Shown: one piece after another, positions 1 through 64,000 of the stretch | Layout of the letters: each line of letters begins with the position of its first letter | How positions within the stretch are numbered: the first letter of the stretch is position 1 | Assembly: GCA_049282355.1 (NCBI GenBank) | Contig: JBAPTW010000152.1 | Location: forward strand, 1,224 to 65,223 | Source of the DNA: Gammaproteobacteria bacterium | GTDB lineage: Bacteria; Pseudomonadota; Gammaproteobacteria; HK1 | Direction of reading: 5' to 3' | DNA length: 64,000 nucleotides | The notes under the pieces: generated by a model | Databases searched by the model: none | What the model was told of the DNA's origin: nothing | The model's input: the letters and a program-made list of their open reading frames with translations, nothing else | Translations under genes and position numbers: made by a program

Positions 1-447
1 CTTCGTCTGATGGCTGTCGAGCTGATCGCTGATAGCATCAATCTGGGCGCGGACGTCCTCGTAGCGTCGCAGGAACTTCATTACCGGCTTCTTAGCGCCA
101 AATAGACGCGCAAAAAAGCCGGGCTTCTCCAGATCATCGATGCCAAAGCCCCGCAGCGTCGCCACCATTTCGTTTAGAGCCTCCCCGGCCGGCCCTACTT
201 CTTTGTTGCGCACGCCTTCCAACATTCGATCGGAAATGTCTGTGAGCCGTTGTTGCGCCTTACTGCCGAAAAAAACGATCGAATTACTATCCTTCAGGTC
301 GATTTCAGCCATGGCTTTCTCGATGCGCGCCCGTCGTTCGGCATCGGCGTCGGGGTAAGGCACCAAGTCACCCTGAAGAACCTGCCGTAGGGCCATCGCT
401 GCGTCGGCAGTCGTTGCCGCGGGCACCGAGACATCGGAATCTCTCAT
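1..447 (-). CDS. TelA-like toxic anion resistance family protein, N-terminal part (3' end beyond window start)
   Basis: Own minus-strand translation from the ATG at 445-447 (AAGGAG about 10 nt upstream): MRDSDVSVPAATT...IEKAMAEIDLKDSNSIVFFGSKAQQRLTDISDRMLEGVRNKEVGPAGEALNEMVATLRGF... The frame stays open to position 1. The pattern matches TelA/YaaN N-termini. It lies downstream of an xpaC-like gene, a known pairing. Confidence 0.7.
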   Translation of the reverse strand, partial: MRDSDVSVPAATTADAAMALRQVLQGDLVPYPDADAERRARIEKAMAEIDLKDSNSIVFFGSKAQQRLTDISDRMLEGVRNKEVGPAGEALNEMVATLRGFGIDDLEKPGFFARLFGAKKPVMKFLRRYEDVRAQIDAISDQLDSHQTK

Positions 448-575
448 CACCGCATCACTCCTTGGTTCCTTCATACGCTGATTCAATTAGAGGCCATGGT
501 CATCATTTCGAGCGCATCACCATTCAGAGAGTACAAGCGTGCCCAGAATCAGCGGAAACGATGCCCATGGCCCCT

Positions 576-1409
576 TTAAACCACGCCTTCCTGCTTAAGG
601 CGCTTTGAAAGCACCTCGATTTGAATATCCAGATCCTCCACATCATTTTGCATGAGTTTCTCGTGCTGCTCCCTGCAGACGCTCTCCATGTCAACGAGCA
701 GCGCGCGATAGTTTTGCTCCAACTGGTAGGACTGGGTTTGCGGATGGGTACGCACGTACTGTCGGGTAACCCTTAGTATGCCGTCGAGATAGACATTCAG
801 GAACCTGCGCGCACGACGCAGGTCCCGTGGGTCTTCCTCTATCGCTTTGAGAATAGCTTGCGACTGCGTCACGATGGCGCTCAGTCGCTGTTGGAATTCG
901 AGGGAACGGATACTCTGACGAGCTTCATTGATGCCTTCAAGCCTGGCATAGGCTTCTTTGAGCACGGCCCTGAGCTCATCTGCACCGATGCCTCGACCCG
1001 GAACCGCCAACGGCCTTGGCTCGGGATCAAGGCCATAATAAAATAGGGCTCCCACCGCCGCGCCCATTCCGAAAAGAAGTGAGATTGCGACGCCATGCCC
1101 GACAGCGGCGAAAGCCGCAACGGCCGTAGCAACCCCAATGACAGCCGCGCCGGTCGCTTTCAGCGGCGGTGATCGGCGAAAGGCAAGCGATTGCTCAGCA
1201 TAGCGCTTTTCGGCAATGAGACCACGGCGCAAAAGCACAGCGCCTAGCACGAATAGGCCGTAGGCGGTGGCATTGCCGACAAAGGCACCCAAATGGCCGC
1301 CCCAGAGGCTAATGAACGCTTTGAAGAGCAACGGAAAGGCGAGAACAAATATCAACAGGCCTTTTAACCCGCCACCGACGGACAAACGCTGAAATTGAGT
1401 ACCGGACAT
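576..1409 (-). CDS. XpaC-like (5-bromo-4-chloroindolyl phosphate hydrolysis family) membrane protein
   Basis: 277-aa ORF. The N-terminal half has several hydrophobic helices. The C-terminal half is helical (AILKAIEEDPRDLRRARRFLNVYLDGILRVTRQY), typical of the XpaC family. It sits next to the telA-like gene. Confidence 0.65.
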   Translation of the reverse strand: MSGTQFQRLSVGGGLKGLLIFVLAFPLLFKAFISLWGGHLGAFVGNATAYGLFVLGAVLLRRGLIAEKRYAEQSLAFRRSPPLKATGAAVIGVATAVAAFAAVGHGVAISLLFGMGAAVGALFYYGLDPEPRPLAVPGRGIGADELRAVLKEAYARLEGINEARQSIRSLEFQQRLSAIVTQSQAILKAIEEDPRDLRRARRFLNVYLDGILRVTRQYVRTHPQTQSYQLEQNYRALLVDMESVCREQHEKLMQNDVEDLDIQIEVLSKRLKQEGVV

Positions 1410-1412
1410 CGC

Positions 1413-1556
1413 TCAGGATCGCTCACCGGCCGACCACATGAAAAAGTTCGGTAGCTCCGAGGAACGGGTGAATAAAGCCTGACAGCTCGCCACACCCACG
1501 GTCCACACCAGCAGAAACCAGCCGAGGAATTTAAATAGCCATCGCTGTTTAGACAC
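1413..1556 (-). CDS. Possible small single-pass membrane protein (47 aa) coupled to xpaC-like gene
   Basis: GTG at 1554-1556 is preceded by AGGAG 7 nt upstream. It encodes VSKQRWLFKFLGWFLLVWTVGVASCQALF... The stop lies 4 nt before the xpaC-like ATG. No family recognised. Confidence 0.3.
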   Translation of the reverse strand: MSKQRWLFKFLGWFLLVWTVGVASCQALFTRSSELPNFFMWSAGERS

Positions 1557-1962
1557 TACGGCACTCCTGTAACACAACGTTTCCCTTACTGACCCGTGCA
1601 ATGGGTTTGAAGTTCTTCCCGCCCAAGCGGTTTGTGAGCATAACCTTGCACCGCATGCTCATCCCTCATGTGAGGTGCATGAAAGCCGCATCCCTCGACC
1701 GTCGGCGAGCTTTACTGTACCGAGGTTAAGCGCCTGCCCCGATCCTACCTCATACCGGAGACTGTCTGCCGAAGAGGTTTCTCACAGCACCTCCGGAAAC
1801 GTGTGCGCCGCGTCGAAGATTTTTACAGCCTCCCGCCAGAGAACCCCACTACCTTTCATAAGGCCTTGAATCGGTTTGCAATTGTCGGACTGGTACAGCG
1901 CTTGCCCAATGCCGATGGCCCGCGTCGTGGGCGCCGGTTGTTACAAGTGGTTGGAGATTGAA

Positions 1963-2523
1963 ATGAAAAAATTCGTTTTTCTTGCCCCGCTGATGCTGCT
2001 CGGTGGTTGCGCAGCGATGCCCCCCCCTCCTGAGGCCAGTGCACCTGCGAAGCCGAGCTTCACCTCAACAGAATTGCAGGTTGCCATCGATCAGGCTGTC
2101 GTACAGGCGCTGGCAGCCGAGCAGGCAAATGACATCGATGTTGACGCAACGATCAATCGAGCCGTGGAGAAGGCGGTCGCTCAAGCGGCGCGCGAAATGC
2201 GGGTACTCGAGGACGAAAGAAAACAACTCCAAGCCGCACAGGCAGGTAACGTCGACCACCTCACAGCGCCCCCTGCCGCAAATACGGAGCGAGAGGCAAT
2301 GAATACCCAAGTGAGCACACGAGTAGGGGTGACTCGGCCGATGGCGATGCACCCGACGGTGACATTAAAGCGAGAGATCCGAGACTGCGCGCTGGAGCTG
2401 TTGATGTACGATACCCATGTCGCCGATGCAACCGACGCTTGTCTTCGAATCTACCGTTCTCAGCATCTTCGCGATCGCTGGCGCAATGACGCCAGCACCG
2501 TGCGCACGAGCACCGTTCCTTAG
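1963..2523 (+). CDS. Hypothetical lipoprotein
   Basis: An internal ATG at 1963 gives MKKFVFLAPLMLLGGCAAMPPPPE, a signal peptide plus lipobox (LLGGC). An Ala/Gln-rich helical region follows. No family recognised. Confidence 0.6.
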   Translation: MKKFVFLAPLMLLGGCAAMPPPPEASAPAKPSFTSTELQVAIDQAVVQALAAEQANDIDVDATINRAVEKAVAQAAREMRVLEDERKQLQAAQAGNVDHLTAPPAANTEREAMNTQVSTRVGVTRPMAMHPTVTLKREIRDCALELLMYDTHVADATDACLRIYRSQHLRDRWRNDASTVRTSTVP

Positions 2524-2580
2524 CAAGTTGTTTTAGAAACTACGGCGCTTGTGCATAGCGGCGTTGCGCGGTGGCTCGCC
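2524..2580 (-). repeat. Partial copy (right-arm type, inverted) of the GAAGCTGTTTTAAAA MITE-like family
   Basis: CAAGTTGTTTTAGAAACTACGGCGCTTGTGCATAGCGGCGTTGCGCGGTGGCTCGCC aligns to the reverse complement of the right arm of the 40195-40337 copy. It starts directly after the TAG stop of the lipoprotein gene. Confidence 0.7.
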
Positions 2581-2628
2581 ATAGCTGGAGGGCTCCGGTC
2601 CCGGGGCCCTTTCCAGCGGGAGTTCGAC

Positions 2629-5073
2629 TCACGCTGCAGTCTGGAAGGCAATCGCCGGCACTTCCGGGTACTGGCGCACGAAATGAACCTTGAGTCCTTC
2701 GCGCAGATATTGCGGCAACTCGTCGAAGTCTCTGCGGTTCGCCTCCGGCAGGATCAGCTCCATCAGTTTGTTGCGCCGCGCGGCAATCACTTTCTCGCGG
2801 ATCCCACCGACAGGCAATACCCTGCCGGTCAAGGTCAGCTCACCGGTCATCGCCATCGGTCGCTTGATTCGCTCCCGGCGAGCAAGGGATAAAAGCGCCG
2901 TCGCCATGGTGATGCCGGCGCTTGGCCCGTCTTTCGGTGTCGCACCCTCCGGCACATGCAAGTGCACCGAAGCATTATCGAAAAACGCCGCATCGCCATG
3001 AAACGCTGCAACGTTGGAGGCAATGTAGCTGTAGGCGATTTCCGCCGATTCGCGCATCACCTCTCCTAATTTACCCGTTAACCTCAACTCACGGCGCTTC
3101 TCGTGGATGCGTGTGGCCTCGACATCCAACGTCGCGCCCCCCAGGGGCGTCCAGGCCAAACCCGTGACGATACCGACGCCGGTCACCGGACGTTCTTGAC
3201 GAAACAGCGGCTTACCGAGATAGGACTCAACCTCCTGGACGCCGGTGCGCACCGGTGGCTTGGCGCCGTTTAGCAGCTCGACGACGGCCTTGCGGATAAT
3301 CCGGCCCAGCTGCTTCTCGAGGTTACGCACGCCGGCCTCACGGGCATAGCCTTCGATGATGTGGCGCAGCGCCGCATTGGTGATTTGCACTTGCGAGCGC
3401 TTGACCCCAGCCCTTGCCAACTGCTTTGGCCACAAATGGTGTCGCGCAATCTCAACTTTTTCGTTGGTCACGTAGCCAGCGAGGTGGATAGTCTCCATCC
3501 GATCCAACAGTGCTCCGGGAATGGTATCGAGCTGGTTTGCGGTGCAGATAAACAGCACTTTGGAGAGATCGAAACGCAGGTCCAAATAGTGATCGAGGAA
3601 ATCCGTATTCTGCTCAGGATCCAGAACTTCCAGCAGTGCAGAGGCGGGATCGCCATGATAGGAGGCACCGATCTTGTCAACCTCATCGAGCATCAGAACC
3701 GGATTGGCCACCCCGAGGCTCTTCATTGCTTGAATGAACTTGCCGGGCATCGCACCGATGTAGGTACGCCGATGCCCTTTGATCTCGGCTTCATCGCGCA
3801 TGCCTCCGAGGCTAAAACGGTAGAACTTACGCCCCAATGCGTCGGCGATAGAACGACCGATGGAAGTTTTGCCAACGCCCGGGGGACCCACCAACAGCAG
3901 GATGGAACCGGTGACCTCGCCTTTGAGAACACCAATAGCCAAGAATTCGATGATGCGATCTTTGACGTCGCCGAGTCCGTCGTGATCACGGTCGAGAACA
4001 GCGCGTGCGACCTTCAAATCAAGCTTCTCTTCAGAGTAGATTCCCCAGGGCAGCGAAGTTATCCAATCGAGGTAGTTGCGTGTCACCGCGTATTCCGGCG
4101 ATCCCGTTTCCAGCACCGACAGCTTTTCCATCTCATCGTCGATCTGCTTCCGGGGACCCTCGGGCACATGCAGGGCTTCCAGACGTTCGCGAAAGCGCTC
4201 GAGCTGAGCTGTGCGATCGTCCTTCGAGATGCCGAGCTCACGTTGGATCTCTTTGAGCTGCTCCTTGAGAAAAAACTTGCGTTGCTGATCCGTCATCCGA
4301 TCCTGCACGCCCTTGCGGATCTCAGACTGGATTCTGGCCACCTGCAGTTCTTTTTTGATCAGCACCAAAACCTTTTCCATGCGCGGCAAGACCGGCACGG
4401 TCTCGAGCACATCCTGCAACTCTTCCTTGCTCGCAGTAGTCAAGTTGGCAGCGAAATCGGCAAACGGCGAGGGTTCATTGGGACTAAAGCGGGAGAGAAA
4501 AACCTTTAATTCTTCGGCATACAGTGGATTCAAGGGCAACAGCTCTTTGATGGTGTTAATGATAGCCACGCCGTAGGCCTTTAGGGTGTTGGTGTCTTCC
4601 TTGAGCGTCGGCGGGTATTCCACTTGCGCCACGAATGGCGGCTCGTGGGTAACCCACTCATGGATGCGAAAACGCTCGATCCCCTCAGCCATGAACTGGA
4701 TCTGTCCGTGCTGTCGCCCTGGATTGTGCATTCGCACCACGGTGCCGATAGAGTAGAAGCTTTCCGGCCTAGCCTCGTTGGTATTTCCTTTTAGCAGTAC
4801 CAAGCCCGCCATTCGATGCGGCGCTTCCCCAACCTGCTTCACGGTTTCCAACCACTGCTCCTCGCTCACCAGAATAGGCATCACTTGACCGGGGAAGAAC
4901 GGGCGCTCGGAAAGGGGCAACAGGTGCAGGGTTGGAGGTAACACATCTCCCGGCAGGACAAGCTGGGTGTGGCTGTCGGGCGTTTCTTTTTTCGTCTTGC
5001 GCGGCGCCCGGCGGGTGCGCGGTGTGTCTTGCGCTGCTGGCGACTTGTCTTCCTCTTTCATCTTGGTTCCCAA
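2629..5073 (-). CDS. lon: ATP-dependent Lon protease
   Basis: 814 aa. Walker A is GPPGVGKTS. The motif GGMRDEAEIKGHRRTYIGAMPGK and the catalytic Ser motif PKDGPSAGITMATAL are present. The start may instead be the ATG at 5061 (MKEEDK); 5073 is TTG. Confidence 0.97.
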   Translation of the reverse strand: MGTKMKEEDKSPAAQDTPRTRRAPRKTKKETPDSHTQLVLPGDVLPPTLHLLPLSERPFFPGQVMPILVSEEQWLETVKQVGEAPHRMAGLVLLKGNTNEARPESFYSIGTVVRMHNPGRQHGQIQFMAEGIERFRIHEWVTHEPPFVAQVEYPPTLKEDTNTLKAYGVAIINTIKELLPLNPLYAEELKVFLSRFSPNEPSPFADFAANLTTASKEELQDVLETVPVLPRMEKVLVLIKKELQVARIQSEIRKGVQDRMTDQQRKFFLKEQLKEIQRELGISKDDRTAQLERFRERLEALHVPEGPRKQIDDEMEKLSVLETGSPEYAVTRNYLDWITSLPWGIYSEEKLDLKVARAVLDRDHDGLGDVKDRIIEFLAIGVLKGEVTGSILLLVGPPGVGKTSIGRSIADALGRKFYRFSLGGMRDEAEIKGHRRTYIGAMPGKFIQAMKSLGVANPVLMLDEVDKIGASYHGDPASALLEVLDPEQNTDFLDHYLDLRFDLSKVLFICTANQLDTIPGALLDRMETIHLAGYVTNEKVEIARHHLWPKQLARAGVKRSQVQITNAALRHIIEGYAREAGVRNLEKQLGRIIRKAVVELLNGAKPPVRTGVQEVESYLGKPLFRQERPVTGVGIVTGLAWTPLGGATLDVEATRIHEKRRELRLTGKLGEVMRESAEIAYSYIASNVAAFHGDAAFFDNASVHLHVPEGATPKDGPSAGITMATALLSLARRERIKRPMAMTGELTLTGRVLPVGGIREKVIAARRNKLMELILPEANRRDFDELPQYLREGLKVHFVRQYPEVPAIAFQTAA

Positions 5074-5135
5074 AAAAGTCTCCGTGGTCTGATGGCGGCC
5101 CTCACTGGATCCCGATGATCATGCAATAAACATTT

Positions 5136-8100
5136 TTATGAGAGTCCTCGGCTGGCACTCCCATTGTCGCTACCAGCGTGCTCAATCGAACTGTATCCGG
5201 ATGTGTCTGCAATGGCCGCCGGAAGAGGTTGCAGCACGAGTGCCGTCAAGGGCGGCAGCGGCAATGACAGGGAGAAGCGGTAGCCGTGCCAAGCTTTCTC
5301 CTCGGCTGTCGCTCCCTGTGCCGGCAACCCGCGCCCGCGACCGCCATAGGCTACGGCATCGCTATTGAAAAGCTCCCGATAAAAAGTAGGGAAGGGAACA
5401 CCTATCCGATAGCTGGCGTAGGACACTGCAGAGAAATTCGCCACGAACAGCACCGTGTCACGGGGATCCCGGGCTTTCCTCAGGAAAGCAATGACATTTT
5501 GTTCGGGACTATCCAGATCAATGCCCTCGAAGCCCTCACGCCCGAAATCAACCTCGTGAAGAGCCGGCGCCGACCGGTACAAGCCGTTCAGATCAGCGAC
5601 GAAGCGCGACAGGCTGCGGTGCAACTCAAAATCCAGCAGCTGCCAGTCGACACTGGCGGCGTGGTTCCACTCCCGCCTTTGGCCAATCTCCCCTCCCATA
5701 AACAGCAACTTCTTTCCAGGATGAACATACATGAAAGCGTAAAGGAGCCGAAGATTGGCAAATTGCTGCCACTCGTCCCCCGGCATTTTTTCCAGCAGCG
5801 ATCGTTTTAGATGCACGACTTCATCGTGGGAAAGGGACAGCACGAAATTTTCTTCGAACGCATAATGAAAGCCGAAGGTGAGCCTGCGGTAGTGCTGCCG
5901 GCGGTGCTCCGGGCGCTCCTGCATGTAGGTCAACACATCGTGCATCCAGCCCATGTTCCACTTGAACCCAAAACCAAGACCGCCGTCCTCTACCGGCCTC
6001 GACACCCGAGGCCAAGCCGTTGACTCCTCGGCCATCAGCATCACTCCTGGAAACCGCGCATGCACAATGGAGTTGGTATGCTTTAGGAACTCGATCGCCT
6101 CCAGATTCTCGTTACCCCCGAACCTATTGGGGATCCACTCCCCCGGCAGTCTCGAATAATCGAGATACAACATGGAAGCCACGGCATCGACCCGCAAGCC
6201 ATCGAAATGATAGGTCTCGAGCCAAAAAAAGGCATTGGCGATGAGGAAGTTCTCGACCTCGTGACGACCATAATTAAAGATCAGCGTCCCCCAATCTCGG
6301 TGCTCACCCTTGCGCGGATCGGCATGCTCGTAGAGGCTGGTCCCATCGAACCGACCGAGCGCATGGGCGTCCTTAGGGAAATGCGCCGGCACCCAATCCA
6401 GAATGACGCCAATGCCTTCTTGGTGGCAGCGATCAATGAACGCCATGAGGTCTTCTGGCCTGCCAAAGCGCGACGTCGGCGCATAGAAGCTCGAGATTTG
6501 GTATCCCCACGAGGGCTCATACGGATGCTCGGCAATAGGCAAGAGCTCGATATGGGTAAATCCCAGGCGTTTGACATAAGGCACCAGGCGCTCCGCCAGG
6601 GCGGTGTAGAAGAGGCGCTGGCCATCGGCAGTACGCCTCCAGGAACCCACATGCACCTCATAGATAGCGACCGGGCTCTGCCACATGTCGTTGGCGGCGC
6701 GTTTCTCCATCCAGTCCTGATCTTGCCATCGGTACCGACCCTGGACCTCGCAAACGATGCTGGCCGTTTGCGGCGCAACTTCGCAATAGAACGCATAAGG
6801 GTCGGCCTTCAGACACAGTCCGCCGTGGGCAGTACGAATCTCGTATTTATAGAGCTCACCTTCATCAAGGCCCGGCACAAACAGCTCCCAGACACCAGCA
6901 TCCTCGTGTAACTTCATTTGGTGTTGGCTCCCAGTCCAGCTGTTGAAGCTACCGACGACACTCACACCCTCTGCATTGGGCGCCCATACGGCAAAGCTGA
7001 CACCGGTTTCGCCTTCTCTGACGTGTGGATGGGCGCCCAATTTGCGAAACACATGATAGTGGTTGCCTTCATGAAAAAGCTGACGGTCATAAAGCGTGAA
7101 TAGCCACGACCGGTAGGCATAGGGATCGCGATAGGTGTAGCTGCTCCCGCCCGGCTCCAGCACCTGCACTTGATACTTCGGCTCGGCGCCGAGCGGTGCG
7201 ATGGTCCCTGCAAACAGTCCGCGAGCATCCACCTTGGCCAGCTGGTGGCGCAGCCACGGATAGCCGTCCATGACCACATAGGCCTGCTCAGCTCGTGGCA
7301 GGAAGGCACGAACGATCTGCACGTTGTCATCCGTCCCTGCATGGGGACCGAGGATGGCGAACGGATCGCGATGGCGTCCGTGAACGAGCCGTTGAATCTC
7401 GTGCTCTGGAAGGCGCTCCGGGTGCCGCTCGGCGCGGACGATGAGCAACATAGGAGCAGGCCGCTCATGCCCTTCGCGCCAGCAGTCGGCGTGTAGAGCT
7501 GCCGTCAATGGATCCACGAGCACGGCATCGACGTGGTAGTGGTGCTGCCAGAAGGTGACGCTCGACAGCACAGCACTCTTGATTTCACCGCGAGCAAAAT
7601 CGAACCTGACCCGCGGTCCTGTACGCTGTGTATCGTCTTCGTACAGCCGCGTTCCATCAAACCAATTAAGCGCAGTGCCGTCCACCGGCATAGACGAGCC
7701 CATCCCCGGCACCACGACACCGAGACCGCTTTGATGGCAGAAGTCGATCAGTGCCATCAGATCGGCCGGCGTGCCGCAGGAACGGCTGGGGGTATAACCG
7801 AACCCGTCATGGCTCGACGGATTTGCCGAGAGCGGGATGAATACATGGGTGAAACCCTTCCCTTTCACCTCGCTGATCAAGCGTGGCGTCGCCAGCGATC
7901 GGTAGTGCGCCCCTTCTGCCCCCTCACCGGCAATGCTTGCCCACGCTTTCAAGTCGATCTCGAAAAGGTAGATGGCGCTCTCAGCTTTCTGGACAACATC
8001 GCGTTCGAAGCGAGAAGCGAGCCAGGAATGATCTTTCCAATGGTGGACTTGCGCCAGGCTGCACACGATGGCAGCGGCGTTTGAGGAGGCCTCTATCGAG

Positions 8101-8795
8101 GTAGCGTAAGGGTCGGTTTTTAGGAAAACGTTTCCCGCCGGGGTCTTGATCTCGTACTTGTACAGCGCGCCATCGGCTACCCCGGGAATAAACAGCTCCC
8201 ATATTCCCGAGAGCCCCAGGAGCCGCATTTGATGTACTCGTCCGTCCCATTGGTTGAACGTTCCAACGACGCTTACTCGCGCTGCATTCGGGGCCCACAG
8301 CGAAAACCGCACGCCGTCCACGCCCCCCGCTCGTCGCGGGTGGGCGCCAAAAAGGTGGAACGCCTGGAGGTGCTCACCCGCCGCGAGCTTCGCCAGATCC
8401 TCTTCGGTGAAGGCCGATATCTTGATGGCATAGGGATCGTGTAACGTGTGCTCCGCACCCTGCTCATCGGTGACGATCAGGCAGTAACCGCTGCCGTTGA
8501 TGAGTCCTGGTAAGCTGCCCTCAAAGAGCCCTGAGGGGTGGATTTTCACCAACTGATGTTTGCGCGTCCCCTTTCCTTCTGTCCCCTGTGCCGCAAACAC
8601 CTCCTTGGCCTGGGGGAGGAAGACGCGAATGACCGTCCTGTCATCTTGCTCCGAATAGTGAGGACCCAGTACCGCGTGCGGTGCCTGATGCCGCGACTCG
8701 ATGATCCGTTGAACCTCTTCTTCAGCCATGCTCATCCTTACGCTGTGCTCCTGTCGTCTAAAGCGATCCTTCATGCGCGCCAGCCGCCTGCTCAT
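5136..8795 (-). CDS. glgB: Tandem-duplicated 1,4-alpha-glucan branching enzyme: degenerate truncated GlgB-like N-half fused to an intact GlgB
   Basis: 1219 aa. The C-half (about nt 5136-7417) has all GH13 regions: [32 protein letters not shown]. The N-half (about nt 7418-8795) aligns residue-by-residue to the GlgB N-domain, CBM48 and first half of the barrel. However DWVPAH is replaced by VVPGMG, GLRVDAV is altered to HVDAVLVD, and regions III/IV are absent. An alternative start is the ATG at 8735 (MSMAEEE). Confidence 0.9.
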   Translation of the reverse strand: MSRRLARMKDRFRRQEHSVRMSMAEEEVQRIIESRHQAPHAVLGPHYSEQDDRTVIRVFLPQAKEVFAAQGTEGKGTRKHQLVKIHPSGLFEGSLPGLINGSGYCLIVTDEQGAEHTLHDPYAIKISAFTEEDLAKLAAGEHLQAFHLFGAHPRRAGGVDGVRFSLWAPNAARVSVVGTFNQWDGRVHQMRLLGLSGIWELFIPGVADGALYKYEIKTPAGNVFLKTDPYATSIEASSNAAAIVCSLAQVHHWKDHSWLASRFERDVVQKAESAIYLFEIDLKAWASIAGEGAEGAHYRSLATPRLISEVKGKGFTHVFIPLSANPSSHDGFGYTPSRSCGTPADLMALIDFCHQSGLGVVVPGMGSSMPVDGTALNWFDGTRLYEDDTQRTGPRVRFDFARGEIKSAVLSSVTFWQHHYHVDAVLVDPLTAALHADCWREGHERPAPMLLIVRAERHPERLPEHEIQRLVHGRHRDPFAILGPHAGTDDNVQIVRAFLPRAEQAYVVMDGYPWLRHQLAKVDARGLFAGTIAPLGAEPKYQVQVLEPGGSSYTYRDPYAYRSWLFTLYDRQLFHEGNHYHVFRKLGAHPHVREGETGVSFAVWAPNAEGVSVVGSFNSWTGSQHQMKLHEDAGVWELFVPGLDEGELYKYEIRTAHGGLCLKADPYAFYCEVAPQTASIVCEVQGRYRWQDQDWMEKRAANDMWQSPVAIYEVHVGSWRRTADGQRLFYTALAERLVPYVKRLGFTHIELLPIAEHPYEPSWGYQISSFYAPTSRFGRPEDLMAFIDRCHQEGIGVILDWVPAHFPKDAHALGRFDGTSLYEHADPRKGEHRDWGTLIFNYGRHEVENFLIANAFFWLETYHFDGLRVDAVASMLYLDYSRLPGEWIPNRFGGNENLEAIEFLKHTNSIVHARFPGVMLMAEESTAWPRVSRPVEDGGLGFGFKWNMGWMHDVLTYMQERPEHRRQHYRRLTFGFHYAFEENFVLSLSHDEVVHLKRSLLEKMPGDEWQQFANLRLLYAFMYVHPGKKLLFMGGEIGQRREWNHAASVDWQLLDFELHRSLSRFVADLNGLYRSAPALHEVDFGREGFEGIDLDSPEQNVIAFLRKARDPRDTVLFVANFSAVSYASYRIGVPFPTFYRELFNSDAVAYGGRGRGLPAQGATAEEKAWHGYRFSLSLPLPPLTALVLQPLPAAIADTSGYSSIEHAGSDNGSASRGLS

Positions 8796-9003
8796 GGCGA
8801 CCGGATGGCTTTCGCACTCTCATGTGCTTCACAGCTGCTGCCGTCTGCCTGCAGTCCTTAATTCCGGTGGTTAGCGCCGCTGGCACCACCTCGAGCCGAG
8901 CTTCTGGCGCAGCAACGTCAGCCTCAAGTGCCAAAATGGAAGGGTCGACCCTGCTTCCGATCCTCGCCGCTATGTCGAGCGAAGTCGTCTTCGCAACAGT
9001 TGT

Positions 9004-9651
9004 TTAGCGCAGACTCTCTCCCACTCGGCTTGCTTGATAGATGACATTGCCGGCAGTCATCGCTGTGTCGACATTCATTGGCACCCCCGCCCGTCGCAAG
9101 CCTTCGGCAACCCAATGGTTGCAGTTGTAGAAGACAGAATACCTGCCTTTAGCGGGGTAAAACCAGCTTTCACCATACAGCCCGGGCCCCAAAGGCTGAG
9201 CTCGCTGGCCATGGGGCCGCACCAGGCTGGTATGGATGAAGCGAACAAGATCCACAGCGCCCTGCACCGACACTCGCAGCGCCACGATGTCGCTGTTTAC
9301 AAAATATTCGGATACCGATCGGTCAAAGCCTACCACATGCAACACACTTTGCGTCGGCATCAACGCCGCTCGCAGTGCCATCCCCAATGTGACCTTTGGC
9401 GCACGATAGAAGGCCTCGTCCCCCCACCCCACCTCCAGATAGGCTCGGCCGACGAAATCGCTTTTCTCCGGCCACAGTTGCGCCGGAATATCGGCATAGC
9501 GAAGGGCGATTCCCGTGTGCCAGCCATGGCTGAGCACATAGATGGTGCGCTCAGTGCTCGGCGCTTCGGCGCTTCCCGCCACGCTCGGGAGCGCCGCCTG
9601 AAATAGGGACGTGGTGAGCAACAAGAAAACCCATCGATATATAGCGGGCAT
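9004..9651 (-). CDS. DUF2459 / TIGR02117-type secreted conserved hypothetical protein
   Basis: The internal ATG at 9651 gives a signal-peptide-like MPAIYRWVFLLLTTSLFQAALPSVAGSA. The core YVLSHGWHTGIAL...EVGWGD..FY matches my recollection of DUF2459. Confidence 0.65.
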   Translation of the reverse strand: MPAIYRWVFLLLTTSLFQAALPSVAGSAEAPSTERTIYVLSHGWHTGIALRYADIPAQLWPEKSDFVGRAYLEVGWGDEAFYRAPKVTLGMALRAALMPTQSVLHVVGFDRSVSEYFVNSDIVALRVSVQGAVDLVRFIHTSLVRPHGQRAQPLGPGLYGESWFYPAKGRYSVFYNCNHWVAEGLRRAGVPMNVDTAMTAGNVIYQASRVGESLR

Positions 9652-9922
9652 TGCGGGCAGTGATGTTCGACAATCGAGGCGAGGAGCTGAATACGAACCG
9701 AGGGAAAACTTCACCGAGCCCTATAAGCACCTCAGAGCTGCCTTAAAGAATGTCGCGAGTGCCGGCAAAGCCAAAGTGGGCGGCAAACAATCGGAGTCTA
9801 TGAAAAACGCCCATGAAGGCAACTCGTTACCCCCATGTCAGGTGAGCATTGCCCAGCCAACGAGAGTGACGCTGCCGAAGGTCCTTAGCAAGTCACTCCG
9901 AGAGGCTTGGAGCCTTTCAGTA

Positions 9923-10930
9923 TCAGCCACCAATATAGGACATCTCTATTCTCGGAAGCGCCGCCGTCTCAGCCGAGCGCCTTTCGGAATAACGATCGTG
10001 GCGCCGCGACCAAATAGCCGCTATCGCCTGCGCGATGTAATCATCAGCGGCACCGCCGCGAACGAGGTACCTTAGATCATGTCCCGCGGATGCAAATAAA
10101 CAGGTATAGAGCCGCCCCTCAGCCGAAAGCCGCACGCGCGTGCAGTTGCCACAGAATGGCTGGGTAACTGAGGTGATGATGCCGATCTCACCTTGTCCAT
10201 CTTGGTATTTCCAGCGGCTGGCGACTTCTCCCGGGTAGTTGGGAGACACCGGCGCGAGAGGCCACTCACGGTGAATGCTGTCGACAATCTCTGCACCTGC
10301 GACAACCTCGTCAAGCCGCCAACCGTTGGACTTTCCAACGTCCATATACTCAATGAAGCGCACGATATGGCCGGTCCCGCGAAACCGGCGTGCCATCGGC
10401 ACGATACTATGATCATTGACGCCGCGTTTGACGACCATATTGATCTTCGCAGGGGGAAATCCAACGTTGGCCGCGTTGCTCAGGGCCTCCTCGACACGGC
10501 TTACTGGAAACCCCACGTCGTTCATTGCTCTGAATGTCTGATCATCGAGCGCATCCAAGCTCAAGGTCAAACGCTTCAGCCCCGCATCCCGCAGTGCTCG
10601 AGCCTTGGCCCGTGTCAAACACGCTCCATTGGTCGTCAGGCTTAGATCGCTCAAGCCCGGAAGCGCCGCGAGCATTTCCACCAGCCGCTCGAGCTCTCGG
10701 CGCAGCAACGGCTCTCCGCCGGTTAGCCGAATTTTCCGCACGCCCATGGCTATGAGGACGCGAGCAATGCGGGCGATCTCTTCGAAGCTCAGCAGAGCCC
10801 GTCGTGCGAGAAATGGGTACCCAGCGCCATAGGTCGCTTTCGGCATGCAATAGATGCAGCGAAAGTTACAGCGATCGGTAACGGAGATCCGAAGGTCGCG
10901 GATGTGTCGTCCGCATACGTCCGTAGGCAA
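9923..10930 (-). CDS. moaA: GTP 3',8-cyclase MoaA (molybdenum cofactor biosynthesis, radical SAM)
   Basis: 335 aa with [18 protein letters not shown] radical-SAM cluster motif and C-terminal [13 protein letters not shown] motif. TTG start with GAGGAGG upstream. Confidence 0.95.
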
Positions 10931-11020
10931 AACCCGCAGCGCCTCCTCAAATTGTTATTTCTTGGTTGTGGAGAGTGCTTTGTGCCACACCGTGAGCCAG
11001 CCGCCCATTGCTGCCCCTCG

Positions 11021-11497
11021 CTAGCGTGCGATGGTATTGGTACGCCGTATTTTCTCGTGCAGCTGCAAAATACCGTACAGGAGCGCCTCCGCGGTTGGCG
11101 GGCAGCCCGGCACGTAGATATCCACCGGAACGATGCGGTCACATCCCCGAACGACCGCATACGAGTAATGATAATATCCGCCGCCATTGGCGCACGAACC
11201 CATGGAGATGACCCATCGCGGCTCTGCCATTTGGTCGTAAACCTTACGCAACGCGGGCGCCATTTTATTCACCAGCGTCCCCGCGACAATCATCACATCA
11301 GATTGGCGCGGACTTGGGCGAAATATCATGCCAAACCGATCCAAGTCATAGCGAGCCGCACCCGCATGCATCATCTCAACTGCGCAACAGGCAAGCCCGA
11401 ACGTCATCGGCCACATAGAACCCGTGCGCGCCCAGTTAATCAGCTTGTCCGCACTTGTCGTTACGTAGCCCTTCTCGAAAACACCTTCTATAGACAT
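11021..11497 (-). CDS. nuoB: NADH-quinone oxidoreductase subunit B homologue (stand-alone)
   Basis: 158 aa. [26 protein letters not shown] and YVPGCPP are present, so all N2 cluster cysteines are retained. No nuoA or nuoC ORF flanks it. Confidence 0.9.
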
Positions 11498-11811
11498 GGG
11501 GGTGATAATCTCCTACACCAGCGGCTTATCGTTCATCGGCATTTCCGCTCGTGCGCAAGCGCCATCCCCGCACGGCGCCTTCGAGGCGGTTCTAAAATGC
11601 CGCGACCGCCGGCACCACAGCAAGGCCACATGTACGCAAAACCTACAGTTCCCGACAGGATCAGTCAACTCTTCTCATCGAAAAGGCGCTACTGGTGATG
11701 CTATTTCACCATCCCGGTATCGTATCGACTCAATACATTTCTGGCAAGGCAAGATTTCCTGTGGTAGACCCCGAACGAAAAGTGCTGGAAACTCTCAAGA
11801 AGTAAAGTCGC

Positions 11812-12090
11812 TTATTTATCCGAGTGCCCAAGAGGTTTTTCCGGTGCTATTCGATCGCGAACTCGTTGCTTTAGCTCCTTGGACTCGGGAAAACGCTCCT
11901 CAGTCTTTCTCGACCAAATCAGGTCACCATCTACTCGAACCTCGAATATGCCACCGGTTCCCGGAGCGAGCGCCACCTCGCCAAGCTCGGCCTCGAAGGT
12001 CGTAAGAAGCTCCTGCGCCATCCACGCAGCACGCAGCAACCATCGGCATTGGGTACAATATCGAATCTCCACCCGCGGTTGATTCACCAT
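11812..12090 (-). CDS. SelW/SelT/Rdx family thioredoxin-like protein
   Basis: MVNQPRVEIRYCTQCRWLLRAAWMAQELL, with the CxxC motif (CTQC) near the N-terminus typical of the Rdx family. The ATG at 12090 has AGGGGA 8 nt upstream. Confidence 0.8.
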   Translation of the reverse strand: MVNQPRVEIRYCTQCRWLLRAAWMAQELLTTFEAELGEVALAPGTGGIFEVRVDGDLIWSRKTEERFPESKELKQRVRDRIAPEKPLGHSDK

Positions 12091-12163
12091 TGCTAACATC
12101 CCCTAGATTGACTCTCAAGATTAACCAAACTTATTCATACCAAACCCCATAAGGAGGCTTGCC

Positions 12164-12814
12164 ATGGCGCCCAGTGGCTCGGCCCCAGTGCCCACTCAAC
12201 TCAATCTTCATCGGCAGTCAAAAACCCTCGAGCTTAGTTTCGATGAAGGCTCACACTTTATCCTGCCCTGCGAATACCTCAGAGTATTCTCCCCCTCCGC
12301 CGAGGTACGGGTTGCCGAAAGCCGGGGCGAAGCTGTCATCGGTAAAGAAAATGTGAATATCTCTCGAATAGAGCCCGTAGGCAATTATGCCGTCAGGCTA
12401 GCCTTTGACGATGGCCACGACACGGGCGTTTTCTCCTGGGAAACACTTTATGAGCTCGGCCGCAGCTATGAGGAAAATTGGCAGAATTACCTCGATCGTA
12501 AACAGGCATTGGAAGCGCAGCGGACAAGGGAACAAAAACCAGGCTCGATGATCCATCGAGTTAAGCTGCGACTACTTTTTTTTGAGCGCCTCGTCGATCA
12601 CCTGGGATATGAGACAGAGGATATGATCCTTGAGAGTGCCACGCCGGACGTGCGCGCACTGCTTGCCAGCCTTCGCAGCCGTGATTCTGCTCTGAGCGAA
12701 GTGCTTGCGGACCAGGCGGTCAAGGTAACCATAAACAAACAGTTCGTATCACTGGATACATGGCTACGCGACGGCGATGAGGTTGCCATTGTGCCGGTTC
12801 GGCCACTGCGTTGA
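12164..12814 (+). CDS. DUF971 domain fused to a MoaD/ThiS-like beta-grasp domain lacking the C-terminal GG
   Basis: AAGGAGG lies 7 nt upstream of the ATG. The N-half (LELSFDEGSHFILPCEYLRVFSPSAEV...GNYAVRLAFDDGHDTGVFSW) is DUF971-like. The C-half (KLRLLFFERLVDHLG...VTINKQFVSLDTWLRDGDEVAIVPVRPLR*) parallels MoaD but ends RPLR rather than GG. Confidence 0.7.
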   Translation: MAPSGSAPVPTQLNLHRQSKTLELSFDEGSHFILPCEYLRVFSPSAEVRVAESRGEAVIGKENVNISRIEPVGNYAVRLAFDDGHDTGVFSWETLYELGRSYEENWQNYLDRKQALEAQRTREQKPGSMIHRVKLRLLFFERLVDHLGYETEDMILESATPDVRALLASLRSRDSALSEVLADQAVKVTINKQFVSLDTWLRDGDEVAIVPVRPLR

Positions 12815-12960
12815 TCCTTATCCACACACCGACAAACGCAAGAGGCAGAGGGATACGCGAGGAAGGCAAAGTGTCGCTACTGAGCAGCATGGCGCAACAG
12901 GGATAGTGGCGTCACCGGATATCTCGTCTCGGGAGGTGGAAACTGGCTGGTTAATTGCGG

Positions 12961-13707
12961 CTAACCAACGGTGCCCTGCAGCTCTTCCATCAGTCGCCCC
13001 ATGACATAATCCATGATCGCCTCTTGCTGGGCGCAAAATTCCCGGGATCGTTGGGAATCGAACTGCAAAGCATACACGATCGAGTTCCCCTCCAGCGCCC
13101 GACTCCGAATCCAAGCGACAAGCGACAAGGCAGTATCATGAGTGGGCAAACGGATCTTCGCGCACACGCACTCCACATCGGTCAGCAAATAGTCCGCCGC
13201 GCCATCGGCAACAATGCCCATGCCGGTGGCGGAGATATCCTTAAGGGACACGGTCAATGGCGAACGGCCGTGGCGCTGCTCAAAGACCTCAATTTGAACC
13301 TCCACACGTTTGTCGAGCCGAGGCTCGACGCGGTCAGCGTTACGCCGATTGAATAGACGGTAAAATTCCTTTGCCACCTCGCGACTGTACGCTGCCTGGC
13401 CATTGAACTGAAAGCTGTAACGCCGGAACCCATCCCCCTCCTCCCGTGAGAGAACCATCGCTGGCAGCTCGACCGTCTTGCCTAGGTAGGCAGAAGTCAA
13501 TGCCAAGACCACTTGCTTGCCAATGGGCAGCTGGGGAACATGAGGCTGTGGAAACCGCATGCCTACACCGCCTCTAGGCACGTCTGTCACCTCTCCCGCA
13601 TGCGCTTGCCCGCAGCCCGCCCGTACTTCAACACCGAGCTTGACATCCGTCTCTGGAGCGATGGGAATGATGGTGCGACCACTTCTTCTAGATTCCTGTG
13701 GCGGCAT
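12961..13707 (-). CDS. Tandem PilZ-domain protein (putative c-di-GMP receptor)
   Basis: Two RxxxR ... D/NxSxxG motif pairs: RRSGR...DVPRGGVGM and RRNADR...DISATGMG. The ATG at 13707 has AGGAG 8 nt upstream. Confidence 0.8.
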   Translation of the reverse strand: MPPQESRRSGRTIIPIAPETDVKLGVEVRAGCGQAHAGEVTDVPRGGVGMRFPQPHVPQLPIGKQVVLALTSAYLGKTVELPAMVLSREEGDGFRRYSFQFNGQAAYSREVAKEFYRLFNRRNADRVEPRLDKRVEVQIEVFEQRHGRSPLTVSLKDISATGMGIVADGAADYLLTDVECVCAKIRLPTHDTALSLVAWIRSRALEGNSIVYALQFDSQRSREFCAQQEAIMDYVMGRLMEELQGTVG

Positions 13708-13972
13708 GGTCAATACTCCTGGAAACAGAAGTTAGCATTGGAACAGGCGATGAAAGACCTATGAGGAAGCCCCGCCCCTGAATCGGCGAAAGTAAGCGGT
13801 TCCTTTAGGACTTGCGCGTAAGCAGGAGTGGTGTCTCAAGCGCTGAGCCTTCAGACCCAAACTAACGCAGCCAATATTGGTAAAATGACTGGTTAGAGAA
13901 AGTAGTTACGTAGACTAAAGATCAGGCTGTGGCCGAGACGAACTCGGGCCGAATGTCTAGGAGGTAATCTCC

Positions 13973-15070
13973 ATGCGAGCCAAAAATATTTTCAACGTTT
14001 GGCCGACGCGATACTGGCAACGACTCGCTGACGACCGTGTGCAGTGTAATGTGTGTCCGCGCTTTTGCAAGCTGCACGAGGGGCAGCGGGGGCTTTGCTT
14101 TGTCCGCGCCAATCAGAACAACCGGATTGTGCTTACCTCTTATGGCCGCTCCAGCGGTTTCTGCATCGATCCCATCGAGAAGAAACCGCTCAATCACTTC
14201 CTCCCCGGAACGCCGGTTCTATCGTTTGGAACAGCAGGTTGCAACTTGGCCTGCAAGTTCTGTCAGAACTGGGACATCAGTAAGTCCCGCGAATTCGATA
14301 CCTTAGCCGATGAGGCGCCGCCTGAGATAATCGCCCGTGCTGCCCACGAGCTGGGATGTCGAAGCGTGGCTTATACCTACAACGACCCAGTCATTTTCAT
14401 GGAGTACGCTATCGACGTCGCTAGAGCTTGCCGAGAATACGGCATAAAGTCAGTGGCGGTCACTGCGGGCTACATGTGCGAGGAGCCGCGTGCGGAGTTT
14501 TACCAGTTCATGGACGCGGCAAATGTAGATTTAAAGGCGTTTACTGAGCGCTTTTATTGGAAGCTCACCGGTGGTCATTTGCAGCCGGTACTGGATACTC
14601 TGCTATACCTCAAGCACCATACCGATGTCTGGATCGAGCTCACTACGCTGCTCATTCCAGGCGAAAACGATTCGGACGAAGAGCTTGAGGCGGCAACCCA
14701 GTGGGTTGTGGAGAACCTAGGGCCCGATGTGCCTATGCATTTCACAGCCTTCCATCCAGATTGGAAAATGCTCGACAAGCAAGCTACCCCAGCTCAGACT
14801 CTGAGCCGAGCGCGCAGGATTGCGATGAGAAACGGCGTTCGGTATGCGTACACTGGAAATGTGCACGACGAAGAGGGCGGAAGTACGTACTGTCACCGCT
14901 GCGGCACGAAACTTATTGGGCGCGACTGGTATACCCTCACCCAATGGGGTCTAAGCGAAGACGGTCGATGCAACTCCTGCGGCACGGCATGCGTCGGTGT
15001 ATTCGAGGCAAAACACGGCAATTGGGGTGCCGCTCGACGCCCGGTGCGCCTTAAGGACTTTGCCGCCTAA
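13973..15070 (+). CDS. AmmeMemoRadiSam system radical SAM enzyme (AmrS-type)
   Basis: AGGAGG RBS. CNVCPRFCKLHEGQRGLCFVRAN auxiliary motif plus the GCNLACKFCQNWDIS radical-SAM motif. A C-terminal CHRCG...CNSCG is also present. Confidence 0.85.
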   Translation: MRAKNIFNVWPTRYWQRLADDRVQCNVCPRFCKLHEGQRGLCFVRANQNNRIVLTSYGRSSGFCIDPIEKKPLNHFLPGTPVLSFGTAGCNLACKFCQNWDISKSREFDTLADEAPPEIIARAAHELGCRSVAYTYNDPVIFMEYAIDVARACREYGIKSVAVTAGYMCEEPRAEFYQFMDAANVDLKAFTERFYWKLTGGHLQPVLDTLLYLKHHTDVWIELTTLLIPGENDSDEELEAATQWVVENLGPDVPMHFTAFHPDWKMLDKQATPAQTLSRARRIAMRNGVRYAYTGNVHDEEGGSTYCHRCGTKLIGRDWYTLTQWGLSEDGRCNSCGTACVGVFEAKHGNWGAARRPVRLKDFAA

Positions 15071-15124
15071 GAAGTTGTTTTAAAAATGTCGCGAGCGCCG
15101 GAGACGCTGGCGCACGATAGCGCG
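15071..15124 (+). repeat. Left-arm partial copy of the MITE-like family
   Basis: GAAGTTGTTTTAAAAATGTCGCGAGCGCCGGAGACGCTGGCGCAC begins immediately after the TAA stop (15068-15070). The remainder to about 15176 is degenerate. Confidence 0.75.
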
Positions 15125-15293
15125 AATTGTGCGACTCACATGACAGCTGCAGTGCATTTTGTTACTTTTGTAGCTTGTCCTCGGAAGGTTGCTTGCGGCG
15201 AGGACAAACAATAGGAGATTTCTACAGGGGGTGATCGGCTATATCATGATCAATGCGCTTAAAAGTCGGCGCGCGCATGGAGAACAATGAAAA

Positions 15294-15485
15294 ATGGACA
15301 TCTTTACCATTCTGATCATACTCGCCCTACTTGCGACTATCGGGGCACTTGGAACCGGCATAATTGATATGATGCGCGGGCGTCAGTTCGAACAGCAAAG
15401 TAGCCAAGCGATGTGGGCCCGCGTCGGATTCCAAGGGATCGCCATAGTGCTCATGATGATCGCCCTATTTCTGTACTCGGGGTAA
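15294..15485 (+). CDS. Twin transmembrane helix small protein (HIG1-like)
   Basis: 63 aa with two hydrophobic helices separated by MMRGRQFEQQSSQAMWARV, typical of this family. Confidence 0.7.
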   Translation: MDIFTILIILALLATIGALGTGIIDMMRGRQFEQQSSQAMWARVGFQGIAIVLMMIALFLYSG

Positions 15486-15707
15486 ACGCTTCGGAGAGGC
15501 TACCGAAAACAGAGACACAAGACGAACGAAGTCGTCGGGAAAGCCCGAACGTGCGTCAGAGGCTCGCTTGGCGCGAGCCTGGAAAGCATGCGGCTTCAAG
15601 CGTCAGGGACAGAGGCGCAGTGTGCTTTTTCGTGAAGACTGCTATTGCTTGGGCGCTGGGTGCAATAGTGAGGGAAATGTTGTGGCTCGCGCCTAGGCGC
15701 TGACTCA

Positions 15708-15792
15708 GAGGTTGTGAAGAAACCGTAGCGAGAGCACGGTGAAGAGCCCTATCTGATAAGATAGTTATGAGAGGGTGTTTTCAAACAGCCTC
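15708..15792. mobile_element. Short variant (85 bp) of the MITE-like family, GAGGTTGTGAAG...CAAACAGCCTC subtype
   Basis: GAGGTTGTGAAGAAACCGTAGCGAGAGC...GGTGTTTTCAAACAGCCTC. Flanks are TCA (left) and TTA (right). The right TTA is the pcm stop codon. It is closely similar to the copy at 60581-60676. Confidence 0.7.
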
Positions 15793-16470
15793 TTAGTGGG
15801 TCGTCACCAGCTTGGAGAAACGCACCCGGAGAATTTCTTGGGTGGATGTCAACCCTTCCGCATCTTTTCGGACAAGCATTAACTGCTGCGCATCTTCGAC
15901 GCCGGCCGGAATCACCATTCTCCCACCCGCACTCAGCTGATGGAGCAGAGCCGTTGGAATTAGCTCTGGTGCGGCCGTCACAATCACTTTGTCGAAAGGT
16001 GCTTGGGCAGCCCAGCCGTGCGAACCGTCGCCGATCCTGTGCTCGACATTCGTACAACCCTGCTTGAGCAGGCGCGATGCCGCCTCGCGCGCCAGCTCTC
16101 CAATAATATCAACCGTGTAGACAGTTTTCGCCAGCTTAGACAAGATGGCTGCCTGATAACCAAGTCCGGTCCCAATCTCCAGAACGCGATCGTCCGGGTT
16201 TAGCTCCAAAAGATCCGTCATCAAAGCGACGATGAAGGGCTGCGATATGGTCTTTCCAAAGCCAATAGGCAGAGGATTGTCCATGTAAGCAAAGGCACGC
16301 AATTCCTCAGGAACAAACTCGTGCCGCGGCACGGTTCCCATAACCGCCATGACCCGATCGGCCAGCTCCGTTTTGCCGATCTCAGCACTTACGAGACTGG
16401 CGTGGAATGCAATCTGCTCCACCATAGCCTGACGCAGCGCGCTGAAATGCACATCCTGTGAATCGATCAT
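15793..16470 (-). CDS. pcm: Protein-L-isoaspartate O-methyltransferase
   Basis: 225 aa with the SAM motif VLEIGTGLGYQAAILS and the ISQPFIVALM motif. Confidence 0.95.
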   Translation of the reverse strand: MIDSQDVHFSALRQAMVEQIAFHASLVSAEIGKTELADRVMAVMGTVPRHEFVPEELRAFAYMDNPLPIGFGKTISQPFIVALMTDLLELNPDDRVLEIGTGLGYQAAILSKLAKTVYTVDIIGELAREAASRLLKQGCTNVEHRIGDGSHGWAAQAPFDKVIVTAAPELIPTALLHQLSAGGRMVIPAGVEDAQQLMLVRKDAEGLTSTQEILRVRFSKLVTTH

Positions 16471-16719
16471 GGCAGACCGGTTACTGGGTGAGTAGCCAAC
16501 ATGACATCATCAGAAGTAAAGAACTCTTCCCTCAGTAGTTAATCACATTTTTGTTGAGAGGGCGAGCCTCCCTAAGCCACCAGCCGGACAATCGAAACGG
16601 CGATTACGCTCGAGGATACTCTTAGGAAAACACCAGGAAAGAGAAGATGTGCAGCAGCGCGAGTTTTGGCGCGAGCTACAAGGAAAGTGGGACCGAGGGA
16701 AACCGCCGTTGATGGCTTA

Positions 16720-16933
16720 GAAACTGTTGAAAAACCGTCACAAGCGCCGGCAGAGCAGGACGTACGGCGGCGAAACAAAATCATCAGGAACGATTTCGGA
16801 CAGTGACACGAGGCCCGAAGGGGCAAGTCCCAGAAATAGGGCGAGTAACCCAGACTGAGCCTGAGAGTATCAGGATTCCGAGCCGCCTCGCAATGCCGCT
16901 AGGGCACAAGCGCAGTCGTTCTTAAGCCAGCTC
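16720..16933. mobile_element. Long variant (214 bp) of the MITE-like family
   Basis: GAAACTGTTGAAAAACCGTCACAAGCGCCGG...GGAACGATTTCGGACAG...GAGCCGCCTCGCAATGCCGCTAGGGCACAAGCGCAGTCGTTCTTAAGCCAGCTC. Flanked by TTA on both sides (16717-16719 and 16934-16936). Same length and architecture as 35485-35698. Confidence 0.75.
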
Positions 16934-17306
16934 TTAAATGGATACTAGCCGACAGAGGAGATTAGAATCGTAGGATCGCCGTGATGACCAGCAGGGAAAT
17001 TAAGGACATCACTATTAGAGTCGCCACACCCGTCCCCTCAGTTCAGAAAAATCACATCCCTTGAATGCTCTGACCTCAACCCCCAGCGCATCATCCCCAA
17101 TGCACAGCGTTCAGGCCAGGCTCCTTACTGAGGCATCGGCAAAATCACACGAAAGTTTAAACAAAAGCGGTCGCCGATAGGGCTTTCTCCGGACAGCATT
17201 GCCCTAACCGGGGTTGACCAACCTCTTTTCGCAGGCGCTTCAGAGGGTGTTTTACTGAGAACATCGTAAGTAATGCCACGTGGTCCGCAATGGGCTCGTG
17301 GGGACC

Positions 17307-17415
17307 GGGTGCCGCCAGGGCGGCGGCACCCGAGCTTACAGGGGTAAGACCGATCGAGCAGAAGTGCCGGTGACACTTCTGCCGGTCGCACGGGCTCGCC
17401 CCGGATGGCGAGCCC
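17307..17415. other. Cluster of three perfect GC-rich hairpins in a 1.2-kb non-coding gap
   Basis: GGGTGCCGCC/GGCGGCACCC (17307-17331), GCAGAAGTG/CACTTCTGC (17358-17382) and GGGCTCGCC/GGCGAGCCC (17392-17415). No credible ORF spans them. Confidence 0.6.
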
Positions 17416-17664
17416 TGGGCCTGCGAGCGAAGCAGGATTGCGTCGCGATGCAGGTATTCACGGCGTGTCCCCACAAAGCCTATCCGGGACCACTCCCCTC
17501 AAGGATGATTCTACTAACGACGGTGTTAGCAATCCCGGCAAGCGCAACAGATTTTAAAATCTCCTCTCACGCCCGGTCGCGCATTGGCGCCGGACTTTAC
17601 ACACGACGTCTCTCCAGCGCATTGCAGCAAGCCGGATTTATAGAACGGTGGAAATGCAGTATCC

Positions 17665-18324
17665 CTAGCTGAGGGGAGATAGCGTTAACTCGACGCGCCG
17701 GTTGCGCTGTCTCCCGTCAAACGTATCGTTGCTCGCAATGGGATCCAACTCACCGCGACCAGCGCTCTGGATCCGAGAAGATGCTAAGCCCTGAGCCATG
17801 AAGTATTGGCTTACGCTCGCAGCACGTTGCTCGGAAAGCCGCCTGTTGTAATCTTCACTGCCGGTGCTGTCGGTATGGCCCGTCACCTGGACGACAGTCT
17901 TGTCGTATTCCTTGAGAACTAACGTCACCGAGTTGAGCACATCGAAAAAGTTTGGATTGATTTCCGCTCGGTTTGTGGCGAAAGTAATCTGCCCTGGCAT
18001 ATTGAGTACTACTCGATCTCCCACCCTAGAGACACTGACGCCAGTTCCCTCTAACCGCTGTCGTAGCTTCGCTTCCTGTACGTCCATGTAATAGCCAACG
18101 CCCGTGCCTGTTAGAGCACCGGCACCTGCCCCTATCAGGGCTCGTTTGCCCCGCTTCCCGCCCGAGAGGGCACCGACTGCAGCGCCCGCCGCCGCACCGA
18201 CTGCAGCACCCGTCGCGGCCTTGCTTACCTGTTGCTCCTGAGTATAGGGATTCGTCGTACATGCAGTAATAAGCGCAATCACGCTAACTGCGGTCAGCAT
18301 ACGAACACATGGGGCCGAATGCAT
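17665..18324 (-). CDS. OmpA-family lipoprotein with glycine-zipper region
   Basis: MHSAPCVRMLTAVSVIALITAC lipobox. Gly/Ala zipper GAAVGAAAGAAVGALSGG. OmpA C-domain motifs: TGHTDSTGSEDYNRRLSEQRA and NRRVEL. AGGAG lies 8 nt upstream of the ATG at 18324. Confidence 0.85.
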   Translation of the reverse strand: MHSAPCVRMLTAVSVIALITACTTNPYTQEQQVSKAATGAAVGAAAGAAVGALSGGKRGKRALIGAGAGALTGTGVGYYMDVQEAKLRQRLEGTGVSVSRVGDRVVLNMPGQITFATNRAEINPNFFDVLNSVTLVLKEYDKTVVQVTGHTDSTGSEDYNRRLSEQRAASVSQYFMAQGLASSRIQSAGRGELDPIASNDTFDGRQRNRRVELTLSPLS

Positions 18325-18430
18325 ACCAGTGTCTCCTGAAACGGTGGGTATATATAAATAAGCAACGGGATTGCTCGAAGCCTCTCCCGCGAGCCCGTCG
18401 GCTGTCGAGTCGCATCAGGCTGCTGTTCGG

Positions 18431-18500
18431 CAATGAGGCCGATTTCTTGAGCCGCCGCCCACATCGCCATGCCAAGCACAGTGGGTTCTTAAACAGCTTC
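18431..18500 (+). repeat. Right-arm partial copy of the MITE-like family
   Basis: ATGAGGCCGATTTCTTGAGCCGCCGCCCACATCGCCATGCCAAGCACAGTGGGTTCTTAAACAGCTTC aligns to the right arm of the 40195-40337 copy. Confidence 0.7.
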
Positions 18501-18527
18501 TCAAGATCAGGAATGACAGAAAAACGA

Positions 18528-19850
18528 CTACTCCGCCGATAGCGCTTGACGGGGCCGAGGAACCGTGAGCATTAAGACAAAGCCAGTGGCCAGCAACACA
18601 ATGATGGGGCTCATGCCAATGCGCTGACTTCCCGTGAGGTGCGTCAACCATCCTACCGTTAGCGGCCCAAGAAAGGAGGTCGCCTTTCCGGATAAGGCAT
18701 ACAAACCAAACATTTCAGCGCGCAAGGCTTGGGGCGCAGCACGCGCAAGGTAGGAGCGACTTGCCGCCTGCACCGGTCCAATAAAAACCCCGATGATAAT
18801 TCCCAGTAGCCAGAAAGCGGATTCCGAGTCAACCAACAGGATGAGGATGCCGGGGACAATAAGCCCGACGAGCGATAGCATGATGGTGGCTTTGGCACCG
18901 ATCCAGTCGTCCACCCAGGCGAACGCCACCGCCCCCAGGCCAGCTGACACATTGAGCGCGATCCCGAACTTCAAGACATTCGCCTGGGACATGTCGAAGG
19001 TTCCCGCTGCATAGACACCCCCAAACATGAAAAGCGTGAGCAGCCCATCGGTGTAGAGCATCCGTGCGATCAGGAAGTGGATGATATGTCGGTAGCGTCG
19101 AGCCTGGCGAACGGAGCTCAGGAGTTGTCGAAAGCCGTCCAAAACGGCTTGCGAAAGCGCTTTACCGGTACTTGGTGTATCCGGAGTTAGAAGGAACAAC
19201 GGCACCGAAAATACCAATACCCACGCCGCGGTCAAAAGGAATGTTGCCCGCACATCTTCCGAAGCGCCGCGATCAAAAGTAAACCACGGATTCTCGGCCT
19301 CTATGAAGCCCAGCAGGGCCACCACGAGGCACGCCAAACCGCCCGCATAGCCCAATCCCCACCCCCATCCGGACCATCGGCCAATACGTTCGGTGGAGGC
19401 AATATCGGGAAGCATAGCGTTATAGAAAACGCTGGCAAACTCAGCCCCGAACGTACCCACCGCAACCACGATAAGCGCCAGCAAAACAGAGTCGGGCGAT
19501 GGTGCGACAAACCAAAGGCCGGCCGTCGCAATCACGCAAAGCAAGGTAAATACCGCGATCCAAGGCTTGCGACGACCGCCTTGATCAGCCATGGCGCCAA
19601 GGACCGGTCCACCGAGAGCAATGACGAATCCCGTAGCCGCCGTCATATAGCCCCACAGAGCGGTGCCCACCGTCTCGTTTTCGGCCACCACACGAACGAA
19701 GTAGGTGGCGAAAACGAAGGTTTGAATCAGGGTGAAAAACGCGCTGTTGGCCCAATCATACAAGGCCCAGGCGATTAGTCCGGAACGTTTTTTGGGATCC
19801 GAACGCGCTGTCAGGCGACCCGTGCTTGTTGCCTGCTTAGAAGGGCTCAT
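18528..19850 (-). CDS. MFS transporter (UMF1/Atg22-like family)
   Basis: About 12 predicted TM helices. The N-terminal WALYDWANSAFF motif is typical of UMF1. Start is uncertain: ATG 19850 (MSPSKQ) or TTG 19925. Confidence 0.8.
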   Translation of the reverse strand: MSPSKQATSTGRLTARSDPKKRSGLIAWALYDWANSAFFTLIQTFVFATYFVRVVAENETVGTALWGYMTAATGFVIALGGPVLGAMADQGGRRKPWIAVFTLLCVIATAGLWFVAPSPDSVLLALIVVAVGTFGAEFASVFYNAMLPDIASTERIGRWSGWGWGLGYAGGLACLVVALLGFIEAENPWFTFDRGASEDVRATFLLTAAWVLVFSVPLFLLTPDTPSTGKALSQAVLDGFRQLLSSVRQARRYRHIIHFLIARMLYTDGLLTLFMFGGVYAAGTFDMSQANVLKFGIALNVSAGLGAVAFAWVDDWIGAKATIMLSLVGLIVPGILILLVDSESAFWLLGIIIGVFIGPVQAASRSYLARAAPQALRAEMFGLYALSGKATSFLGPLTVGWLTHLTGSQRIGMSPIIVLLATGFVLMLTVPRPRQALSAE

Positions 19851-19942
19851 TTGGCTGGCGCGCTCAGCCACATAACCGCCACCAGGGTCTCTGGGTAAAC
19901 CCTCCAGCGCTGATTGGTGCTGCAAAAGCGCCGCAAGTTAGT

Positions 19943-21352
19943 TTACCGAATGACCAGAAATAAAGCCGTATCACCACGAACGATGTTCAGCAAGAGCCGG
20001 TTGGGGAAGTGCGCAACGGCCGGAGAAACGTCGGCGATTGAACTTACCTTTTGGCGGTTAATCGCGACAATCACGTCCCCCTGCCGCAATCCAGCCACCC
20101 AGGCGGGACTGCCCTGTTCAACTTGCTCGACCGCTATCCCTTCCATGCGCCCAGCCAAAGAATGACCCGGGTGAATAGGACCGAATATCGCCCCCATTAA
20201 CTGCCCGCTCACCTTTCCGGCGTCCAGCCTATGTCGCTCAGGCTCGACTAAGACTGTCCGAACACTCCGGCGGCGGCCGTTATGTACAGTGTCCAATGTA
20301 AGCTCGGTGCCCACACGCAATATCCCAATGGCATTGCGAAGCGCGCTGGCGTTGCGAATCGGCCGCCCGTTCAGCGCTGTCACAACGTCACCAGCCCGCA
20401 GCCCGGCAGCGGCAGCCGGCGAGCCGGGCTCCACGCGTGCCACCACCGCCCCTGCGGATAACTTAAGGCCGAAGGCCTGAGCGAGCTCCGGGGAAAGGTC
20501 TTGAAGTTCCACGCCGAGCTGGCCACGTCGCACTTCTCCGTATTCGATGAGTTGGGTCATAATCGCTTGGGTCATGTTGCTAGGAATGGCAAAGCCTATG
20601 CCGATATTGCCACCGGACCCACCAACGATCGCCGTATTGACACCGACCAATTCGCCTCGAAGATTAACCAGCGGACCACCGGAGTTGCCCAAATTTATCG
20701 AGGCGTCCGTCTGAATAAAATCTTCATATCTTTCTATCCCTAGCCCGCTTCGACCAAGTGCGCTCACGATCCCTGAGGTCACGGTTTGTCCCAGACCAAA
20801 GGGATTGCCGATGGCCACGACAAAGTCACCGACCCGCAACTGACTGGAGTCTCCAAGTGGCACTGCAGTGAGACGCTCCGGTCTTATCTTGAGCACGGCG
20901 AGATCCACCTCGGAGTCCGCGCCGACGAGGTCGGCGCTAAAGCGACGACCATCGTTCAGAGTGACCAAAATCTCCTCTGCCTCCTGAATGACATGATAAT
21001 TCGTGACCACATAGCCTGCCTTGGCGTCCACGATCACGCCGGAGCCCATACTTTGGGTTTCTCGCTGTTGAGGAATTCCCTCGAACTCAAAAAAGCGGCG
21101 GAAAAACGGATCGCTAAGCAGGGGATTTTGCTGCACTCGAATTCGAGCGCGGGTCGCAATATTCACCACTCCCGGCACAACACCTTCGAGCATCGGCGCA
21201 AGCGTAACGTCGCGGCCCGCAGCTGCTATCAGCGACGCGGCCCCGTGAAGCACGGGAGTCCATATCAAAAAAGAAATAACAACGAAAGCGCTAGCCCACT
21301 GACGCTTGACGTTCGGAGGCACAGCTGTCTGAGAACACATCGTGAATAACAT
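19943..21352 (-). CDS. Periplasmic Do-family serine endoprotease (DegP/DegQ type) with two PDZ domains
   Basis: 469 aa with a signal peptide. Catalytic motifs: TNYHVI, DLAVLK, GNSGGPLVNLRGELVGVNTAI. Two PDZ-like segments follow. Confidence 0.93.
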   Translation of the reverse strand: MLFTMCSQTAVPPNVKRQWASAFVVISFLIWTPVLHGAASLIAAAGRDVTLAPMLEGVVPGVVNIATRARIRVQQNPLLSDPFFRRFFEFEGIPQQRETQSMGSGVIVDAKAGYVVTNYHVIQEAEEILVTLNDGRRFSADLVGADSEVDLAVLKIRPERLTAVPLGDSSQLRVGDFVVAIGNPFGLGQTVTSGIVSALGRSGLGIERYEDFIQTDASINLGNSGGPLVNLRGELVGVNTAIVGGSGGNIGIGFAIPSNMTQAIMTQLIEYGEVRRGQLGVELQDLSPELAQAFGLKLSAGAVVARVEPGSPAAAAGLRAGDVVTALNGRPIRNASALRNAIGILRVGTELTLDTVHNGRRRSVRTVLVEPERHRLDAGKVSGQLMGAIFGPIHPGHSLAGRMEGIAVEQVEQGSPAWVAGLRQGDVIVAINRQKVSSIADVSPAVAHFPNRLLLNIVRGDTALFLVIR

Positions 21353-21360
21353 CTACCTTG

Positions 21361-21410
21361 AGAAGCTGTCTTAAAATCACAAGCGCCGGAGTCGCAAGGC
21401 GTGCGCTGAC
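21361..21410 (+). repeat. Left-arm partial copy of the MITE-like family, abutting the degP/Q-type start region
   Basis: GAAGCTGTCTTAAAATCACAAGCGCCGGAGTCGCAAGGCGTGCGC lies 8 nt from the protease ATG on the other strand. Confidence 0.7.
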
Positions 21411-21928
21411 CAACAATTGGCCGATGCAGCTATTTCACCAGGCACAACAGCCATCGCCTTCGCCGCACCATCGCTCCTCGCAAGCACTTTAGACATTGGT
21501 GTCCTTAGCGCGCGTGATGTAGCCCTGCCCTTGCCGCCCTCAGCACGGTGCGCCGAAATAGCCCTCCAGTAAAGGTGGCGCTAGATTACCACGGACGGCA
21601 ACATCAGCTTACACGAAAACCTGTCGTCAAAGAGCTATCCATAGTCATAATTGTTTAATGTCATCCTCTTCGCGTCAGCCCGTTTCGTCCTGAACCTGGA
21701 CTTGCCAGCCATGCGATCGCCAGCGGCGAAATCCTGCGCCATTGCCCGGCCGTTTGATCTTTTCAAAACCGCCTATTATCAAATCGCTTATAGTTTGGGT
21801 GCGGTGCTAACGTCATTCATTTAGCGACTCTGGAATCTGCACTTTTCGACGTAAACCGATATCATTTCCGACTGTCTTGTAATATCATCATCACACTAAT
21901 ATTGGTTGTTAACCGCATCAGGCACTAA

Positions 21929-22068
21929 GAAGCTGTTTAAGGAATATCGCAAGCGCCGGGGTCGCAAAGCTCACGATGGCAAGCCGACCGAAGTGTACAG
22001 GAAGTGCCGGGCATGGGTTGCGCCGCGCGGCACCATTATGACAACAGAGATGATTTTTAAACAGCTTC
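21929..22068. mobile_element. Complete MITE-like element (140 bp)
   Basis: GAAGCTGTTTAAGGAATATCGCAAGCGCCGGGGTCGCAAAG...GATGATTTTTAAACAGCTTC. Flanked by TAA on both sides (21926-21928 and 22069-22071). Confidence 0.8.
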
Positions 22069-22150
22069 TAAGATTGCCGCAACAGCCTTAAAGATAGGTT
22101 GCGGTAGCCAATCAGAATCCAAGCAAACGCGCAGAAGGAGGCTGAGAGCT

Positions 22151-22501
22151 ATGTTATCTTCCGCCAAACGCTATCAGCAAACTCATCACCGTGCTCAAGC
22201 ATCTAATGCGGCGACGCGGCTGCTCGAACAGCATGCAGAAGGCCTGCAAGCGAGCGTTGATGAGAGCATGTTTTCCATCGACACGCGCCCCGATCCCACT
22301 GGGCGAGTCATTATTATTGGACGACCGACGCGAAAGCGCGCTGAGGCGTTCCTCAATATCCCCATCTCCGATCACACGCGCAAGCGCTTAGATGAGCAGG
22401 TCATAGGCTCTCTGGCAATGGGCACAAGCGCTCTTTTGGAGTGGGCGCTTCAAGAGTTGCAGCGTCGGGGAATCACTGTTGAAGCGCGCCTTCAGGAGTA
22501 A
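22151..22501 (+). CDS. Hypothetical protein (116 aa)
   Basis: Strong RBS (GAAGGAGG) upstream of the ATG. No family recognised. Confidence 0.5.
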   Translation: MLSSAKRYQQTHHRAQASNAATRLLEQHAEGLQASVDESMFSIDTRPDPTGRVIIIGRPTRKRAEAFLNIPISDHTRKRLDEQVIGSLAMGTSALLEWALQELQRRGITVEARLQE

Positions 22502-22560
22502 AACCAACCCCAAGCCGACCCTCGCGAAAATGCTGACGTCATGCTTCGGTCGCTAAGCTG

Positions 22561-22604
22561 CGCCGAGGCGCTATGACAAGCCCAGTAGTTTTTTCAAAAG
22601 CTTC
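22561..22604 (+). repeat. Degenerate right-arm fragment of the MITE-like family
   Basis: CGCCGAGGCGCTATGACAAGCCCAGTAGTTTTTTCAAAAGCTTC compared with CGCAACGCCGCTATGGCAAGCGCAGTAATTTTTAAAACAGCTTC. Confidence 0.55.
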
Positions 22605-22612
22605 GAAAGGTA

Positions 22613-23176
22613 TTACATGGGCTGGCGAATCGTGAAGGCGCCGCGCAAATCTCCCACCGAGAAGCCTGTAGCCTGGTCCTGGGGATATAAATCCTCGAGC
22701 TTTGTAGCGATAGGGGGTGCCAATTCCTTTCCGTGGCAGGTCAAGCATACTTGATCCATGGGAATGGCCTTCATGTATCGAAAGTAGCGTTGCCCATTCA
22801 CGGACACGATCTCGTGACGGTCGATCTGTTGCGGATCTTCGCCGCGTGCCACCCGTTGCTTAAATTCCTCGAGCACGCGCCGCTCCCAAGCATCTGGCGC
22901 GTTGCTCGGATTACGCAGCTTAAGGCTGGTCCGAGCAATATCCCATCCTCTGTCCTCTGAGATCGCGGCCGCGATAGCGGGTGCGGTTTCTTTACATACT
23001 TCGATAGCATGCGCTGGCCCACCAGACGCTATTGCCGTCTTGAGTGCGCTCTTAAGAGACATGGAAAACTCTTTAATGACAGCCCGGCTGGCAGCAACCC
23101 GATCCTCGATCTCACTAGCGAATGCTGAGCTCAAAGCTAGGATACCTGCAATGCCGATAACAGTCAGCGAGCGCAT
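22613..23176 (-). CDS. DUF3365 (Tll0287-like) haem c-binding periplasmic protein
   Basis: Signal peptide, a CLTCHG haem-binding motif near the C-terminus, and YFRYMKAIP...VGDLRGAF typical of DUF3365. Confidence 0.8.
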   Translation of the reverse strand: MRSLTVIGIAGILALSSAFASEIEDRVAASRAVIKEFSMSLKSALKTAIASGGPAHAIEVCKETAPAIAAAISEDRGWDIARTSLKLRNPSNAPDAWERRVLEEFKQRVARGEDPQQIDRHEIVSVNGQRYFRYMKAIPMDQVCLTCHGKELAPPIATKLEDLYPQDQATGFSVGDLRGAFTIRQPM

Positions 23177-23180
23177 ATTG

Positions 23181-23438
23181 CTACTCCCAATGATTATTTA
23201 CCTCACTGCCCGCCCCCCGTAAGCCGGGCTCTGCATCGCTAAAGAAAATGTTACCACAGAAGCTCTGCGGCCGGCTGTAAGCGATAAAGTGCCTAAGTAC
23301 TCGGTCTGGGCGGGTGCTCACAGGGGGAGGCGGCACAAACCAGAGGTAGGTGATGGTGCAGCCACCGGCAAAGTCCGCACCGCATCCAGCGAGCACCACC
23401 ACCGAGCATGCGGGAGAAACGTTCTGATAATTGACCAT
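23181..23438 (-). CDS. Uncertain ORF, possibly the 3' part of a frameshifted small membrane protein gene
   Basis: The stop lies 5 nt upstream of the DUF3365 ATG, an operon-like position. An overlapping ORF (23293-23541) in another frame begins with a clean TM helix, MVIDNLTLVGIGVLTFVVGFYFGI. No family recognised. Confidence 0.25.
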   Translation of the reverse strand: MVNYQNVSPACSVVVLAGCGADFAGGCTITYLWFVPPPPVSTRPDRVLRHFIAYSRPQSFCGNIFFSDAEPGLRGAGSEVNNHWE

Positions 23439-23723
23439 ACCGGCGATCGCACTGCGGACTCGTCAGGCAGATCCCAAAATAGAAGCCGACCACGAAAGTC
23501 AGCACTCCAATACCGACAAGAGTCAGATTATCGATGACCATTCTCTGTTCCTCAATATATAAACTATATTCGAATATACTTATATACTATTTGCGGTCAT
23601 CTTGTCCAGTCGAATAGACATCGAGAGGGGCTTGTTATTCCTTTATTCGTATATCGTAGGCTAAGGACCTCAATGAGGCCGCGCCTTCAGAGCCTGCCGA
23701 AGAAACGCATCAATCCATCATAG

Positions 23724-24086
23724 TTCGAGCAGGCCCGCAGTAAAGCCCCGGCGATCATCTTTATCGACGAACTCGACGCCCTCGGGCGGGCGCGCGGCGC
23801 CTTTCCCGCTGCCGGCGGCCACGACGAGCGAGAGCAAACGCTCAATCAGCTGCTCTCGGAACTCGACGGCTTCGACCCGTGTGAAGGGTTGTGTTGCTCG
23901 CAGCGACTAACCGGCCGGAAATTCTCGATCCCGCGCTGTTGCGTGCCGGGCGGTTCGATCGCCAGATCCTCGTTGATCGACCGGACAAGCAAGGGCGTGT
24001 CCAAATCCTCAAGGTTCATATGAAGAAGGTCCGCCTCGGGAACAACGTCGACGCGGAAAAGATCGCGGCGCTGACAACCGGCTTCT
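23724..24086 (+). pseudogene. ftsH: FtsH AAA-domain fragment, truncated at both ends with an internal frameshift
   Basis: Reads [25 protein letters not shown]....[25 protein letters not shown], then a -1 frame change near 23885, then [47 protein letters not shown] stop codon precedes FEQ. Homology is lost after ...TTGF at about 24086. Confidence 0.85.
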
Positions 24087-24099
24087 GGGATCAATGGAT

Positions 24100-24154
24100 G
24101 GATCAATGGGGTCAGACTCGATTGAACTTCAATCAAGTCTGACCCCATTGATCC
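24100..24154. repeat. Near-perfect 55-nt palindrome at the 3' break of the ftsH fragment
   Basis: GGATCAATGGGGTCAGACT (24100-24118) pairs perfectly with AGTCTGACCCCATTGATCC (24136-24154). The 17-nt loop is itself palindromic (GATTGAA.TTCAATC). It is preceded by a direct repeat of GGATCAATGG. Confidence 0.85.
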
Positions 24155-24306
24155 CGAGAGGGGGCACGCACGTTGCCCTTATTGCAGTGCCGAGTTTGTG
24201 CTCGAATCCCCTGATGGAGAACAGGAGAAGGCACTGTGAAACTCAAGCTCAGCTATAACGGTATACTTACCGCTGCGCACCCTGGAGGTATGAGGGTTAG
24301 TCCATC

Positions 24307-24693
24307 ATGACCAACGAATCACTGCACGTCGTTTGTCCGCATTGCGATGCGGTAAACCGAATTCCGGCTGCTCGCCTAGGCGAAGGGGCGAAGTGCGGCA
24401 AGTGCCATCGCCCGCTGTTCAGCGGTCATCCCATTGAGCTGACCGGTGCTAACTTCCAAAAACATGTCACCCGCAGCGACATTCCGCTGCTGGTGGATTT
24501 CTGGGCGCCCTGGTGCGGGCCCTGCGAGGTGATGGCCCCGGCATTCGAACAGGCGACTCGCCAGATCCCTTGGCGTGCCCGCGGTTACGGGCATAGCGGA
24601 TGCCACACAGACCCGAATCTGGGTGTGCGGGGACTGCGGCTGTCGCTTTCGACCGCACGAAACCTATTCTGGACACAGCTTGCGGCGTTGTAG
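24307..24693 (+). pseudogene. trxC: Thioredoxin-2 (TrxC-type) gene, 3'-truncated/chimeric
   Basis: The N-terminal zinc finger CPHCDAVNRIP...CGKCHRPLF and active site DFWAPWCGPC are intact. After ...APAFEQATRQ (about nt 24555) the frame continues with unrelated sequence, and the expected ...VNTE...IRSIPT... is absent in every frame. Confidence 0.7.
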
Positions 24694-24947
24694 AACCAGA
24701 GGCGATCGTTGAACTGGTCAATAGAGGTGTTTTGAAGCCCACCGGCGGGCGCGCAGTCCACTGGCGTTTTTCATCCGCAAATGTTTCGCGTGCCTACACA
24801 GCAACGCGTTTGCAGAAGGAGTTTGGGATGAACGCGGCTGGTGTCGCTTATACTATGGAGCTTCTGGATATGAACGAAGCGCTCCGCACCAGGCTTCGAG
24901 AGCTGGAGCGAATGCTAGACGGGAATGCCATCGGAATAGGGTATTGA
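24600..24947 (+). CDS. CbpM-like (MerR-type) chaperone modulator, without an adjacent cbpA
   Basis: ...ACGVVEPEAIVELVNRGVLKP...WRFSSANVSRAYTATRLQKEFGMNAAGVAYTMELLDMNEALRTRLRELE parallels CbpM. The 5' end overlaps the trxC remnant, so the true start is uncertain. Confidence 0.55.
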   Translation: MPHRPESGCAGTAAVAFDRTKPILDTACGVVEPEAIVELVNRGVLKPTGGRAVHWRFSSANVSRAYTATRLQKEFGMNAAGVAYTMELLDMNEALRTRLRELERMLDGNAIGIGY

Positions 24948-25233
24948 GCGTACCTGCCTTAGAGTTACCAAACGTCTCTGTCGTAAAGTGAGTGTTTTTG
25001 TAGACCTTGTAGATCGCGCCGCGGCTCAACAAAGCGCTCCCGGCGCTCTGTGCTCTCGGACCAGGTGACAAAATTTTACGGATTGACGAGCATTGCGTTC
25101 ATGATATGCATAGCGGCCAGGCCGGACTGGCGTAGTCGAGTGACAGCCCGTCCGCTCACAATCCTTTCATCAACCCTTGGTAATTGCGTTCAATGATCCA
25201 TCACACTGAGTGAAACCAAGAGGCGTACCAGCA

Positions 25234-25821
25234 ATGGCAAGCAAGAAAATCTTGATGTTAGTCGGTGACTTCGTAGAAGACTACGAGGCTATGGTTCCTT
25301 TCCAAATGCTGCTGATGGTCGGACATGAGGTTATTTCCGTCTGTCCCGGGAAAAAGCCGGGTGAAACCGTGCGCACCGCCATCCATGACTTCGAAGGTGA
25401 TCAAACCTACAGCGAAAAACCCGGGCACAGGTTTGCGGTCAACGGTGATTTTGACGACATCGATGCCTCGAGCTTCGATGCGTTAGTCATTCCTGGTGGT
25501 CGGGCTCCGGAGTATTTGCGCCTAAATGACCGTGTCCTCGACATCGTGCGCCAGTTTGACGCGGCCCAAAAACCTATCGCCGCCGTCTGTCATGGCGCTC
25601 AGATCCTCGCAGCAGCTGGCGTTCTGGAGGGCAAGCGCTGCAGTGCCTATCCCGCGGTAAAACCTGAAGTGGAACGTGCCGGCGCAAACTGGGGTGAACC
25701 CAATGAGAATTACAGTAATGCTTACGTGGATAATAATTTAGTCACCGCGGCAGCGTGGCCCGGGCATCCCGAATGGATGCGTAAGTTCCTCGACGTGTTG
25801 GGAACACGGATAGAACCCTGA
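25234..25821 (+). CDS. DJ-1/PfpI family protein
   Basis: [18 protein letters not shown]...[14 protein letters not shown]...[11 protein letters not shown], with the nucleophile-elbow Cys-His present. Confidence 0.9.
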
Positions 25822-25832
25822 TAGCTATCTTA

Positions 25833-25890
25833 GGCGCTGTTTTAAAGAGATCGCGAGCGCCGGAGTCGCAAGGCGGGACGAAGCACCTAC
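25833..25890 (+). repeat. Left-arm partial copy of the MITE-like family
   Basis: GGCGCTGTTTTAAAGAGATCGCGAGCGCCGGAGTCGCAAGGCGGGAC, preceded by TTA. Confidence 0.7.
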
Positions 25891-26006
25891 CCGAGCACAG
25901 CCGCGGACGTAACCAGGAGGGATCTTAGCTGCGCGAAATTCGACTGGAGCATTTCTCCTTCCTCAATCGAGTTGAGAAACACACCTGCACCGAACGCGGC
26001 GTGGAA

Positions 26007-28328
26007 ATGATCGTCGATGGGGAGCGGCTGCGGGTGGAGGTTCTACGCAGTGACATCGTACGCTTTCAGATCAGTCGCCAGCAAAGCTTTGATGAGAGAC
26101 CGACGTTCTCAACCACCCCTGACATTGATTCCGTGGCCGTATTTAAGGTAACGGAGACAGCAAAAAACCTGTGGGTTTCGACCGAGCAGATCGATGTCGT
26201 CATCGGCAAGGCGCCTTTCACCATCGACATTTATCGGCGAAATGGGCCACCCATTCTTGAGAGCCATCGCATTGCGCCTCACCGTGGACAAGCTTACGGT
26301 ACGCTCAATGACATGTTTGCCGTGGTGCGCCGTTGCCAACCCGATGATGCCATCTTTGGGCTCGGTGAAAAAACCGGCCGCCTCAATCGCAAGGGCCGTA
26401 CGTTCTTGCTTTGGAACACCGACGTCCTGGGGCTTGATGAACAGGGTAACGCACCCAGAGATCCAGGCGGTACGGCGTTTGATCCCTACTATATCTCTAT
26501 TCCTTTTTTCTGCCGCTTGGACCGAGCCAGTGCCGCAATGGCTGGTTTTTTTCTGGACAATACCTTTCGGGCTCAATTCGACTTTTCACGGCCCGATCAG
26601 TACCGGATTTATTTTTTCGGCGGTCATTACCTCGAATATGTGCTGGCCGGACCCTCCCTAACAAGCATACTGGAGGGTTTCAGCTGGCTTACCGGCCACA
26701 TGCCGCGCCCCCCCGTTTGGGCTCTCGGCCACCATCAGTGCCGTTGGCACCCCTACACCAGTGCAAGTCTCCTCGATCTTGGGAAACAGTATCGGGACCG
26801 CGCCATCCCCTGTGACGCTTTGTGGCTCGATATTGACTACATGGATGGCTATCGCGTCTTTACCTGGGACAAGGCACGATTTCCAGCTCCTGCCGAAACC
26901 GTCTCGAGACTCAAGCTGGATGGTTTCCAGGTCGTGCCCATCATTGATCCCGGAGTCAAGGTCGATCCCGGTTATCACACCTATGAGCAAGGCTGTACCG
27001 GCAATCATTTTTGCAAAACCGAAGGAGGCGCTACCTACACCGGCCAGGTATGGCCCGGAGCGAGCGCCTTTCCAGATTTCCTGCGAGCGTCGACCCGGCA
27101 ATGGTGGGCGCAGCAGATCGCCGAGCAGGTATCAGCAACCGGCGTCGCTGGCATCTGGAATGACATGAACGAGCCCGCAACGGGCGCCATTGACCCGATG
27201 CCAATGAGGTTTGACGAAGGTCGGCAATCTCATCTGCGCCATCATAATCAATATGCGCTCCTCATGGCCCTTGCCACTGCAGACGGCTGTCGTCAAGCAC
27301 TACCGGATCGCCGTCCCTTCATGCTCAGTCGCGCCGGTTGCGCGGGTATCCAACGCTATTGTGCAAACTGGTTAGGCGATAATTTCGCCCGCTGGGACCA
27401 CTTGTGGATGAGTATGCCAATGAGCATGGGGCTCGGACTGTCGGGACAGCCCTTTGTCGGAGCCGATGTGGGCGGTTTTGCTGGGAATTGTTTTCCAGAG
27501 CTCCTCGTGCGCTGGTACCAGTGTGCGGCATTTAGCCCCTTTTTGCGCAACCACAGCGCTACCGGCATGCCCGACCAGTACCCCTGGTCGTTCGGCAGCA
27601 CGGTGGAAACCCTATGCCGCCGAGCGATTGCCATGCGCTATCGGCTGATGCCTTATATCTACGCCGCATTCGTTGAGGCCTCTGCACATGGAACACCGAT
27701 CCAAAGACCGCTTATCGTTGATTTCCAAGCAGACAGCATGGCTCATGACGTCGATGATGCCTATTTGTTTGGAGAGCACCTACTGGTGGCACCCATTTAC
27801 GCCCCGGGCCAGCGCCATCGAACCGTTTATCTCCCGCAAGGAAGTTGGCATCACTGGCACACAGGCGAAATTTTCCGCGGGCCACAGGTCATCGACACTG
27901 CCGCACCTATTCACTACATCCCGGTTTTTGCACGCGCTGGCAGTGTCATTGCCACCTGGCCAGAGGCGCCTCTGACCACGGCCGGTTATCAGCCCCGAAT
28001 CATCGACCTGCATGTATTTTTGCCCGATGACGCCAGCGAGCGGCGCACGACGTTATATGAGGATGACGGATCGAGCTTTGCCTATCAGCGAGGAGAATTT
28101 CAGCGAACCGAATTTGTGCTTGAGCGACGCAGGAACCGCTTTCGCCTTCACGCAGCCGTTGAGGGCAACGGCTTTGCCGAGTGGCAACGTGCTCTGTTCC
28201 GGCTGCGCTTTTACGGCACGATTGGGGATACGGTCGAGCTCAACGGCAGGCGGCAAACGCTTGTCGCTAATAAGCTCATACTCCCCAATGCTCACAAAGC
28301 TTTTATACTATCAGGAAGCGTTGCTTAG
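26007..28328 (+). CDS. GH31 alpha-glucosidase
   Basis: About 773 aa. Catalytic nucleophile motif GIWNDMNEP and acid/base region GADVGGF, with an N-terminal beta-sandwich. A GTG at 26001 is also possible. Confidence 0.9.
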   Translation: MIVDGERLRVEVLRSDIVRFQISRQQSFDERPTFSTTPDIDSVAVFKVTETAKNLWVSTEQIDVVIGKAPFTIDIYRRNGPPILESHRIAPHRGQAYGTLNDMFAVVRRCQPDDAIFGLGEKTGRLNRKGRTFLLWNTDVLGLDEQGNAPRDPGGTAFDPYYISIPFFCRLDRASAAMAGFFLDNTFRAQFDFSRPDQYRIYFFGGHYLEYVLAGPSLTSILEGFSWLTGHMPRPPVWALGHHQCRWHPYTSASLLDLGKQYRDRAIPCDALWLDIDYMDGYRVFTWDKARFPAPAETVSRLKLDGFQVVPIIDPGVKVDPGYHTYEQGCTGNHFCKTEGGATYTGQVWPGASAFPDFLRASTRQWWAQQIAEQVSATGVAGIWNDMNEPATGAIDPMPMRFDEGRQSHLRHHNQYALLMALATADGCRQALPDRRPFMLSRAGCAGIQRYCANWLGDNFARWDHLWMSMPMSMGLGLSGQPFVGADVGGFAGNCFPELLVRWYQCAAFSPFLRNHSATGMPDQYPWSFGSTVETLCRRAIAMRYRLMPYIYAAFVEASAHGTPIQRPLIVDFQADSMAHDVDDAYLFGEHLLVAPIYAPGQRHRTVYLPQGSWHHWHTGEIFRGPQVIDTAAPIHYIPVFARAGSVIATWPEAPLTTAGYQPRIIDLHVFLPDDASERRTTLYEDDGSSFAYQRGEFQRTEFVLERRRNRFRLHAAVEGNGFAEWQRALFRLRFYGTIGDTVELNGRRQTLVANKLILPNAHKAFILSGSVA

Positions 28329-28509
28329 CTCGCGCGATGTGTGCGCTCCCATAGAGGTGCCGGAGGAACACTGGGTGTTCAATCCCTTGGTATCAGCAGG
28401 ATCAGCTCACGCCGCTTTGAGCACGTGTGGTGTCGTTATGGAAGCACGCCAAATAGGATCGAGCTGAGCAACAGCAAATCGGCATAAAAAATGCTCATTC
28501 CAAATGATT

Positions 28510-28566
28510 GCGCGCCACCGCGTAACGTCACTGGGGCAAGCGCAGTAATCTTTAAAGAACAGCTTC
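28510..28566 (+). repeat. Right-arm partial copy of the MITE-like family immediately upstream of rfbA
   Basis: GCGCGCCACCGCGTAACGTCACTGGGGCAAGCGCAGTAATCTTTAAAGAACAGCTTC is followed by TAAGGAGAGAGGCATG, the rfbA SD and start. Confidence 0.75.
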
Positions 28567-28579
28567 TAAGGAGAGAGGC

Positions 28580-29455
28580 ATGAAGGGTGTCGTTCTGGCG
28601 GGCGGTTCTGGAACCCGCCTCTATCCCCTAACCCGTAGCGTCAGCAAACAGCTGCTGCCAGTCTACGATAAGCCTATGATCTATTATCCCCTTTCCACCC
28701 TCATGCTCGGGGGACTGCGGGAGATCTTGATCATCTCAACTCCCTGGGACCTTCCCAGCTTCCAGCGCTTGCTCGGCAGCGGCGAACAGTGGGGGCTCGA
28801 GCTGCATTATGCCGAACAGCCGCAACCGCGGGGTCTTGCGGAAGCTTTTCTCATCGGCCAGAAATTCATTGCTGGTGAGCCGTGCTGTCTGATTCTCGGA
28901 GACAACATTTTCTATGGCCATGGGCTTACCGAAGTGCTGCAACAGGTCGCGACACGTACCCAAGGAGCCACCGTCTTCGCCTACCGTGTCAACGCCCCCG
29001 AGCGCTATGGCGTAGTGGAATTCGACGAAGCCGGAAAACCTCTTCGAATTCAGGAAAAGCCCATCGCTCCACCGTCTCACTATGCGGTCACCGGCATCTA
29101 TTTCTACGACGATCAGGTGGTTGATATCGCCCGCTCACTTCGCCCCTCCGATCGCGGCGAGCTTGAAATTACCGATATTAATCAGACCTATCTCGACCAG
29201 GGTCAGCTCCAGGTCGAGAAGCTGGGTCGCGGTATTGCGTGGTTGGATACCGGCACCCATGAATCTTTGCAGCAAGCTTCGAACTACATCGCGGCTATCG
29301 AAGTGCGACAGGGGCTCAAAGTCGCTTGCTTGGAGGAAATCGCCTATCGCATGGGCTACATATCGCGCGAGCAGCTCGAATACCTGGCCGCTGAGCTGAT
29401 GCAGAATGGTTATGGCCGGTATCTTATGGAAATTCTCGAGGAGGATGAGACGTGA
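28580..29455 (+). CDS. rfbA: Glucose-1-phosphate thymidylyltransferase
   Basis: [18 protein letters not shown]...[17 protein letters not shown]...GLAEAF. Confidence 0.95.
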
Positions 29456-30348
29456 GCGCTCAGCCCGTCCCGGAAAAAATACTCGTTACCGGTGCGGACG
29501 GGCAACTGGGTCAAGCCTTAGTGCCGGTACTGCGAGCGCGAGGATACGAGGTGATCACTCCGACTTACCAGGAGCTGGATCTGGCTGTCCTGGACCAGAT
29601 AAGGGATAAGCTAGTGGCGCTTCGACCGGCCTGGGTGGTCAATTGCGCTGCCTATACTCAGGTCGACGAGGCGGAGTCCGAGCCCGAGCTCGCGCTGCGC
29701 ATCAACCGGGATGCGGTAGGACAGCTCGCGCAGGCTTTGGGGAGCTATGGCGGGCGCCTACTCCACCTATCGACCGATTACGTCTTTGACGGCCATCACT
29801 ATCAACCCTACCGAGAGGATGATCAGGCAAGTCCGCTCAGCGTCTACGGCCGTTCTAAATGGGAAGGTGAAGAGCTGGCGCGAACGTACCGTCCCGATAC
29901 GATAATCGTGCGCACGGCATGGCTGTACGGTATTGCAGGTCGAAATTTCGTCAAAACCATGCTGCGCCTCGCCTGCGAAAGGGAGCACCTGCGCGTTGTC
30001 GACGATCAATTCGGTACTCCGACTTGCACCGCAAGCCTCAGCCACGCGCTCGCTGATCTGCTCGATCAAGCGCTCGCCGGCACCTTTCACTATACTGACG
30101 AGGGCGTTGCGTCCTGGTACGACTTAGCTGTTGCCACCGCCGAAGAAGGGCGCCGTCTCGGCTTTCCCGTGAAGGCCCGACGCATCGAGCCAGTACCCAC
30201 CGAGGCATTCCCGCGGCCAGCACCACGACCCGCGTTCAGCCTACTGAGCAAAGCTAAGATCAGATCGCTGCTCAGCTTCCCAATCCCCCATTGGCGGGAG
30301 AGTCTAATCACCATGCTGAGGGACTTTAAGCGATGCGACAGCTGCTAG
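29452..30348 (+). CDS. rfbD: dTDP-4-dehydrorhamnose reductase
   Basis: [11 protein letters not shown]...[12 protein letters not shown]...STDYVFDG. The GTG start overlaps the rfbA stop (GTGA). Confidence 0.9.
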
Positions 30349-31391
30349 TCACCGGTGGAGCCGGGTTCATTGGGAGCAATTTCGTGCGCTATTGGCTAGC
30401 GCATCACACTGACGATCGCTTGGTGGTGCTCGATGCACTTACCTACGCCGGCAATCTGGAGAGCCTGAGTGGGCTCGAGTCATTAGCAAACTATCAATTC
30501 ATCCATGGCGATATCTGTGACGTCGAGCTCGTTGAAGAAATCCTTTTTGAAAACAACATCGATACGATTGTTCATTTTGCCGCCGAGTCACACGTCGATC
30601 GATCGATTCTCGGACCAGAGGCATTCATCCGCACTAACGTACACGGAACCTTCACCCTGCTTGAAGCGGCCAGAAAAGCCTGGGTAAACGTGCGGCGCGA
30701 GCAGCGCTTTCTACATGTCTCAACCGACGAAGTATTCGGCAGCCTGGAACGCCACGAACCGCCTTTCACCGAGATCAGTCCCTATCGACCGAACAGCCCC
30801 TATGCGGCTTCCAAGGCCGGCGCAGATCATCTAGCGCGGGCTTATTTCCACACCTATGGACTGCCAGTACTGACCACCAACTGTTCAAACAATTATGGCC
30901 CCTACCAGTTCCCTGAAAAGCTGATACCGCTTACTATCATCAACGCCCTTGAGGGCAAACCGATTCCTGTCTATGGCGATGGACGCAATGTGCGCGACTG
31001 GCTGCATGTCGAAGATCACTGTCGCGGCATTGAAGCGGTGCTCGGCGCCGGCGAGAAGGGTCAGACTTACAGCATCGGCGCGAGCAACGAGCGGGAGAAC
31101 TTAGACATTGTCCAGCAGATCTGCAATTGCCTCGACCGCCTGTTGCCCAGCGAGCAGCCCCGTCGAGATCTCATTACCTTCGTCACCGATCGGCCTGGTC
31201 ATGATCGGCGCTATGCCATTGATGCCTCAAGGATGCGCAATGAGCTTGGATGGCAGCCACAATACGCCTTCGCCGACGGTCTCGAACAGACGGTGCGTTG
31301 GTACTTAGAGCATCGCCGCTGGTGGGAACGGGTACGTCGTGGCGACTATCGCCAGTACTACGCACAACAGTACGGTGTCAGCGAGGCGTAA
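30333..31391 (+). CDS. rfbB: dTDP-glucose 4,6-dehydratase
   Basis: [15 protein letters not shown]...HFAAESHVDRS...STDEVFG...PYAASKAGADHL. Confidence 0.95.
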   Translation: MRQLLVTGGAGFIGSNFVRYWLAHHTDDRLVVLDALTYAGNLESLSGLESLANYQFIHGDICDVELVEEILFENNIDTIVHFAAESHVDRSILGPEAFIRTNVHGTFTLLEAARKAWVNVRREQRFLHVSTDEVFGSLERHEPPFTEISPYRPNSPYAASKAGADHLARAYFHTYGLPVLTTNCSNNYGPYQFPEKLIPLTIINALEGKPIPVYGDGRNVRDWLHVEDHCRGIEAVLGAGEKGQTYSIGASNERENLDIVQQICNCLDRLLPSEQPRRDLITFVTDRPGHDRRYAIDASRMRNELGWQPQYAFADGLEQTVRWYLEHRRWWERVRRGDYRQYYAQQYGVSEA

Positions 31392-31397
31392 GAAGCT

Positions 31398-32399
31398 TTG
31401 AAAGCGGCTGTAAGATCCTCTCTCGGAACCCCGCAAGTCCTGCAGCTTGAAGACGTGCCGCAACCTTCACTGCGCGCCGACCACGAAGTCCTTGTGCGCC
31501 TCAAGGCTGCAGGCGTTAATCCGCTTGATACCAAGCTTCGCGCCAAGCCAAGCCCCTATCCATTGCCAACCCCCGTGGTATTGGGCTGTGACGGCGCGGG
31601 TATCGTGGAAGCTGTTGCCACATCCGTAGACAAGTTCAAACCTGGCGACGAGGTTTACTTTTGCCGATGCGGTTTTGGTGACAGCACAGGAACCTACGCC
31701 GAATACGTCGTTGTTGAGGAACATTTGCTGGCAAAGAAACCAAAACGGCTCGACTTCGTAACGGCAGCGGCGGCGCCACTCGTACTCATCACGGCTTGGG
31801 AATCCCTACACGACCGGGCTCATATCGCACAGCAGCAGGCTGTGCTCATTCACGGCGGAGCCGGTGGCGTAGGTCACGTGGCGGTGCAACTCGCCCATCA
31901 GGCAGGTGCTCGCATTGCCACTACCGTCGGCTCTGCCTCAAAAGCCACCTTTACCGAAAGCTTGGGGGCTGAGCGATCAATCCTCTACGAGACTGAGGAT
32001 TTCGTTGAAGTCATTATGACATGGACCAAAGGCCAAGGCGTGGCCATGGCGCTCGATACCGTTGGCGGCGCCACATTTCAACAGACCTTTGCGGCAGTGC
32101 GCTGCTATGGGGATGTGGTGACGCTACTCCAGCCAGGAAATGATGTCGACTGGACGGTAGCAAGACAGCGTAATCTTCGTATCGGATTCGAGCTTATGCT
32201 GTTGCCATTGCTCATCGATATACCGGACGCTCAGCAACATCAGGGCGAAATTTTAAGGCAGTGCGCCGAGCTAATCGATGCGAGGAAACTCAACATCCAT
32301 GTCGCCGAGGTATTTCCCCTCGCCGAGGCGGCTAAAGCCCATGAATTCCTGGAGCGAGCAGCTCCCATGGGGAAGGTGGTATTGAGCATCGATGACTGA
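31398..32399 (+). CDS. Zinc-type alcohol dehydrogenase / quinone oxidoreductase (MDR) family protein
   Basis: MKAAVRSSLGTP...GVNPLDTKLR...VLIHGGAGGVGHVAVQLA. TTG start at 31398. Confidence 0.85.
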   Translation: MKAAVRSSLGTPQVLQLEDVPQPSLRADHEVLVRLKAAGVNPLDTKLRAKPSPYPLPTPVVLGCDGAGIVEAVATSVDKFKPGDEVYFCRCGFGDSTGTYAEYVVVEEHLLAKKPKRLDFVTAAAAPLVLITAWESLHDRAHIAQQQAVLIHGGAGGVGHVAVQLAHQAGARIATTVGSASKATFTESLGAERSILYETEDFVEVIMTWTKGQGVAMALDTVGGATFQQTFAAVRCYGDVVTLLQPGNDVDWTVARQRNLRIGFELMLLPLLIDIPDAQQHQGEILRQCAELIDARKLNIHVAEVFPLAEAAKAHEFLERAAPMGKVVLSIDD

Positions 32400-32450
32400 G
32401 AAGCTGTCTGAAGAATGCCGCGCGCCGGAGCCGCAAGGCGCACTCAGCCC
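32400..32450 (+). repeat. Left-arm copy of the MITE-like family starting directly after a TGA stop
   Basis: GAAGCTGTCTGAAGAATGCCGCGCGCCGGAGCCGCAAGGCGCAC. A degenerate right arm may extend to about 32508. Confidence 0.7.
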
Positions 32451-32620
32451 ATTGCGCGGGAGTCGCCCCGGCGGGATTTAGCCTGCGGCTATGCAAAAAG
32501 ACTTTGAGACATTGGGTGCCGAGCCGTCGCTCGACACCGCTGTGCAAGGATGCTTGTTTTCTGGAATGGCCTTGGAAACATCACAACCATCGCGGACGAT
32601 GCCACCATCGCCATTGCGGT

Positions 32621-35071
32621 TCAGGCTTTTGGCTTGCGGCCCTTCGTTGTCGGTGAAGCTGCCACCTCTGCATCATCAGATTTCGTCTGCGCCACTCCGC
32701 TTGTCGGGGGCTTATCAGCGCCTTCTTGCGTCTCGTGGTCTTCCTTCAACTGCGACCGCAATTCAGCCAGCTCAGAGCGCAGCACTTCGACCTCTGCCTC
32801 TGCCGGGGTGTCTGCTAGGTGCTTTTGTTCGGCAGGGATCGCTTCCGGCTCCCGTTGCAGGACGATGCCGGCCAGTGGTGGCAATGTAATCGACAGCGAA
32901 TAGGGCCGGTCCATCCACGGCATCTCCTCGGCGATGAGCGAAACTCCACCGTTTCCAACATTGCTGCCGCCATAGAACTCCGAGTCGGAATTGAAGATTT
33001 CTCGATAGGTGCCGGGACTTGGTATCCCGATACGGTAGCCATAGCGGGGTACCGGCGTGAAGTTCACCACCACGACCAAGAATTCATTATCGCTTTTGCG
33101 CAGATAGCTGAGAATCGACTGTTGACCGTCATGACAATCGATCCAATCAAATCCTTGCCACTCGAATTCATAGCAATAGAGCGCCACTGAGCGGTGATAG
33201 AGCGCATTCAGATCTTTGACCAGCCGCTGTACTCCACTGTGGAACGGGTATTGGACCACGTACCAGTCGAGGACCCTGGCGCTGTCCCACTCCGTCCCTT
33301 GACCAAACTCTGTGCCCATGAACAGTAGCTTCTTTCCGGGATGGGTGAACATGTACGTGTAGAGCAGGCGTAAGTTGGCAAAGCGGCGCCACTCATCCCC
33401 GGGCATTTTATTGAGCATAGACGCCTTTCCGTGCACCACCTCATCGTGAGAAAAGGGCAGCAGGAAATTCTCCGTAAAAGCGTACAGCATGCTAAACGTC
33501 AGCAGGTCGTGGTGGTACTGACGGTACACGGGATCGTGAGACATGTACCGCAGGGTGTCGTTCATCCAGCCCATATTCCACTTCAGGCTGAACCCAAGTC
33601 CCCCCACATAGGTGGGACGGGTCACTTGCGGCCAAGAGGTGGACTCCTCGGCCATCACCAATACCCCGGGATGCTGCCCATGAATCACGGCATTGAGCTC
33701 GCGAAGAAACTCCATCGCCTCAAGATTTTCCCGGCCGCCGTATTTATTGGGAATCCACTCTTCCCGCGAATAATCGAGATACAGCATCGACGCTACGGCA
33801 TCCACTCGCAGCCCATCGAGATGAAATTCCTCCACCCAAAACACGGCACTGGAAAGCAGAAACCCGCACACCTCGTGGCGTCCGTAGTTATAAATCAAGG
33901 TGGACCAGTCCAAGTGCTCGCCCTGGCGCGGATCCGCATGCTCATAAACGGGCTCACCGTCGAACCGGGCGAGACCATAGGCATCTTTGGGAAAATGTGC
34001 CGGTACCCAATCGAGGAAAATCCCGATGTCATGCTGATGACAGTAATTAACGAAATAGCGGAAATCATCCGGCTTACCAAAGCGGCTTGTGGGTGCGAAA
34101 TAGCCGGTGCTCTGATATCCCCAGGAAGCATCAAAGGGATGCTCCGTGATGGGCAGCAACTCAATATGGCTGAATCCCAGGTCCTTGACATAGGGTACGA
34201 TCTGTTCGGCAAGCTCCCGGTAGGTCAAGAATTCGCCTTCCGGGCCTCTTTGCCACGATCCCAAGTGCACCTCATAGATTGACATGGGCGCGTGGAGCCA
34301 ATCGCGGGATGCGCGTTTTTCCAGCCACGCCTCATCGGTCCAGGCAAACGAGGTTTCATCTACCGCGATTGAGGCTGTGCTCGGACGCATCTCAAACCGC
34401 TGACCGTAGGGATCGGTCTTGAGAAACACCATACCTGAATTGCGGTTACGAATTTCGAACTTATAAATAAGCCCCGCCTCAAGTTCAGGTATAAAGAGTT
34501 CCCAAACACCACTGCCTCCGCGCACTCTCAAGGGATGTGCACGACCATCCCAGTGGTTAAAATCACCCACCACGCTGACCCGCTCCGCATTGGGAGCCCA
34601 TACGGCAAACCCGATGCCGGCTATGCCGTCCACCACTCGCGGGTGTGCCCCAAGGAATCGATAGGCATGCCAGTGGCGTCCCTCGTTGAAAAGGTGCAGA
34701 TCAAAATCGCTCACCTGCGGCAAGAAAGTGTAAGGATCGTGGACGATGTGCTCATGATGTCCCGCGTCCCGCCAAATGAAGCGATAGTGAGCAGGAAGCC
34801 CATCGGGATCACCGCGCCACTCGAAAATGTCGGTATTGGGAATGCGTTCCATCGGCAACATCCCCTCGGCGATGGTCACATCGATGCAGTTTGGGATGTT
34901 GGCCCTGACCACGATGCCATCGCCTTCTTGATGGCGACCGAGCACCTCGAACGGATCGTGGTGCTTCGCTTCTGCGATTCGTCGCAAGTCTTCTGTGAGG
35001 TTGGGAATGTTCATTCGTTGGATCTCTATTGTGTTTTCGCGCTGCTCCCTCTGCAGATGCCTCGAGAGCAC
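32621..35071 (-). CDS. glgB: 1,4-alpha-glucan branching enzyme with a 77-aa charged C-terminal extension
   Basis: GH13 regions [25 protein letters not shown] and SHDEVVH, plus a CBM48 segment. The tail [10 protein letters not shown]...[21 protein letters not shown]...KGRKPKA maps to nt 32621-32854. The likely true start is the ATG at 35014 ([10 protein letters not shown]). Confidence 0.95.
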
Positions 35072-35484
35072 AAGACAGCCCGCAAGCTCCTTATCCGCTC
35101 ACCCATCAATGGTCATGGCAACAGCCCGCGCGCGGATTTGCCAACACGTCCTCTGGTCGGGAGAACTTGATCTATGGCGCAAGTTTCGTTGCGCCTGCGA
35201 CCCAAATAGCGACGTTTTGCCCCGCCCACACAAAAGGTAAAGTCTCGCCTTCGATAGGTGTCAGCCACCTCTTGCAACCCGGCTGGCGACTCAACTGTCT
35301 TATGCGCGTCCTTTCTTGTTGTGACAAACCCACAAATGGTATTGAATTAACAGTATTTTATTCGGTATGATGATTTGCTGCAATCATTGCATCCGGCATG
35401 TTCCTGAGTTGCACCATTTAGGGAGTGGACTGAACGATAGGTTAAGCTAGCTTGCTCGTTCCTATCGCAAACGTCACAAGCTAA

Positions 35485-35698
35485 GAAGCTGTTCTAAAAA
35501 TATCGCAAGCACCGGAGTCACAAGGCACACGGTGGCGACAAAATCGTCTGGAACGATTTCGAACAGCTGTAAGCTGGCCCTGAAGAGGTGAGCCCCAAGG
35601 AGGGGGCGAATAACAACCGGTGTGTACGTGGGGTTCATGAGCTTGTGAGCCGCCACGCCATACCGCTATGGCAAGCGCCGTAAATTTTGAAACAGTTC
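35485..35698. mobile_element. Long variant (214 bp) of the MITE-like family
   Basis: GAAGCTGTTCTAAAAATATCGCAAGCACCGGAG...GGAACGATTTCGAACAGCTG...GAGCCGCCACGCCATACCGCTATGGCAAGCGCCGTAAATTTTGAAACAGTTC. TAA on both flanks (35482-35484 and 35699-35701). Confidence 0.8.
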
Positions 35699-35981
35699 TA
35701 AGCAGGCAGGCGTTAGATTCGACGTCGAGGTGTCGAGGTCAGGGACCGCGGGCATGTTGGTTTGGCGCACTGCCATAGGCTAGGCCCACACCGGCTAATC
35801 TAGTTAGGTGCAAAAAGGACTGAAGCGGCGCGGCAGCGGAAAAAACATGAGGTCAGGCAGCAAACCTTCTTGAGCTGCCGATGACACCAACAACAAATCC
35901 TGTACCCTGTACCCCACCGGCAGCATGCGCCCGTGGGCGGCGAATCCCCACGATGAAATCAGAAAACCTGGAGTATGGTGC

Positions 35982-37253
35982 ATGAAGATATACAACCTCT
36001 TCCCGCCGCTTGCCGGCAAGTTTGCCAATTGGACCCCCCACCTCGATCGGGCGGCCAAGATGGGGTTCGACTGGATCTTCGTGAATCCCATCCACAAGCC
36101 TGGCGGATCAGGAAGCCTTTATTCCGTGGCAGATTATTTTGAGCTCAATGATCGCTTCGTGGATCCGAAATCGAGCAAATCGCCCGAAGCGCAGATAAAA
36201 GAAGTCATCCGCAAGGCGGAGCGCCGGGGATTGCAACTGATAGTGGATCTGGTCATTAATCATTGCGCATCGGATTCACCTCTCGTTTCCGCGCACCCTG
36301 AATGGTTTCTGCATAACGAAGACAACAGCATCGCCCATCCCTTCTGTATCGAAAATGGCAAAAAAACGGTCTGGGGGGATCTTGCACGTTTCGATCACCG
36401 AAATAACAGCGATCCGAACGGCCTTTATCGATATTGCTTCAAAATCGTGGATTATCTGATCCGGTTAGGCTTCGAGGGATTTCGCTGCGATGCCGCCTAC
36501 CAGATTCCAGGTAAGCTATGGCGACGCCTCATTGGGGAAACAAAAAACCAACACCCCGACGTGCTTTTTCTTGCCGAGACCCTCGGGTGCACCGCGGACC
36601 AAACCAAGAAAACCGCTGATGCCGGTTTTGACTATGTCTTTAACAGCTCCAAATGGTGGGACTTCTCCAAGCCCTGGCTGTTGGAGCAGTATGATCTCAT
36701 CCGCGAGCGAGCGCCCTCCATCAGCTTTCCTGAGAGTCACGATACGGCGCGGCTTATGGAAGAGATGCACGGCAATGTAGAGGCGCTGAAGCAACGTTAC
36801 TTATTTGCTGCGGTATTCTCGAGCGGAGTCATGATACCCATCGGCTTCGAGTTCGGCTTCCGTAAGCGCCTACATGTGGTGAAAACTCGACCAGAGGACT
36901 GGGAAGAAACGGACGTCGATTTGACCGACTTTATCGCCCGTGTCAATACCATGAAGTCGCGCTTCCGAATATTTCAAGAGGAGTGCCCCACACAGGTATT
37001 GCGCTACGATAATCCCGCCGTTTTGTTGATGTGGAAAGCTTCAGTAAAAACGTCCGAGGAAGCCCTGATCATTCTCAACAAGGATCCATGGAACCGACAG
37101 CATTTCCATGCGGAAAGCCTCGGGGGATTCATCCAAGGGGGCGCAGCACTGATGGATGTCTCTCCCGATGATCCCATGGACTACGTTCCCGTGCCTTTTT
37201 CCTATGAGCTACGCCCAGGCGAAGGCCGGGTAATGGTCACAACGCGAGAATAG
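35982..37253 (+). CDS. GH13 alpha-amylase-family enzyme, GlgE-like catalytic domain only
   Basis: MKIYNLFPPLAGKFANW...MGFDWIFVNPIHKPG resembles the start of the GlgE catalytic domain. Motifs present: DLVINH, GFRCDAAYQIP, FLAETLG, FPESHDT. GGAG lies about 9 nt upstream of the ATG at 35982. Confidence 0.7.
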   Translation: MKIYNLFPPLAGKFANWTPHLDRAAKMGFDWIFVNPIHKPGGSGSLYSVADYFELNDRFVDPKSSKSPEAQIKEVIRKAERRGLQLIVDLVINHCASDSPLVSAHPEWFLHNEDNSIAHPFCIENGKKTVWGDLARFDHRNNSDPNGLYRYCFKIVDYLIRLGFEGFRCDAAYQIPGKLWRRLIGETKNQHPDVLFLAETLGCTADQTKKTADAGFDYVFNSSKWWDFSKPWLLEQYDLIRERAPSISFPESHDTARLMEEMHGNVEALKQRYLFAAVFSSGVMIPIGFEFGFRKRLHVVKTRPEDWEETDVDLTDFIARVNTMKSRFRIFQEECPTQVLRYDNPAVLLMWKASVKTSEEALIILNKDPWNRQHFHAESLGGFIQGGAALMDVSPDDPMDYVPVPFSYELRPGEGRVMVTTRE

Positions 37254-37332
37254 GCTCACTGCCAAGCAGGTCGATGAGCAATAAGCCCGCCACATCGGAG
37301 CAACTCAGAACTGGTTTCGTTTAGGAAGTTCT

Positions 37333-38805
37333 ATGTACATTGCGATGATTTCCCCGGAATGTGCTCCCGTAGCCAAGGTGGGCGGTTTAGCCGATGTTGT
37401 GTTCGGACTGAGCCGCGAGCTGGAAATCCGGGGGAACGAGGTTCACATCATACTCCCCAAGTATGACTGTATGCGTTATGACCACATCTGGGGCCTGAGC
37501 ATCACTGTCACAGATCTGTGGGTTCCTTGGTACGGGACTAGTATCCATTGCACAGTGTGGTTTGGTTTCGTACATGGCCGAAAGTGCTACTTTATCGAGC
37601 CGCACTCAGAGGACAACTTCTTCAATCGCGGACATCTCTATGGATTTTCGGATGACACCGCCCGATTCTCTTTCTTCAGTAAGGCCGCCCTGGAATTTCT
37701 GCTGAAAGACAGTCGTCGTCCAGACATCATCCACTGTCACGATTGGCAAACGGGTCTCGTGCCGGTGCTTCTATATGAAATTTACCAGCATATCGGGATG
37801 CACAACCAACGGGTCTGTTACACCATTCATAATTTCAAGCACCAAGGCACTACCGCGGAATATATCCTGCGCGCCACGGGATTGATACGCCCGGAGCATT
37901 TCTTTCACTATGATCGACTGCGGGATAATTTCAATCCGTTCGCCCTTAACCTGATGAAAGGCGGCATTGTCTATTCGAACTTCGTCACCACCGTGTCGCA
38001 ACAATATGCCCATGAAGCACGTTACACGGACCAAGGCTATGGTCTCGGACACACCTTGGAGGTCCACCAGGGTAAATTCGGCGGAGTGCTCAATGGCGTG
38101 GATTACGACGTTTGGAACCCGGAGATCGATCCCTTTATCCCGGTTCGGTACAGCGCCGCAGATCTCGATGCTAAATACGGCGACAAAGAAGCCCTTCGGG
38201 ATCGATTATGGTTGCAGAAAGGTTTCAAACCGATCATCGCCTACATCGGCCGGCTGGATAGCCAGAAAGGTGTCCACCTTATCCGTGACGCTATTTTCCA
38301 CGCGCTGCATTCCGGCGCCCAATTCGTTCTCCTCGGCTCCAGCCCCGACGAGGCCATCAGTCGAGAATTCTGGCACCTCAAGCACCATCTAAACGACAGC
38401 CCAGATTGCCATCTTGAGCTGGGGTTCAATGAGGAGCTTTCCCATCTCATCTATGCGGGCGCCGACATGATCGTGATGCCAAGCCTGTTCGAGCCCTGCG
38501 GCCTGACCCAAATGATCGCCTTGAAATACGCAACTGTGCCTATCGTGCGGGCCGTGGGAGGTCTGGTGGATACGGTCTTTGATCGCGACCACTCGTGGAA
38601 GCCTTTGGAAGAACGCAATGGTTATGTTTTTCATGAGGCGAGCCTGCCCGCGCTCGAAGCAGCCATGCATAGGGCGATCGGTCTTTGGTACGGTTACCCC
38701 GATGAATTCCGTAAGCTCATGATTCAAGGCATGCGCTACGATTATTCTTGGAACCGCCCAGGTCAAGACTACCTGAATATCTACAACTACATCCGGCCGA
38801 AGTAG
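37333..38805 (+). CDS. glgA: Glycogen (starch) synthase, ADP-glucose type
   Basis: MYIAMISPECAPVAKVGGLADVV (KxGGL motif). 490 aa with a GT5 layout. Confidence 0.95.
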   Translation: MYIAMISPECAPVAKVGGLADVVFGLSRELEIRGNEVHIILPKYDCMRYDHIWGLSITVTDLWVPWYGTSIHCTVWFGFVHGRKCYFIEPHSEDNFFNRGHLYGFSDDTARFSFFSKAALEFLLKDSRRPDIIHCHDWQTGLVPVLLYEIYQHIGMHNQRVCYTIHNFKHQGTTAEYILRATGLIRPEHFFHYDRLRDNFNPFALNLMKGGIVYSNFVTTVSQQYAHEARYTDQGYGLGHTLEVHQGKFGGVLNGVDYDVWNPEIDPFIPVRYSAADLDAKYGDKEALRDRLWLQKGFKPIIAYIGRLDSQKGVHLIRDAIFHALHSGAQFVLLGSSPDEAISREFWHLKHHLNDSPDCHLELGFNEELSHLIYAGADMIVMPSLFEPCGLTQMIALKYATVPIVRAVGGLVDTVFDRDHSWKPLEERNGYVFHEASLPALEAAMHRAIGLWYGYPDEFRKLMIQGMRYDYSWNRPGQDYLNIYNYIRPK

Positions 38806-38827
38806 GTTACTTTCATCCGCGGATCGA

Positions 38828-38901
38828 GAAGCTGTTTTAGAAATGTCGAGAGTGCCGGGCAATGCCGCTATGACAAGCGCACTCGTTTTCAAGACAGCTT
38901 A
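38828..38901. mobile_element. Internally deleted (74 bp) copy of the MITE-like family
   Basis: GAAGCTGTTTTAGAAATGTCGAGAGTGCCGGGCAATGCCGCTATGACAAGCGCACTCGTTTTCAAGACAGCTT. Left and right arms are joined without the central segment. Confidence 0.7.
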
Positions 38902-38989
38902 TAGGAAGCGGTATGAGCTTGGAGATCTGGCGACCAACTGATGATATGCTCTGCCGCTGCCGAATAGAAAGCTGCGTAGGACACCCGCC

Positions 38990-40171
38990 ATGGCCGAAAT
39001 CTTCCATGCCTTAGCCCTGAACCTGCATCAACCCGAAAACAATCTAGCCACACTTTGGGCACAAAACCAAGCGGAAGCCCTGGAAATCTTACGCGCCCTC
39101 GATCGGCTCTCGAAGGTGCTCGCATCCCATGACGATCGCGCACAAGTTCATCTCGCCATCTCCGGCACGCTGTTAAACTCGTTGGCCAGTGCCGACTTCC
39201 AGGAGCTTGTCTCTGAGTATCTCGACTGTCACGGGTTCCTGCGGGCAATCCAAAACCGGCGGATTTTCGAGATCCTCGGTACCGCCTATTATCACCCCGT
39301 GCTTCCCATCATTCCGCCCATTGATTGGGATGAGCACCTTACCCGCTGGGTTAATCTCGCACGCTACCTATTTGGCCGCACGCGCTTTGAAGGATTTTGG
39401 CCACCGGAGATGGGTTTCTGCATGGAGCTCATTCCACATTTGAAGCGCCTAGGCTATCGCTACGCGCTAGTGGACAGCGAGCACGTCGAGCCACTGACGC
39501 CGATGAACCGAGCAGAGCTACGCTACCTTCCCCACATCGCCGAGTTTGGCGGCGATGAGATGGTGGTCATTGTGCGTGACCGAGAGCTTTCCAACGCCAT
39601 CTTAGCAGACATGAGCTGTGATCAGTTCCAAGAGACGGTCCGCAAACAGACGAGCGAATGCTCAGCACCGGCAATGGTAACGCTGTGCGCCAACGGCGAT
39701 AACGGTGAGCGGTTTCGAAGCGCCGATCCGCAGGTAAATTTCTGGAGCAGCTTTTACCTGCCACTGTTGGAAAGTAGCGACACCCGCTCTCCCCTGCGGG
39801 CAGTTTTTGTTCACGACTACCTGAATCGCTATGGTACTTACGGCCGCGTAAAGGTCGGACCCGGCGCCTGGAATACGCCCTGGCACGACGGCAAAGATTT
39901 CGTGCAGTGGACGGGATCGGCGGCACAGCGAGAGGCATTAACTCGCTTGGATCAGGTCAGCCAGGCATTCCACACCGCAAGGGCAAACGTGATCGGCATA
40001 AGGGCAGAGAGCGACGAGATTCGCCACCAGCTTGAGGAGGCCCTCCGGCGAATTTTGAGAGCAGAGACAAGCTGTCATTTTTTCTGGGGCGAAGCTTGGG
40101 TCCCGCGCTGCCACCGCGATCTGGATGAGGCCTGTGCCTGCTTGGAACGCGCTTGGAACGCGCTCCGCTGA
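38990..40171 (+). CDS. GH57 family glycoside hydrolase
   Basis: LNLHQP, GTAYYHPVLPII, FWPPEMG (nucleophile Glu region) and CANGDNGERF motifs, in the order typical of GH57. Confidence 0.8.
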   Translation: MAEIFHALALNLHQPENNLATLWAQNQAEALEILRALDRLSKVLASHDDRAQVHLAISGTLLNSLASADFQELVSEYLDCHGFLRAIQNRRIFEILGTAYYHPVLPIIPPIDWDEHLTRWVNLARYLFGRTRFEGFWPPEMGFCMELIPHLKRLGYRYALVDSEHVEPLTPMNRAELRYLPHIAEFGGDEMVVIVRDRELSNAILADMSCDQFQETVRKQTSECSAPAMVTLCANGDNGERFRSADPQVNFWSSFYLPLLESSDTRSPLRAVFVHDYLNRYGTYGRVKVGPGAWNTPWHDGKDFVQWTGSAAQREALTRLDQVSQAFHTARANVIGIRAESDEIRHQLEEALRRILRAETSCHFFWGEAWVPRCHRDLDEACACLERAWNALR

Positions 40172-40194
40172 TATTTGCAAGTAAGTGACACTTA

Positions 40195-40337
40195 GAAGCT
40201 GTTTTAAAAATGTCGCGAGCGTCGACAGAGCAAGGCGCACGGCGGCGAGAAACCGGAGTGTACAAGGGAGTACATGAGGATTTTGAGCCGCCGCGCAACG
40301 CCGCTATGGCAAGCGCAGTAATTTTTAAAACAGCTTC
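40195..40337. mobile_element. Complete MITE-like element (143 bp), reference copy
   Basis: Perfect 16-bp termini GAAGCTGTTTTAAAAA / TTTTTAAAACAGCTTC. TTA lies on both flanks (40192-40194 and 40338-40340). The right TTA is the stop codon of the debranching enzyme gene. The element sits between convergent genes. Confidence 0.85.
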
Positions 40338-42248
40338 TTAACCCTGCCACAGCGCACAACTGAGTGGCGGAAGCTCGAGCCGACCACCCGTGCAAGGGAG
40401 TCGGGCACTGGTCAGTCCTCCGGGCTCGAAGCGCTCATGGTCGGCAAGTTGCCGCCACTGAGTCACATCGATATCTTCCAACGAGAGATGGACCGTCTCA
40501 TGGTGCGGATTAATGGCGAACAACAGCCGGTGCTGTCCCTTGCTGTAATCAGCATTGAACAAGACAGCCATGGCTGAACCCTGGGCGGCACCAAAGTAGC
40601 GGAAATAGTCATCCGAGGGGGGAGAATCCAGGCGAAACAGCCTGCCACTTTCCGATAGGCGGAATCGTATCCAGCGTCGAAAGTACTCGTGCGAGCCGGA
40701 GAATACGAGTAACCGATGATAATCGATGGCGTTCTCCTCCGGCGCGCGATAGCTGTTGTTTATGCCTCGCTTCGTACGCAGAGTATCTTGCCCGGCGGAC
40801 AACATGGGTATACCTAACGAGCACATCAAGACCGCCAACATGAGGTGAGTACGCCGCCGATCGTTCGCAGTGGGGTGGTCGCCCCGATGATGAGGGTTTT
40901 CCGTGATCTTGTCGATCCAGCAGAGATCGTCGTGGGATTCCACGTAATTGACGCTCTGTGCCGGCCAGGCGCTCAAGTGCGCGAGGCTTCCGGCCATGAA
41001 ATAGCGCAGTCCTGCCTGATTCCCCTGTCCCATGATGTAGTCGCGCAAAAACTCGCGATAGCCGTCGTTCCAGGAAGCGAAACCGCTCGATTTCAATGCC
41101 AAGGCAATATGACCCCTGAAGCTCCATGGCTCAGCGATGAGGATGACTGAGGGTTTGACACTCTTGAGCGCGGCCTCGATTTCCTTGAGCACCTTGACGC
41201 CGATTAGCTCGGCCAGATCGAAGCGAAATCCATCGATGTCGTAGGTCTCAATGAAATGAATGAGGCTGTCTATGATGAGCCGACGCCCCATTGGGGTATC
41301 ACAGCGCAAATCATTGCCACAACCGCTCCAGTTGCTAAGGTTCCCGCTCTTATCGAGTTGGAAGTAATAATGCTTATCGATGAACAAGAGGTGGTTTGGG
41401 TCACCGCTGTGGTTGTAAACTACATCCATGATGACCGCTATTCCTTGGTGATGAAAAGCGGCCACTAAGGCTCGGAATTCCTCCACCTGTGAGCCAAGCT
41501 CCGGTACCATTGCATAGCTGCTTTCCGGAGAAAAAAAGTTCACAGACATGTAGCCCCAGTGATAGTCATCCCGGGAATCGCAGCCTCCGAACTGCTGGAC
41601 CGGCAGCAACTCAACGGCGTTTACACCGAGGCTGCGCAGATAGGAACCCTGCGCCTCTACCCATCGCTGCAATCCGGTGAAACCGAGGCGCTCCTCGTCC
41701 TCCAAGGGTACGGGCGCATAGCGGATGAGATCGCGAACGTGCGCTTCTAGCACCACAAGATCGTGCCAGCAGGGCGGTTGGAACGACGGTTCGTCACGCT
41801 TCAGGCGCCGCCGATCCCAGATGATGCCTGGGCCACCCGGTCCCACGGTTGCCACAGCATAGGGATCGAGTATCCGGAACTCACCGTCAAAATGGCTAAA
41901 GGCATCCTGATCCAATGAATCCAAACGATAGTAGTAATACCAACCATGGAGGTTGGCGGGATAGCTTGCCTCCCAAACTCCGCTGTCGAGTCGGCTAAGC
42001 CGCTGTACCTTGGGCTCCGGACTATCCAAGTGTCTGAAAAAAAATACTCTGACGACCGCCGCCCGCGGTGCAAAGAGACGAAACACGGTGGTGTCTCCCC
42101 TCACGGAGGCACCAAGCCAACGATCGCTTCCTAGCCTTAATAGCGCCCCGCTCTCATCGAGCAGTTCTGCCTGCTCAACAAGCTCGGACAGCGATATTTT
42201 CTTGTCCACCTTAGCTCGCTGGCGTTCGTCCATCGACACCTTAGCCAT
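40338..42248 (-). CDS. Pullulanase-type GH13 debranching enzyme with N-terminal CBM48
   Basis: DVVYNHSG, GFRFDLAELIG, LIAEPWS, VNYVESHDD. The ATG at 42248 (MAKVSMDERQ) has AGGAGG 9 nt upstream. The ORF track's longer start at 42269 is GTG. Confidence 0.85.
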   Translation of the reverse strand: MAKVSMDERQRAKVDKKISLSELVEQAELLDESGALLRLGSDRWLGASVRGDTTVFRLFAPRAAVVRVFFFRHLDSPEPKVQRLSRLDSGVWEASYPANLHGWYYYYRLDSLDQDAFSHFDGEFRILDPYAVATVGPGGPGIIWDRRRLKRDEPSFQPPCWHDLVVLEAHVRDLIRYAPVPLEDEERLGFTGLQRWVEAQGSYLRSLGVNAVELLPVQQFGGCDSRDDYHWGYMSVNFFSPESSYAMVPELGSQVEEFRALVAAFHHQGIAVIMDVVYNHSGDPNHLLFIDKHYYFQLDKSGNLSNWSGCGNDLRCDTPMGRRLIIDSLIHFIETYDIDGFRFDLAELIGVKVLKEIEAALKSVKPSVILIAEPWSFRGHIALALKSSGFASWNDGYREFLRDYIMGQGNQAGLRYFMAGSLAHLSAWPAQSVNYVESHDDLCWIDKITENPHHRGDHPTANDRRRTHLMLAVLMCSLGIPMLSAGQDTLRTKRGINNSYRAPEENAIDYHRLLVFSGSHEYFRRWIRFRLSESGRLFRLDSPPSDDYFRYFGAAQGSAMAVLFNADYSKGQHRLLFAINPHHETVHLSLEDIDVTQWRQLADHERFEPGGLTSARLPCTGGRLELPPLSCALWQG

Positions 42249-42290
42249 TCGCGCTAACCTCCTGTCCACCTGCCTAAATGCATCCGTTGA

Positions 42291-43130
42291 TCAGCCAGCA
42301 GTCGAGACATCCATCAGGCCGAGCACTTCACCCGGAGGCACCTCGAACAAACGCCCGGCATGACTTAACCAAACGGATCGATGGGCATCGTTTCGTACCT
42401 GCCCGGTACCCGACAAGCCCATGAGCGCCCTAGCCGCCGTCAAATAATCCAAGACATCGAGAGTCGTGGCATAATAAACATCCGGGTTCCCATGCAGCAA
42501 ACGGCAGAACGCCTCCAAATAATCCCAATCTTTAAGTCGATCGGCACTCAGAAAACCATCAAACTCAAAGCTGTGTCCCCAGACATAGAGCAACGCCATC
42601 TCCCCGGCGTCATACCTCAGGAACCGTTCTCCCAGTTCCAAAGCTTGGTTGTGATGACAAGAGGTAGTTAGTGTCAGTGGCCGCTCTGGAAGCCCGAACC
42701 ATCCCGTGGTGTGAGTCGTTCGGCCATAAGCAAGGTCGAGCGCTGACAAGCGACCCATGACGCGCTCGTCGTAATCTCCAAATGGGTAGGCGAAACCGCG
42801 CACGGGAGCGCCTACCAGGTCCTCAAGAGCCTTCTGATCGTCAACAACTTCTCGGTCGATTCCCTCATTTGAGAGGGTGGTCAGATCAAGATGATTCGCC
42901 CCGTGGGCCGCCACCTCGTGGCCTTGATAAAGTGCTTGAACCTCGCCCCTCGCGATATGGTGAGGTATCCCGAGTCTTCCTGAATTGAGATGAAAGGTTG
43001 CCCGAAGACCATACTCATTGAGCATCGCCACCAGCCGGCGATCGTGCTCGCTCCCGTCGTCGTAGCTCATGATCAGGGCTTTTCGCTTTCCTTTCGGAAA
43101 GCGCACAACGAAATTGGCTTCTGTCTTCAT
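42291..43130 (-). CDS. CE4 polysaccharide deacetylase family protein
   Basis: NodB motifs MSYDDGSEHD and HEVAAHGANH, so the metal ligands are retained. Confidence 0.8.
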   Translation of the reverse strand: MKTEANFVVRFPKGKRKALIMSYDDGSEHDRRLVAMLNEYGLRATFHLNSGRLGIPHHIARGEVQALYQGHEVAAHGANHLDLTTLSNEGIDREVVDDQKALEDLVGAPVRGFAYPFGDYDERVMGRLSALDLAYGRTTHTTGWFGLPERPLTLTTSCHHNQALELGERFLRYDAGEMALLYVWGHSFEFDGFLSADRLKDWDYLEAFCRLLHGNPDVYYATTLDVLDYLTAARALMGLSGTGQVRNDAHRSVWLSHAGRLFEVPPGEVLGLMDVSTAG

Positions 43131-43217
43131 CGGACTACAGAACTCCCCATCAGTCCGTTACGAATCACCCTCGCAGCAATGGGCATAACCGTCCGAGCGG
43201 CCATCGCTGAATAGCGC

Positions 43218-44261
43218 TTAACCAGACCGCAGAGACAGGGCACAGGCATCTCTTAGCAACACGCCATTGTCGAGCAATCTGTCGAGCCAATAATTCATAC
43301 GCTCCGCAAAATATTTATCCTCCCAATGGCTGAACAGGTGGGCATGCTCTCCAAGCGGTGACCGCCCCTCCTGGGGATGGATCTCAAGCAGGCACGAAAG
43401 GTGGTCAGCAGTCAGCTCCGTCATGGCCGCCCGCATCAGGGCACGCAGTCCCGAAATCCCGAAGATTCCAGCGAGGAGCTGCCGATCTTGATAGGGAAAC
43501 GGAATACGAATGTGTTGAAGAAAGCTCAAGTGGTCTGAAACGCCAAATGCACTTAAGGTCGATAACGGATGGCCGTCGTGCAAGTGCAAATGCAGAGGCT
43601 TGCGCAGCCGGGCCAGGCGCTGCACCAGCTCAACGACTGCCGCCTTTGCCGAGGCTACCGCCGCCTGCACCGCTGCGATGCGATCCATGAGCTCTGGACT
43701 ATCGGGACGCAAGGCGCAAACGTCATCGCCCTGCTGCTGTGCTGCATACGTTTGCCGGCAACAATGGATGGCAACGTGGGATACATCAATGGCGGCACAG
43801 ACGTGCTCTAGCGCGGCGGTTTGCTCAAAGAGTGTGGCAAAAAACTCCAGTGGGAGCCCCGCGGCATACTCCACAAACAACAACGGCGCCTTCGTGATCC
43901 CTTGAAGCCGTCGCTCCACCTCCTCGAAAGCCAATACCGTTGCCTGTGGCTGGGTCTCAAAGACTTTCTGATCGTGCACCAAGATGCCATAGAGCTCTCC
44001 GGCAGCGCAGATCGCATAGTCACAAATAACGCTTTGGCCGGCGTCGCTCAAGAGATCGACGTCACGCGGCAGATGGGCCGTAGAGGCTTGCCCATCTGGC
44101 CTGTAGGCCATCAGCATCGCCAAGTGTTCCGGGCTGTCCGGGTAGAGCTCGCCTCCCAAGCCTGCTTCAGCAAGGCGCGCCTGTGCCAACCGCAGCAACG
44201 CCTCGTCACCACAAATCGGCGGTTGAATCGAAAGCATGGCAAGGAGCTTGGGAGAATTCAT
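43218..44261 (-). CDS. Hypothetical protein with xylose-isomerase-like TIM-barrel (AP endonuclease 2 superfamily) ligand pattern
   Basis: The ordered motifs LFVEY, IDVSHV, HLHLHDGHP and LLEIHP match the E / D..H / HxH.D / E metal-ligand spacing of that fold. No closer family recognised. Confidence 0.5.
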   Translation of the reverse strand: MNSPKLLAMLSIQPPICGDEALLRLAQARLAEAGLGGELYPDSPEHLAMLMAYRPDGQASTAHLPRDVDLLSDAGQSVICDYAICAAGELYGILVHDQKVFETQPQATVLAFEEVERRLQGITKAPLLFVEYAAGLPLEFFATLFEQTAALEHVCAAIDVSHVAIHCCRQTYAAQQQGDDVCALRPDSPELMDRIAAVQAAVASAKAAVVELVQRLARLRKPLHLHLHDGHPLSTLSAFGVSDHLSFLQHIRIPFPYQDRQLLAGIFGISGLRALMRAAMTELTADHLSCLLEIHPQEGRSPLGEHAHLFSHWEDKYFAERMNYWLDRLLDNGVLLRDACALSLRSG

Positions 44262-44309
44262 GGAAAATGCCTGGGACGATTAGGGATCATCTACAGCGGG
44301 TACCTTTTT

Positions 44310-47300
44310 CTACGAAAGGCCCTGCTGAGGACGGCTCTGAACCAGGTAGACTGTGTTGTTCGCAATAACCCCCTCAACGTCCTGGGGCGAGCCAAAGCGG
44401 GCTTCCAGAAATGCGGCGATGTCAATAAGGCGAGCGCCGAGCTGCTCGGCGTTTGCCGCATCGACTGACCACGGTACCAAAGTGTAATCGATTCGCTCCG
44501 TCGTCGGTATCTGAGGGCCCGGACGCAAAGCGAAGCTGAAACTGGCGAGTCGCGTAAGCCGCGCCTGCCCCTTCTTGCGATCGCAAAGCAAACGATAAGG
44601 ACTCCCCGACTGCACCGCCGACGCCAGTGTCTCGCCGAGCCCAACCGCCAACTCCACAGCAGCTTGCTCGCGACTGCCGGTAATGGGATCGGCGGTGTGC
44701 ATGATGAAGGACAGCTCCGGGTGCACCATCTCTTGAACCAACACCGCCATACGCACCTGTTCGTGGGCAATGCCGCAGGCCATGCGGCTTAACGCCGCGC
44801 GCCACGTCCATAATGATGCCCAGACCGACCGCACCGCTTCGGCAAGCCCTTCCCGGCTAACGCCGATCACTGAGTCGTAAAGCCCCGCACCGGCAAAATC
44901 CTTTAGATCCTCGCCGTTGGCGCTAGAGCGCACCGCCAGCCGCCGATCTTGGGCAAAAAGCTCTCCGAGCTCAGAGAACAGATGATCCGGTATCGGTACC
45001 GTTCTCAGCAGTGCCCGTAATTCCCCGAGACGTTGTTCTTGCTCTTCGGACGAAGCCCTTTCCAAGGCCTGCTGAAGCCGCTGATATCGCGCCTCCAATG
45101 CAGGATTCAAGGACAAGCAACCCTCCATCACGCCAAAGGGCAGTACCCGCCCGCTGGGCGCCCGAAACAAGCCGCTTTCTTCGGCCAGGGCCAGTAACCG
45201 GCCCGCGGCGGCGGCCTTTGCGCCACAAGTCGAGGTTTCGGCGACCGGCAAAGGAAGCGACTGAAGCTCGGTGGCGAGAGTGGTCGCCAGTAGCGCAGGC
45301 GGAGCGACGGGCAACCGCTCGGCCGGGTGGGAATTATCCTCGGCTCGCTCTAACAAGAGTTGCTCGGCCGCGACGCTAAGCTTCACCCAACTGTTGACCA
45401 GCGTCTGGAATTGCTCCAGCTGATCGCGCGCATCGGCAGTTACAAAGGGCACGCGGGCCTGACGTGCGCGCACACCCAAATGGGAAAGATGGGGAATGGG
45501 ATGGGCAAGCAAAATACCCCTCACATGGCGCGGGATTTCCTCGTCTCCGTCCGCACGCCCCAGCAGTACGATCAGTGGCGCGGACGGTGAAGCCAAGGCT
45601 GCCAGCTCATCCGTGCGCACCAGCCGCCCGTAAGCCTCCCCGGCAACCAGCGTCTCCCACGGCGGTAGACCAAGGGCCGTTCGTAGCGCCGTCCGCGCCA
45701 TGTCCACGAGCTTGGAGAGCTGAAATACAATGTTGCCGCGAATATCCCCTTCGCAAAATACCTCGATGGCGTGTTGGGGAACCCCCAGCGCCGTGCCAAG
45801 TAAGCTCACCCGATCGGCAAACAACCCAACCACTTTGTCGCTGTAGCCCTCTCCTAAGCGCTGCGCCCGTTCCAAGGTCGCCAATAGCCGCCGAAGCTGA
45901 AAATCACTGCTCGGATCGAAGGCCTCTGACCACCGCGCCAGTTCCGACTCGATGACGGCACACTCCTGCGCTTCTATCTGGCTCAATCGAACATTGGCGA
46001 CGAGATAACGCAGAGCACTGAGCACATCTTGCCAATAATCGGTTATCGCGAGCGGCTCCAGCTCATTGGCGAGCTCACTGGTTAACACAAAGGCGTAATC
46101 TTCAAGACCAATGTCGGCGAGATGCAGGCGCTGCCTTGCGACACCCGTCACCGCATCCCGGTACTTAACCAGAGCTTGGCGCAGCTCAGTGAGCATCCCT
46201 AAGAGTACCCCACAATCCTCCAGGTTTCGTCCCGCAGCCGCTTTCCGATCGAGAAACGCACGGGCACGCTCGGCATCAGCCGTGCTGAGCGACGGTTGCA
46301 GCTCGAGCACCCGCTGTTCCATGCCGGTGGCGTTGAAAAACTCGCTGAGCTCTTGGTGAAAGATCTCGAACTGATTGACGAAATCAGGCGAGTAATCGCT
46401 GCCGGGCAGGGTGATCCTTGCCAGAATTTCCTCCGAAGTCTTGAGGTCCTCGGGGCCTGCGCAGCGATGCAGCTTGTTTTGCAAGCGGTGCTTGATCTCG
46501 TGCTTTAGCTCCTTCGGGATATCATTGCGGTGGGCGATGTCGCGGATACGAGTCAGCGGTTCGCGCCGGAAAAATTGATCGCTATGAGAGGGCAGCCAAG
46601 GCAGAATTTTACGCACAATCCAGGCATTATCCTGGGACTCCAGAGCGTCCAGCGCCTTTTCGATGGCGAGCGCCGCGCGGGCATGGTGATTGGGACGAAA
46701 GTGTCGCCCATCCTCCGCACAGGAAACCTCCGCGGTTCCCAGGAAGCGCAGATACGCCGCGATGGTGGCAAGCTCGCCTAAGGAAAGCGGCGAGTCTTCT
46801 CGTGTCAGGCGCTCGCCCACCCAAACCAGCCGCTCCCGCCAACTGGCGTGTCTCCGGTGAGCCGCGACTAACTCGGCGATGAACGGATCGCTGATGGCCT
46901 CGGGGTCGAGCGTGGTGCGGCTCGCAACCGCTTCCTCGGTACCGCCAGCCGGTTGCTCGGGCGGCGAAACCGGCTTTTCTCCAGTCACTGGTCGACGTTT
47001 TTCGGGGCGCCGTTTCTCACCGGCCCGCCCGAGCAGCGGGCGCAGCCGCTGCTCCGCTTGCAACAACAAATCGCGAGGCTCCGGCCACTGCTCAAGAATG
47101 AGAGCCCCGCTGAAGCGCCGCCTGCGCAAACGTTTGATGAATGCGCGGATCCCGCCATCGTTGTCGCCCGCCGGACCGCTGAAAACAGTCAGGTGACTAT
47201 CGGCATCGCCATAGTTCTCATGCACGTGGGCGTGAATGATCGGCACTTCGGGAGCCAGTTCATCGATATAGCGGATATAGTCGTTGCGTGTTGGCGCACA

Positions 47301-47840
47301 AAGGTTCGCATGGCCTAGATCCAGGCAAAATCCCACGTGCGCCGCACCACCATTGAGATGGCGCAGTGCGGCAAACGTTCGGTTGATGTCGTCAGGAGTG
47401 GTGTGCGGTGTGTTCTCGATACTGATGCTCACACCAAGCGCGGCAGTGCGGCGAATGACCGGTTGCAATGCGTGCACATAGCCTTGTGCTCCCTCGTCCA
47501 TGTACAGATGCAGATTAACGATATCAGCGCCGATAGAACGGGCGAATTCGAGGCTTTCCAGCAGTAGATTATTCCCGTCTGGCCAGAGCGGATTGGCTTG
47601 CCAGGGGGCGTGGACGCTGTAACGGATGTCCCGCGCTTCACCGAGTTGCCGGATCTCGTCGCGCATCGGGTCATCCATATCGCCGCTATCCCAGCCCGAA
47701 ACACTGCCGTCCTCATAGACTTTCTTATCCACGAACCACTCAAATGCATCGAACCCATGAGCGAGCGCGAATTCGAAGGGTTCCAGTGGGGTCGTGGCAG
47801 AAAAGGCTGTTTGGTTACCAATGCGAATGCGCCGAGTCAT
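44310..47840 (-). CDS. Phosphoglucan water dikinase (PWD/GWD3)-like protein with N-terminal xylose-isomerase-like TIM barrel
   Basis: N-terminus (about nt 47025-47840): HAPW, VNLHLY, ISIENT, CLDLGHAN, HAHVHEN, ILEQW. Centre: RIRDIAHRNDIPKELKHEIKHRLQNKLHRCAGPEDL. Phospho-His motif PHLSHLGVRARQARVPFVT (His codon 45480-45482). C-terminal nucleotide-binding domain: CGAKAAAAGRL...SSANGEDLKDFAGAGLYDS...VLVQEMV. Confidence 0.8.
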   Translation of the reverse strand: MTRRIRIGNQTAFSATTPLEPFEFALAHGFDAFEWFVDKKVYEDGSVSGWDSGDMDDPMRDEIRQLGEARDIRYSVHAPWQANPLWPDGNNLLLESLEFARSIGADIVNLHLYMDEGAQGYVHALQPVIRRTAALGVSISIENTPHTTPDDINRTFAALRHLNGGAAHVGFCLDLGHANLCAPTRNDYIRYIDELAPEVPIIHAHVHENYGDADSHLTVFSGPAGDNDGGIRAFIKRLRRRRFSGALILEQWPEPRDLLLQAEQRLRPLLGRAGEKRRPEKRRPVTGEKPVSPPEQPAGGTEEAVASRTTLDPEAISDPFIAELVAAHRRHASWRERLVWVGERLTREDSPLSLGELATIAAYLRFLGTAEVSCAEDGRHFRPNHHARAALAIEKALDALESQDNAWIVRKILPWLPSHSDQFFRREPLTRIRDIAHRNDIPKELKHEIKHRLQNKLHRCAGPEDLKTSEEILARITLPGSDYSPDFVNQFEIFHQELSEFFNATGMEQRVLELQPSLSTADAERARAFLDRKAAAGRNLEDCGVLLGMLTELRQALVKYRDAVTGVARQRLHLADIGLEDYAFVLTSELANELEPLAITDYWQDVLSALRYLVANVRLSQIEAQECAVIESELARWSEAFDPSSDFQLRRLLATLERAQRLGEGYSDKVVGLFADRVSLLGTALGVPQHAIEVFCEGDIRGNIVFQLSKLVDMARTALRTALGLPPWETLVAGEAYGRLVRTDELAALASPSAPLIVLLGRADGDEEIPRHVRGILLAHPIPHLSHLGVRARQARVPFVTADARDQLEQFQTLVNSWVKLSVAAEQLLLERAEDNSHPAERLPVAPPALLATTLATELQSLPLPVAETSTCGAKAAAAGRLLALAEESGLFRAPSGRVLPFGVMEGCLSLNPALEARYQRLQQALERASSEEQEQRLGELRALLRTVPIPDHLFSELGELFAQDRRLAVRSSANGEDLKDFAGAGLYDSVIGVSREGLAEAVRSVWASLWTWRAALSRMACGIAHEQVRMAVLVQEMVHPELSFIMHTADPITGSREQAAVELAVGLGETLASAVQSGSPYRLLCDRKKGQARLTRLASFSFALRPGPQIPTTERIDYTLVPWSVDAANAEQLGARLIDIAAFLEARFGSPQDVEGVIANNTVYLVQSRPQQGLS

Positions 47841-47947
47841 AGGAGCTATCCAAGCTATGCGGGAGTGACAAATGTTGCCGGCGATTGTACCTCCAACCCA
47901 CCGCGGCCACGACCATCCGCCGGCAGCTTCCCGTTACCCAAGGGTCC

Positions 47948-50900
47948 TTATAGCCCCACCTGGGGACGTGTTTGCACCACGTACAACTCCCCCTGCTGCA
48001 CGGCGCCTTCAATATCTTGCGCTGACCCCAGGGTTTGTTCTATTTCGCTTCCAAGGCGGGCGATCTTCGCCAGCAGATCCTGGCGAAACCCACGATCGCA
48101 AACCAGCGGCTCGTCGCAGTAGTCTACCAAGCGCTGGCATGGCGCCTGCGCCAAAAAGCTATCGTAGAGCCCGGCGCCGGCAAACCCCTCGAGATCTTCG
48201 CCGTTCGAGTCAGAGCGAAAGATGACTCCCTGGCCATCCAGAGCAATGCTCTTGCTCGGGTATGATACGGGGGATAGCGCCAAGCTGTCTTTGCGACAGA
48301 TAAAACCCAACGCCCGTCCAGGATAATTTCCCACCAGCGTCTCGCCCATGCCGACGACCACCTCGGCGAACAGCTCGTCGGTGGCGCCTGTTAACGGATT
48401 TACCGTATGGATCACGAAGGCATACTGCGCCTGCACGACTTGTTGAATCAATACCGCAAGCATCAAATCCTCGTGGGCAATCTTGAGCGTCGTGCGCGAA
48501 TAATAAGCGCGCTCGTTCCACTTTGATGCCCACACTCGACACAATGCTCGCCACACAGAGGTCCATTCGTTGTCCGGCAAACCTGCTTGCCTCCATACTT
48601 CGCCGAGAGCATCCCGAAACGCCGCCGGCGCCTCGAGCGCGAGCAGAGCCTCCCTTAACTGCGCTAACACGCGCTGCGGATCGCGCTCCAACTCGCCCAG
48701 CAGCTGCTCATAGCGCTTCGCCAGCGGCGAGTTCTGCCGACACTGCAGGATTTCCTCAAAGACCCCAAAGGGCACAGCGATAGAAGTGGGAAATCGGATC
48801 CAGCTCGATAGCCGGCCCTGCAAATCCACCAGGTGGCTAGATTTGCCCCCGACCAATTCGTCGCGGAATGACGCCGACCCGATCGCCCAGGTAGAGAATG
48901 GCCGCCGTCGCACCTCGACTGCGGGCCGTCCGCGCGGCGCCACATCACCGGGCGCGGCCTCTTGCGCTTCCTCAAAGGTAACGTCTCCCCCGGCGTTCAC
49001 GGCAAAACGCAAGCGATGATGCTCTAGCGCCTTTAGCTGCTCATAGGTGACCTCATCGAAGCAAGTCGCGAACAGTACATGGGCGTTTCGTGCTCGCACC
49101 GCCACGTGGGACACTAAGTCAGGGGTATCACGGGTGATCACGGAGGTAACCCCGTCCGGGATTTCTTCGTCGCCCGCCACGCGATCGCTGACTAACACGG
49201 TCGGCTCCGGGTAACGCTGCCCCTGAGCGTTCAGCAGGCTATTGAGGACACATACCCGACCCGCCGCCAAGGAGGCGGGACTGATGATCTGCCATCCTCC
49301 CGTGCCGCAGCGGGCTCGCAGCACGGGATCCAACCGCCGCAGTAGCGCCGACAACACGAACGGCAGATTGCCACGAATAATCTCCTCACTGAAAACCGCA
49401 ATGGTCCATTGAGCGACACCGAGCGCCTCTCCCAAAAACTCGGCCTGTGGCTGCAGACGACGATAAAGTGCATCGCTCCAATCACCGGTAACACGGGCAG
49501 CCCGGTCGGTGACACTCTTGACCTGCAGAGCCCAATCAACATCCCGCTCCCGCGCCCTGGCAAGGCCACCGAGCTGGCGAGCCACGAAAGCAAACTCTGT
49601 CTCGCCGAACGACAGGCCCATATTGTGCGCTGTCGTCGCCGCGAGCGAGGTCAGGGCCTGCACATCGACATCGCGTAAGGCCTGACGTTCAATGGCAGCG
49701 CGTAGCGCCTGCTCAAGTGCCAGATCGAGATAAAGCATGTCCCGCAAGACCCGCGGCTCATCGGTGGCATCGATACGGCGGGCAAGCAACTGACGGGTCT
49801 CGGTTAGGAGCTCCGCCCACCCCGGCAAAGCGCTGCTATCGGTAACACCCGCCCGCAATCGATTCAGCAGTTCTCTCGTGCGCTCGTCCAACCTCGCTTC
49901 CGCAGCGGCGATGGCAGATTCCATGTCGGTCCCCGAGTGCACCGAGCGCAGTAACCGCAGGAAACCCTGAAAATCACCTACCAAGCCTTGCTTCTTCTCG
50001 GCGTAGAACTGAGGGTCAGTTTTTATGGGACGTTCGAAGCTTGCCAGACGCTCCCGGCTCACACCACCGCGCTCCAGGGTGCGGTAAAAAGCATCCAGCG
50101 CACCGTCAGCCTGAAGAAAGGCAAGGTAGGCCTCGCAAATAACCACGTCGTCGGGGGTGGTATTGTTGTGCAGCTTCTGATGCCACTCTTCCAGAAAGGT
50201 ACCGTGCACTTCCTTGATATGGTGGCTATGCATGATGTTGAGGATCTCATCCCTGACCCGCTGTCCTTCCCCACCAGGACCAAGGGTGGTCAACATCAGC
50301 CGCACAGCGGGCCGACTCGTTGGATAATCTTTGTAGATACTCGCCAGGCGCAAGGTCAAGCGATCCTGGGCGTGCGCGAGCTCACGGGGTTGGGTGTTGT
50401 ACCGGCGCTGCCAGTCCAGCTGACGAATGGCCGAATAGCGCAGCCACGTATAGATCAGCGCCAGTGCCTCGTCATTCTCCTCCGCCCCCTCCAGCACCTC
50501 GTAGCACAGATTGAAACGGTGCATGAGGGTCCAAGACTGTCGCCCCGTCTCGGCGCCGATGATCCGCTGTGCGAGCTGTTCCAAATTCCCCGCCGCAAGG
50601 ATCTTCTTGCCGGCTGAGACCACGCGCAACCGCAGCTCCATGTCACCCCTATCCGCCTTAATCCAGCGCTCCTGCGAAGAGGCATAAAGCACGAACTGTA
50701 TGGCGGGGGGCACATTCGCCTTGGCGAAGCTCATTTCCAGCCAACGCAGCCTATCTTGATCGCGAAACGGCGTCTGCAGCGCCTTATTCTGAAAATCTCG
50801 ACTTCCTGGAGGCCATATTGTCTTCGGCGGCATCTGCCAGCCATCGTCAGAGCCCCCGACAATACCCCAGTGCAGCCACACGGGCGCATCGACATCGGTC

Positions 50901-51430
50901 ACGAAAACCATCTCCGTTCCGGTGTCGCTCTTCAGCGTTGCCGCCGCCAAGCTCTCGCCTGTGTCAAGGTGGAATGTTTGCCGACCCCAATCCGCGCCCC
51001 TGATCCGTCCCTCGATCGCTTCCACGGGGCTTGGGGCTTGCTTTTCGGCAGGAAGGGTGAGGCAAAAATCATCCTTACCATCCTTTATCCAACGCCGTTC
51101 TTCCGGCAGGTATAACACGAACGGTAAAGCGTTCCAGCTCAGCGGCCGGTCGAGCCGCACCGCCAGTGTCGCCCGACCCGGTGCACTCGGCTCTAGCGGG
51201 CTTTGCACCGCATGATGGTCAACAGCGACGGTCTGCGGCGGCCAAACCGAAGGAGGTGGCAGATGCCAGTTGCGATCCCGGTGACGCCGCAAGCCCCAAT
51301 GCAAGCAGCACGGCTTATCCGTTTCTATGTCAAAAATTAGGGTTAAATGCCGATCCGAGCACTGCTTGGTCACTCGAATAGCGATCTCACCGGCCCGGTA
51401 AGTTTTCTCAACCCATTCTTCATTATTCAT
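47948..51430 (-). CDS. Alpha-glucan water dikinase (GWD1)-like protein with two N-terminal CBM45-like modules
   Basis: Two repeats carry LHWG..W..PP..WPP and FVLY...ERWIK (about nt 50624-51391). Other motifs: EEWHQKLHNNTTPDDVVICEAY, the phospho-His motif LVSHVAVRARNAHVLFATCFD (His codon 49106-49108), and the C-terminal VGGKSSHL...DSNGEDLEGFAGAGLYDS...VLIQQVV. ATG at 51430; the longer TTG start at 51463 is possible. Confidence 0.85.
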   Translation of the reverse strand: MNNEEWVEKTYRAGEIAIRVTKQCSDRHLTLIFDIETDKPCCLHWGLRRHRDRNWHLPPPSVWPPQTVAVDHHAVQSPLEPSAPGRATLAVRLDRPLSWNALPFVLYLPEERRWIKDGKDDFCLTLPAEKQAPSPVEAIEGRIRGADWGRQTFHLDTGESLAAATLKSDTGTEMVFVTDVDAPVWLHWGIVGGSDDGWQMPPKTIWPPGSRDFQNKALQTPFRDQDRLRWLEMSFAKANVPPAIQFVLYASSQERWIKADRGDMELRLRVVSAGKKILAAGNLEQLAQRIIGAETGRQSWTLMHRFNLCYEVLEGAEENDEALALIYTWLRYSAIRQLDWQRRYNTQPRELAHAQDRLTLRLASIYKDYPTSRPAVRLMLTTLGPGGEGQRVRDEILNIMHSHHIKEVHGTFLEEWHQKLHNNTTPDDVVICEAYLAFLQADGALDAFYRTLERGGVSRERLASFERPIKTDPQFYAEKKQGLVGDFQGFLRLLRSVHSGTDMESAIAAAEARLDERTRELLNRLRAGVTDSSALPGWAELLTETRQLLARRIDATDEPRVLRDMLYLDLALEQALRAAIERQALRDVDVQALTSLAATTAHNMGLSFGETEFAFVARQLGGLARARERDVDWALQVKSVTDRAARVTGDWSDALYRRLQPQAEFLGEALGVAQWTIAVFSEEIIRGNLPFVLSALLRRLDPVLRARCGTGGWQIISPASLAAGRVCVLNSLLNAQGQRYPEPTVLVSDRVAGDEEIPDGVTSVITRDTPDLVSHVAVRARNAHVLFATCFDEVTYEQLKALEHHRLRFAVNAGGDVTFEEAQEAAPGDVAPRGRPAVEVRRRPFSTWAIGSASFRDELVGGKSSHLVDLQGRLSSWIRFPTSIAVPFGVFEEILQCRQNSPLAKRYEQLLGELERDPQRVLAQLREALLALEAPAAFRDALGEVWRQAGLPDNEWTSVWRALCRVWASKWNERAYYSRTTLKIAHEDLMLAVLIQQVVQAQYAFVIHTVNPLTGATDELFAEVVVGMGETLVGNYPGRALGFICRKDSLALSPVSYPSKSIALDGQGVIFRSDSNGEDLEGFAGAGLYDSFLAQAPCQRLVDYCDEPLVCDRGFRQDLLAKIARLGSEIEQTLGSAQDIEGAVQQGELYVVQTRPQVGL

Positions 51431-51498
51431 TTTGATACCGCCTGGGAACCTCAGGCAAAGCAACTAGGTATACCTCCAATGGCTTTAGGGATACCCCC

Positions 51499-51527
51499 TT
51501 GACAGGGCCATTAGCGTAGGATAATTT
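51499..51527 (+). promoter_or_regulatory. Candidate sigma70-type promoter for the phasin gene
   Basis: TTGACA (51499-51504), a 17-nt spacer, then TAATTT (51522-51527), about 50 nt upstream of the phasin ATG. It lies in the divergent intergenic region shared with the GWD-like gene. Confidence 0.4.
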
Positions 51528-51577
51528 GTTCTTGTTGCAGTGCAGCATTCAAACACAGACCATTGCGGAGCCCGGAC

Positions 51578-52069
51578 ATGCCTGAGAAAGCCCAATCCTT
51601 TAACCCGTTTGATATGAGCAAAGTACTCTCCGAATTCGACCCAAGCAAGATGATGAACCAGGTCACAAAGGCCTTTTCCGATTATAAAGTACCCGGATTA
51701 GATATGAGCGCGGTCATCGAACATCAGCGCAAGAACATCGAGGCGTTAACCACCGCGAATCGACAAGCCCTTGAGGGGCTGCAAGCAATCGCCATGCGCC
51801 AAAGCGAAATCCTACGCCAAACCATGGACGAAGCGGTAGCAGCGTTGAAAGATCTCTCCTCTTCCGAAGGCCCAACCGAGGCAGCCTCGAAGCAGGCTCA
51901 ACTCTTGGGGAAAGCCCTCGAAAAGGCGCTGACCAATATGCGCGAGCTGGCCGAAATGGCGACCAAATCCAATACCGAAGCATTTGAAGTCGTCAAGACT
52001 CGCATGACAGAAAGCGTCGAGGAGATCAAGCAACTCGCCAGAAAGATGCCCGGTCAACAGAAAGCCTAA
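51578..52069 (+). CDS. Phasin family protein (TIGR01841-like)
   Basis: MPEKAQSFNPFDMSKVLSEFDPSKMM...IEHQRKNIEALTTANRQALEGLQAIAMRQSEILRQTMDE, the typical phasin helical repeat. GGAG lies 7 nt upstream of the ATG. Confidence 0.8.
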   Translation: MPEKAQSFNPFDMSKVLSEFDPSKMMNQVTKAFSDYKVPGLDMSAVIEHQRKNIEALTTANRQALEGLQAIAMRQSEILRQTMDEAVAALKDLSSSEGPTEAASKQAQLLGKALEKALTNMRELAEMATKSNTEAFEVVKTRMTESVEEIKQLARKMPGQQKA

Positions 52070-52099
52070 GATCTCGCTTCTCAGCGGGTAAATTGATTT

Positions 52100-52129
52100 G
52101 GGGCCAGGCTAATTCACTGGCCCCTTTTT
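52100..52129 (+). terminator. Rho-independent terminator after the phasin gene
   Basis: GGGGCCAG-(9 nt loop)-CTGGCCCC followed by TTTTT. Confidence 0.65.
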
Positions 52130-52150
52130 CGTGCCGGGAAGTTGCCGGCA

Positions 52151-52180
52151 GACCAAGTGCAGTAGTTTTTAAAACAGCTT

Positions 52181-52181
<1 letters not shown>
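52151..52181 (+). repeat. Right-end fragment of the MITE-like family overlapping the pgi stop codon by 1 nt
   Basis: ACCAAGTGCAGTAGTTTTTAAAACAGCTTC compared with GGCAAGCGCAGTAGTTTTTAAAACAGCTTC at 59379-59408. Confidence 0.75.
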
Positions 52182-53830
<1,649 letters not shown>

Positions 53831-53902
53831 CTCAATTCCCCCCTCATGGTGGTGTTATTAACTTTTGTTTTGCTCGGCTATGGCAATTGATAAAACAGCC
53901 TC

Positions 53903-55420
53903 CTAGCCCACCTCACGGCCATAGAGCCGCACCGCGCGACGCATCCGCGAGGCCAAGTCCGCCGGTATCTCTTGCCAGCTAAAGCGCCATCGCCAATTTC
54001 CCTCATCCACTCCGGGAGTGTTCATCCGCCCGCCTGCGTCCAGACCGAGCACATCCTGCATCGGCACAATAGCGAGCTTTGCCACGGACATGAGCGCGGT
54101 GCGAATCATTGACCACGGCATGTCGGCAGCCGCATCTCCGAGATAGTCGAGTACATAGCTTCGCTCTTCCTCCGCGAGCTCCTGATACCACCCAAGTGTG
54201 GTGTTATTGTCGTGGGTGCCGGTGTACACCACACTATTCGGAATATGGTTATGGGGCAGATACGGGTTGTCGTGGTTTCCGTCAAAAGCGAATTGCAGCA
54301 CCCTCATCCCCGGAAACTTGAACTGATCTCGCAGGGCTGTGACTTCCGGTGTTATGATTCCAAGGTCTTCTGCCACAAGGCGCAGCGGATCGAAAGCTTG
54401 CTGTAGGGTGCTGAACAGCTCCAGCCCCGGTGCTTTCACCCATTGACCTTTAAGTGCTGTGTCCTCTGTACCGCAGATCTCCCAGTGCGCCTCAAAACCT
54501 CGGAAGTGATCGATGCGCACCAGATCAAACAGCATCAAATGATTTTTCACCCGCTCGCGCCACCACCAGTAATCGTCTTGCCGCATCCGGTCCCAATCGT
54601 ACAACGGGTTGCCCCAGCGCTGGCCGGTAGCGGAGAAGTAATCGGGCGGTACGCCCGCAACGACCAACGGCCGCCCGACATCGTTGAGTCGAAAATAATG
54701 GCGACGGGCCCACACGGCGGTGCTATTCTCGGCCACGAAAATGGGCATATCGCCAAACAGCAAAATCCCACGGTCATTGGCATAACGTTTCAGCGCGCGC
54801 CATTGCCGAAAGAACACAAACTGTTCAAAGCGCTGCTGTTCCATCGCATCGGCCAGCCGGGCGCGCGCATCCTCCAGTGCCCGCGGCTCCCGGTCCCGTA
54901 ATGACGCCGCCCAGTCCCACCAGGGAGCGCCGCCATATTCTTCTCGAAGCGCCTGAAACAGCGCATAGTTCTCCAGCCAATAAGCAGACTTAGCCTTGAA
55001 CTGCTCATAAGCTATGCGGTCGGCTGCACTGGCCCTCGTCAGAAAGCCGAAGCACCCTTGGGCAAGCCGCGAGCACCTATAAACACACGCTTCCGCCGCT
55101 GCCTTTCGCGCCTCGGGCTCGTCGTCTTTATCAAGCCATCCTTCGGACTCGAGCAGCTCAAGGCTAATCAGCCGATCATTGCCCGCATGAATGGATTGGC
55201 AAGCATAGGGAGAGAGATTTCCATGGGTAGGGTTGACCGGGAGCATTTGCCACACGGTACAGCCGCTAGCGGCAAGAAAGTCGACGAACTGATACGCGCT
55301 CGGCCCTAAATCACCATTATCGAGGCGTCCTGGAAGTGAGGTGGGATGTAGCAGGACCCCGGCCCGGCGCCGATCGAGCACCGGCGAAGGTGCTCGGCTC
55401 GCAACTCTCGAGCTACCCAT
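53903..55420 (-). CDS. malQ: 4-alpha-glucanotransferase (amylomaltase, GH77)
   Basis: RRAGVLLHPTSLPG, GDMPIFVA, GVPPDYFS..GQRWGNP, RIDHFRGF and YTGTHDNNT. The ATG at 55420 has GGGAG 8 nt upstream. The longer start at 55471 is TTG. Confidence 0.92.
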   Translation of the reverse strand: MGSSRVASRAPSPVLDRRRAGVLLHPTSLPGRLDNGDLGPSAYQFVDFLAASGCTVWQMLPVNPTHGNLSPYACQSIHAGNDRLISLELLESEGWLDKDDEPEARKAAAEACVYRCSRLAQGCFGFLTRASAADRIAYEQFKAKSAYWLENYALFQALREEYGGAPWWDWAASLRDREPRALEDARARLADAMEQQRFEQFVFFRQWRALKRYANDRGILLFGDMPIFVAENSTAVWARRHYFRLNDVGRPLVVAGVPPDYFSATGQRWGNPLYDWDRMRQDDYWWWRERVKNHLMLFDLVRIDHFRGFEAHWEICGTEDTALKGQWVKAPGLELFSTLQQAFDPLRLVAEDLGIITPEVTALRDQFKFPGMRVLQFAFDGNHDNPYLPHNHIPNSVVYTGTHDNNTTLGWYQELAEEERSYVLDYLGDAAADMPWSMIRTALMSVAKLAIVPMQDVLGLDAGGRMNTPGVDEGNWRWRFSWQEIPADLASRMRRAVRLYGREVG

Positions 55421-55726
55421 CGCCGCAACTCCCGGCACTGCACCCGAGACAGCGAAATTCGCTAAACCCAAGCAGCCGCCCGACGTTAAGGCCGGTATCC
55501 TTGGGCGATATGGGATCAGGCATGATGGAAACTTGGCCTATTTTTGCTTATTGGTAGAGGCTTACGTGGCCGGCCACGTAAGCCTCAGAGAAACGCCATC
55601 CCTTCACCCACCGACTATGCTGGCTAAGGGAAAGTGACTACGCGGAGTTCCTTTAGTCGGCGCCTCGCAGCCTCCAAACGTCGTGCGACAATACTCTCTT
55701 GCCCATGACTGCCGCGTTGGACGCGG

Positions 55727-57022
55727 CTACCGAAACTGATGGATCGTTTGCCCCAACATCTCGGGCGTAACCAACACCACGCCTCTTTCCGTAACATAAA
55801 ATCGCCGATTGTCCTCCTCTGGATCCTCGCCGATAACAGTTCCCTCGGGGATAACACAGCCCTTGTCAATCACCGCTTTCGAGATGCGGCAATTTCGCCC
55901 AATGTCGACCTCGGGAAGCACGACGCTATCCGCCAACCAGGAGTAAGAATTGACTTTCACATCGGAAAACAACAACGATCGACGTAATGACGCGCCGGAG
56001 ATGATACACCCGCCGGAGACCATGGAATCCACCGCCATACCTCGGCGCCCTTCGTCATCGAAGATAAATTTGGCCGGCGGCAATTGTTCTTGGTAAGTCC
56101 AAATCGGCCATTCGCGATCATAGAGGTTCAAGGGGGGGGTAATCCCGATGAGCTCCATATTCGCAAGCCAGAAGGCGTCTACTGTGCCGACATCGCGCCA
56201 GTAAGGCTGTTTCCCTGCTTGCACATCCGTAAACGGATAGGCAACCACCCGATGATCGCGGATTCCCGACGGAATCAGATCCTTGCCGAAATCATGGCTC
56301 GATGTAGGCGAGTCGGCATCCTTGATCACCTGCTCATAGAGGAACTCCACGTTAAACACGTAGATCCCCATGGAAGCGAGCGCCACATCGGTACGTCCCG
56401 GCACCGGCTTTGGATCGGCGGGCTTTTCTTGAAACGCGATGATATTGTCGTCCTTGTCGACCGTCATGACCCCAAAACCCTGGGCTTCGTCGAGCGGCAC
56501 ATTCTGACATGCCACAGTCAAATCCGCACCCGTTTCCACATGGTGCGCGAGCATCGGTCCGTAATCCATCTTGTAGACATGGTCACCCGCCAACACCAAC
56601 ACATACCGCGGGTTTTGCAGCCTTATCAGGTCCAGATTCTGGTACACCGCATCACTGGTTCCGGCATACCAGGATGTCTCAACCCGTTGCGAGGCAGGGA
56701 ATACCTCCACGAACTCACCAAACTCGCCACGAAGGAAGCCCCATCCTTTATGGATGTGGCGGATGAGCGAATGTGACTTGTATTGAGTCAATACCCCAAT
56801 CCGGCGAATGCCGGAGTTGATGCAATTGGACAACGGGAAATCGATGATCCGGAACTTTCCCCCAAAAGGGACCGCCGGCTTGGCGCGCCACATGGTGAGG
56901 TGTTTAAGCCGCTCACCCCGGCCACCAGCAAGGATCAGTGCCACGGTATCCCGAGTAAGGCGGCTGACAAAGCGTGGCGTTCGTGGAGCAGTGGATTGGG
57001 GAATAGTTTCGTCGGTAATCAT
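55727..57022 (-). CDS. glgC: Glucose-1-phosphate adenylyltransferase
   Basis: [49 protein letters not shown], and a C-terminal left-handed beta-helix. Confidence 0.95.
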
Positions 57023-57455
57023 CGGCTCGGCACCTATTATGATAATGGTCTCCGCCGCACGCGCACCCCGATATTACGCTTCCCAAGCTTCACCTTGCGA
57101 GTGTAGCTCAGATCTAGCGCGTCAATGTTAACACATGCCCATAGGGACTCAACGCGTGCCTCGGAAGTTGCCTCGCCCCGCCTTCATCTTCGTGTCGCGG
57201 CGGCGGCTCGGCGGTCTTAATCGTTCACCATCGCTCATCTGGACAGTGATGGGCAACGATTGATTGGTTCAACAACGGCCCAGCTCAGAGGCTAGGCTAA
57301 AAGCGAGTATGACTGCCAGCACTGGCGGCATTCCTCAACATAGCCTCCCAAGCAGCGGCTCAGCCACTTACAAACTTTTTGTTTCCGGAAGACAGGGCGA
57401 AGCTCTGAATAACGTTTCTAGACTTTGTCTAAGAAGTCTCTTTATACTCCGCATC

Positions 57456-57899
57456 ATGGGTATATCAGCAGACGCCACCCCCCCTCGCCTGGATTCCACA
57501 CAGGCCATCATTTTGCTCCGACAGCATGAAATTACCCCGACGCCGCAGCGCGTCGCCATTGCCCGCATCCTCCTCGCGCGTGCACAACATCTATCGGCCG
57601 ACCAGCTACGCGAAGCGGTAAATCGAAGTGAACCTCGAGTGTCCAAAGCTACGGTCTATAATACCCTCGGGCTTTTCCTGCGCAAAGGATTGGTTCGTGC
57701 GGTCGTTGTCGACCCGACTAAAATTTTCTATGACTCGAATACTCGCTTTCACCATCACTTCTACGACCTCAAGAGCGGTACTCTGACCGACATCGAAGAA
57801 ACCGAGATCGGTATGCCCGCGCTGCCCAACCTTCCAAACGAAAGCATCGTCGAGTCCGTTGAGATTATTGTGCGCTTGCGAAACCGATCCACGCCGTAG
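57456..57899 (+). CDS. Fur-family transcriptional regulator lacking CxxC zinc motifs (Irr-like)
   Basis: TPQRVAIARILL....HLSADQL...VSKATVYNTLGLF (winged helix) and an HHH triad (RFHHHFYD). No Cys pairs in the C-terminal domain. The ATG at 57456 was chosen over the long upstream ORF. Confidence 0.75.
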   Translation: MGISADATPPRLDSTQAIILLRQHEITPTPQRVAIARILLARAQHLSADQLREAVNRSEPRVSKATVYNTLGLFLRKGLVRAVVVDPTKIFYDSNTRFHHHFYDLKSGTLTDIEETEIGMPALPNLPNESIVESVEIIVRLRNRSTP

Positions 57900-58115
57900 C
57901 CGACCAGCAGGCGGGAATGTAGCAAGTCGAGAATGCCGATCGGGCTCCAACTGGCTCGGCCTCCTACGAAAAGGTATACTGCAGGCGGGTGTCGGGGGAA
58001 AATCAAGCGTCACCAATCGCGATTGCCGACATTGATAACCTGTTCGGCTAGCCCGCCCCTCATGCTCTTTATAAGACGCGAATAAGTTTAAAGAAAGTGA
58101 AGAAGAGGGAAAATC

Positions 58116-58445
58116 ATGAGAGTTCGCAGCTCTGTCTGCGTCGTCGCCCTGCTGCTCAGTAGCGGGCTCACGCTGGCTAATCCGCTCACCGGCGACGTCT
58201 ATGCAGGAAAGATCAAGTCACAGCCGTGCGTAGGCTGTCACGGCATTCCAGGATATTTCAACGCTTATCCGAGCTATCACGTTCCGAAGGTAGGGGGTCA
58301 GCATCCAGAGTACATTGTCGCTGCACTCAAGGCCTACCAGTCCAAGCAACGTGCCCACGCCACCATGCAGGCTCAGGCAGCAACGCTAACCGAGCAAGAC
58401 ATGGCGGATATCGCAGCCTTTTTTGCAGGCGAGCAAAAAAAATAA
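58116..58445 (+). CDS. Monohaem class I cytochrome c (c4-half type)
   Basis: Signal peptide, CVGCHG haem motif, and a distal Met region (HATMQ). Confidence 0.85.
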   Translation: MRVRSSVCVVALLLSSGLTLANPLTGDVYAGKIKSQPCVGCHGIPGYFNAYPSYHVPKVGGQHPEYIVAALKAYQSKQRAHATMQAQAATLTEQDMADIAAFFAGEQKK

Positions 58446-58485
58446 CCCCGCACCCGCGGCGAACATCAGGCTAGGGAGTTACCTT

Positions 58486-58824
58486 ATGACGCGATTGGTA
58501 TTGTTATTCATCACCTCTATCATGGTGCTCATGAGCACGCCAATAATGGCGGCGGGTGATCCTGTGGCTGGGCAGGAGAAATCGGCACCGTGCCAGGCTT
58601 GCCATGGGCCGGATGGCAACAGCACCGACCCGCAATTTCCCAGACTAGCGGGTCAATACGCGAACTATCTCGTGCGGGCGCTGGAAGAGTACCAGACCGG
58701 CATTCGCAAAAATCCGATTATGGCAGGCTTCGCCGCGACCCTGACCGCTCAAGACCGCCAGGATCTGGCGGCCTTTTATTCAGGTCAGCCCAATGGACTC
58801 TATGTTATCGGGCATGGACCGTAG
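58486..58824 (+). CDS. Monohaem class I cytochrome c (c4-half type)
   Basis: The ATG at 58486 follows AGGGAG. Signal peptide MTRLVLLFITSIMVLMSTPIMA, a CQACHG motif and NPIMAG (distal Met). Confidence 0.85.
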   Translation: MTRLVLLFITSIMVLMSTPIMAAGDPVAGQEKSAPCQACHGPDGNSTDPQFPRLAGQYANYLVRALEEYQTGIRKNPIMAGFAATLTAQDRQDLAAFYSGQPNGLYVIGHGP

Positions 58825-58963
58825 ACGGACCCAGGTTTGACTTTAACCGCATGGCTATGCCGTTGCCTCCACGGTGACCTCTGGCGCCTAGCCTAGAGGT
58901 GGAAGCTATAGGGATTTCAAGGCGCCGCTCTACAAAGATGTTGCCCGAGAGCGGCGTGGAAAT

Positions 58964-59221
58964 CTATTCGCGTAGCGTACCGTGAGTACCGTCACAATAA
59001 GGTTGATCGGCTGTATGCTTACAGCCGCACAACCAAACCGTTTTCGCCTCCGTCACGGAAAACTCCACCGGGGTGAACTCGGTCCCTTTGTGAGAGCCGT
59101 CGCAAAAGGGCTGATTGCCCGATCGACCGCACCGGCACCACCAGTAACGGCCAGGTTCAAGGTCGATTGCAAAGGGCGAGCGTTGCGCAATTACCGGTTC
59201 GGCCATTCTTTCCCTCCACAT
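58964..59221 (-). CDS. CDGSH-type iron-sulfur domain protein (two CDGSH motifs)
   Basis: CRCGRSGNQPFCDGSH and CGCKHTADQPYCDGTH. Confidence 0.9.
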   Translation of the reverse strand: MWRERMAEPVIAQRSPFAIDLEPGRYWWCRCGRSGNQPFCDGSHKGTEFTPVEFSVTEAKTVWLCGCKHTADQPYCDGTHGTLRE

Positions 59222-59265
59222 TCAGGGATTTTGTCTTTTCGGGGCCAAGGCCGCCCCCCGCATCA

Positions 59266-59408
59266 GAAGCTGTTTTAAAAATGTCGCGAGAGCCGGGAGA
59301 CGCAGGCGCACGGCGGCGAGCAACCGGAGTGTACATGGGAGTACATGAGGATTGCGAGCCAGCGCGCAACGCAGCTCAGGCAAGCGCAGTAGTTTTTAAA
59401 ACAGCTTC
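59266..59408. mobile_element. Complete MITE-like element (143 bp)
   Basis: Same length as the 40195-40337 copy and collinear with it along its whole length, with scattered substitutions in the arms (by-eye alignment; identity not computed). Flanked by TCA on both sides (59263-59265 and 59409-59411). The right TCA is the stop (TGA) of the Sel1-repeat gene. Confidence 0.85.
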
Positions 59409-59837
59409 TCAGGCGTTGAATCCTGCCTCATCATAAAGGCGCTTGGCTTGCTCCGGATCCCGTTCAACTCCGCGGCCCTGCTCGTACATGATAGCAAGTG
59501 TCGTCATGGAGCCGACCAAGCCCTGGTCCGCCGCCCGGCGAAACCACACGGCAGCCTCCGCCTCGTTTTGCTCGGTGCATTCACCTTCCAGGTACATGAA
59601 GCCAAGTCCATGTTGAGCAAGCCCATATCCTTGCTTCGCCGCAGCTCGCATCCACTGGTACGCCATCGCTTCGTTTGGTACGACACCGAGGCCATTTTGG
59701 AACATGATAGCCAAGCGAAACTGCGCTTCCGGGCGACCGCTTTCCGCAAGCGGTGAAAGCAGTTGCATGGCCCGCCGAAACTCCTTCGCCTCAAAGGCAG
59801 CGACGCCACTGGCAAAGTCCATATCCACATCAGGCAT
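59409..59837 (-). CDS. Sel1-repeat (TPR-like) protein
   Basis: Repeated A..W...AA.QG...AQ..LG.MY..G.GV modules. ATG at 59837 (MPDVDMDF). Confidence 0.85.
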   Translation of the reverse strand: MPDVDMDFASGVAAFEAKEFRRAMQLLSPLAESGRPEAQFRLAIMFQNGLGVVPNEAMAYQWMRAAAKQGYGLAQHGLGFMYLEGECTEQNEAEAAVWFRRAADQGLVGSMTTLAIMYEQGRGVERDPEQAKRLYDEAGFNA

Positions 59838-60067
59838 AATTGCTTTCCGCTTATCTGTATTGGAACTCTGTATTGAGACAGCAGGGCACTTAAGATCGCG
59901 CCATACCACGCCTATTTTTTGTTTTATTTTGCCAGATTTGGGCAACCCGTGCGAATTGATAAAGATTGTAAGGAATGAGAAGCTGACTGTACCTTCACGC
60001 GCATGTCACGGCCTGTCCGAAAAGCGGCTAAAGCGACTCCTGCTACAATGCATGCGGTTTACGCGAC

Positions 60068-60505
60068 ATGGAAACTGGCAAAGATTATGAGCATCGCCGC
60101 GTCGTAACGGCCTTTTTGCGTCGCGACGGCAAACTGCTCCTGGTACGACGTAGCCCACGTGTGGGTACCTATCAAGGCCGTTGGTCGGCGATAAGCGGCT
60201 ATTTGGAAAGCTCTGCCTACGAACAAGCGTTACAGGAAATCGTCGAAGAAACCCGCTTGAGTGAGGAAGACGTGAAACTGATGGCGGCAGCCGATCCCCT
60301 TGAGGTGATCGATGCAACCCTTGGCATCTGCTGGACTATCCATCCCTTTCTCTTTGAGGTATCTACCTCAGCCAGGATCCGACTCGACTGGGAAAATACC
60401 GAATTTCGTTGGGTGACTGTCAATGAGCTGGATAGCTACGCCACCGTTCCAGCCCTCAAGGATGCCCTGGCACGTTGCCTTGAGACCGCTGAAAATAGCC
60501 GGTAA
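60068..60505 (+). CDS. NUDIX hydrolase
   Basis: The Nudix box region GRWSAISGYLESSAYEQALQEIVEETRL fits GX5EX7REUXEEXGU loosely. Confidence 0.8.
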   Translation: METGKDYEHRRVVTAFLRRDGKLLLVRRSPRVGTYQGRWSAISGYLESSAYEQALQEIVEETRLSEEDVKLMAAADPLEVIDATLGICWTIHPFLFEVSTSARIRLDWENTEFRWVTVNELDSYATVPALKDALARCLETAENSR

Positions 60506-60580
60506 GTGGATTATCTTGAGCGCACTTCCCAACGAAACCAGATTGGACTGCGTTCCGTGGGGCCGATATACCCGCCACCT

Positions 60581-60676
60581 GAGGGTTGTGAAGGAACCGT
60601 AGCAAGCAGCCCGAGAGCAAGACCGATGGCGGCGCGCCCTTCTTCTGCCAAGCAGAGTAATTTCTCAAACAGCCTC
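60581..60676. mobile_element. Short variant (96 bp) of the MITE-like family, GAGGGTTGTGAAG...CAAACAGCCTC subtype
   Basis: GAGGGTTGTGAAGGAACCGTAGCAAGCAGC...GTAATTTCTCAAACAGCCTC followed by TAA. It lies between the convergent NUDIX and EF-G genes. Confidence 0.7.
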
Positions 60677-60696
60677 TAAAGTCACGAGGGTGGCCG

Positions 60697-62748
60697 CTAC
60701 CAAAGCCCCTTTAATATCCTCTCCATCAGCTCCCGGGGGACCGGTGCAAAATGGTCAAACTCCATAGTGAACGACCCGCGACCATGGGTTGCAGAACGCA
60801 GCTCCGTCGCATAACCAAACATCTCGCTCAAAGGCACCATACCACGAATGGCCTGGATCCCTCCTGGACCCGGTCTGGTACCGAGAATATCGCAACGCCG
60901 GGCCACCAGCTGCCCTAGAGTCTCTCCAGTGAACTTCTCTGGCACCAACACCTCCAGCTTGCAAATTGGCTCCAACAACACCGCAACCCCCTGGCGAAGT
61001 CCCTCGCGGAAAGCGAGCGCGGCGGCGTTGTAAAAGGCTTGCTCGCTCGAGTCCAACTCGTGATATGCACCCCCTTTAAGGATGACGACGATGTCGTCGA
61101 CCTTGTTCCCTGCGAGGAAGCCGCTCTCGGCCGCATCCCGCATCCCCTTTTCCACGCTCGGGAGATAGACCGAAGATACGCTGGTACCGTTGGTTTCATC
61201 CCGAAACTGGATCCCGACACCGCGCTCGGCTGGCGATAGTGCAAGCACGACCTGAGCGAAGTGTGAACGCCCTCCGGCATGTCGATCGAACAGCCCCTCC
61301 ACGCGTGGTACCGGCCGTGTAATGGTTTCCTTGTAGCTTACCCGAGGCTTGCCGGTGCGAACGGCTACCCCGTAATCGCGGTGCAGGCGATCCACCAACA
61401 CCTCAAGGTGCAACTCCCCCATTCCGGACAGGATAGTCTGTCCCGTGTTCTCATCGACACTGACGCGGCAAGTGGGATCCTCCTCCGCCAGGGAGCGAAG
61501 TGCCTGCTGTAGACGCTCTTCATCGGCCGTCGCCTTCGGCTCCAGTGCGAGATTGATCACCGGCTCCGGAAAGGTGATGGATTCAAGCACCACCGGCGCG
61601 TCCGCTGTACAGAGCGTATCACCGGTAAAGACACTCTTCATGCCAAGGACCGCCGCAATGTCACCGGCCCCGATCCGGTCGATATCCTCTCGACGATCGG
61701 CGTAAATGCGCACCAGCCGCCCCACACGTTCGCGCCGGTCACGAACCGGGTTTAGCACCATGTCACCAATATTGAGCGCCCCCGAGTACACTCTTAGGTA
61801 GGCGAGTCGGCCGACGTAGGGATCGGTGACTACCTTGAAGGCGAGCGCCGCCAGAGGGGCCTGCTCGTCAGGCGGACATTCAATGTCGGCGCCCGTGCTC
61901 GGGCCTTTAGCGTATACGGCGCCCACGTCGCGAGGCGACGGCAAATAGTCGACCACCCCATCCAGAACGGGTTGCACACCTTTGTTACGCAACGCCGCGC
62001 CGCAGTAAACCGGAAATAACCGATTTTTCAGTGTCGCCCGGCGAAGCGCCTCCTTAATCTCGACGAGATCAAGCGCACACCCCTCCAAATACTGCTCGAG
62101 CAAGCGATCATCAGTTTCTACGATCCGTTCCAAGAGTTCCGTTCGCGCCTGCGCCGCCGCGGTGCGGTAATCCTTTGGGATAGGCTGAATGTCACGTCTG
62201 GCGCCGAACTCATCCGCCCAGCGAATCGCTTGCATCGTCAGCAAATCGATAACGCCCTCGAAACCTGCCTCTGCGCCAATAGGCAGCTGCAACGCCACCG
62301 CGTTGGCGCCGAGACGCTCACGCATCATTCCCAGCACGCGCGCAAAATCGGCGCCGATGCGATCCATTTTATTGATGAAACAAATGCGCGGAACACGGTA
62401 GTGGTCGGCTTGGCGCCAAACGGTTTCGCTTTGGGGCTCGACCCCGTGCACCGCATCGAACACCACGATACCGCCATCTAGCACGCGCATCACTCGTTGC
62501 ACCTCGGCCGTAAAGTCAATATGGCCCGGGGTGTCGATCAAATTAATTTGCTCGTCTCGCCAAACGGCGGTAATGGCGGCGGACACAATGGTGATGCCGC
62601 GCTCTCGCTCCTGAGGCATCCAATCCGTCACGGTCGTGCCAGAGTCCACTGACCCCAGGCGATGAGTTCGCCCCATGTAATAGAGCATACGTTCCGTCGT
62701 GGTGGTCTTGCCGGCGTCGATATGCGCAATGATGCCAATGTTACGCAC
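60697..62748 (-). CDS. Elongation factor G paralogue (stand-alone)
   Basis: NIGIIAHIDAGKTTTTERMLYY, DTPGHIDF and NKMDR. 683 aa. Not flanked by rpsG or tuf. Confidence 0.92.
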   Translation of the reverse strand: MRNIGIIAHIDAGKTTTTERMLYYMGRTHRLGSVDSGTTVTDWMPQERERGITIVSAAITAVWRDEQINLIDTPGHIDFTAEVQRVMRVLDGGIVVFDAVHGVEPQSETVWRQADHYRVPRICFINKMDRIGADFARVLGMMRERLGANAVALQLPIGAEAGFEGVIDLLTMQAIRWADEFGARRDIQPIPKDYRTAAAQARTELLERIVETDDRLLEQYLEGCALDLVEIKEALRRATLKNRLFPVYCGAALRNKGVQPVLDGVVDYLPSPRDVGAVYAKGPSTGADIECPPDEQAPLAALAFKVVTDPYVGRLAYLRVYSGALNIGDMVLNPVRDRRERVGRLVRIYADRREDIDRIGAGDIAAVLGMKSVFTGDTLCTADAPVVLESITFPEPVINLALEPKATADEERLQQALRSLAEEDPTCRVSVDENTGQTILSGMGELHLEVLVDRLHRDYGVAVRTGKPRVSYKETITRPVPRVEGLFDRHAGGRSHFAQVVLALSPAERGVGIQFRDETNGTSVSSVYLPSVEKGMRDAAESGFLAGNKVDDIVVILKGGAYHELDSSEQAFYNAAALAFREGLRQGVAVLLEPICKLEVLVPEKFTGETLGQLVARRCDILGTRPGPGGIQAIRGMVPLSEMFGYATELRSATHGRGSFTMEFDHFAPVPRELMERILKGLW

Positions 62749-62790
62749 GTGCTGGGTCCCGCTTTGGCTCTGTTGGATTTCTTAACTTAT

Positions 62791-63420
62791 TCACTCACGC
62801 ACGTCGAGGTTGAGACTGTAGGTGCCCGTGATTTTCGCCTTCGCCAGCACCTGCCCTTCGATTGCCTTAAGAACATCGGCTGCAGTGAACTTCTCACCCA
62901 CAGGGCAACGTGCCAAATCGAGGGCATAAAGGGTGAAGTGGTAGTGATGGACAATGGAATCATTCCACGGCGGGCAGGGACCGTCGTAGCCGAAATAGTC
63001 GCCCGCCATATCGGGGTCATTGGCAAACCACTCCGTATAGCTGTTAATACCCTGGCGCGTGCCCCGCGGCGCCGCAGGCCCAGTCTTTCCTTGCGCCGTC
63101 ACGCCCTCGGAAAACTCCCCGGCTTGAATGGCGACGGCATCGGCAGGGAGATCCACAAGGACCCAATGATAGAAATCAACGCGCGCCAGCTCTGGCGGCA
63201 CCACTCGGCCTTCCTTGTTGACATCGTCTGGCTTACTCGGCACATCGCTATCATGGCAAATCAGCACCAACGATTTGGTCCCTTGCGGGACTTCTTCCCA
63301 GGAGAGCGCAGGATTCTGGTTGGCACCCAAGGCGACGTGCTTTTCCCGATCGGGAACACAGAACGCGTACTGCGCTGGAATCGGGCTGTTGTCGCTGAAG
63401 CTCGCGCTTTTTAATTTCAT
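62791..63420 (-). CDS. YbhB/YbcL (PEBP / Raf kinase inhibitor-like) family protein
   Basis: The ATG at 63420 has GGAGG upstream. MKLKSASFSDNSPIPAQYAF...SWEEVP.GTKSLVLICHDSD...HWVLVDLP...YDGPCPP...HHYHFTLYALD. Confidence 0.85.
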   Translation of the reverse strand: MKLKSASFSDNSPIPAQYAFCVPDREKHVALGANQNPALSWEEVPQGTKSLVLICHDSDVPSKPDDVNKEGRVVPPELARVDFYHWVLVDLPADAVAIQAGEFSEGVTAQGKTGPAAPRGTRQGINSYTEWFANDPDMAGDYFGYDGPCPPWNDSIVHHYHFTLYALDLARCPVGEKFTAADVLKAIEGQVLAKAKITGTYSLNLDVRE

Positions 63421-63563
63421 GATTACCTCCTTATTTCGGTATGATGACATGCCATTGCTAATGCCATAACCATCGCCTAAAGTTCGAGTCACTTAGGGGG
63501 GACCGTTGCGGTGTCATACGGCACTTGCAGATGCTGACGGCCACGAGAGGAAAAGGTTACAAG

Positions 63564-64000
63564 ATGAGACGCATCACCATCATCGGCGCAGGTTTTGCCG
63601 CGCTGACGGCAATTCGCACCCTGCGTGCAAAAGACAAAGCGATACACCTCACTGTGATTGCCCCCCAGCCGGAATTCCTGTTCTATCCGAGCCTCATCTG
63701 GATCCCCTCCGGATTGCGTTCGAGCAGGGACGTTGTCGTACCCTTGGAAGGATTCTTCCAACGCCTGCGCGTTCACTTTCACGCGGGCGCAGCGCTCGGG
63801 CTCGAGGACGCAGGTCGTACCGTTCTCACCTCCCAAGGTAAGGTGCAAAACGACGGCCTCATCATCGCCTGCGGCGGGCGTTATATCAAGAAACTCCCCG
63901 GCATCGAACATGCTATCACTCCGTGCCAGGGGGTCGCAGAAGCGGAGGCTTTTCGTGACCGCCTGCAGGCGCTTGACAGCGGTACCATAGCCATTGGCTT
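63564..64000 (+). CDS. FAD-dependent pyridine nucleotide-disulfide oxidoreductase (SQR / NDH-2-like), N-terminal part, continues beyond window
   Basis: Own translation from the ATG at 63564: MRRITIIGAGFAALTAIRTLRAKDKAIHLTVIAPQPEFLFYPSLIWIPSG...LIIACGG. This frame is open to the window end and is not in the ORF track. Confidence 0.7.
   Translation, partial: MRRITIIGAGFAALTAIRTLRAKDKAIHLTVIAPQPEFLFYPSLIWIPSGLRSSRDVVVPLEGFFQRLRVHFHAGAALGLEDAGRTVLTSQGKVQNDGLIIACGGRYIKKLPGIEHAITPCQGVAEAEAFRDRLQALDSGTIAIG

Follow-up and report, generated by a model that had tools for sequence, protein, structure and literature searches.

A long-form GH13_9 branching enzyme whose duplicated front half is a putative non-catalytic α-glucan-binding module

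Long branching enzymes and the protein of the window

GlgBs of more than 1000 aa have already been reported in Competibacter and Defluviicoccus (Williams et al., 2023, bioRxiv 10.1101/2023.10.11.561824), in a study that covers their length and Pfam patterns only and not a dead half barrel, a single origin, or selection. The protein described here is encoded within a 64,000-nucleotide stretch of DNA (the window) from a different, uncultured gammaproteobacterium, whose nearest named Lon homologues (~70-72%) belong to Sulfurivermis, Thiohalomonas, and Sulfuricella. It fits the long-form definition, exceeding 1000 aa and carrying a truncated unit of N1, CBM48, and partial barrel ahead of a full GlgB, and it shares both architecture and orthologous family with the long GlgBs of Ca. 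Competibacter, Ca. Contendobacter, and Defluviicoccus, which are named 'GlgB (modular protein)'. By architecture and homology, it belongs to the long GlgB family already noted in glycogen-accumulating organisms. Against the long GlgBs of Competibacteraceae and Rhodospirillales, identity is 35-43% in the front half (N-half) and 57-63% in the back half (C-half), and each half groups with its own counterparts.

The conventional GH13_9 GlgBs, such as those of E. coli (1M7X/4LPC), M. tuberculosis (3K1D), and Cyanothece (BE1, 5GQU), provide a second point of comparison. The C-half is a full member of this group and the N-half retains the fold of the group's first ~430 residues, but conventional GlgBs lack the extra front pseudo-enzyme module of ~440 residues; in Foldseek comparisons, each solved structure covers at most half of the window protein. 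Among other large multi-module GlgB proteins, chlamydiae have a GlgA-GlgB with an inactive branching enzyme domain and Neisseria has a MalQ-GlgB (PMC11046441). Their partner modules differ from the one seen here, although the chlamydial fusion illustrates that an inactive branching enzyme domain can persist. The window protein also falls short of the actinobacterial model NF011293 (1224 positions), scoring 980 bits where the cut-off is 2376; the match is confined to the C-half and covers model positions 499-1220.

The long-form glgB gene (5136-8795, on the minus strand, as are all features below) is an intact ORF of 1219 codons plus stop, with zero internal stops. The protein passes the NCBIfam GlgB equivalog NF003811 (1237 bits, cut-off 741) and the equivalog TIGR01515 (1185, cut-off 464). 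The first-pass annotation described a 1219-aa GlgB; the frame is real, but this figure is the length of the longest ORF, and the likely starts are M21 (8733-8735) and M23 (8727-8729), together spanning 8727-8735. Because Shine-Dalgarno-like motifs (AGGAG and AAGGA, read from the sequence) precede these codons, the database gene call (P0002) begins at M23, and M21 is conserved in a same-genus orthologue (G032), the actual product is likely to have 1197-1199 aa.

The two halves of the protein

When residues 1-460 were compared with residues 461-1219 by BLASTP, a single collinear alignment of residues 23-440 with 462-882 was obtained (38% identity, 55% positives, E = 6e-95). This bears out the first-pass claim that the front of the protein runs collinearly with its back, and every motif pair quoted there as shared is found in the sequence. 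Pfam places GlgB_N and CBM48 domains in both halves and an Alpha-amylase_C domain in the C-half only. The N-half consists of an N1 domain (GlgB_N; residues 25-122; 8430-8723) that forms a β-sandwich in AF2 models, a CBM48 (Pfam CBM_48; residues ~145-235; 8091-8363), and a degenerate half TIM barrel (residues ~270-455; 7431-7988), the last delimited by alignment and AF2 secondary structure. CBM48 is the part best conserved between the halves, at 55% identity versus 36% for N1. A short and poorly conserved linker, ERHPER (residues 456-461; 7413-7430), leads into the C-half, which comprises a second N1 domain (residues 462-560; 7116-7412; Pfam and self-alignment), a second CBM48 (residues 582-672, including Trp620; 6780-7052; Pfam CBM_48 at 585-668), a complete (βα)8 GH13 catalytic domain with regions I-IV intact (5526-6698), domain C (Alpha-amylase_C; residues 1093-1190; 5226-5519), and a C-terminal tail predicted to be disordered (residues 1191-1219; 5139-5225; pLDDT < 50).

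The C-half has the domain order of a GH13_9 branching enzyme (N1, CBM48, catalytic A, and C) and a complete catalytic set: Y765, D800, H805, R868, D870 (nucleophile), E923 (acid/base), H990, and D991. Its region I-IV residues are conserved at 98-100% across all C-halves, and Foldseek gives target-normalised TM scores of 0.91 to 3K1D and 0.90 to 9U77. On domain order, catalytic residues, and predicted fold, the C-half is a complete GH13_9 GlgB.

The N-half has lost most of this apparatus. Its region I reads GVVVPGMGSSMP, with the remnant PGMGSS (P363 to S368; 7692-7709) in which D800 is replaced by P363 and H805 by S368. The first-pass annotation was right that the Asp and His of this region are gone, although the 'VVPGMG' it quoted lies two residues off. 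Region II, which it called altered, reads VDAVLVDPLTA, and here R868 has become L426 while Asp428 is retained (L426-V-D428; 7512-7520). The GYQ loop is deleted together with its Tyr, and N-halves have lost the residues Y300, F294, H340, and Y275 of the active site and donor groove (E. coli branching enzyme sites). As also noted at first pass, the copy ends before regions III and IV: neither has an N-half counterpart here, and all 97 N-halves lack the acid/base Glu as well as the His-Asp of region IV. The possibility that a terminal 'RAE' in the N-half represents a region III remnant was considered and dropped; family-wide, only the hydrophobic strand is conserved there and not the Glu. N-halves of the Competibacteraceae clade keep the equivalents of D335, W336, and R403, whereas the window N-half has lost these and is the more degenerate. 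With the acid/base Glu and region IV missing throughout the 97 aligned N-halves, and with the GYQ Tyr, the region II Arg, and both the Asp and the His of region I gone from the window copy as well, the N-half cannot be catalytic, in line with the earlier reading. The comparison likewise supports derivation of the N-half from a GlgB by duplication, with truncation after region II.

Origin, selection, and distribution of the family

The source genome is a fragmented MAG of 511 contigs, a setting in which the fusion could be an artefact of assembly or annotation, through fusion of two separate genes or faulty assembly of a repeat. However, the same continuous frame occurs in two genomes of the same genus and on a stromatolite contig that is syntenic, an identical Competibacter protein has been assembled on 23 contigs, and a survey of double-GlgB proteins of the kind first proposed found this architecture in about 97 protein clusters drawn from independent assemblies. 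The halves share only 149 bp of similar DNA, at 65% identity, and no word longer than 13 nt. We regard the chance of an artefact as negligible, and the fusion, as first described, as genuine.

The N-halves are monophyletic (support 1.0). Their subtree is congruent with that of the C-halves, and patristic distances among N-halves and among C-halves correlate at r = 0.96. Every N-half is truncated at one common point. These patterns date the duplication as ancient and trace it to a single, family-wide origin; it is therefore not an event of this genome, which qualifies the otherwise sound first-pass proposal that the front copy was born from a duplication within GlgB. A search of 1.84 billion representative proteins with an N-half-only profile found no free-standing or differently fused N-half, all high scorers being long forms or collinear pieces of long forms. 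When contigs were scanned with the N-half, most hits were conventional GlgBs, since the N-half is about equally similar to any GlgB and to other N-halves; an 81% orthologue (L007) was also recovered. A 609-aa frame in one genome (G188) was considered as an unfused ancestor of the N-half and rejected, because it is one piece of a long-form gene that a frameshift in the second CBM48 has interrupted.

The N-half is under purifying selection. Relative to same-genus orthologues, its dN/dS is 0.25-0.27, versus 0.10-0.14 for the equivalent region of the C-half; for the half barrel alone, the values are 0.23-0.29 versus 0.03-0.10. The linker has the highest dN/dS of all segments (0.45 and 1.3, from few codons). 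Twenty-one N-half columns are invariant across deeply diverged members, and conserved motifs of the half barrel include WFDGT, FW..YH.D, and the terminal hydrophobic strand. A faster rate of evolution in the N-half, 1.8 times that of the C-half, and a lineage-by-lineage loss of catalytic residues would suit a functionless relic in slow decay, but a dN/dS of about 0.25, far below 1, together with the invariant columns, argues otherwise. The module boundaries are, moreover, identical in every member, the sole disrupted case (that of G188) is broken in the C-half rather than in the N-half, and the N-half is predicted to fold with confidence. We therefore consider decay of this kind very improbable.

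Long GlgBs are rare, occurring in about 1% of sampled gammaproteobacterial genera, and at least one conventional GlgB accompanies the long form in every long-form genome examined. The window follows this pattern, with the separate conventional glgB paralogue already recognised at first pass (32621-35071, minus strand, 816 aa) lying within an α-glucan supercluster, and the host MAG carries a large α-glucan gene set. In several lineages, the long-form gene sits in or near α-glucan clusters, and in several, the window's included, it occurs with clusters encoding a bacterial GWD-type glucan dikinase; the Fisher estimate for this co-occurrence compares 4 with 296 genomes and covers only two independent lineages. 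The gene also repeatedly adjoins hDGE-like GH13 and dikinase genes. This neighbourhood, together with the vestigial region I and II residues kept in the Competibacteraceae clade, could point to a regulatory or pseudo-substrate module acting on the C-half active site, or to a dock for GlgA, hDGE-like GH13 enzymes, or GWD-type dikinases. Such a role seems improbable to us, as Competibacteraceae carry the long form but no dikinase.

A putative glucan-binding arm

AF2 models of the full-length protein (pLDDT 84.6, pTM 0.81) and of the N-half alone (pLDDT 89.7, pTM 0.91) are confident, although they may lean toward the canonical GlgB fold through the homologous alignment. In the predicted secondary structure, the half barrel of the N-half runs from β1-α1 to β4-α4 and adds one strand (LLIV, residues 450-453). 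Superposed on solved GlgBs, the N-half model matches their first half, with a query TM of 0.81 for M. tuberculosis GlgB (3K1D). An open half barrel of this kind would bare a face that is normally buried, which could favour a protein-protein interface over a glucan arm.

An indication of a binding function comes from the CBM48 of the N-half, which matches Pfam CBM_48 above threshold and keeps a conserved site residue, Trp183 (8247-8249). This residue is equivalent to Trp159 of glucan site IV in the E. coli branching enzyme, as defined in PMC10254366, and is present in 100% of N-halves. It is the sole known binding-site residue that can be mapped onto the N-half. The E. coli sites VII, X, and XII, which also fall within the covered region, are not conserved in N-halves by residue mapping; site VII is poorly conserved in C-halves and conventional GlgBs as well. 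Because the CBM48 Trp is invariant and the module is under purifying selection, we favour glucan binding as the putative function of the N-half.

The N-half could instead serve mainly in oligomerisation or as a scaffold, its half barrel pairing with a second protomer, with the C-half, or with another glucan enzyme, and glucan binding being secondary. Half TIM barrels can pair, and here the structural motifs of the half barrel are conserved under purifying selection despite the lost catalytic residues. The full-length pTM of 0.81 may also suggest a fixed arrangement of the two halves. Nevertheless, the strongest conservation of the N-half lies in its CBM48 and not in the barrel, and barrel-mediated dimers are without precedent among solved bacterial GlgBs, so we hold this to be possible but unlikely.

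Our preferred reading, to which we give a probability of roughly 0.6, is that long-form GH13_9 enzymes carry an ancient, catalytically dead N-terminal duplicate that is kept as a putative α-glucan-binding or positioning module. The comparisons show that a single ancient duplication of the first ~430 glgB codons placed a second unit of N1, CBM48, and first half of the barrel before a complete GlgB, and that this front unit then lost its catalytic apparatus while remaining a folded module under purifying selection. The N-half may act as a non-catalytic arm that binds or positions α-glucan, chiefly through its intact CBM48 site, and would thereby make the enzyme bivalent for glucan. Such an arm might tether the catalytic C-half to the particle as it grows, set the choice of chains and the spacing of cutting and re-attachment, or both. 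With bivalent anchoring or chain selection of this kind, the long form would therefore be a specialised second branching isoform beside the conventional GlgB, in organisms that invest heavily in storage glucan.

A proposed work-alike for such an arm is found in plants, where PTST1-3 and FLO6 target starch enzymes to glucan (PMC6243121), a non-catalytic CBM48 unit bringing a glucan-acting enzyme to its polymer. Those are separate coiled-coil proteins that act in trans, whereas the unit described here is enzyme-derived and fused in cis; the likeness is one of analogy, with homology confined to the CBM48.

A bolder and rather doubtful extension is that the long GlgB is a branching isoform dedicated to a denser, starch-like, phosphorylatable glucan, in which the two CBM48 arms work as a ruler that clusters branch points and mobilisation of the glucan needs the co-occurring GWD/PWD-type dikinases. 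If this were true, a dead half enzyme would be a structural determinant of polymer architecture and more than an anchor.

What determines the chain length and branch spacing chosen by branching enzymes is still debated. Their N-terminal domains and surface sites tune transferred chain length (PMC6339891, PMC6243121, and PMC10254366) and are the suspected rulers. The long-form family represents a natural experiment on this question, in which a complete enzyme is joined to a dead second copy of the suspected ruler domains and that copy has been retained under selection since a single origin. Its dead (βα)4β half barrel is also a rare case in which a partial TIM barrel has been stably retained. 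The hosts include extreme glycogen cyclers, the glycogen-accumulating organisms (GAOs) of wastewater, and, new here, bacteria with plant-type glucan dikinases. Whatever effect extra binding arms may have on glycogen architecture would matter for the ecophysiology of GAOs and for the engineering of highly branched glucans that are digested slowly.

A complete branching enzyme behind a truncated copy

The minus-strand reading frame at 5136-8795 runs for 1219 codons with no interruption. The first-pass annotation had reported a 1219-aa GlgB; the open frame stands, and the product is probably 1197-1199 aa, not 1219, with translation starting at M21 or M23. Both methionines have a Shine-Dalgarno-like sequence 5' of them; the public gene call begins at M23, and M21 is kept in the congeneric orthologue. 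The halves are collinear within one protein, as had been proposed. With residues 1-460 as query and residues 461-1219 as subject, BLASTP returned a single alignment, pairing 23-440 with 462-882 (38% identity, 55% positives, E = 6e-95); taken by domain, CBM48 is the most alike at 55% identity, with N1 and the first barrel half at 36% each. Pfam finds GlgB_N, CBM48, and Alpha-amylase stretches twice each and Alpha-amylase_C once (1093-1190). At the DNA level, similarity between the halves is confined to 149 bp (65% identity), and they have no exact word of more than 13 nt in common, which excludes repeat collapse or an assembly duplication, the artefact that the annotation had wished to see checked.

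As a GH13_9 branching enzyme, the C-half is complete: N1 (462-560) and CBM48 (582-672) are followed by the entire catalytic barrel and by domain C. It retains the catalytic residues Y765, D800, H805, R868, D870, E923, H990, and D991, passes the NCBIfam GlgB equivalogs, and superposes as a model on Mycobacterium tuberculosis GlgB (3K1D) with a target-normalised TM of 0.91, in agreement with the earlier description of an intact GlgB behind a degenerate one.

The N-half comprises N1 (25-122), CBM48 (about 145-235), and a partial barrel covering β1-α1 to β4-α4 only, to which LLIV (450-453) adds one hydrophobic strand; six linker residues join the N-half to the C-half. Loss of region I had been recognized correctly, and the motif replacing DWVPAH is PGMGSS, not VVPGMG as quoted. 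Region II is altered as described, with Arg replaced by Leu and the Asp kept (D428), the SWGYQ loop is deleted, and regions III and IV, before which the N-half was said to end, have no counterpart. With regions I and II degraded, the loop deleted, and III and IV absent, the N-half therefore cannot catalyse a GH13 reaction. AlphaFold2 models built with family alignments are confident, at pLDDT 84.6 and pTM 0.81 for the full length, and pLDDT 89.7 and pTM 0.91 for the N-half alone. Compared with full-length GlgB structures, the N-half model fits their first ~430 residues (query TM 0.81 for 3K1D and 0.77 for 9U77); the AlphaFold2 models could lean toward the canonical GlgB fold. In a search of the PDB, no entry spanned more than half of the long GlgB.

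Constraint on the catalytically dead half

Against the same-genus orthologues G032 and G031, respectively, dN/dS is 0.245 and 0.27 for the N-half and 0.098 and 0.14 for the homologous C-half region; for the dead half barrel it is 0.23 and 0.29, and for its catalytic counterpart 0.03 and 0.10. The N-half is relaxed, yet clearly under purifying selection. Twelve glucan sites have been mapped in the E. coli branching enzyme (PMC10254366). Among those within the stretch that the N-half spans, the CBM48 site IV Trp (E. coli W159; W183 here) is 100% conserved among N-halves, and the dead, truncated unit carries an intact CBM48 signature; Y275, F294, Y300, and H340 of the donor groove and active site have been lost. 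Most invariant N-half columns belong to N1 or CBM48; the barrel adds a few, at structural residues. As the main alternative to a role in glucan binding, the open half barrel may be a protein-protein interface for dimerisation or the docking of a partner enzyme.

Family, origin, and distribution

Long GlgBs are known from annotation and survey. Competibacter and Contendobacter entries carry the MaGe-type label "GlgB (modular protein)", Williams et al. (bioRxiv 2023) reported that Defluviicoccus, Competibacter, and Contendobacter are enriched in GlgBs of >1000 aa with repeated CBM48/amylase Pfam patterns, and Wang et al. 2019 (PMC6339891) touch briefly on duplicated domains. The window protein thus adds a new host lineage to a known, uncharacterised group. 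We found no literature account of the half barrel as a pseudo-enzyme, of its single origin or the selection on it, of obligate pairing with a conventional GlgB, or of a link to bacterial glucan dikinases, nor any biochemical or structural study of a member. The window protein leaves the first ~498 positions of NF011293, a curated 1224-position NCBIfam GlgB model, unmatched, which suggests that long GlgBs also come in another, unrelated form, one that is probably actinobacterial.

The survey of double-GlgB proteins proposed earlier, run as a search with the N-half, yielded about 100 clusters (90% identity; 1105-1268 aa). All 97 clusters that were split share the two-half layout; every N-half stops before region III, with no equivalents of regions III and IV, and every C-half retains all catalytic residues. 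In P0100-P0102 (1105-1112 aa), the N-half begins near residue 50-60 of the usual one and lacks most of N1, so the dead half's N1 is dispensable in at least one lineage. An N-half-only profile run against 1.84 billion representative proteins detected no free-standing or otherwise-fused N-half; the roughly nine representatives that outscored conventional GlgBs were all long forms or collinear fragments.

A maximum-likelihood tree (FastTree only) was built from the N-halves, the matching C-half part, and conventional GlgBs. With the latter few and non-randomly chosen, all 97 N-halves group in a single clade (support 1.0). The two halves give mirrored subtrees, each with a Competibacteraceae clade and with the window's six-member clade as sister to one with Methylococcales and Rhodospirillales members. 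Patristic distances correlate between halves (r = 0.96), with N-halves evolving 1.8 times faster. Monophyly, mirroring, and correlation together mark one ancient fusion, after which the halves co-diverged; it arose either by duplication within the gene or by tandem duplication of the gene and a deletion joining the copies. The vestigial active site degenerates lineage by lineage: Competibacteraceae N-halves keep the equivalents of Asp335, Trp336, Arg403, and Asp405, with His340 replaced by Leu; the window's clade keeps only that of Asp405, with Asp335 replaced by Pro, Trp336 by Gly, His340 by Ser, and Arg403 by Leu, Val, or Ile.

Among the 53 genomes and 19 genera of the host's GTDB family, the long form is confined to the window's genus. 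No GlgB match at all was observed in 35 of the 53 genomes; the rich α-glucan set, long GlgB included, is therefore this genus's speciality in the family, a restriction compatible with horizontal acquisition. In an even class sample of ~300 genomes (301), the long form is found in roughly 1% of genera: in the window's genome, family f2 (G053, G264), and G188, where it is split by a frameshift. The split gene (L092:12800-16397 on G188:C18) forms overlapping 602-aa and 607-aa ORFs, with the frameshift inside the second CBM48; either the locus is a pseudogene or the frameshift is an error of sequencing. Its cluster-mates are glgA, GH57, an hDGE-like GH13, two conventional glgB, and dikinases.

Genomic setting and possible role

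The window's long glgB is flanked by moaA/DUF2459 and lon, an order kept around an orthologue of 73% identity in a stromatolite metagenome. A large α-glucan cluster, with two GWD-type dikinases among its genes, is 24 kb away. Elsewhere, a dikinase pair directly precedes the gene and an hDGE-like GH13 follows it (P0018); it sits within a cluster of GlgA, GH57, hDGE-like GH13, conventional GlgB, and a GWD-like dikinase (P0008); or it adjoins an hDGE-like GH13 (P0085), TreY/TreZ-like genes (P0098, Rhodospirillales), or glgC (P0091, Methylococcales). In P0041 (Competibacter) and P0032, it is solitary, with no glucan gene cluster around it. Only two genomes of the class sample, the window's and G188, have the GWD phosphohistidine domain, and both are long-form (2/4 versus 0/296 other genomes; Fisher about 1.3e-4, from two independent lineages only); the domain is also present in both congeners and absent from the f2 genomes. 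The window's two adjacent GWD/PWD-type dikinase genes occupy 44310-51463 (-), one with an N-terminal xylose-isomerase-like TIM barrel, and the genome holds four in total (window; contigs C362 and C364).

The hDGE-like GH13 (~440-500 aa, with an hDGE_amylase-like N-terminus; window 35925-37253 (+), L101:11780-13084, L102:6057-7559, and L100:12986-14254) meets no NCBIfam equivalog cut-off. Its neighbour in the window is the conventional GlgB; in three other lineages, it directly adjoins the long GlgB or is one gene away from it. A 1191-aa fusion in G188 (L093:1465-5040 on C35) places an hDGE_amylase-like GH13 unit directly before a complete GlgB, which suggests that the hDGE-like protein works together with the branching enzyme.

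At least one conventional GlgB is present in all six long-form genomes examined; the long GlgB is a real fused gene with an intact catalytic C-half, accessory beside a conventional enzyme. The window's conventional GlgB (32621-35071 (-), 816 aa) has an Alpha-amylase_C domain ending at 740 and a tail of ~75 residues with no Pfam match. We propose that the N-half most likely acts as a glucan-binding, positioning arm that would make the enzyme bivalent for glucan and thereby alter anchoring, chain selection, or branch spacing. Such a role agrees with reports that N1, CBM48, and surface sites of branching enzymes influence the length of transferred chains (PMC6339891, PMC6243121, PMC10254366).

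Follow-up and report, generated by a model that had tools for sequence, protein, structure and literature searches.

A storage-glucan gene cluster encoding GWD1-type and PWD-like dikinases and endonuclease-IV-like TIM barrels in an uncultured gammaproteobacterium

Starch phosphorylation in plants and algae is carried out by the dikinases GWD1 (EC 2.7.9.4) and PWD (EC 2.7.9.5), with SEX4/LSF2 acting at the dephosphorylation step, and plants use limit dextrinase or isoamylase and D-enzyme along with GWD1/PWD. Among prokaryotes, semicrystalline α-glucan has been reported as a storage polymer in unicellular diazotrophic cyanobacteria and as clostridial granulose; to our knowledge, both the cyanobacterial starch-like granules and granulose have been described without GWD-type dikinases. 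Reviews of 2026 call the prokaryotic glucan-phosphorylation machinery unknown, and a literature search found no paper on a bacterial GWD. In eukaryotes, GWD has been reported to track semicrystalline glucan perfectly and never to occur in glycogen accumulators (preprint 10.64898/2026.09.25.754361).

The 24-kb storage-glucan gene cluster of an uncultured gammaproteobacterium (positions 32621–57022 of the window, the whole 64,000-nucleotide stretch that was analysed) has several features in common with the plant and algal system, namely the domain order and His motif of GWD1, a second, PWD-like dikinase, a pullulanase-type debrancher, a GH77 enzyme and ADP-glucose-based synthesis. It differs from that system in being bacterial and cytoplasmic; in addition, CBM20 is replaced in the PWD-like enzyme by an endonuclease-IV-like TIM barrel, and two metallo-TIM barrels are candidate phosphatases where no CBM-bearing dual-specificity phosphatase was found. 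Compared with the cyanobacterial and clostridial systems, the present organism has the dikinases, whereas its polymer is a predicted one.

Pfam and NCBIfam scans confirmed the cluster gene by gene, including all 13 genes named in an earlier sequence-only reading of this DNA. Another genome of the genus shows these 13 glucan-related genes in identical order, and clustering of this degree greatly exceeds chance expectation; the scan of the locus for promoters and terminators was at chance level, and the operon structure is putative. At one end lies the gene of the branching enzyme GlgB (32621–35071, minus strand, 816 aa; NF003811, 1014 bits, residues 124–739); the family models stop near residue 740, and the tail noticed in that reading is real, an acidic/basic C-terminal stretch of about 75 aa. 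At the other end are pgi, encoding glucose-6-phosphate isomerase (52181–53830, minus strand; PF00342, 677 bits), the gene of the GH77 4-α-glucanotransferase (D-enzyme) MalQ (53903–55471, minus strand; PF02446, 542 bits) and that of the ADP-glucose pyrophosphorylase GlgC (55727–57022, minus strand; PF00483 and hexapeptide domains). Two further genes lie nearby. A GH31 α-glucosidase-family enzyme (plus strand; PF01055, 385 bits, with GH31 N- and C-terminal domains) is encoded at 26001–28328, its start being 26001 rather than 26007 as first read, and the double-length GlgB reported at 5136–8795 (minus strand) is present as a protein of 1219 aa, 50% identical to the 816-aa GlgB, in which the N-terminal GlgB_N/CBM48 modules are duplicated (three CBM48, four GlgB_N stretches and one catalytic domain in Pfam).

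As in the classical glgBXCAP operon of the E. coli type, glgB, glgC, glgA and malQ/pgi are clustered, and GlgX and GlgP are encoded in the genome. The present cluster differs in containing neither glgX nor glgP, in having a glgA of another type paired with a compact GH13 gene, and in the roughly 17 kb of additional genes, those of the two dikinases among them, that separate glgB from pgi. A whole-genome scan with PF00343 indicated no phosphorylase on the contig of the window, in agreement with the earlier remark that glgP is missing from the 64 kb, and located GlgP elsewhere (C437, 1096 bits), as well as a second phosphorylase-family protein. Three GlgX, TreS (C276), TreY/TreZ and a full-length, true GlgE (C150) are also encoded elsewhere in the genome, whereas no β-amylase was found in it.

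A comparison with 61 related genomes and with 80 GWD loci from Nitrospirota, Verrucomicrobiota, Planctomycetota, Thermodesulfobacteriota, Pseudomonadota and other phyla indicates how the cluster may have been assembled. Relatives possess only glgA-glgB and glgC-malQ-pgi; in relatives without GWD, the glgB orthologue adjoins glgC and the order glgC-malQ-pgi is present, GlgC of the relatives (66–76% identity) is encoded beside glgB and malQ, and the synteny of malQ is kept. In the genus under study, an extra block is inserted between glgB and pgi, consisting of GH13-glgA-GH57, pullulanase-CE4-barrel-PWD-like-GWD and the phasin gene. Judging by this synteny, the cluster is composite, comprising a putatively ancestral glycogen core (glgB, glgC-malQ-pgi) and acquired units. 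Two horizontally mobile units are proposed, one composed of the compact GH13, its own GlgA type and the GH57, and the other of the GWD1-type dikinase, the barrel-fused PWD-like dikinase and the second barrel; the phosphorylation module is proposed to have been extended in this genus by the CE4 protein and the pullulanase-type debrancher. The genes neighbouring GWD in the 80 loci include those of the compact GH13 (26 loci), glgA (13), GH57 (11), malQ (9) and glgB (8).

The compact GH13 (442-aa ORF, 35925–37253, plus strand; likely start M20, at 35982) matched only the Pfam models hDGE_amylase and Alpha-amylase. Its best solved relative is the catalytic domain of GlgE (5cgm, E 1e-22), the GH13_3 enzyme of the TreS-Pep2-GlgE pathway, and the FRxD/E/D catalytic positions align, the catalytic Asp, Glu and Asp being kept; unlike GlgE, the protein is without the N/S and C domains, and its gene is associated with that of a GlgA type and often with GWD. 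Its initial description as GlgE-like thus holds for the catalytic core, but not for the rest of the protein. In other phyla, 26 GWD loci encode homologues with 59–68% identity; the protein is also present in seven of the 61 relatives, four of which have no GWD. The adjoining gene encodes an ADP-glucose-type glycogen/starch synthase, GlgA (37333–38805, plus strand; NF001905, 864 bits), of a type also found in seven of the 61 relatives; the two form a conserved pair and are adjacent in genome G037 as well. This GlgA is 61–74% identical to those encoded next to GWD in other phyla, but only 31–33% identical to the type of the relatives, of which this genome has no other copy; as the sequence comparison suggests, the relatives' type is replaced here by the one linked to the compact GH13. 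The small GH57 (393 aa, 38990–40171, plus strand; PF03065, E 7e-17) showed a weak match to the GH57 4-α-glucanotransferase 1k1w; homologues with 40–55% identity accompany 10 of the GWD loci in other phyla, and the orthologue in G001, a relative of the same genus, is 80% identical.

The pullulanase-type GH13 with a CBM48 (40338–42269, minus strand; TIGR02104, 298 bits, under the model cut-off) is most similar among solved structures to type I pullulanases (2wan and 2e8y, E 1e-67 to 1e-62) and is predicted to be a cytoplasmic, limit-dextrinase-like debrancher; it is kept within the genus and absent from the GWD loci of other phyla. The CE4 polysaccharide-deacetylase-fold protein (42291–43130, minus strand; PF01522, E 1.6e-22) is encoded in G001 and missing from all the other 79 GWD loci, and by this distribution is apparently a genus-specific addition. 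The phasin gene (51563–52069, plus strand; PF09361, TIGR01841), divergent from the GWD gene, keeps its place beside it within the genus; since the phasin is one of seven paralogues and PhaC is encoded in the genome, it most likely belongs to PHA granules.

The product of the 1171-aa ORF at 47948–51463 (minus strand; likely start, the ATG at 51430) contains two CBM45-type modules (PF23166 twice), a central domain (PF22973), a phosphohistidine domain (H786) and an ATP-binding domain (PF01326), in the order of plant GWD1. The search against the central domain of potato GWD1 (crystal structures 9ha9/9qvi) gave an E value of 2e-81, with 36–43% identity between the central domains, and the protein is 38.7% identical to a plant-type GWD1 representative over 1084 aa, sharing with it the motif PDLVSHVAVRARN...FATCFD. 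Conservation extends to the catalytic His motif and to the E..R motif put forward in PMC13553574, and the JGI label of its homologues is 'alpha-glucan,water dikinase'. By these sequence criteria, the protein is a full-length GWD1 homologue and not a generic PEP-utilising enzyme. Two further GWD paralogues stand alone elsewhere in the genome, outside any glucan context; the genus carries three GWD1-type paralogues and the PWD-like enzyme.

The second dikinase (44310–47840, minus strand, 1176 aa; PF01261, E 1.3e-21; PF22973, E 9e-20; PF01326, E 1e-37) begins with an N-terminal endonuclease-IV-like TIM barrel (residues 1–270), joined through a Pro/Arg-rich linker to part of the GWD central region and to the phosphohistidine (H787) and ATP-binding domains; its His and E..R motifs are conserved, and it shares 28% identity with the GWD paralogue across residues 431–1175. 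Barrel-fused and unfused forms both occur among its homologues, labelled 'phosphoglucan,water dikinase' by JGI, and it is called PWD-like here, its orthology to plant PWD being taken from this automatic label only. The two dikinases of the sequence-only reading are both present, not as generic PEP-utilising enzymes but as a GWD1 homologue and a PWD-like enzyme with a barrel in place of CBM20. In the AlphaFold 2 model (pLDDT 93.5), the top Foldseek matches are AP endonucleases, with ketose 3-epimerases scoring nearly equally, and the profile search with the fused barrel retrieved MJ1311 first and then endonuclease 4 entries, above sugar epimerases. In the alignment with 5zhz, the H, H, E, D..H, H and D.H positions line up.

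The adjacent gene encodes the stand-alone barrel (43218–44261, minus strand), the TIM-barrel protein of the earlier reading; its 347-aa product has no Pfam match, and the AlphaFold 2 model (pLDDT 91.9) is indeed a TIM barrel, with AP endonuclease IV-type structures 6khy and 5zhz as the best Foldseek matches (E 4e-5 to 7e-5). Across 16 sequences, the invariant residues are H63, H96, D97, E131, D159, H162, H224, H226, D229, H231, D243, H244, E293 and H295. An hhalign probability of 93% with the fused barrel suggests that it is a second, distant paralogue of the latter; it occurs in 17 loci, all of which encode the second, PWD-like dikinase, and is a candidate phosphoglucan phosphatase. Both barrels have the fold of endonuclease IV/AP endonuclease 2 (E. 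coli Nfo 1qtw, M. tuberculosis 5zhz, ASFV AP 6khy) and of MJ1311 (3wqo), and the ordered ligand pattern His/His/Glu/Asp..His/His/Asp.His/Glu of endonuclease IV; PF01261 of xylose-isomerase-like TIM barrels matches the fused barrel, whereas the 347-aa family is unrecognised by Pfam. The sequence similarity to endonuclease IV is low (E 2e-5 to 1e-2 with the profile), and the context is glucan metabolism, with one family fused to a dikinase, rather than DNA repair. Among the 72 GWD loci with room for it, from about six phyla, 57 have the barrel gene immediately after GWD, the median distance between the two being about 6 bp, and the other 15 have no barrel gene at this position; in 26 of the 57 cases the barrel is fused to the second dikinase, and in 31 loci it is free-standing. 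In the window, 107 bp separate GWD from the next gene, and the pair is not coupled. GWD and the barrel have an identical presence pattern in the related genomes (3 of 61).

The ligand pattern and the gene linkage, rather than the fold, suggest that both barrels may be phosphatases. The barrels could instead be sugar-modifying enzymes (epimerases, isomerases or keto-sugar lyases) or non-catalytic glucan-binding modules, since Foldseek places D-psicose/D-tagatose 3-epimerases and 3-keto-glucoside lyases (fused barrel) and rhamnose isomerase (stand-alone barrel) close behind AP endonucleases, and the fused barrel occupies the position of CBM20 in plant PWD. This seems rather unlikely: both families keep at least about nine invariant His-rich ligands at the endonuclease IV positions, whereas epimerases of this fold are known to use only four, Glu-Asp-His-Glu, the endonuclease 4 entries outrank epimerases in the profile search, and the barrel is more than a binding module, being just as common in free-standing form. 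Instead of α-glucan, the dikinases themselves might use a small molecule or a different polymer as substrate, like rifampicin phosphotransferase and phenolic phosphate synthetase of the same superfamily, and their clustering with glycogen genes would then be incidental; the ATP-binding domains do match models of PEP synthase and rifampicin phosphotransferase, and two GWD paralogues lie apart from glucan genes, but the CBM45-type modules, the resemblance of the central domain to that of potato GWD1 and the glucan genes neighbouring GWD in many phyla make this very improbable. That the locus serves to import and digest starch or maltodextrin from outside the cell, and not an internal store, is scarcely credible: GH31 α-glucosidase, pullulanase and MalQ could process imported dextrins, but no signal peptide was seen by eye in the encoded proteins, no transporter genes are present within 32621–57022, glgC, glgA and glgB are synthetic, and the dikinases require ATP.

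The GWD1 homologue, the PWD-like enzyme, the pullulanase-type debrancher and the GH77 D-enzyme mirror the plastid starch-degradation set, which partly supports the starch-type metabolism proposed from the sequence; the degradation set is plant-like, but the classical enzymes are present, neither β-amylase nor a CBM-bearing dual-specificity phosphatase was detected, and GlgP, whose presence elsewhere in the genome had been named among the observations that would weaken this view, is indeed encoded at C437. Ordinary soluble glycogen, on which the dikinases would place a light regulatory or quality-control phosphate, modulating for instance branching or turnover, with nothing starch-like about it, is a possible though not favoured explanation. 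It would fit the full classical toolkit kept in the genome (GlgP, three GlgX, MalQ) and the missing β-amylase; moreover, potato GWD1 is able to phosphorylate glycogens (PMC13553574), and expression of GWD in E. coli increased the phosphate content of glycogen about five-fold (PMC13666283). On the other hand, the reported absence of GWD from eukaryotic glycogen accumulators (10.64898/2026.09.25.754361), the number of dikinases in the genus together with the added pullulanase-type debrancher, and the exchange of the native glgA for another type speak against it.

The gene content suggests that the locus is probably a composite one serving an intracellular storage α-glucan, phosphorylated by the dikinases and dephosphorylated by the barrels. 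The polymer would be built by GlgC, GlgA and both GlgB; the GWD-type enzyme would transfer the β-phosphate of ATP via His786 to glucosyl residues, at C6 by analogy with plants, and the PWD-like enzyme would add further phosphate via His787, at C3 by the same analogy. Phosphate may loosen the packed chains, giving access to the pullulanase, GH13, GH57 and MalQ and to GlgP and GlgX encoded elsewhere, and the two barrels, with their endonuclease-IV-type metal ligands, would then hydrolyse the phosphate esters, corresponding to the SEX4/LSF2 step in plants.

The comparisons show that full-length genes of GWD- and PWD-type dikinases, whose phosphorylation of starch is treated as a hallmark of starch-storing eukaryotes, are located inside storage-glucan clusters of bacteria, where a conserved metal enzyme accompanies them as a partner. 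The window lies within a 66-kb contig of a MAG of 4.7 Mb in 511 contigs, with completeness put at 98% and contamination at 2.2%; its standing as a gammaproteobacterial MAG follows from the 87%-identical neighbour SH-MAG129. A listing of the ORFs, scanned with Pfam and NCBIfam, confirmed every member of the alpha-glucan gene set that the sequence-only reading had placed at 32621–57022, together with the GH31 enzyme and the double-length glgB reported near it. The set begins with a GlgB of 816 aa (32621–35071, minus strand), whose C-terminal tail is real, the family models ending near residue 740. It continues with a 442-aa GH13, GlgA and a 393-aa GH57 (35925–40171, plus strand); a pullulanase-type GH13 with CBM48, a CE4, a 347-aa protein and two dikinases of ~1170 aa (40338–51463, minus strand); a phasin (51563–52069, plus strand); and pgi, malQ and glgC (52181–57022, minus strand). 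No obvious signal peptide is present in any protein of the set, nor in the GH31 enzyme and the double-length GlgB, and a promoter and terminator scan of 39500–57500 yielded no more sites than shuffled sequence.

The GH31 gene occupies 26001–28328 and the second GlgB, of 1219 aa, 5136–8795 (minus strand); the N-terminal half of the latter is doubled, with duplicated modules amounting to four GlgB_N and three CBM48 stretches, followed by one catalytic domain. Three GWD loci from other phyla (L014, L017, L032) have an adjoining GlgB that is nearer to this long protein than to the 816-aa GlgB, with 55–56% identity across the C-terminal half of the former. A direct repeat of 145 nt (88% identical) is located at 40194–40338 and 59265–59409; its first copy falls exactly within the space that separates the GH57 gene from the pullulanase gene, which agrees with a proposed MITE-like element family at the gene junctions of this locus. 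The EF-G-family protein encoded at 60697–62748 (minus strand) has its nearest named relatives in Chloroflexi/Anaerolineae (~63% identity), not in Gammaproteobacteria, and is probably a second EF-G paralogue, divergent or transferred.

The ORF at 47948–51463 (minus strand) follows the domain order of potato GWD1 (EC 2.7.9.4), for which a five-domain scheme of two CBM45-type modules and central, phosphohistidine and ATP-binding domains has been described (PMC13553574). Its Pfam matches are, in order, two copies of PF23166 (CBM45-type), PF22973 (GWD1 phosphohistidine) and PF01326 (PPDK_N ATP-binding), and residues 290–717 match the potato GWD1 central domain (9ha9/9qvi, E 2e-81). Identity to the plant-type representative P0270, a protein of 1471 aa that is 84% identical to the crystallised potato GWD1 fragment, reaches 38.7% over 1084 residues. 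The catalytic His motif is kept, H786 lying in PDLVSHVAVRARN...FATCFD, compared with PDVLSHVSVRARN...FATCFD in P0270; the stretch SEEIIR, the counterpart of TEEIIR in P0270, contains the central-domain Glu/Arg pair, which has been proposed to face the catalytic His, the roles of E900 and R904 likewise being a proposal (PMC13553574). Homologues of this ORF carry the automatic JGI annotation "alpha-glucan,water dikinase".

Two further full-length GWD1-type paralogues, ~50% identical to that of the window, are encoded elsewhere in the genome, at 5300–8797 of contig C364 (L096) and 1344–4934 of contig C362 (L097). They stand alone, with OmpA/DUF4398 proteins, an alpha/beta hydrolase and an LPG-synthase-like protein as neighbours; mis-binning was considered and rejected, since each of the two other genomes of the genus also has their orthologues. 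The genus set comprises three GWD1-type genes and one PWD-like gene.

The PWD-like gene product (ORF 44310–47840, minus strand) belongs to the same family at a greater distance, with 28% identity to the GWD-type protein over the C-terminal 750 residues. Like plant PWD/GWD3 (EC 2.7.9.5), it possesses the GWD-family phosphohistidine (PF22973) and ATP-binding (PF01326) domains with the catalytic His (H787 in PHLSHLGVRARQ). The plant enzyme, however, bears an N-terminal CBM20, whereas the bacterial protein begins with a PF01261 xylose-isomerase-like TIM barrel (residues 22–258), followed by a Pro/Arg-rich linker, and the Pfam search detected no CBM in it, the CBM20 of PWD included. By the automatic JGI label of its homologues, "phosphoglucan,water dikinase", it is a putative orthologue of plant PWD, and it may, like the plant enzyme, act on pre-phosphorylated glucan at C3.

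The 347-aa protein (43218–44261, minus strand), encoded next to the PWD-like gene, gave no Pfam match at E values up to 10 and no match in the PDB by sequence or profile search, and a pairwise BLASTP comparison with the barrel fused to the PWD-like dikinase also gave nothing; its nature was revealed only by a structure model and profile–profile comparison. AlphaFold predicts a TIM barrel (pLDDT 91.9), for which the top Foldseek matches were 6khy and 5zhz, the best solved matches being AP endonuclease IV-type enzymes and then sugar isomerases. In an alignment of 16 homologues, fourteen His/Asp/Glu residues are invariant. The profile–profile comparison with the fused barrel (probability 93%, conserved motifs in register) shows the 347-aa protein to be a distant homologue of it. 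The relationship of the fused barrel to the same fold is apparent from the PF01261 match (E 1e-21) and from its model (pLDDT 93.5; top Foldseek matches 6khy and 6ki3), and both barrels have the xylose-isomerase-like TIM-barrel fold of the AP_endonuc_2 superfamily.

The search with a profile of 24 fused-barrel sequences placed MJ1311 first (E 3e-14), followed by several endonuclease 4 entries, above sugar epimerases. The invariant residues of the fused barrel (H77, H111, E142, D174, H177, H203/205/207, D214, H216 and E250) align with the stretches HAPY, vHgG, ENT, ClDtcH, lvH and DrH of 5zhz from M. tuberculosis, an alignment made at the level of sequence. The aligned positions probably correspond to the ligands of the three-metal, phosphate-ester-cleaving site of E. 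coli Nfo, whose nine metal ligands are, in order, His, His, Glu, Asp, His, His, Asp, His and Glu; epimerases of the same fold are not known to use more than four ligands. The structure search with the fused barrel also placed AP endonucleases at the top, but ketose 3-epimerases followed close behind, and it was less decisive than the profile search. Given the ligand alignment to endonuclease IV on the one hand and this less decisive structure search on the other, we infer a phosphatase role of the barrels as the best-supported assignment, not as a result. The genes around the barrels point to a substrate linked to glucan, rather than to abasic sites in DNA.

Homologues of the GWD-type protein number more than 1000 in a metagenome protein collection. 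With a pattern-limited scan, relatives of it were detected in no fewer than 171 genomes that represent species, almost exclusively MAGs, of Nitrospirota, Verrucomicrobiota, Planctomycetota (including the anammox Scalindua), Thermodesulfobacteriota and a few Gammaproteobacteria. When the window proteins were compared with the ORFs of 80 GWD loci, a barrel gene was found directly 3' of the GWD gene in 57 of the 72 loci with room for it (median gap ~6 bp); 26 of these barrels are fused to a second dikinase and 31 are free-standing. Among the 80 loci, the 347-aa barrel is confined to 17, all of which encode the second dikinase as well. The compact GH13 (the 442-aa protein at 35925–37253, plus strand) occurs in 26 of the 80, with 59–68% identity across phyla, and other glucan-related neighbours include glgA (13 loci), GH57 (11), malQ (9) and GlgB (8). 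Within 61 genomes related to that of the window, GWD and the barrel family share one pattern: the three genomes of the genus have both, and the 58 others have neither. The glucan-gene neighbours and the shared presence pattern link the dikinases with alpha-glucan metabolism, and the barrel with the dikinases; a glucan as the predicted substrate of the GWD-type protein is likewise supported by the gene context.

Several loci with a free-standing barrel, L024, L029, L038, L043, L044 and L051 among them, have the compact GH13 directly after the barrel, sometimes with overlapping ends, and GWD–barrel–GH13 looks like a conserved three-gene core. One GWD gene is found on a contig of 4.2 kb and low coverage that was assigned to an Asgard archaeon bin (L050; JAIWHJ010000234.1, with the label Promethearchaeota archaeon); in the tree it is near-identical to the GWD of a Thermodesulfobacteriota MAG (L053), and it is most likely a binning error, not an archaeal GWD.

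The potato GWD1 central domain is 36–43% identical to the bacterial GWD1-type proteins, and the window GWD is 41–54% identical to homologues of other bacterial phyla, so that the lower end of the latter range overlaps the potato range; the bacterial GWD family is old and diverse. Quick maximum-likelihood trees, with the PWD-like clade as root, unite the plant-type sequences and other long, presumably eukaryotic representatives in one clade. It is placed beside a Planctomycetota/Gammaproteobacteria clade that contains the three paralogues of the window's genome, with weak SH-aLRT values of 84–85 and an unresolved backbone; the tree therefore carries no direction of transfer between bacteria and eukaryotes.

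The comparison with related genomes indicates a composite build of the cluster. Relatives without GWD possess a compact arrangement, glgA–glgB and glgC–malQ–pgi, whereas in the genus of the window ~17 kb separate glgB from pgi, comprising GH13–glgA–GH57, pullulanase–CE4–barrel–PWD-like–GWD, and the phasin gene; the gene order is identical in a second genome of the genus. The window glgA (37333–38805) is only 31–33% identical to the glgA of the relatives, and since their type has no other copy in the genome, the native glgA has been replaced. The replacing glgA type was initially regarded as GWD-associated, but this assignment was dropped in favour of a linkage to the compact GH13, since the two genes are an adjacent pair in a few relatives without GWD as well; GH13–glgA is therefore a separate unit, frequently found together with GWD. 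Among the loci compared, CE4 and the pullulanase were seen with GWD in the genus of the window only. The cluster is thus a bacterial glucan-dikinase module with metallo-TIM-barrel partners inserted into an ordinary glycogen core. In two related genomes, the orthologues of the compact GH13 (G011, contig C448, 1936–3237) and of malQ (G003, contig C10, 26708–28177) contain an in-frame TGA and an in-frame TAA, respectively, and these stops may be assembly errors or pseudogenes.

The sequence-only reading had likened the composition of the cluster to starch-type metabolism and had seen no glgP in the 64 kb. The gene is indeed missing from the window, and, as a difference from the classical glgBXCAP operon, glgX and glgP are both absent from the window's contig; the whole-genome search, however, found GlgP on contig C437 (838 aa, 1096 bits), so that its absence from the window is no sign of missing phosphorolysis. 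A second phosphorylase-family protein, with DUF3417, is encoded on C320, and three GlgX genes are located on C137, C172 and C276. The genome also contains two TreZ genes and a 1735-aa MalQ–TreY fusion (C411, 1325–6532, L085; 2243 bits on NF011077), with TreZ ~2.6 kb away on the same contig. TreS lies in a 1138-aa ORF directly after a GlgX (C276, 219–4305; L091, L119), probably a TreS–maltokinase fusion. The compact GH13 differs from GlgE (GH13_3) in lacking the flanking domains: Pfam searches of ORF 35925–37253 found neither PF11896 nor PF21702 (the GlgE N/S and C-terminal domains), and the real GlgE of the genome (C150, 6471–8489) has both. This full-length GlgE adjoins a GT4 glycosyltransferase that is possibly GlgM-like, the two together occupying 4890–8489 of C150 (L094, L095), and the genome seems to hold the GlgE pathway side by side with that of GlgC/GlgA. 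It also encodes PhaC and seven phasin paralogues.

Two components of the plant starch degradation set are missing: no GH14 beta-amylase was found in the genome by a PF01373 search, and a PF00782 search found no CBM-bearing dual-specificity glucan phosphatase of the SEX4, LSF2 or laforin type, the sole match being a 212-aa ORF on C322, too short for an additional CBM and outside the cluster contig. What stands of the starch-type interpretation is a plant-like degradative logic, with GWD, a PWD-like dikinase, a pullulanase-type debrancher and D-enzyme, which is not that of the classical glg operon; the presence of the classical enzymes elsewhere in the genome and the missing beta-amylase and DSP-type phosphatases speak against the rest.

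Literature searches on bacterial GWD or PWD found no paper describing one. According to a 2026 review, how prokaryotic glycogen could be phosphorylated without known machinery is not known (PMC13666283), and a 2026 preprint by specialists in starch evolution states that GWD has never been seen in glycogen accumulators and that prokaryotic accumulators of starch-like polymers are only a few cyanobacteria, clostridia and some Verrucomicrobia (10.64898/2026.09.25.754361). A far-reaching proposal, which we consider doubtful as a whole, would be that at least six phyla, including this genus, possess a full cycle of glucan phosphorylation and dephosphorylation, where the dikinases add phosphate and the two endonuclease-IV-like metallo-TIM-barrel families remove it, a step that dual-specificity phosphatases perform in plants and animals. 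The polymer would then be insoluble, semicrystalline and starch-like, and eukaryotic GWD would share a recent origin with the Planctomycetota/Gammaproteobacteria branch.

What is most valuable in the locus is this bacterial module of glucan dikinases and metallo-TIM-barrel partners. The composite structure, an ancestral core with an acquired module and a replaced native glgA, offers a natural comparison with sister genera without the module. If the predicted activities hold, the module would represent an unstudied layer of control on bacterial glycogen or starch-like stores and the barrels would define a new class of glucan phosphatases; the compact bacterial dikinases could be used for producing phosphorylated starches, and the origin of the starch-phosphorylation system would become testable.

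Follow-up and report, generated by a model that had tools for sequence, protein, structure and literature searches.

The 143-bp repeat at 40195-40337 of the DNA analyzed here belongs to a family that, judged from its sequence, is a real small non-coding transposon (a MITE), displaying every sequence-level trait by which prokaryotic MITEs are recognized (for these criteria, see the review PMC10969869). The element is very probably mobilized by a transposase of the IS5 family. This kind of transposon is, of course, already known; the family is a new, genus-restricted member of it, an IS5-family MITE, and on the sequences searched it is confined to one uncultured gammaproteobacterial genus.

The window, by which is meant the whole stretch of 64,000 nucleotides (C152:1224-65223), comes from a genome (G000) of 4.70 Mb in 511 contigs, with ~56% G+C. 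A genome search supplied two MAGs from other species of the same genus (G001 and G002) for comparison. All of the genomes compared are short-read MAGs.

Copies within the window

The flagged copy (40195-40337, plus strand, 157 bits against the family profile) is full length and has perfect 16-nt terminal inverted repeats (TIRs), starting with GAAGCTGTTTTAAAAA and finishing with its exact reverse complement. A TTA target-site duplication (TSD) stands at 40192-40194 and 40338-40340. The copy lies between two convergent genes, a GH57 gene (38990-40171) and an alpha-amylase/CBM48 gene (40338-42269, minus strand), and the right copy of its TSD is the TAA stop of the latter. With two mismatches or fewer, the 16-nt terminus occurs 10 times in the 64-kb window, where 0.06 matches are expected.

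An initial annotation of the window had listed eight complete copies, and all of these were recovered with the same coordinates and lengths. Its five claimed TSD pairs are likewise exact: TTA/TTA at the flagged copy, TCA/TCA at the second full-length 143-bp copy (59266-59408, plus strand), TAA/TAA at a diverged full-length copy of 140 bp (21929-22068, plus strand, 78 bits), and TTA/TTA and TAA/TAA at two 214-bp variants of the class with an extra internal module (16720-16933 and 35485-35698, both plus strand). At 59266-59408, the right copy of the TSD doubles as the TGA stop of a Sel1-repeat gene (59409-59945, minus strand). The other three copies have no clean TSD. One is an internally deleted copy of 74 bp (38828-38901, plus strand) with degenerate CGA/TAG flanks. 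The others, with no strand assigned, are a divergent GAGGTTGTGAAG subtype of 85 bp (15708-15792, TCA/TTA flanks), whose right flank coincides with the TAA stop of pcm (15793-16470, minus strand), and a divergent GAGGGTTGTGAAG subtype of 96 bp (60581-60676, CCT/TAA flanks). These two subtype copies are too divergent to be detected by the profile built from 143-bp copies (E<1e-3).

Ten one-armed fragments had also been listed, and seven of them were found by an nhmmer profile of the 143-bp copies. Here, the solo B (right-type) arms are at 2524-2582 (minus strand, profile hit from 2525, adjoining the TAG stop of ORF 1876-2523), 18445-18500 (plus strand, TCA flank), 22556-22604 (plus strand, degenerate), and 28504-28566 (plus strand, TAA flank, with an ATG at 28580 lying 13 nt downstream). 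The solo A (left-type) arms, all on the plus strand, are at 15071-15124 (adjoining the TAA stop of a radical-SAM gene, 13973-15070), 21362-21417, and 25833-25875 (TTA flank, profile hit from 25836). The remaining three are short termini confirmed by direct reading, again all on the plus strand: a solo A arm at 32400-32444, adjoining the TGA stop of a zinc-dependent dehydrogenase gene (31398-32399); a short B-arm terminus at 52151-52181, with a perfect 16-mer at 52166-52181 and a TA-G junction that gives pgi (52181-53830, minus strand) its TAG stop; and a possible degenerate B-arm terminus at 53873-53902, adjoining the TAG stop of ORF 53903-55471 (minus strand). The profile search adds one fragment to the earlier list, a weak solo A arm at 9737-9800 (plus strand, E 8e-4).

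That all copies are intergenic agrees with the list of ORFs and with the Pfam-supported neighbors. The statement that the window encodes no transposase holds for the two families scanned, DUF4096 and DDE_Tnp_1. As a separate observation, the solo B arm at 28504-28566 ends in TAAGGAGAGAGGCATG (28504-28595), and the ribosome-binding site of the gene that starts at 28580 is thus either provided by the flank of this arm or next to it.

Genome-wide census and anatomy

In the genome as a whole, the terminus occurs 238 times with two mismatches or fewer, versus 3 times in a reversed-sequence control, and 425 times with three or fewer, versus 37 in the control. An nhmmer search of the genome returned 308 hits, which collapse into ~280 loci that cover 27.5 kb, or 0.6% of the genome.

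When termini are paired, the lengths peak sharply at 143 bp, with 22 copies of just this length and 41 of 130-150 bp. In a second class, of ~214-222 bp, the extra internal module is present, and copies with internal deletions form a tail over 22-75 bp. The TIRs are 16-17 nt long, and their variants (GAAG... and GAGG...) covary at the two ends. Beyond the TIR the arms differ, arm A continuing ...AAAAATGTCGCGAGCGCCGG and arm B, read inward, ...AAAAACTACTGCGCTTGCC. No conserved ORF was found within the copies. Pairwise identity among the 143-bp copies has a median of 84% and a maximum of 98%, and no two copies are identical; current activity in G000 is therefore unproven.

The two arms are not equally represented. 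Among classified termini, 177 are B and 112 are A; among profile hits, 149 are right-only and 67 left-only. Solo arms thus tend to be B arms.

Duplication of a TNA target

If these repeats are mobile, of course, they should have left the footprints of insertion. TNA stands on either side of 48 of the 62 elements that have two ends and measure 60-260 bp, and in 39 of these 48 the two triplets are identical, compared with a permutation mean of 14.8 (p<=1e-5). Identical TNA flanks were also found at 43 of the 79 paired termini of G000 and at 18 of 24 elements in loci from the two congeners. This census, which the initial annotation had proposed, thus gives consistent TNA duplications and favors mobility.

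The target itself can be read from 424 oriented termini. TNA precedes 76% of these, as TAA (133), TTA (97), TGA (58), or TCA (35). Position -4 is C in 60% of the 424, which indicates a palindromic target preference, C-TNA-G. A duplication of the full 5 bp, CTNAG, was considered and rejected; the empty sites described below show that TNA alone is duplicated.

These flanks bear on which transposase superfamily is responsible. The element might be a MITE moved by IS630/Tc1-mariner enzymes, which target TA, or by bacterial PIF/Harbinger-like enzymes (DDE_Tnp_4), which target TWA; the central TA-like context and the predominance of TWA flanks (of 323 TNA flanks, 230 are TAA or TTA) would suit such an enzyme. 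The middle base of the TSD is, however, any of the four and not A or T alone; TGA and TCA are often seen (93 of 323), with the whole triplet duplicated. Further, the insertion sequences (ISs) that share the terminus encode DUF4096 and DDE_Tnp_1 and match NF033580, not DDE_3 or DDE_Tnp_4. Mobilization by another superfamily is accordingly regarded as highly unlikely, and an IS5-family enzyme is preferred.

Empty sites in congeneric genomes

Insertion can also be seen where a related genome has the unoccupied site. At 59266-59408, the context in the window is ...gcaTCA, the MITE, then TCAggcg. Both G001 and G002 are empty here, reading ...TCAgg(c/t)g with a single TCA, and this single triplet is the TGA stop of the Sel1-repeat gene (minus strand). 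Conversely, three elements found in the relatives' MAGs (L006, L025, and L035) have orthologous sites in G000 (on C300, C223, and C349), all of which are empty; the G000 sites carry one triplet each, TTA, TTA, and a CAA in place of TAA. In total, then, four orthologous sites are empty with a single TNA (or CAA). The presence/absence comparison suggested by the initial annotation thus finds the congeners polymorphic, with empty sites that hold a single TNA.

At the flagged site of the window, G002 has no element; identity over the flanks is 89-90%, although the junction is divergent and the neighboring gene is three codons longer. In G001, the same site holds a different copy of 87 bp, whose TAA TSD is displaced by 1 nt (G001:C33 ~17470-17560, L072/L074). 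The same amylase/CBM48 stop codon was therefore hit independently in two species. The site of the 74-bp copy (38828) is occupied in G000, holds a larger diverged copy in G002, and is empty in G001. The 214-bp copy at 35485-35698 is absent from that position in G001, where other copies lie elsewhere in the same intergenic region. That region (G001:C33 21852-23009, orthologous to 35068-35840 of the window) is ~385 bp longer in G001 and contains a GAGGTTGTGAAAAAACC-type element and a further two MITE copies, none at the position of the window's copy.

The distribution of the family is narrow. When 185,579 species were scanned for exact 23-mer matches, the element turned up in just two further MAGs, named "uncultured Thiotrichales bacterium SRP072547_co1_415" and "Gammaproteobacteria bacterium SH-MAG129." With one mismatch or fewer, termini number 139 in G000, 344 in G001, and 51 in G002, a 7-fold difference in copy number among the three congeners. 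Fifty other genomes of the same family have 0-1 termini each, which is the control level.

Insertion at stop codons

The examples in the window are part of a general pattern. A contact with a stop codon was counted where the flank is TAA or TGA, or where a TAG is formed at the junction, as xTA-G. By this measure, 76 of 425 termini (18%) adjoin the stop of an ORF of at least 100 codons, versus 4% of random TNAG sites; for ORFs of at least 150 codons, the values are 16% and 2%. Pfam-supported examples in the window are the radical-SAM, Zn-dependent dehydrogenase, pgi, pcm, amylase-type, and Sel1 genes.

Insertions at stop codons would be tolerated because the duplication regenerates the stop. 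We infer that the occupancy of stop codons reflects this tolerance, rather than targeting or a function that depends on orientation. An orientation-specific function at gene ends was considered and rejected; the arm facing the gene is random (in two-armed copies it is A in 9 cases and B in 7, and all termini together give an odds ratio of 1.0).

Among oriented flanks taken by themselves, TAA or TGA is seen at 191 and TTA or TCA at 132; termini more often adjoin stop-type triplets.

Hairpin structure and orientation

The MITE is predicted to fold into a long hairpin, with an energy of -65.2 kcal/mol on the plus strand (z = -6.9) and -61.3 kcal/mol on the minus strand (z = -7.2). Over 41 copies, 91% of cells are paired, whereas sliding the partners lowers this to 32-46%. 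Between subfamilies, both sides have changed at two neighboring pairs of the internal stem (consensus 56-57/88-89), C-G becoming G-U or G-C, and A-U becoming C-G. Such double changes hint that the hairpin may be maintained.

A structure this strong invites another reading, in which the repeat is a REP/BIME-like structural palindrome, fixed in place or spread by a RAYT (HUH/Y1) or by recombination, and serving as an RNA or DNA structure such as a 3' stabilizer of mRNA, a terminator, or a protein-binding site. The pairing across copies, the double changes, and the many copies at gene 3' ends would all be at home in such a reading. Duplications of 3 bp and empty sites with a single TNA are, however, foreign to REPs, and a DDE IS of this genome shares the termini seen here. 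Nor do the gene-end copies behave as a directional signal would, since either arm faces the gene at random. The window gives no Rfam match at gathering thresholds, and a search for intrinsic terminators gave one weak internal hit, which is what shuffled sequence is expected to give. REPs and BIMEs are, moreover, not 143-bp units with TSDs and empty sites. The REP-like motif that the initial annotation had kept as its alternative is largely refuted by the TSDs and the empty sites, and the broader structural reading is extremely improbable. A mobile MITE remains the reading that is carried forward here.

The orientation of the copies is, in addition, uneven and is correlated with the local GC skew. 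Of 258 loci, 162 have the C-rich strand running from arm A to arm B (p=5e-5), and so do 31 of the 41 two-armed copies that are intact (p=0.0015). In the window itself, the copies at 13 of 14 loci lie on the plus strand, whose GC skew is negative throughout.

Candidate partner insertion sequences

A MITE has no transposase of its own, and a partner was accordingly sought in the same genome. G000 is rich in ISs, with 46 matches to DDE_Tnp_1. Two of its ISs, both of the DUF4096 type, are preceded by MITE-like termini; these are called here IS-A and IS-B. The transposase-encoding parent with the same termini that the initial annotation had called for has its counterpart in these data, as such an IS with TNA flanks is present in G000 and in a congener.

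IS-A is ~875 bp long, with GAAGCTGTTTGGAAA termini and TAA flanks. In G000, its left end is seen as TAA followed by GAAGCTGTTTGGAAAGTCGCC (C387:2155 and C177:2422), and its right end as ...GAGAGTTTCCAAACAGCTTC followed by TAA (C89:1-123). At least two copies are thus present, with the interior missing from the bin because contigs break inside IS-A; more generally, IS interiors are poorly assembled here because all of the genomes are short-read MAGs. The copy in G001 (C138:1-868, L064) is 94% identical and lacks the last 5 nt, giving a full length of ~873 bp.

The read-through product of IS-A has 261 amino acids and matches NF033580, "IS5 family transposase," over positions 1-257/258 with 199.7 bits (cut-off 110). 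It also matches PF13340, PF01609, and PF13586 (DUF4096 and DDE_Tnp_1), and its alignment with intact proteins of 262-266 aa, each encoded by a single ORF, runs from end to end. The closest intact relative has 262 aa and is 82% identical; its IS (L092) is 876 bp long, with termini GAAACTGTTTGGAAA and GAAGCTGTTTGGAAA and a TAA/TAA TSD. A relative in Thiorhodospira sibirica has an IS of 888 bp with termini GAGGCTGTTTGGAAA and GAAGCTGTTTGGAAA. Since each of these relatives has two differing termini, the GAAG/GAGG variation that separates the MITE subtypes also occurs within single ISs. The terminus of IS-A differs from that of the MITE at TIR positions 11-12 and 16.

The reading frame of IS-A is peculiar. 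In all copies seen, its ATG is followed by a run of A6 or A7 that leaves the transposase frame out of phase (C387:2215-2235, the last 80 nt of C177, and L064 ~790-810); A5 or A8 would be in phase, and the intact relative L092 has an in-frame A7. The G001 copy, which is the only near-complete one, has a second frameshift after DRDGA. The offset at the A-run could represent slippage-dependent expression, phase variation, or decay.

IS-B is a degraded copy (C237:~1-825, minus strand), beginning TCA and then GAAGCTGTTTTAAAAAT. Here, the terminus is that of the MITE over 17 nt, and a frameshifted DUF4096/DDE gene follows. A second copy of this C237-type IS was not found in 53 genomes of the family. 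A full-length parent with an intact ORF and the exact MITE terminus was not found.

Three other candidate origins were considered and set aside. Long pairs of termini (722 and 1097 bp, in a search up to 1.5 kb) are each two separate elements that flank ordinary small genes, and not a parent. A perfect terminus on C113, 500 bp from a DDE ORF, reflects an unrelated IS inserted in a 214-bp MITE variant; at C113:15-150 of G000, a 214-bp-type MITE is broken after ~130 bp by this IS, whose DDE_Tnp_1 ORF has 451 aa. Last, an origin of the MITE by internal deletion of an IS is not claimed, as the similarity of the MITE to either IS stops at the TIR.

The mobilizing enzyme would come either from the intact-looking IS with GGAAA termini or from the decayed IS with the exact MITE terminus. 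Between the two, the balance tips modestly toward IS-A, rather than the decayed IS-B lineage, as the source of the transposase.

The condition of these ISs gives substance to one further alternative, that the MITE is real but now extinct in G000, its copies being fossils and the similar IS no more than a coincidental relative, unable to mobilize them. Each candidate IS appears defective in those copies that were seen, the MITE has left many remnants with one arm or an internal deletion, and no two copies are identical, the median identity being 84%. Against this are the lineage-specific insertions between species that are ~80-90% identical in the flanks, the 7-fold difference in copy number among congeners, and the best pairs of copies, which are 98% identical. 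Extinction is judged to be unlikely, although it is an alternative to be taken seriously; a MITE served by an IS5-family enzyme is preferred.

A model for mobilization

In the model that these comparisons suggest, the element would be a non-autonomous MITE, without coding capacity, moved in trans by an IS5-family transposase. This enzyme would be of the IS1031-group type, with DUF4096 and DDE_Tnp_1 domains and ~262 aa, and would recognize the GAAGCTGTTT...AAA termini that are common to the MITE and the IS. Transposition would proceed by a DDE mechanism, in a cut-and-paste or a copy mode, with insertion at 5'-TNA-3', preferably within C-TNA-G, and duplication of 3 bp. As TAA, TGA, and the junction TA-G are all stops, an insertion at a stop codon would regenerate the stop and might therefore be tolerated. 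Tolerated insertions of this kind would explain why so many copies are joined to gene 3' ends.

Comparison with known systems

Elements of the IS1031 group prefer 5'-TNA-3' and have exclusively a 3-bp direct repeat; one of these, ISLrh, is ~857 bp long with a TIR that begins GAACCTGTCT... (PMC12016507). A single ORF and an insertion site of three nucleotides are features of the group (PMC2516522). The partner IS described here resembles the group in its ~875 bp, in the single DDE transposase of ~262 aa of its intact relatives, and in a 3-bp TNA duplication, and the TIRs begin GA(A/G) in both, GAACCTGTCT in ISLrh and GAAGCTGTTT in the partner IS and the MITE. Judged by these published traits (size, the single ORF of intact relatives, and 3-bp TNA), IS-A fits the IS1031 group. 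The IS427 group suits it less well; its elements in Paracoccus are of similar size, but have mostly 2-bp repeats and two overlapping ORFs (PMC3281130). Two differences from the IS1031 group should be noted. The element in the window is a non-coding 143 bp whose interior is unrelated to that of the IS, and the partner IS copies seen here carry the frame-disrupting A6/A7 run after the ATG.

The initial annotation had associated the TNA duplication with IS5-family (IS1031-type) and with PIF/Harbinger transposases. The first association stands, on the NF033580 match, the size, the TSD, and the single ORF; the second is not supported, as the partner transposase has DUF4096 and DDE_Tnp_1. Eukaryotic PIF/Harbinger-Tourist MITEs are similar in having a 3-bp TSD centered on T-A and a distant DDE kinship to IS5. 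Harbinger, however, has a TWA TSD and needs a second, Myb-like protein, whereas here N is any base, TGA and TCA duplications are frequent, and the transposase is bacterial.

Among bacterial MITEs, the Correia elements of Neisseria and the RUP elements of Streptococcus pneumoniae are abundant, 100-200 bp long, and possess TIRs and long hairpins; like the family described here, they are largely intergenic, lie near gene ends, and vary in presence between strains (PMC10969869). They duplicate TA, whereas this family duplicates TNA, and they have another type of IS as partner, IS630-Spn1 in the case of RUP. The ERIC/IRU and REP/BIME repeats of enterobacteria are also intergenic and palindromic, and are often transcribed at the 3' ends of genes. 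REPs, however, are 20-40 nt long, have no TSD, and are tied to a RAYT; this family has units of 143 bp, TIRs, 3-bp TSDs, and a DDE IS as partner.

Significance and further observations

The practical consequence for annotation is that the ~280 loci (0.6% of the genome) should be masked, as otherwise they give rise to spurious small ORFs. The assembly is probably fragmented in part by these repeats and their partner ISs. The 7-fold spread of copy number among three congeners makes the family usable as a strain or population marker in an uncultured lineage. It also offers a clean natural example of how a TNA-specific transposase of the IS1031 type would let a MITE colonize stop codons without harm to genes. 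No new kind of biology is opened by this, and a specialist will not be surprised.

It is conceivable, but rather improbable, that the family is more than selfish DNA. Here, insertion or retention would be coupled to the direction of replication, a reading that starts from the C-rich bias of the A-to-B strand, or the hairpin would be under selection, as the 91% pairing and the double compensatory changes might suggest, with copies fused to stop codons acting as RNA structures of host genes at 3' ends.

Last, an unconnected repeat was noticed in the window. This is an 86-nt direct repeat with 79% identity (6153-6238 and 33767-33852), lying within the minus-strand ORFs 5136-8795 and 32621-35071, which are probably paralogous genes.

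Follow-up and report, generated by a model that had tools for sequence, protein, structure and literature searches.

The window, a 64,000-nt stretch of DNA from an uncultured gammaproteobacterium, bears close relatives of both plant starch-phosphorylating enzymes. As the original prediction had it, two long minus-strand reading frames lie side by side and are paralogous: ORF-B (47948..51430), a homologue of GWD1-type alpha-glucan, water dikinase according to Pfam, its match to potato GWD1 and tree analysis, and ORF-A (44310..47840; 1176 aa), which according to Pfam and sequence identity joins a PWD/GWD3-type dikinase to an N-terminal endonuclease-IV-like TIM barrel. The two share 28% identity between residues 431-1175 of ORF-A and 391-1160 of ORF-B (E = 3e-52), and all motif strings that had been quoted for them were found in the translations. 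ORF-B comprises 1160 aa when read from an ATG at 51430 and 1171 aa (47948-51463) when read from an alternative TTG at 51463; the ATG is more likely to be the true start because the N-termini of homologues agree with it. The next gene on the minus strand, ORF-C (43218..44261; 347 aa), encodes, as revealed by AF2 modelling, Foldseek and hhalign, a stand-alone protein that is a divergent paralogue of the ORF-A barrel. It is followed by a co-directional gene of the CE4 polysaccharide-deacetylase family (42291..43130, minus strand; Pfam Polysacc_deac_1, 1.6e-22) and, at the end of the co-oriented run, by a gene for a debranching enzyme (40338..42269, minus strand; CBM48 + GH13, type I pullulanase/GlgX-like), for which every Pfam and NCBIfam match stayed under the equivalog cut-offs. 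A consensus scan placed a terminator-like hairpin with a subsequent T-run 3' of the debranching gene (40211..40227, minus strand), which is weak evidence for a terminator because such sites in the region do not exceed the shuffled expectation. The window also holds genes for GlgC, MalQ, PGI, GlgA, two copies of GlgB, GH57, a GH13 amylase-like enzyme and GH31, while no glycogen phosphorylase was seen within it. The co-orientation of the pair with a debranching enzyme inside glycogen-gene surroundings was thus as originally described.

Pfam detected two Ig_N_CWD1 domains (1.4e-41), GWD1_pHisD (2.3e-35) and PPDK_N (5.9e-28) in ORF-B. The tandem CBM45-type (Ig_N_CWD1) modules cover two stretches, approximately aa 15-130 and aa 151-265 (50636..51388, minus strand); the best Pfam stretch is aa 151-265, and the boundaries of module 1 are approximate. 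Across 36 homologues, H44, W45, G46, W55, P58, P59, W63, P64 and W114 were invariant in module 1 and H187, W188, W198 and P201 in module 2. The central helical domain (aa 279-706; 49313..50596, minus strand) was delimited by phmmer against 9ha9_A and 9qvi_A; it matched the solved central domain of potato GWD1 (PDB 9ha9) with E = 2e-81 and shared 41% identity with it over the columns of the tree alignment. The phosphohistidine domain (aa 712-824; 48959..49297, minus strand; GWD1_pHisD, 2.3e-35) contains the candidate catalytic residue His775 within the motif DLVSHVAVRARN (codon 49106-49108), and H775, R779, R781 and N782 were invariant in the same 36 homologues. A nucleotide-binding PPDK_N domain, whose start near aa 850 is approximate, forms the C-terminus (47960..48883, minus strand), as indicated by Pfam and by partial matches to PEP synthase and rifampicin phosphotransferase. 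On sequence criteria, ORF-B is a dikinase of the GWD1 type that bears tandem CBM45, so that the architecture originally proposed was borne out. A check against real sequences showed that its central motif is common to potato GWD1.

In ORF-A, Pfam detected AP_endonuc_2 at aa 22-258 (1.3e-21), GWD1_pHisD at aa 728-836 (9e-20) and PPDK_N at aa 872-1173 (1.2e-37). The central helical domain (about aa 330-720; 45681..46853, minus strand) was recognized by the PWD-specific motif RIRDIAHRNDIP..LK.EIKH..QNKLHRCAGPEDL, which is common to four eukaryotic PWDs and invariant throughout the bacterial family; used as a search pattern, it retrieved 430 metagenomic relatives. The phosphohistidine domain (45333..45659, minus strand) carries the candidate catalytic residue His787 within IPHLSHLGVRARQ (codon 45480-45482). 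P783, L785, S786, H787, V790, R791, R793 and Q794 were invariant among 38 homologues, and plant and algal PWD have exactly this phosphohistidine motif. Both motifs also occur in the PWDs of Cucurbita, Porphyridium, Mesotaenium and Bryopsis; the hallmark stretches named for ORF-A were thus indeed those of eukaryotic PWD, just as the central one named for ORF-B was found in potato GWD1. The C-terminal nucleotide-binding domain (44322..45227, minus strand) matched the ATP-binding domain of rifampicin phosphotransferase and PEP synthase in the PDB (6e-29). PGAP names for members of both dikinase families are generic.

Over its dikinase part (aa ~320-1176), ORF-A shares 40-42% identity with the Cucurbita and Porphyridium PWDs and 26% with the ORF-B family. 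Matches to proteins composed of CBM20, pHis and PPDK_N domains extended over about 850 residues with 35-43% identity and included the PWDs of Cucurbita pepo (XP_023526016.1) and Porphyridium purpureum (KAA8496669.1). In a tree built by neighbour joining (NJ) only, with potato GWD1 represented by its central domain alone, the PWD and GWD1 groups were split in 100/100 bootstraps, with ORF-A on the PWD side and ORF-B paired with potato GWD1 in 100/100; each reading frame thus fell where it had been expected. Eukaryotic CBM20 PWDs nested within the set of barrel-carrying bacterial proteins (bacterial monophyly 0/100, CBM20 monophyly 61/100). The predicted dikinase moiety of ORF-A is accordingly of the PWD/GWD3 type. 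This part of the original assignment held; the CBM20 that defines PWD did not appear in ORF-A by Pfam, and roughly the first 270 residues instead form a xylose-isomerase-like TIM barrel with a candidate metal site. Both this barrel and the conserved third gene, ORF-C, had been overlooked. More than 822 clusters combine AP_endonuc_2, GWD1_pHisD and PPDK_N as ORF-A does. PEP synthase and rifampicin phosphotransferase were rejected as identities for ORF-A and ORF-B, since they matched the nucleotide-binding domain only and far under the family cut-offs.

The ORF-A barrel (aa 1-270; 47031..47840, minus strand) was defined by an AF2 model (pLDDT 86.9), Foldseek and profile matches to the PDB. Foldseek placed it next to MJ1311 (3wqo; TM 0.69-0.73), followed by members of the endonuclease IV (EndoIV) family and ketose epimerases, and among PDB profiles EndoIV-family proteins were the best named matches after MJ1311. 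The candidate metal ligands H77, H111, E142, D174, H177, H207, D214, H216 and E250 occupy the columns of EndoIV H69, H109, E145, D179, H182, H216, D229, H231 and E261, and all nine were invariant in 38 sequences. EndoIV-type trinuclear zinc sites reportedly hydrolyse phosphoesters, including the removal of 3'-phosphate from deoxyribose. For the barrel, the top NCBIfam match was CbiR (2.5e-8), which belongs to the same superfamily, depends on metal and converts AdoCbl to AdoCbi-P by hydrolysis (PMC7733943); NCBIfam labels it a phosphodiesterase. Functions vary widely within the xylose-isomerase-like superfamily, and MJ1311, the closest solved relative of the ORF-A barrel, has no known function.

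ORF-C is so divergent that Pfam detected nothing in it. Its family spans more than 1012 clusters, all of them devoid of Pfam domains, and all named members are "hypothetical". The AF2 model (pLDDT 96.3) shows a long helical insertion at about aa 160-220; the top Foldseek match was the ASFV AP endonuclease (6khy, 1.7e-5), followed by M. tuberculosis EndoIV and UlaE. Alignment with the ORF-A barrel by hhalign (probability 90.7%, E = 1.3e-6) brought the ligands of the two into register. Of 150 cluster representatives, 12 had a barrel of the ORF-C type fused to a dikinase, and two of these fusions were verified as complete internal genes. Among the fusion variants the barrel sits at either terminus of the dikinase, and some lineages join the ORF-C type to the C-terminus. 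No DSP-type phosphatase was found within the 64,000-nt window, and we consider the barrels candidate phosphoglucan phosphatases.

The arrangement of the three genes is kept in Gammaproteobacteria, Planctomycetota, Desulfobacterota, Myxococcota and others, with an identical B-A-C order on distant contigs. C lay directly downstream of A in 56 of 62 judgeable loci; B lay directly upstream of A in 39 of 55 and was missing beside it in the other 16, and A was flanked by both in 28 of 37. Two Desulfobacterota loci contained only A and C within the fetched flank. The CE4 gene is outside the conserved module: of 90 loci with A homologues, a single one had it nearby. GlgA was encoded within 10 kb of A in 30/90 loci, a GH13 amylase-like gene was found in 20/90, and debranching and branching genes each occurred within 10 kb in 10/90. 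The pair that had been predicted is therefore real in that both paralogues are adjacent, while the actual unit consists of three genes. The tandem is widespread in bacteria, not peculiar to the source genome, and in IMG, automatic annotation has already given the genes the names GWD and PWD; our literature search found no paper describing a bacterial B-A-C system.

We consider it slightly more probable than an even chance that the locus represents a conserved bacterial three-gene module for the ATP-dependent phosphorylation and probable dephosphorylation of a storage alpha-glucan. The CBM45 pair of ORF-B would bind the glucan, and His775 would accept the beta-phosphate of ATP at the C-terminal nucleotide-binding domain, swing to the central domain and esterify a glucosyl residue. 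Plant GWD1-type enzymes esterify C6, and PWD-type enzymes act at C3 on glucan that GWD has already phosphorylated. ORF-A would be the PWD-type dikinase, employing equal swivelling-histidine chemistry through His787, with an endonuclease-IV-like barrel and its apparently complete three-metal site in the place of CBM20. This barrel and ORF-C would hydrolyse glucan phosphate esters, as do the unrelated plant counterparts SEX4 and LSF2, and the debranching enzyme encoded nearby could, together with MalQ and other glucan-degrading enzymes, trim the phosphorylated, loosened chains. The data establish homology and domain architecture, the conservation of catalytic and ligand residues, and the linkage and fusion of the genes. 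That the substrate is a glucan, which carbons are esterified, in which order the enzymes act and that the barrels are phosphatases, we infer; substrate and regiospecificity are assigned by homology at 40% identity. The originally suggested reversible phosphorylation of an insoluble or semicrystalline glucan is a possibility for which the candidate phosphoesterase barrels and the surrounding glucan genes offer indirect support only. One objection to the module as proposed is that a protein combining a dikinase with a phosphatase that acts on the dikinase's product would seem to run a futile cycle; this would be avoided if each activity worked on a different physical state of the glucan.

In a reading that we regard as unlikely, the barrels would be non-hydrolytic binding or "reader" modules replacing CBM20 on the same glucan dikinases. 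The metal cluster might, for example, grip an existing phosphate ester or glucosyl residue and target the PWD-type enzyme to glucan phosphorylated by ORF-B. The ORF-A barrel occupies the exact position of CBM20 in plant PWD, fusion variants always carry the barrel on the dikinase, whether N- or C-terminally, and plant PWD requires pre-phosphorylated glucan (PMC13011383; PMC12892837). Yet nine metal ligands that stay strictly invariant over about 40% sequence divergence are typical of a catalytic site, and a mere binding role leaves unexplained why a second, free barrel (ORF-C) is kept beside the fused one in 90% of loci. In the fold search with the ORF-A barrel, ketose 3-epimerases and 3-keto-glucoside enzymes nearly equalled EndoIV.

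The barrels might instead perform xylose-isomerase-like sugar chemistry (epimerisation, isomerisation, dehydration or a keto-sugar lyase reaction) on a glucan residue or a released sugar phosphate, so that the module would make or degrade a modified glucan without phosphate cycling. D-psicose and D-tagatose 3-epimerases, the C-glycoside deglycosidase DgpB-C and 3-keto-glucoside 1,2-lyase were Foldseek neighbours of the ORF-A barrel (E ~1e-10 to 4e-8), UlaE was among the top matches of ORF-C, and the nearest solved structure, 3wqo, is named "D-tagatose 3-epimerase-like". Ketose 3-epimerases use one metal with four ligands, whereas in the barrels the five residues forming metal sites 1 and 3 of EndoIV are conserved as well; with EndoIV-family proteins as the best named profile matches after MJ1311, we give this explanation rather little weight. 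Improbable in our view is that ORF-A and ORF-B are swivelling-histidine phosphotransferases for another polysaccharide or a small molecule, like rifampicin phosphotransferase or PigC/RedH, and resemble GWD and PWD through common ancestry only. The generic PGAP names, the absence of GlgA within 10 kb in 60 of 90 loci and the merely partial NCBIfam matches (PEP synthase, rifamycin phosphotransferase, PigC/RedH) would fit; those matches, however, are confined to the nucleotide-binding domain and reach 130 bits against cut-offs of 866-1700, while the tandem CBM45, the GWD1 central domain (E = 2e-81) and the plant-identical PWD central motifs are all conserved and glucan genes are recurrent neighbours. 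Returning to the module for storage-glucan phosphorylation, the many bacteria in which GWD and PWD relatives always come with metal-binding barrel partners, proteins that are absent from plants and might take the phosphate off again, suggest that this modification is not a plant or algal speciality.

ORF-B shares with plant and algal GWD1 (EC 2.7.9.4; potato R1/StGWD1, Arabidopsis SEX1) the identical five-part order of CBM45, CBM45, central helical, phosphohistidine and ATP-binding domains; EEWHQKLHNNT.PDDV is present in both, and the histidine motif VSHVAVRARN is conserved. Unlike the plant enzyme, it is bacterial and cytoplasmic, lacks a transit peptide and shares an operon with a PWD-type gene. 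At ~1160 aa it is shorter than potato GWD1, whose mature numbering extends to at least residue 1387, and it has LFATC where plant GWD1 carries the redox-switch motif CFATC, so that a single cysteine is left. Its activity and C6 specificity are putative. ORF-A has two motifs in common with plant and algal PWD/GWD3 (EC 2.7.9.5), the PWD-specific one of the central domain and the histidine motif PHLSHLGVRARQ, but carries the N-terminal endonuclease-IV-like barrel, or in some lineages a C-terminal ORF-C-type barrel, and no CBM20. The proposed role of the barrels would resemble that of plant SEX4 and LSF2 and animal laforin, namely the removal of C6 and C3 phosphate that enables degradation (PMC6243121, PMC12892837), and, as in plants, two proteins of proposed phosphatase type would stand beside two dikinases. 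SEX4, LSF2 and laforin have a cysteine-dependent DSP fold, whereas the barrels are unrelated, metal-dependent TIM barrels. This fold is common to the Endonuclease IV (Nfo)/AP_endonuc_2 superfamily including MJ1311 and CbiR, the latter demonstrating that metal-dependent hydrolases of non-DNA substrates belong to it (PMC7733943). The ORF-A barrel and MJ1311 retain all nine metal-ligand positions of EndoIV, and ORF-C does so approximately, at a low overall similarity of 11-20% identity and TM-scores of 0.5-0.7. Unlike the members of the Nfo superfamily, the barrels are tied to a glucan dikinase, either by fusion or by genetic coupling.

Both minus-strand reading frames named in the original prediction as a GWD1-like and a PWD-like dikinase were present in the window, and every motif string quoted for them was recovered from the translations. 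The GWD1-type gene, ORF-B, is open from a TTG codon (47948–51463); a start at the ATG codon at 51430, as in its homologues, yields a protein of 1160 aa (47948–51430, minus strand). The GWD1 family is defined by two N-terminal CBM45 starch-binding modules (PMC6243121). ORF-B carries both as Ig_N_CWD1 domains, the CBM45-type N-terminal module of GWD1 (best stretch aa 151–265, Pfam 1.4e-41), with aromatic residues that were invariant in both copies across 36 homologues. The helical central domain of GWD1 was found at aa 279–706, matching the structures 9ha9 (E = 2.1e-81, phmmer, PDB) and 9qvi, in which the central domain of potato GWD1 was recently solved; identity to the potato domain amounted to 41% for ORF-B and 19% for ORF-A, the PWD-type neighbour. 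A phosphohistidine domain (GWD1_pHisD, aa 712–824, Pfam 2.3e-35) and a C-terminal PPDK_N ATP-binding domain (two stretches, best aa 958–1034, Pfam 5.9e-28) complete the GWD1 architecture, and the motif around His775, the candidate catalytic histidine, was invariant in the 36 homologues. The predicted GWD1 identity of ORF-B was thus borne out by the tandem CBM45 modules, the central domain, the phosphohistidine and PPDK_N domains and the grouping in a neighbor-joining (NJ) tree. By orthology, ORF-B would transfer the β-phosphate of ATP to C6. In chloroplast GWD1 a redox-switch motif, CFATC, adjoins the catalytic histidine. ORF-B reads LFATC in its place (aa ~783–790), which rules out the redox-switch disulfide; the remaining Cys790 does not vary among the bacterial family members.

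ORF-A (44310–47840, minus strand, 1176 aa) is a paralogue of ORF-B (28% identity over ~750 residues, E = 3e-52) and likewise contains GWD1_pHisD (aa 728–836, Pfam 9e-20) and PPDK_N (aa 872–1173, Pfam 1.2e-37). An exhaustive search of residues 301–1176 against 1.84 billion cluster representatives returned, alongside bacterial relatives with a barrel, 47 CBM20-bearing representatives with 34–46% identity to ORF-A. Judged by their source names, the CBM20 matches included genuine eukaryotic PWDs, namely those of Cucurbita pepo (XP_023526016.1) and Porphyridium purpureum (KAA8496669.1) as well as proteins from Mesotaenium and Bryopsis. Over 805 aligned columns, ORF-A was 40% identical to the Cucurbita and 42% to the Porphyridium PWD, compared with only 26% for the ORF-B family. 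Identity, bootstrap support and motifs therefore place its catalytic region nearer to PWD than to GWD1. The single CBM20 of PWD was found in the eukaryotic relatives, but a Pfam search gave no CBM_20 match in ORF-A. Hence the assignment as PWD/GWD3 held for the catalytic part and failed for the N-terminus, and we refer to ORF-A not as a plain PWD but as a dikinase of the PWD type whose N-terminal module differs. PWD phosphorylates C3 and depends on C6 having been phosphorylated before; for ORF-A, C3 specificity would be expected from orthology. The motifs that the original prediction had singled out proved truly PWD-specific in ORF-A and GWD1-specific in ORF-B upon comparison with real sequences. 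Its own proviso, that the best homologues might turn out to be PEP synthase, PPDK or unrelated phosphotransferases, did not materialise. NCBIfam, which has no model for either protein, yielded partial matches to PEP synthase, rifamycin phosphotransferase and PigC/RedH that were confined to the nucleotide-binding domain and stayed at or below 137 bits, where the cut-offs are 456–1700. An identity as PEP synthase, PPDK or rifampicin phosphotransferase was therefore rejected; a Pfam scan also found no PEP-utilizer or TIM-type PEP-binding domain in the two dikinases.

In an NJ tree of 107 dikinases, in which GWD1 is represented by one partial sequence (the potato central domain), the split between the ORF-B family with potato GWD1 and the ORF-A family with the CBM20 PWDs was recovered in 100/100 bootstraps. 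The eukaryotic CBM20 PWDs nested among the bacterial barrel-bearing forms (bacterial monophyly 0/100, CBM20 monophyly 61/100), and the potato GWD1 central domain fell inside the bacterial ORF-B family, beside a Gemmataceae sequence. These placements, which rest on NJ and a single partial GWD1 sequence, give hints of a bacterial origin of the eukaryotic dikinases. One PWD-type dikinase that grouped among the CBM20 sequences (P0453, representing a cluster of 28 members of 1205–1213 aa on contigs of up to 603 kb) has a weak N-terminal match to the CBM45-type Ig_N_CWD1 in place of CBM20 or a TIM barrel, and looks like a hybrid architecture.

The N-terminal 270 residues of ORF-A form a TIM barrel (AF2 pLDDT 86.9) of the xylose-isomerase-like (β/α)8 type, as indicated by Pfam (AP_endonuc_2, aa 22–258, 1.3e-21), the AF2 model and Foldseek. 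Among solved structures, the closest relative of the barrel is MJ1311, an uncharacterised protein of archaeal origin (3wqo; profile E 1.6e-12, Foldseek 5e-13, TM-score 0.69–0.73); Foldseek also retrieved the African swine fever virus (ASFV) AP endonuclease (6khy) at 8.5e-11. Metal ligands were mapped by alignment to endonuclease IV (EndoIV) from E. coli (1qtw, chain numbering) and M. tuberculosis and to the ASFV enzyme. ORF-A residues H77, H111, E142, D174, H177, H207, D214, H216 and E250 aligned with EndoIV H69, H109, E145, D179, H182, H216, D229, H231 and E261, respectively. Hosfield et al. are said to have described these nine EndoIV residues in 1999 as the ligands of a trinuclear zinc site. 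All nine columns were invariant and of the same residue type as in EndoIV in 38 family members with identities down to 44%, and by this alignment the ORF-A barrel appears to hold the complete nine-ligand set of an EndoIV-type three-metal barrel.

Directly downstream of ORF-A lies ORF-C (43218–44261, minus strand, 347 aa), which had no match in Pfam or NCBIfam. Its family comprises more than 1,012 clusters, and all members that bear a name are 'hypothetical'. The AF2 model is a TIM barrel of very high confidence (pLDDT 96.3), with the ASFV AP endonuclease (6khy, 1.7e-5, TM-score 0.52–0.59), M. tuberculosis EndoIV and UlaE as best Foldseek neighbours at modest TM-scores of 0.5–0.6. A sequence search of its profile against the PDB returned His-tag artefacts only, and among 40 relatives AP_endonuc_2 gave just three weak matches (Pfam, E ≤ 1). 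Profile–profile comparison (hhalign) linked ORF-C to the ORF-A barrel with a probability of 90.7% and E = 1.3e-6, and the His/Asp/Glu ligand columns of the two align, with D243 and H244 adjacent in ORF-C instead of arranged as D-x-H. The profile link and the aligned ligand columns indicate that ORF-C and the fused barrel are paralogues, ORF-C being the free-standing, divergent copy. Both barrels fall within the AP_endonuc_2 superfamily, that of ORF-A clearly and ORF-C remotely. The original prediction had described the dikinase domains correctly and missed both the N-terminal barrel of ORF-A and the gene ORF-C; taken as a whole it was largely right, and incomplete with regard to the barrel, ORF-C and the absence of CBM20.

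We examined the conservation of this arrangement in 90 loci with an ORF-A relative from genome and metagenome collections, some of which are near-duplicates so that the following counts are not independent. Where the flank was long enough to judge, the next gene downstream was a co-oriented ORF-C homologue in 56 of 62 loci, at a median gap of 110 nt; the gene directly upstream was of the GWD1 type in 39/55 (median gap 23 nt), and both partners flanked the ORF-A relative in 28/37. Among the named sources are Gammaproteobacteria, Thiotrichales, a 'Methylobacillus' MAG, Desulfobacterota, Deltaproteobacteria, Planctomycetota/Gemmataceae, Thermodesulfobacteriota, Riflebacteria and Polyangia. Furthermore, the ORF-C domain was fused C-terminally to a dikinase in 12 of the 150 best cluster representatives. 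The two fusions fetched were complete internal genes without the N-terminal barrel, one on a Polyangia MAG contig (L091, 248–3997) and one in GCA_964623885.1 (L092, 6001–9900); two further fusions (P0370 and P0476) also retain part or all of it. No in-frame fusion of ORF-A to ORF-C was found among 66 loci, the dikinase–ORF-C fusions belonging to other lineages. The bacterial PWD-type dikinases examined thus have an EndoIV-like barrel at either end or, in most loci, encoded next door. A Halogen_Hydrol family gene with TelA and a Band_7 protein was seen ~3–5 kb upstream of the GWD1/PWD pair in one distant contig (L007, 1709–3749), and a Halogen_Hydrol (PF10112) gene is present in the window as well (576–1409, minus strand); this recurrence may be coincidence.

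In the window, the genes form a co-oriented run in which ORF-B, ORF-A, ORF-C, a CE4 'polysaccharide deacetylase' family gene (42291–43130, minus strand) and a debranching enzyme are separated by 107, 48, 87 and 21 nt, respectively. A terminator-like hairpin (40227–40211) closes the run after the debranching gene and was the only noteworthy signal, as promoter and terminator counts in 40000–52200 did not exceed those of shuffles. The CE4 gene was rejected as a module member because it occurs near ORF-A relatives in 1/90 loci. The same applies to a phasin (polyhydroxyalkanoate granule protein) gene (51563–52069, plus strand), divergent from and upstream of the dikinase operon and found near ORF-A relatives in only 2/90 loci; given its presence, the organism probably stores both polyhydroxyalkanoate and glucan. 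Base composition was even (GC 54–60% throughout, 59–60% over the dikinases) and gives no support for a recent horizontal acquisition of the operon. At 87% protein identity, a Gammaproteobacteria MAG was the closest genome. Nothing was found in the window by Rfam or tRNA scans. The glucan gene set of the window is large. An unusually long branching enzyme (5136–8795, minus strand, 1219 aa) carries, before its GH13 catalytic domain, repeated N-terminal modules (Pfam: three CBM_48 and four GlgB_N stretches); the window also encodes an ordinary GlgB of 816 aa (32621–35071), and a GH31 α-glucosidase (26001–28328) is followed by dTDP-rhamnose-type genes (28580–31391). Glycogen phosphorylase (GT35) was not detected among the 43 listed ORFs of at least 200 aa, of which all those of 400 aa or more and all but a few of the shorter ones were scanned.

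In GWD, the histidine domain receives the β-phosphate from ATP at the C-terminal domain; a pivoting movement then carries it to the central domain, and the glucan is esterified (PMC13553574). We adopt this established swivelling mechanism for both dikinases, which would then phosphorylate a glucan, while the barrels of ORF-A and ORF-C would act as glucan phosphatases, filling the role that SEX4 and LSF2 have in plants. A DNA substrate is unlikely for the barrels because of their genomic coupling to a glucan dikinase, and a precedent within the superfamily is CbiR, which hydrolyses the non-DNA substrate AdoCbl (PMC7733943) and is named a phosphodiesterase in NCBIfam. Moreover, no match to the DSP family with its catalytic cysteine was found in ORF-A, ORF-C or the other scanned ORFs of the window. 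Based on the complete EndoIV-type ligand set, the CbiR example and the lack of a DSP phosphatase in the window, we propose that the barrels are phosphoester hydrolases.

This proposed phosphatase role is the most fragile part of the model; two other readings of the barrels remain rivals. They could be non-hydrolytic phosphate- or glucan-binding modules that replace CBM20, as the N-terminal position in ORF-A would allow; against this stand the nine invariant ligand columns. They could also perform sugar epimerase, isomerase or lyase chemistry: after MJ1311, the neighbours of the ORF-A barrel comprise ketose 3-epimerases and 3-keto-glucoside enzymes, together with the endonuclease-IV-family nucleases whose ligand set it shares. 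Much less likely is a system acting altogether on a non-glucan substrate. Glucan genes recur around the ORF-A relatives: GlgA lay within 10 kb in 30/90 loci, a GH13 amylase-like gene in 20/90, and debranching and branching enzymes in 10/90 each. Extended to its full reach, our hydrolase proposal would make the barrels a new class of metal-dependent phosphoglucan phosphatases, have many bacteria run a full GWD/PWD/phosphatase cycle and derive the starch dikinases of eukaryotes, or at any rate PWD, from this module after a swap of barrel for CBM20. We hold this combined scenario to be doubtful and offer it tentatively.

Starch phosphorylation has been treated as a plant and algal process (PMC13011383, PMC13553574, PMC12892837), with GWD/PWD dikinases derived from the eukaryotic host (PMC8703398), and phosphorylation of bacterial glycogen has been described as speculation (PMC13011383). 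A conserved and widespread bacterial GWD1–PWD module would change this picture, provide concrete enzyme candidates for phosphate in bacterial polyglucans and raise the question of the origin of the starch-phosphorylation machinery. Its biochemistry is directly testable, and the bacterial dikinases could serve as small, soluble, intron-free models of enzymes that have so far been structurally hard to study. With more than 1,000 clusters, the barrel partners form a family that at present bears only the name 'hypothetical'; should they prove to be phosphatases, glucan dephosphorylation would have a second, unrelated solution, with relevance to starch engineering and Lafora-type glycogen biology.

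The open-access literature searched yielded no paper on GWD/PWD in bacteria, on the barrel fusion or on the family of ORF-C. PGAP names the ORF-A and ORF-B families 'TIM barrel protein' or 'PEP/pyruvate-binding domain-containing protein'. The KO-based names in IMG are 'alpha-glucan, water dikinase' for the ORF-B family and 'phosphoglucan, water dikinase' for the ORF-A family, and the homology is thus already implicit in databases. Compared with the known systems, the dikinase halves of ORF-B and ORF-A belong to the catalytic families of GWD1 and PWD, whereas the barrels lack the DSP domain of SEX4, LSF2 and laforin, so that any common role would be analogy and not membership. The description that fits the locus best is that of a bacterial variant of the starch phosphorylation system whose partner protein is of a new kind.
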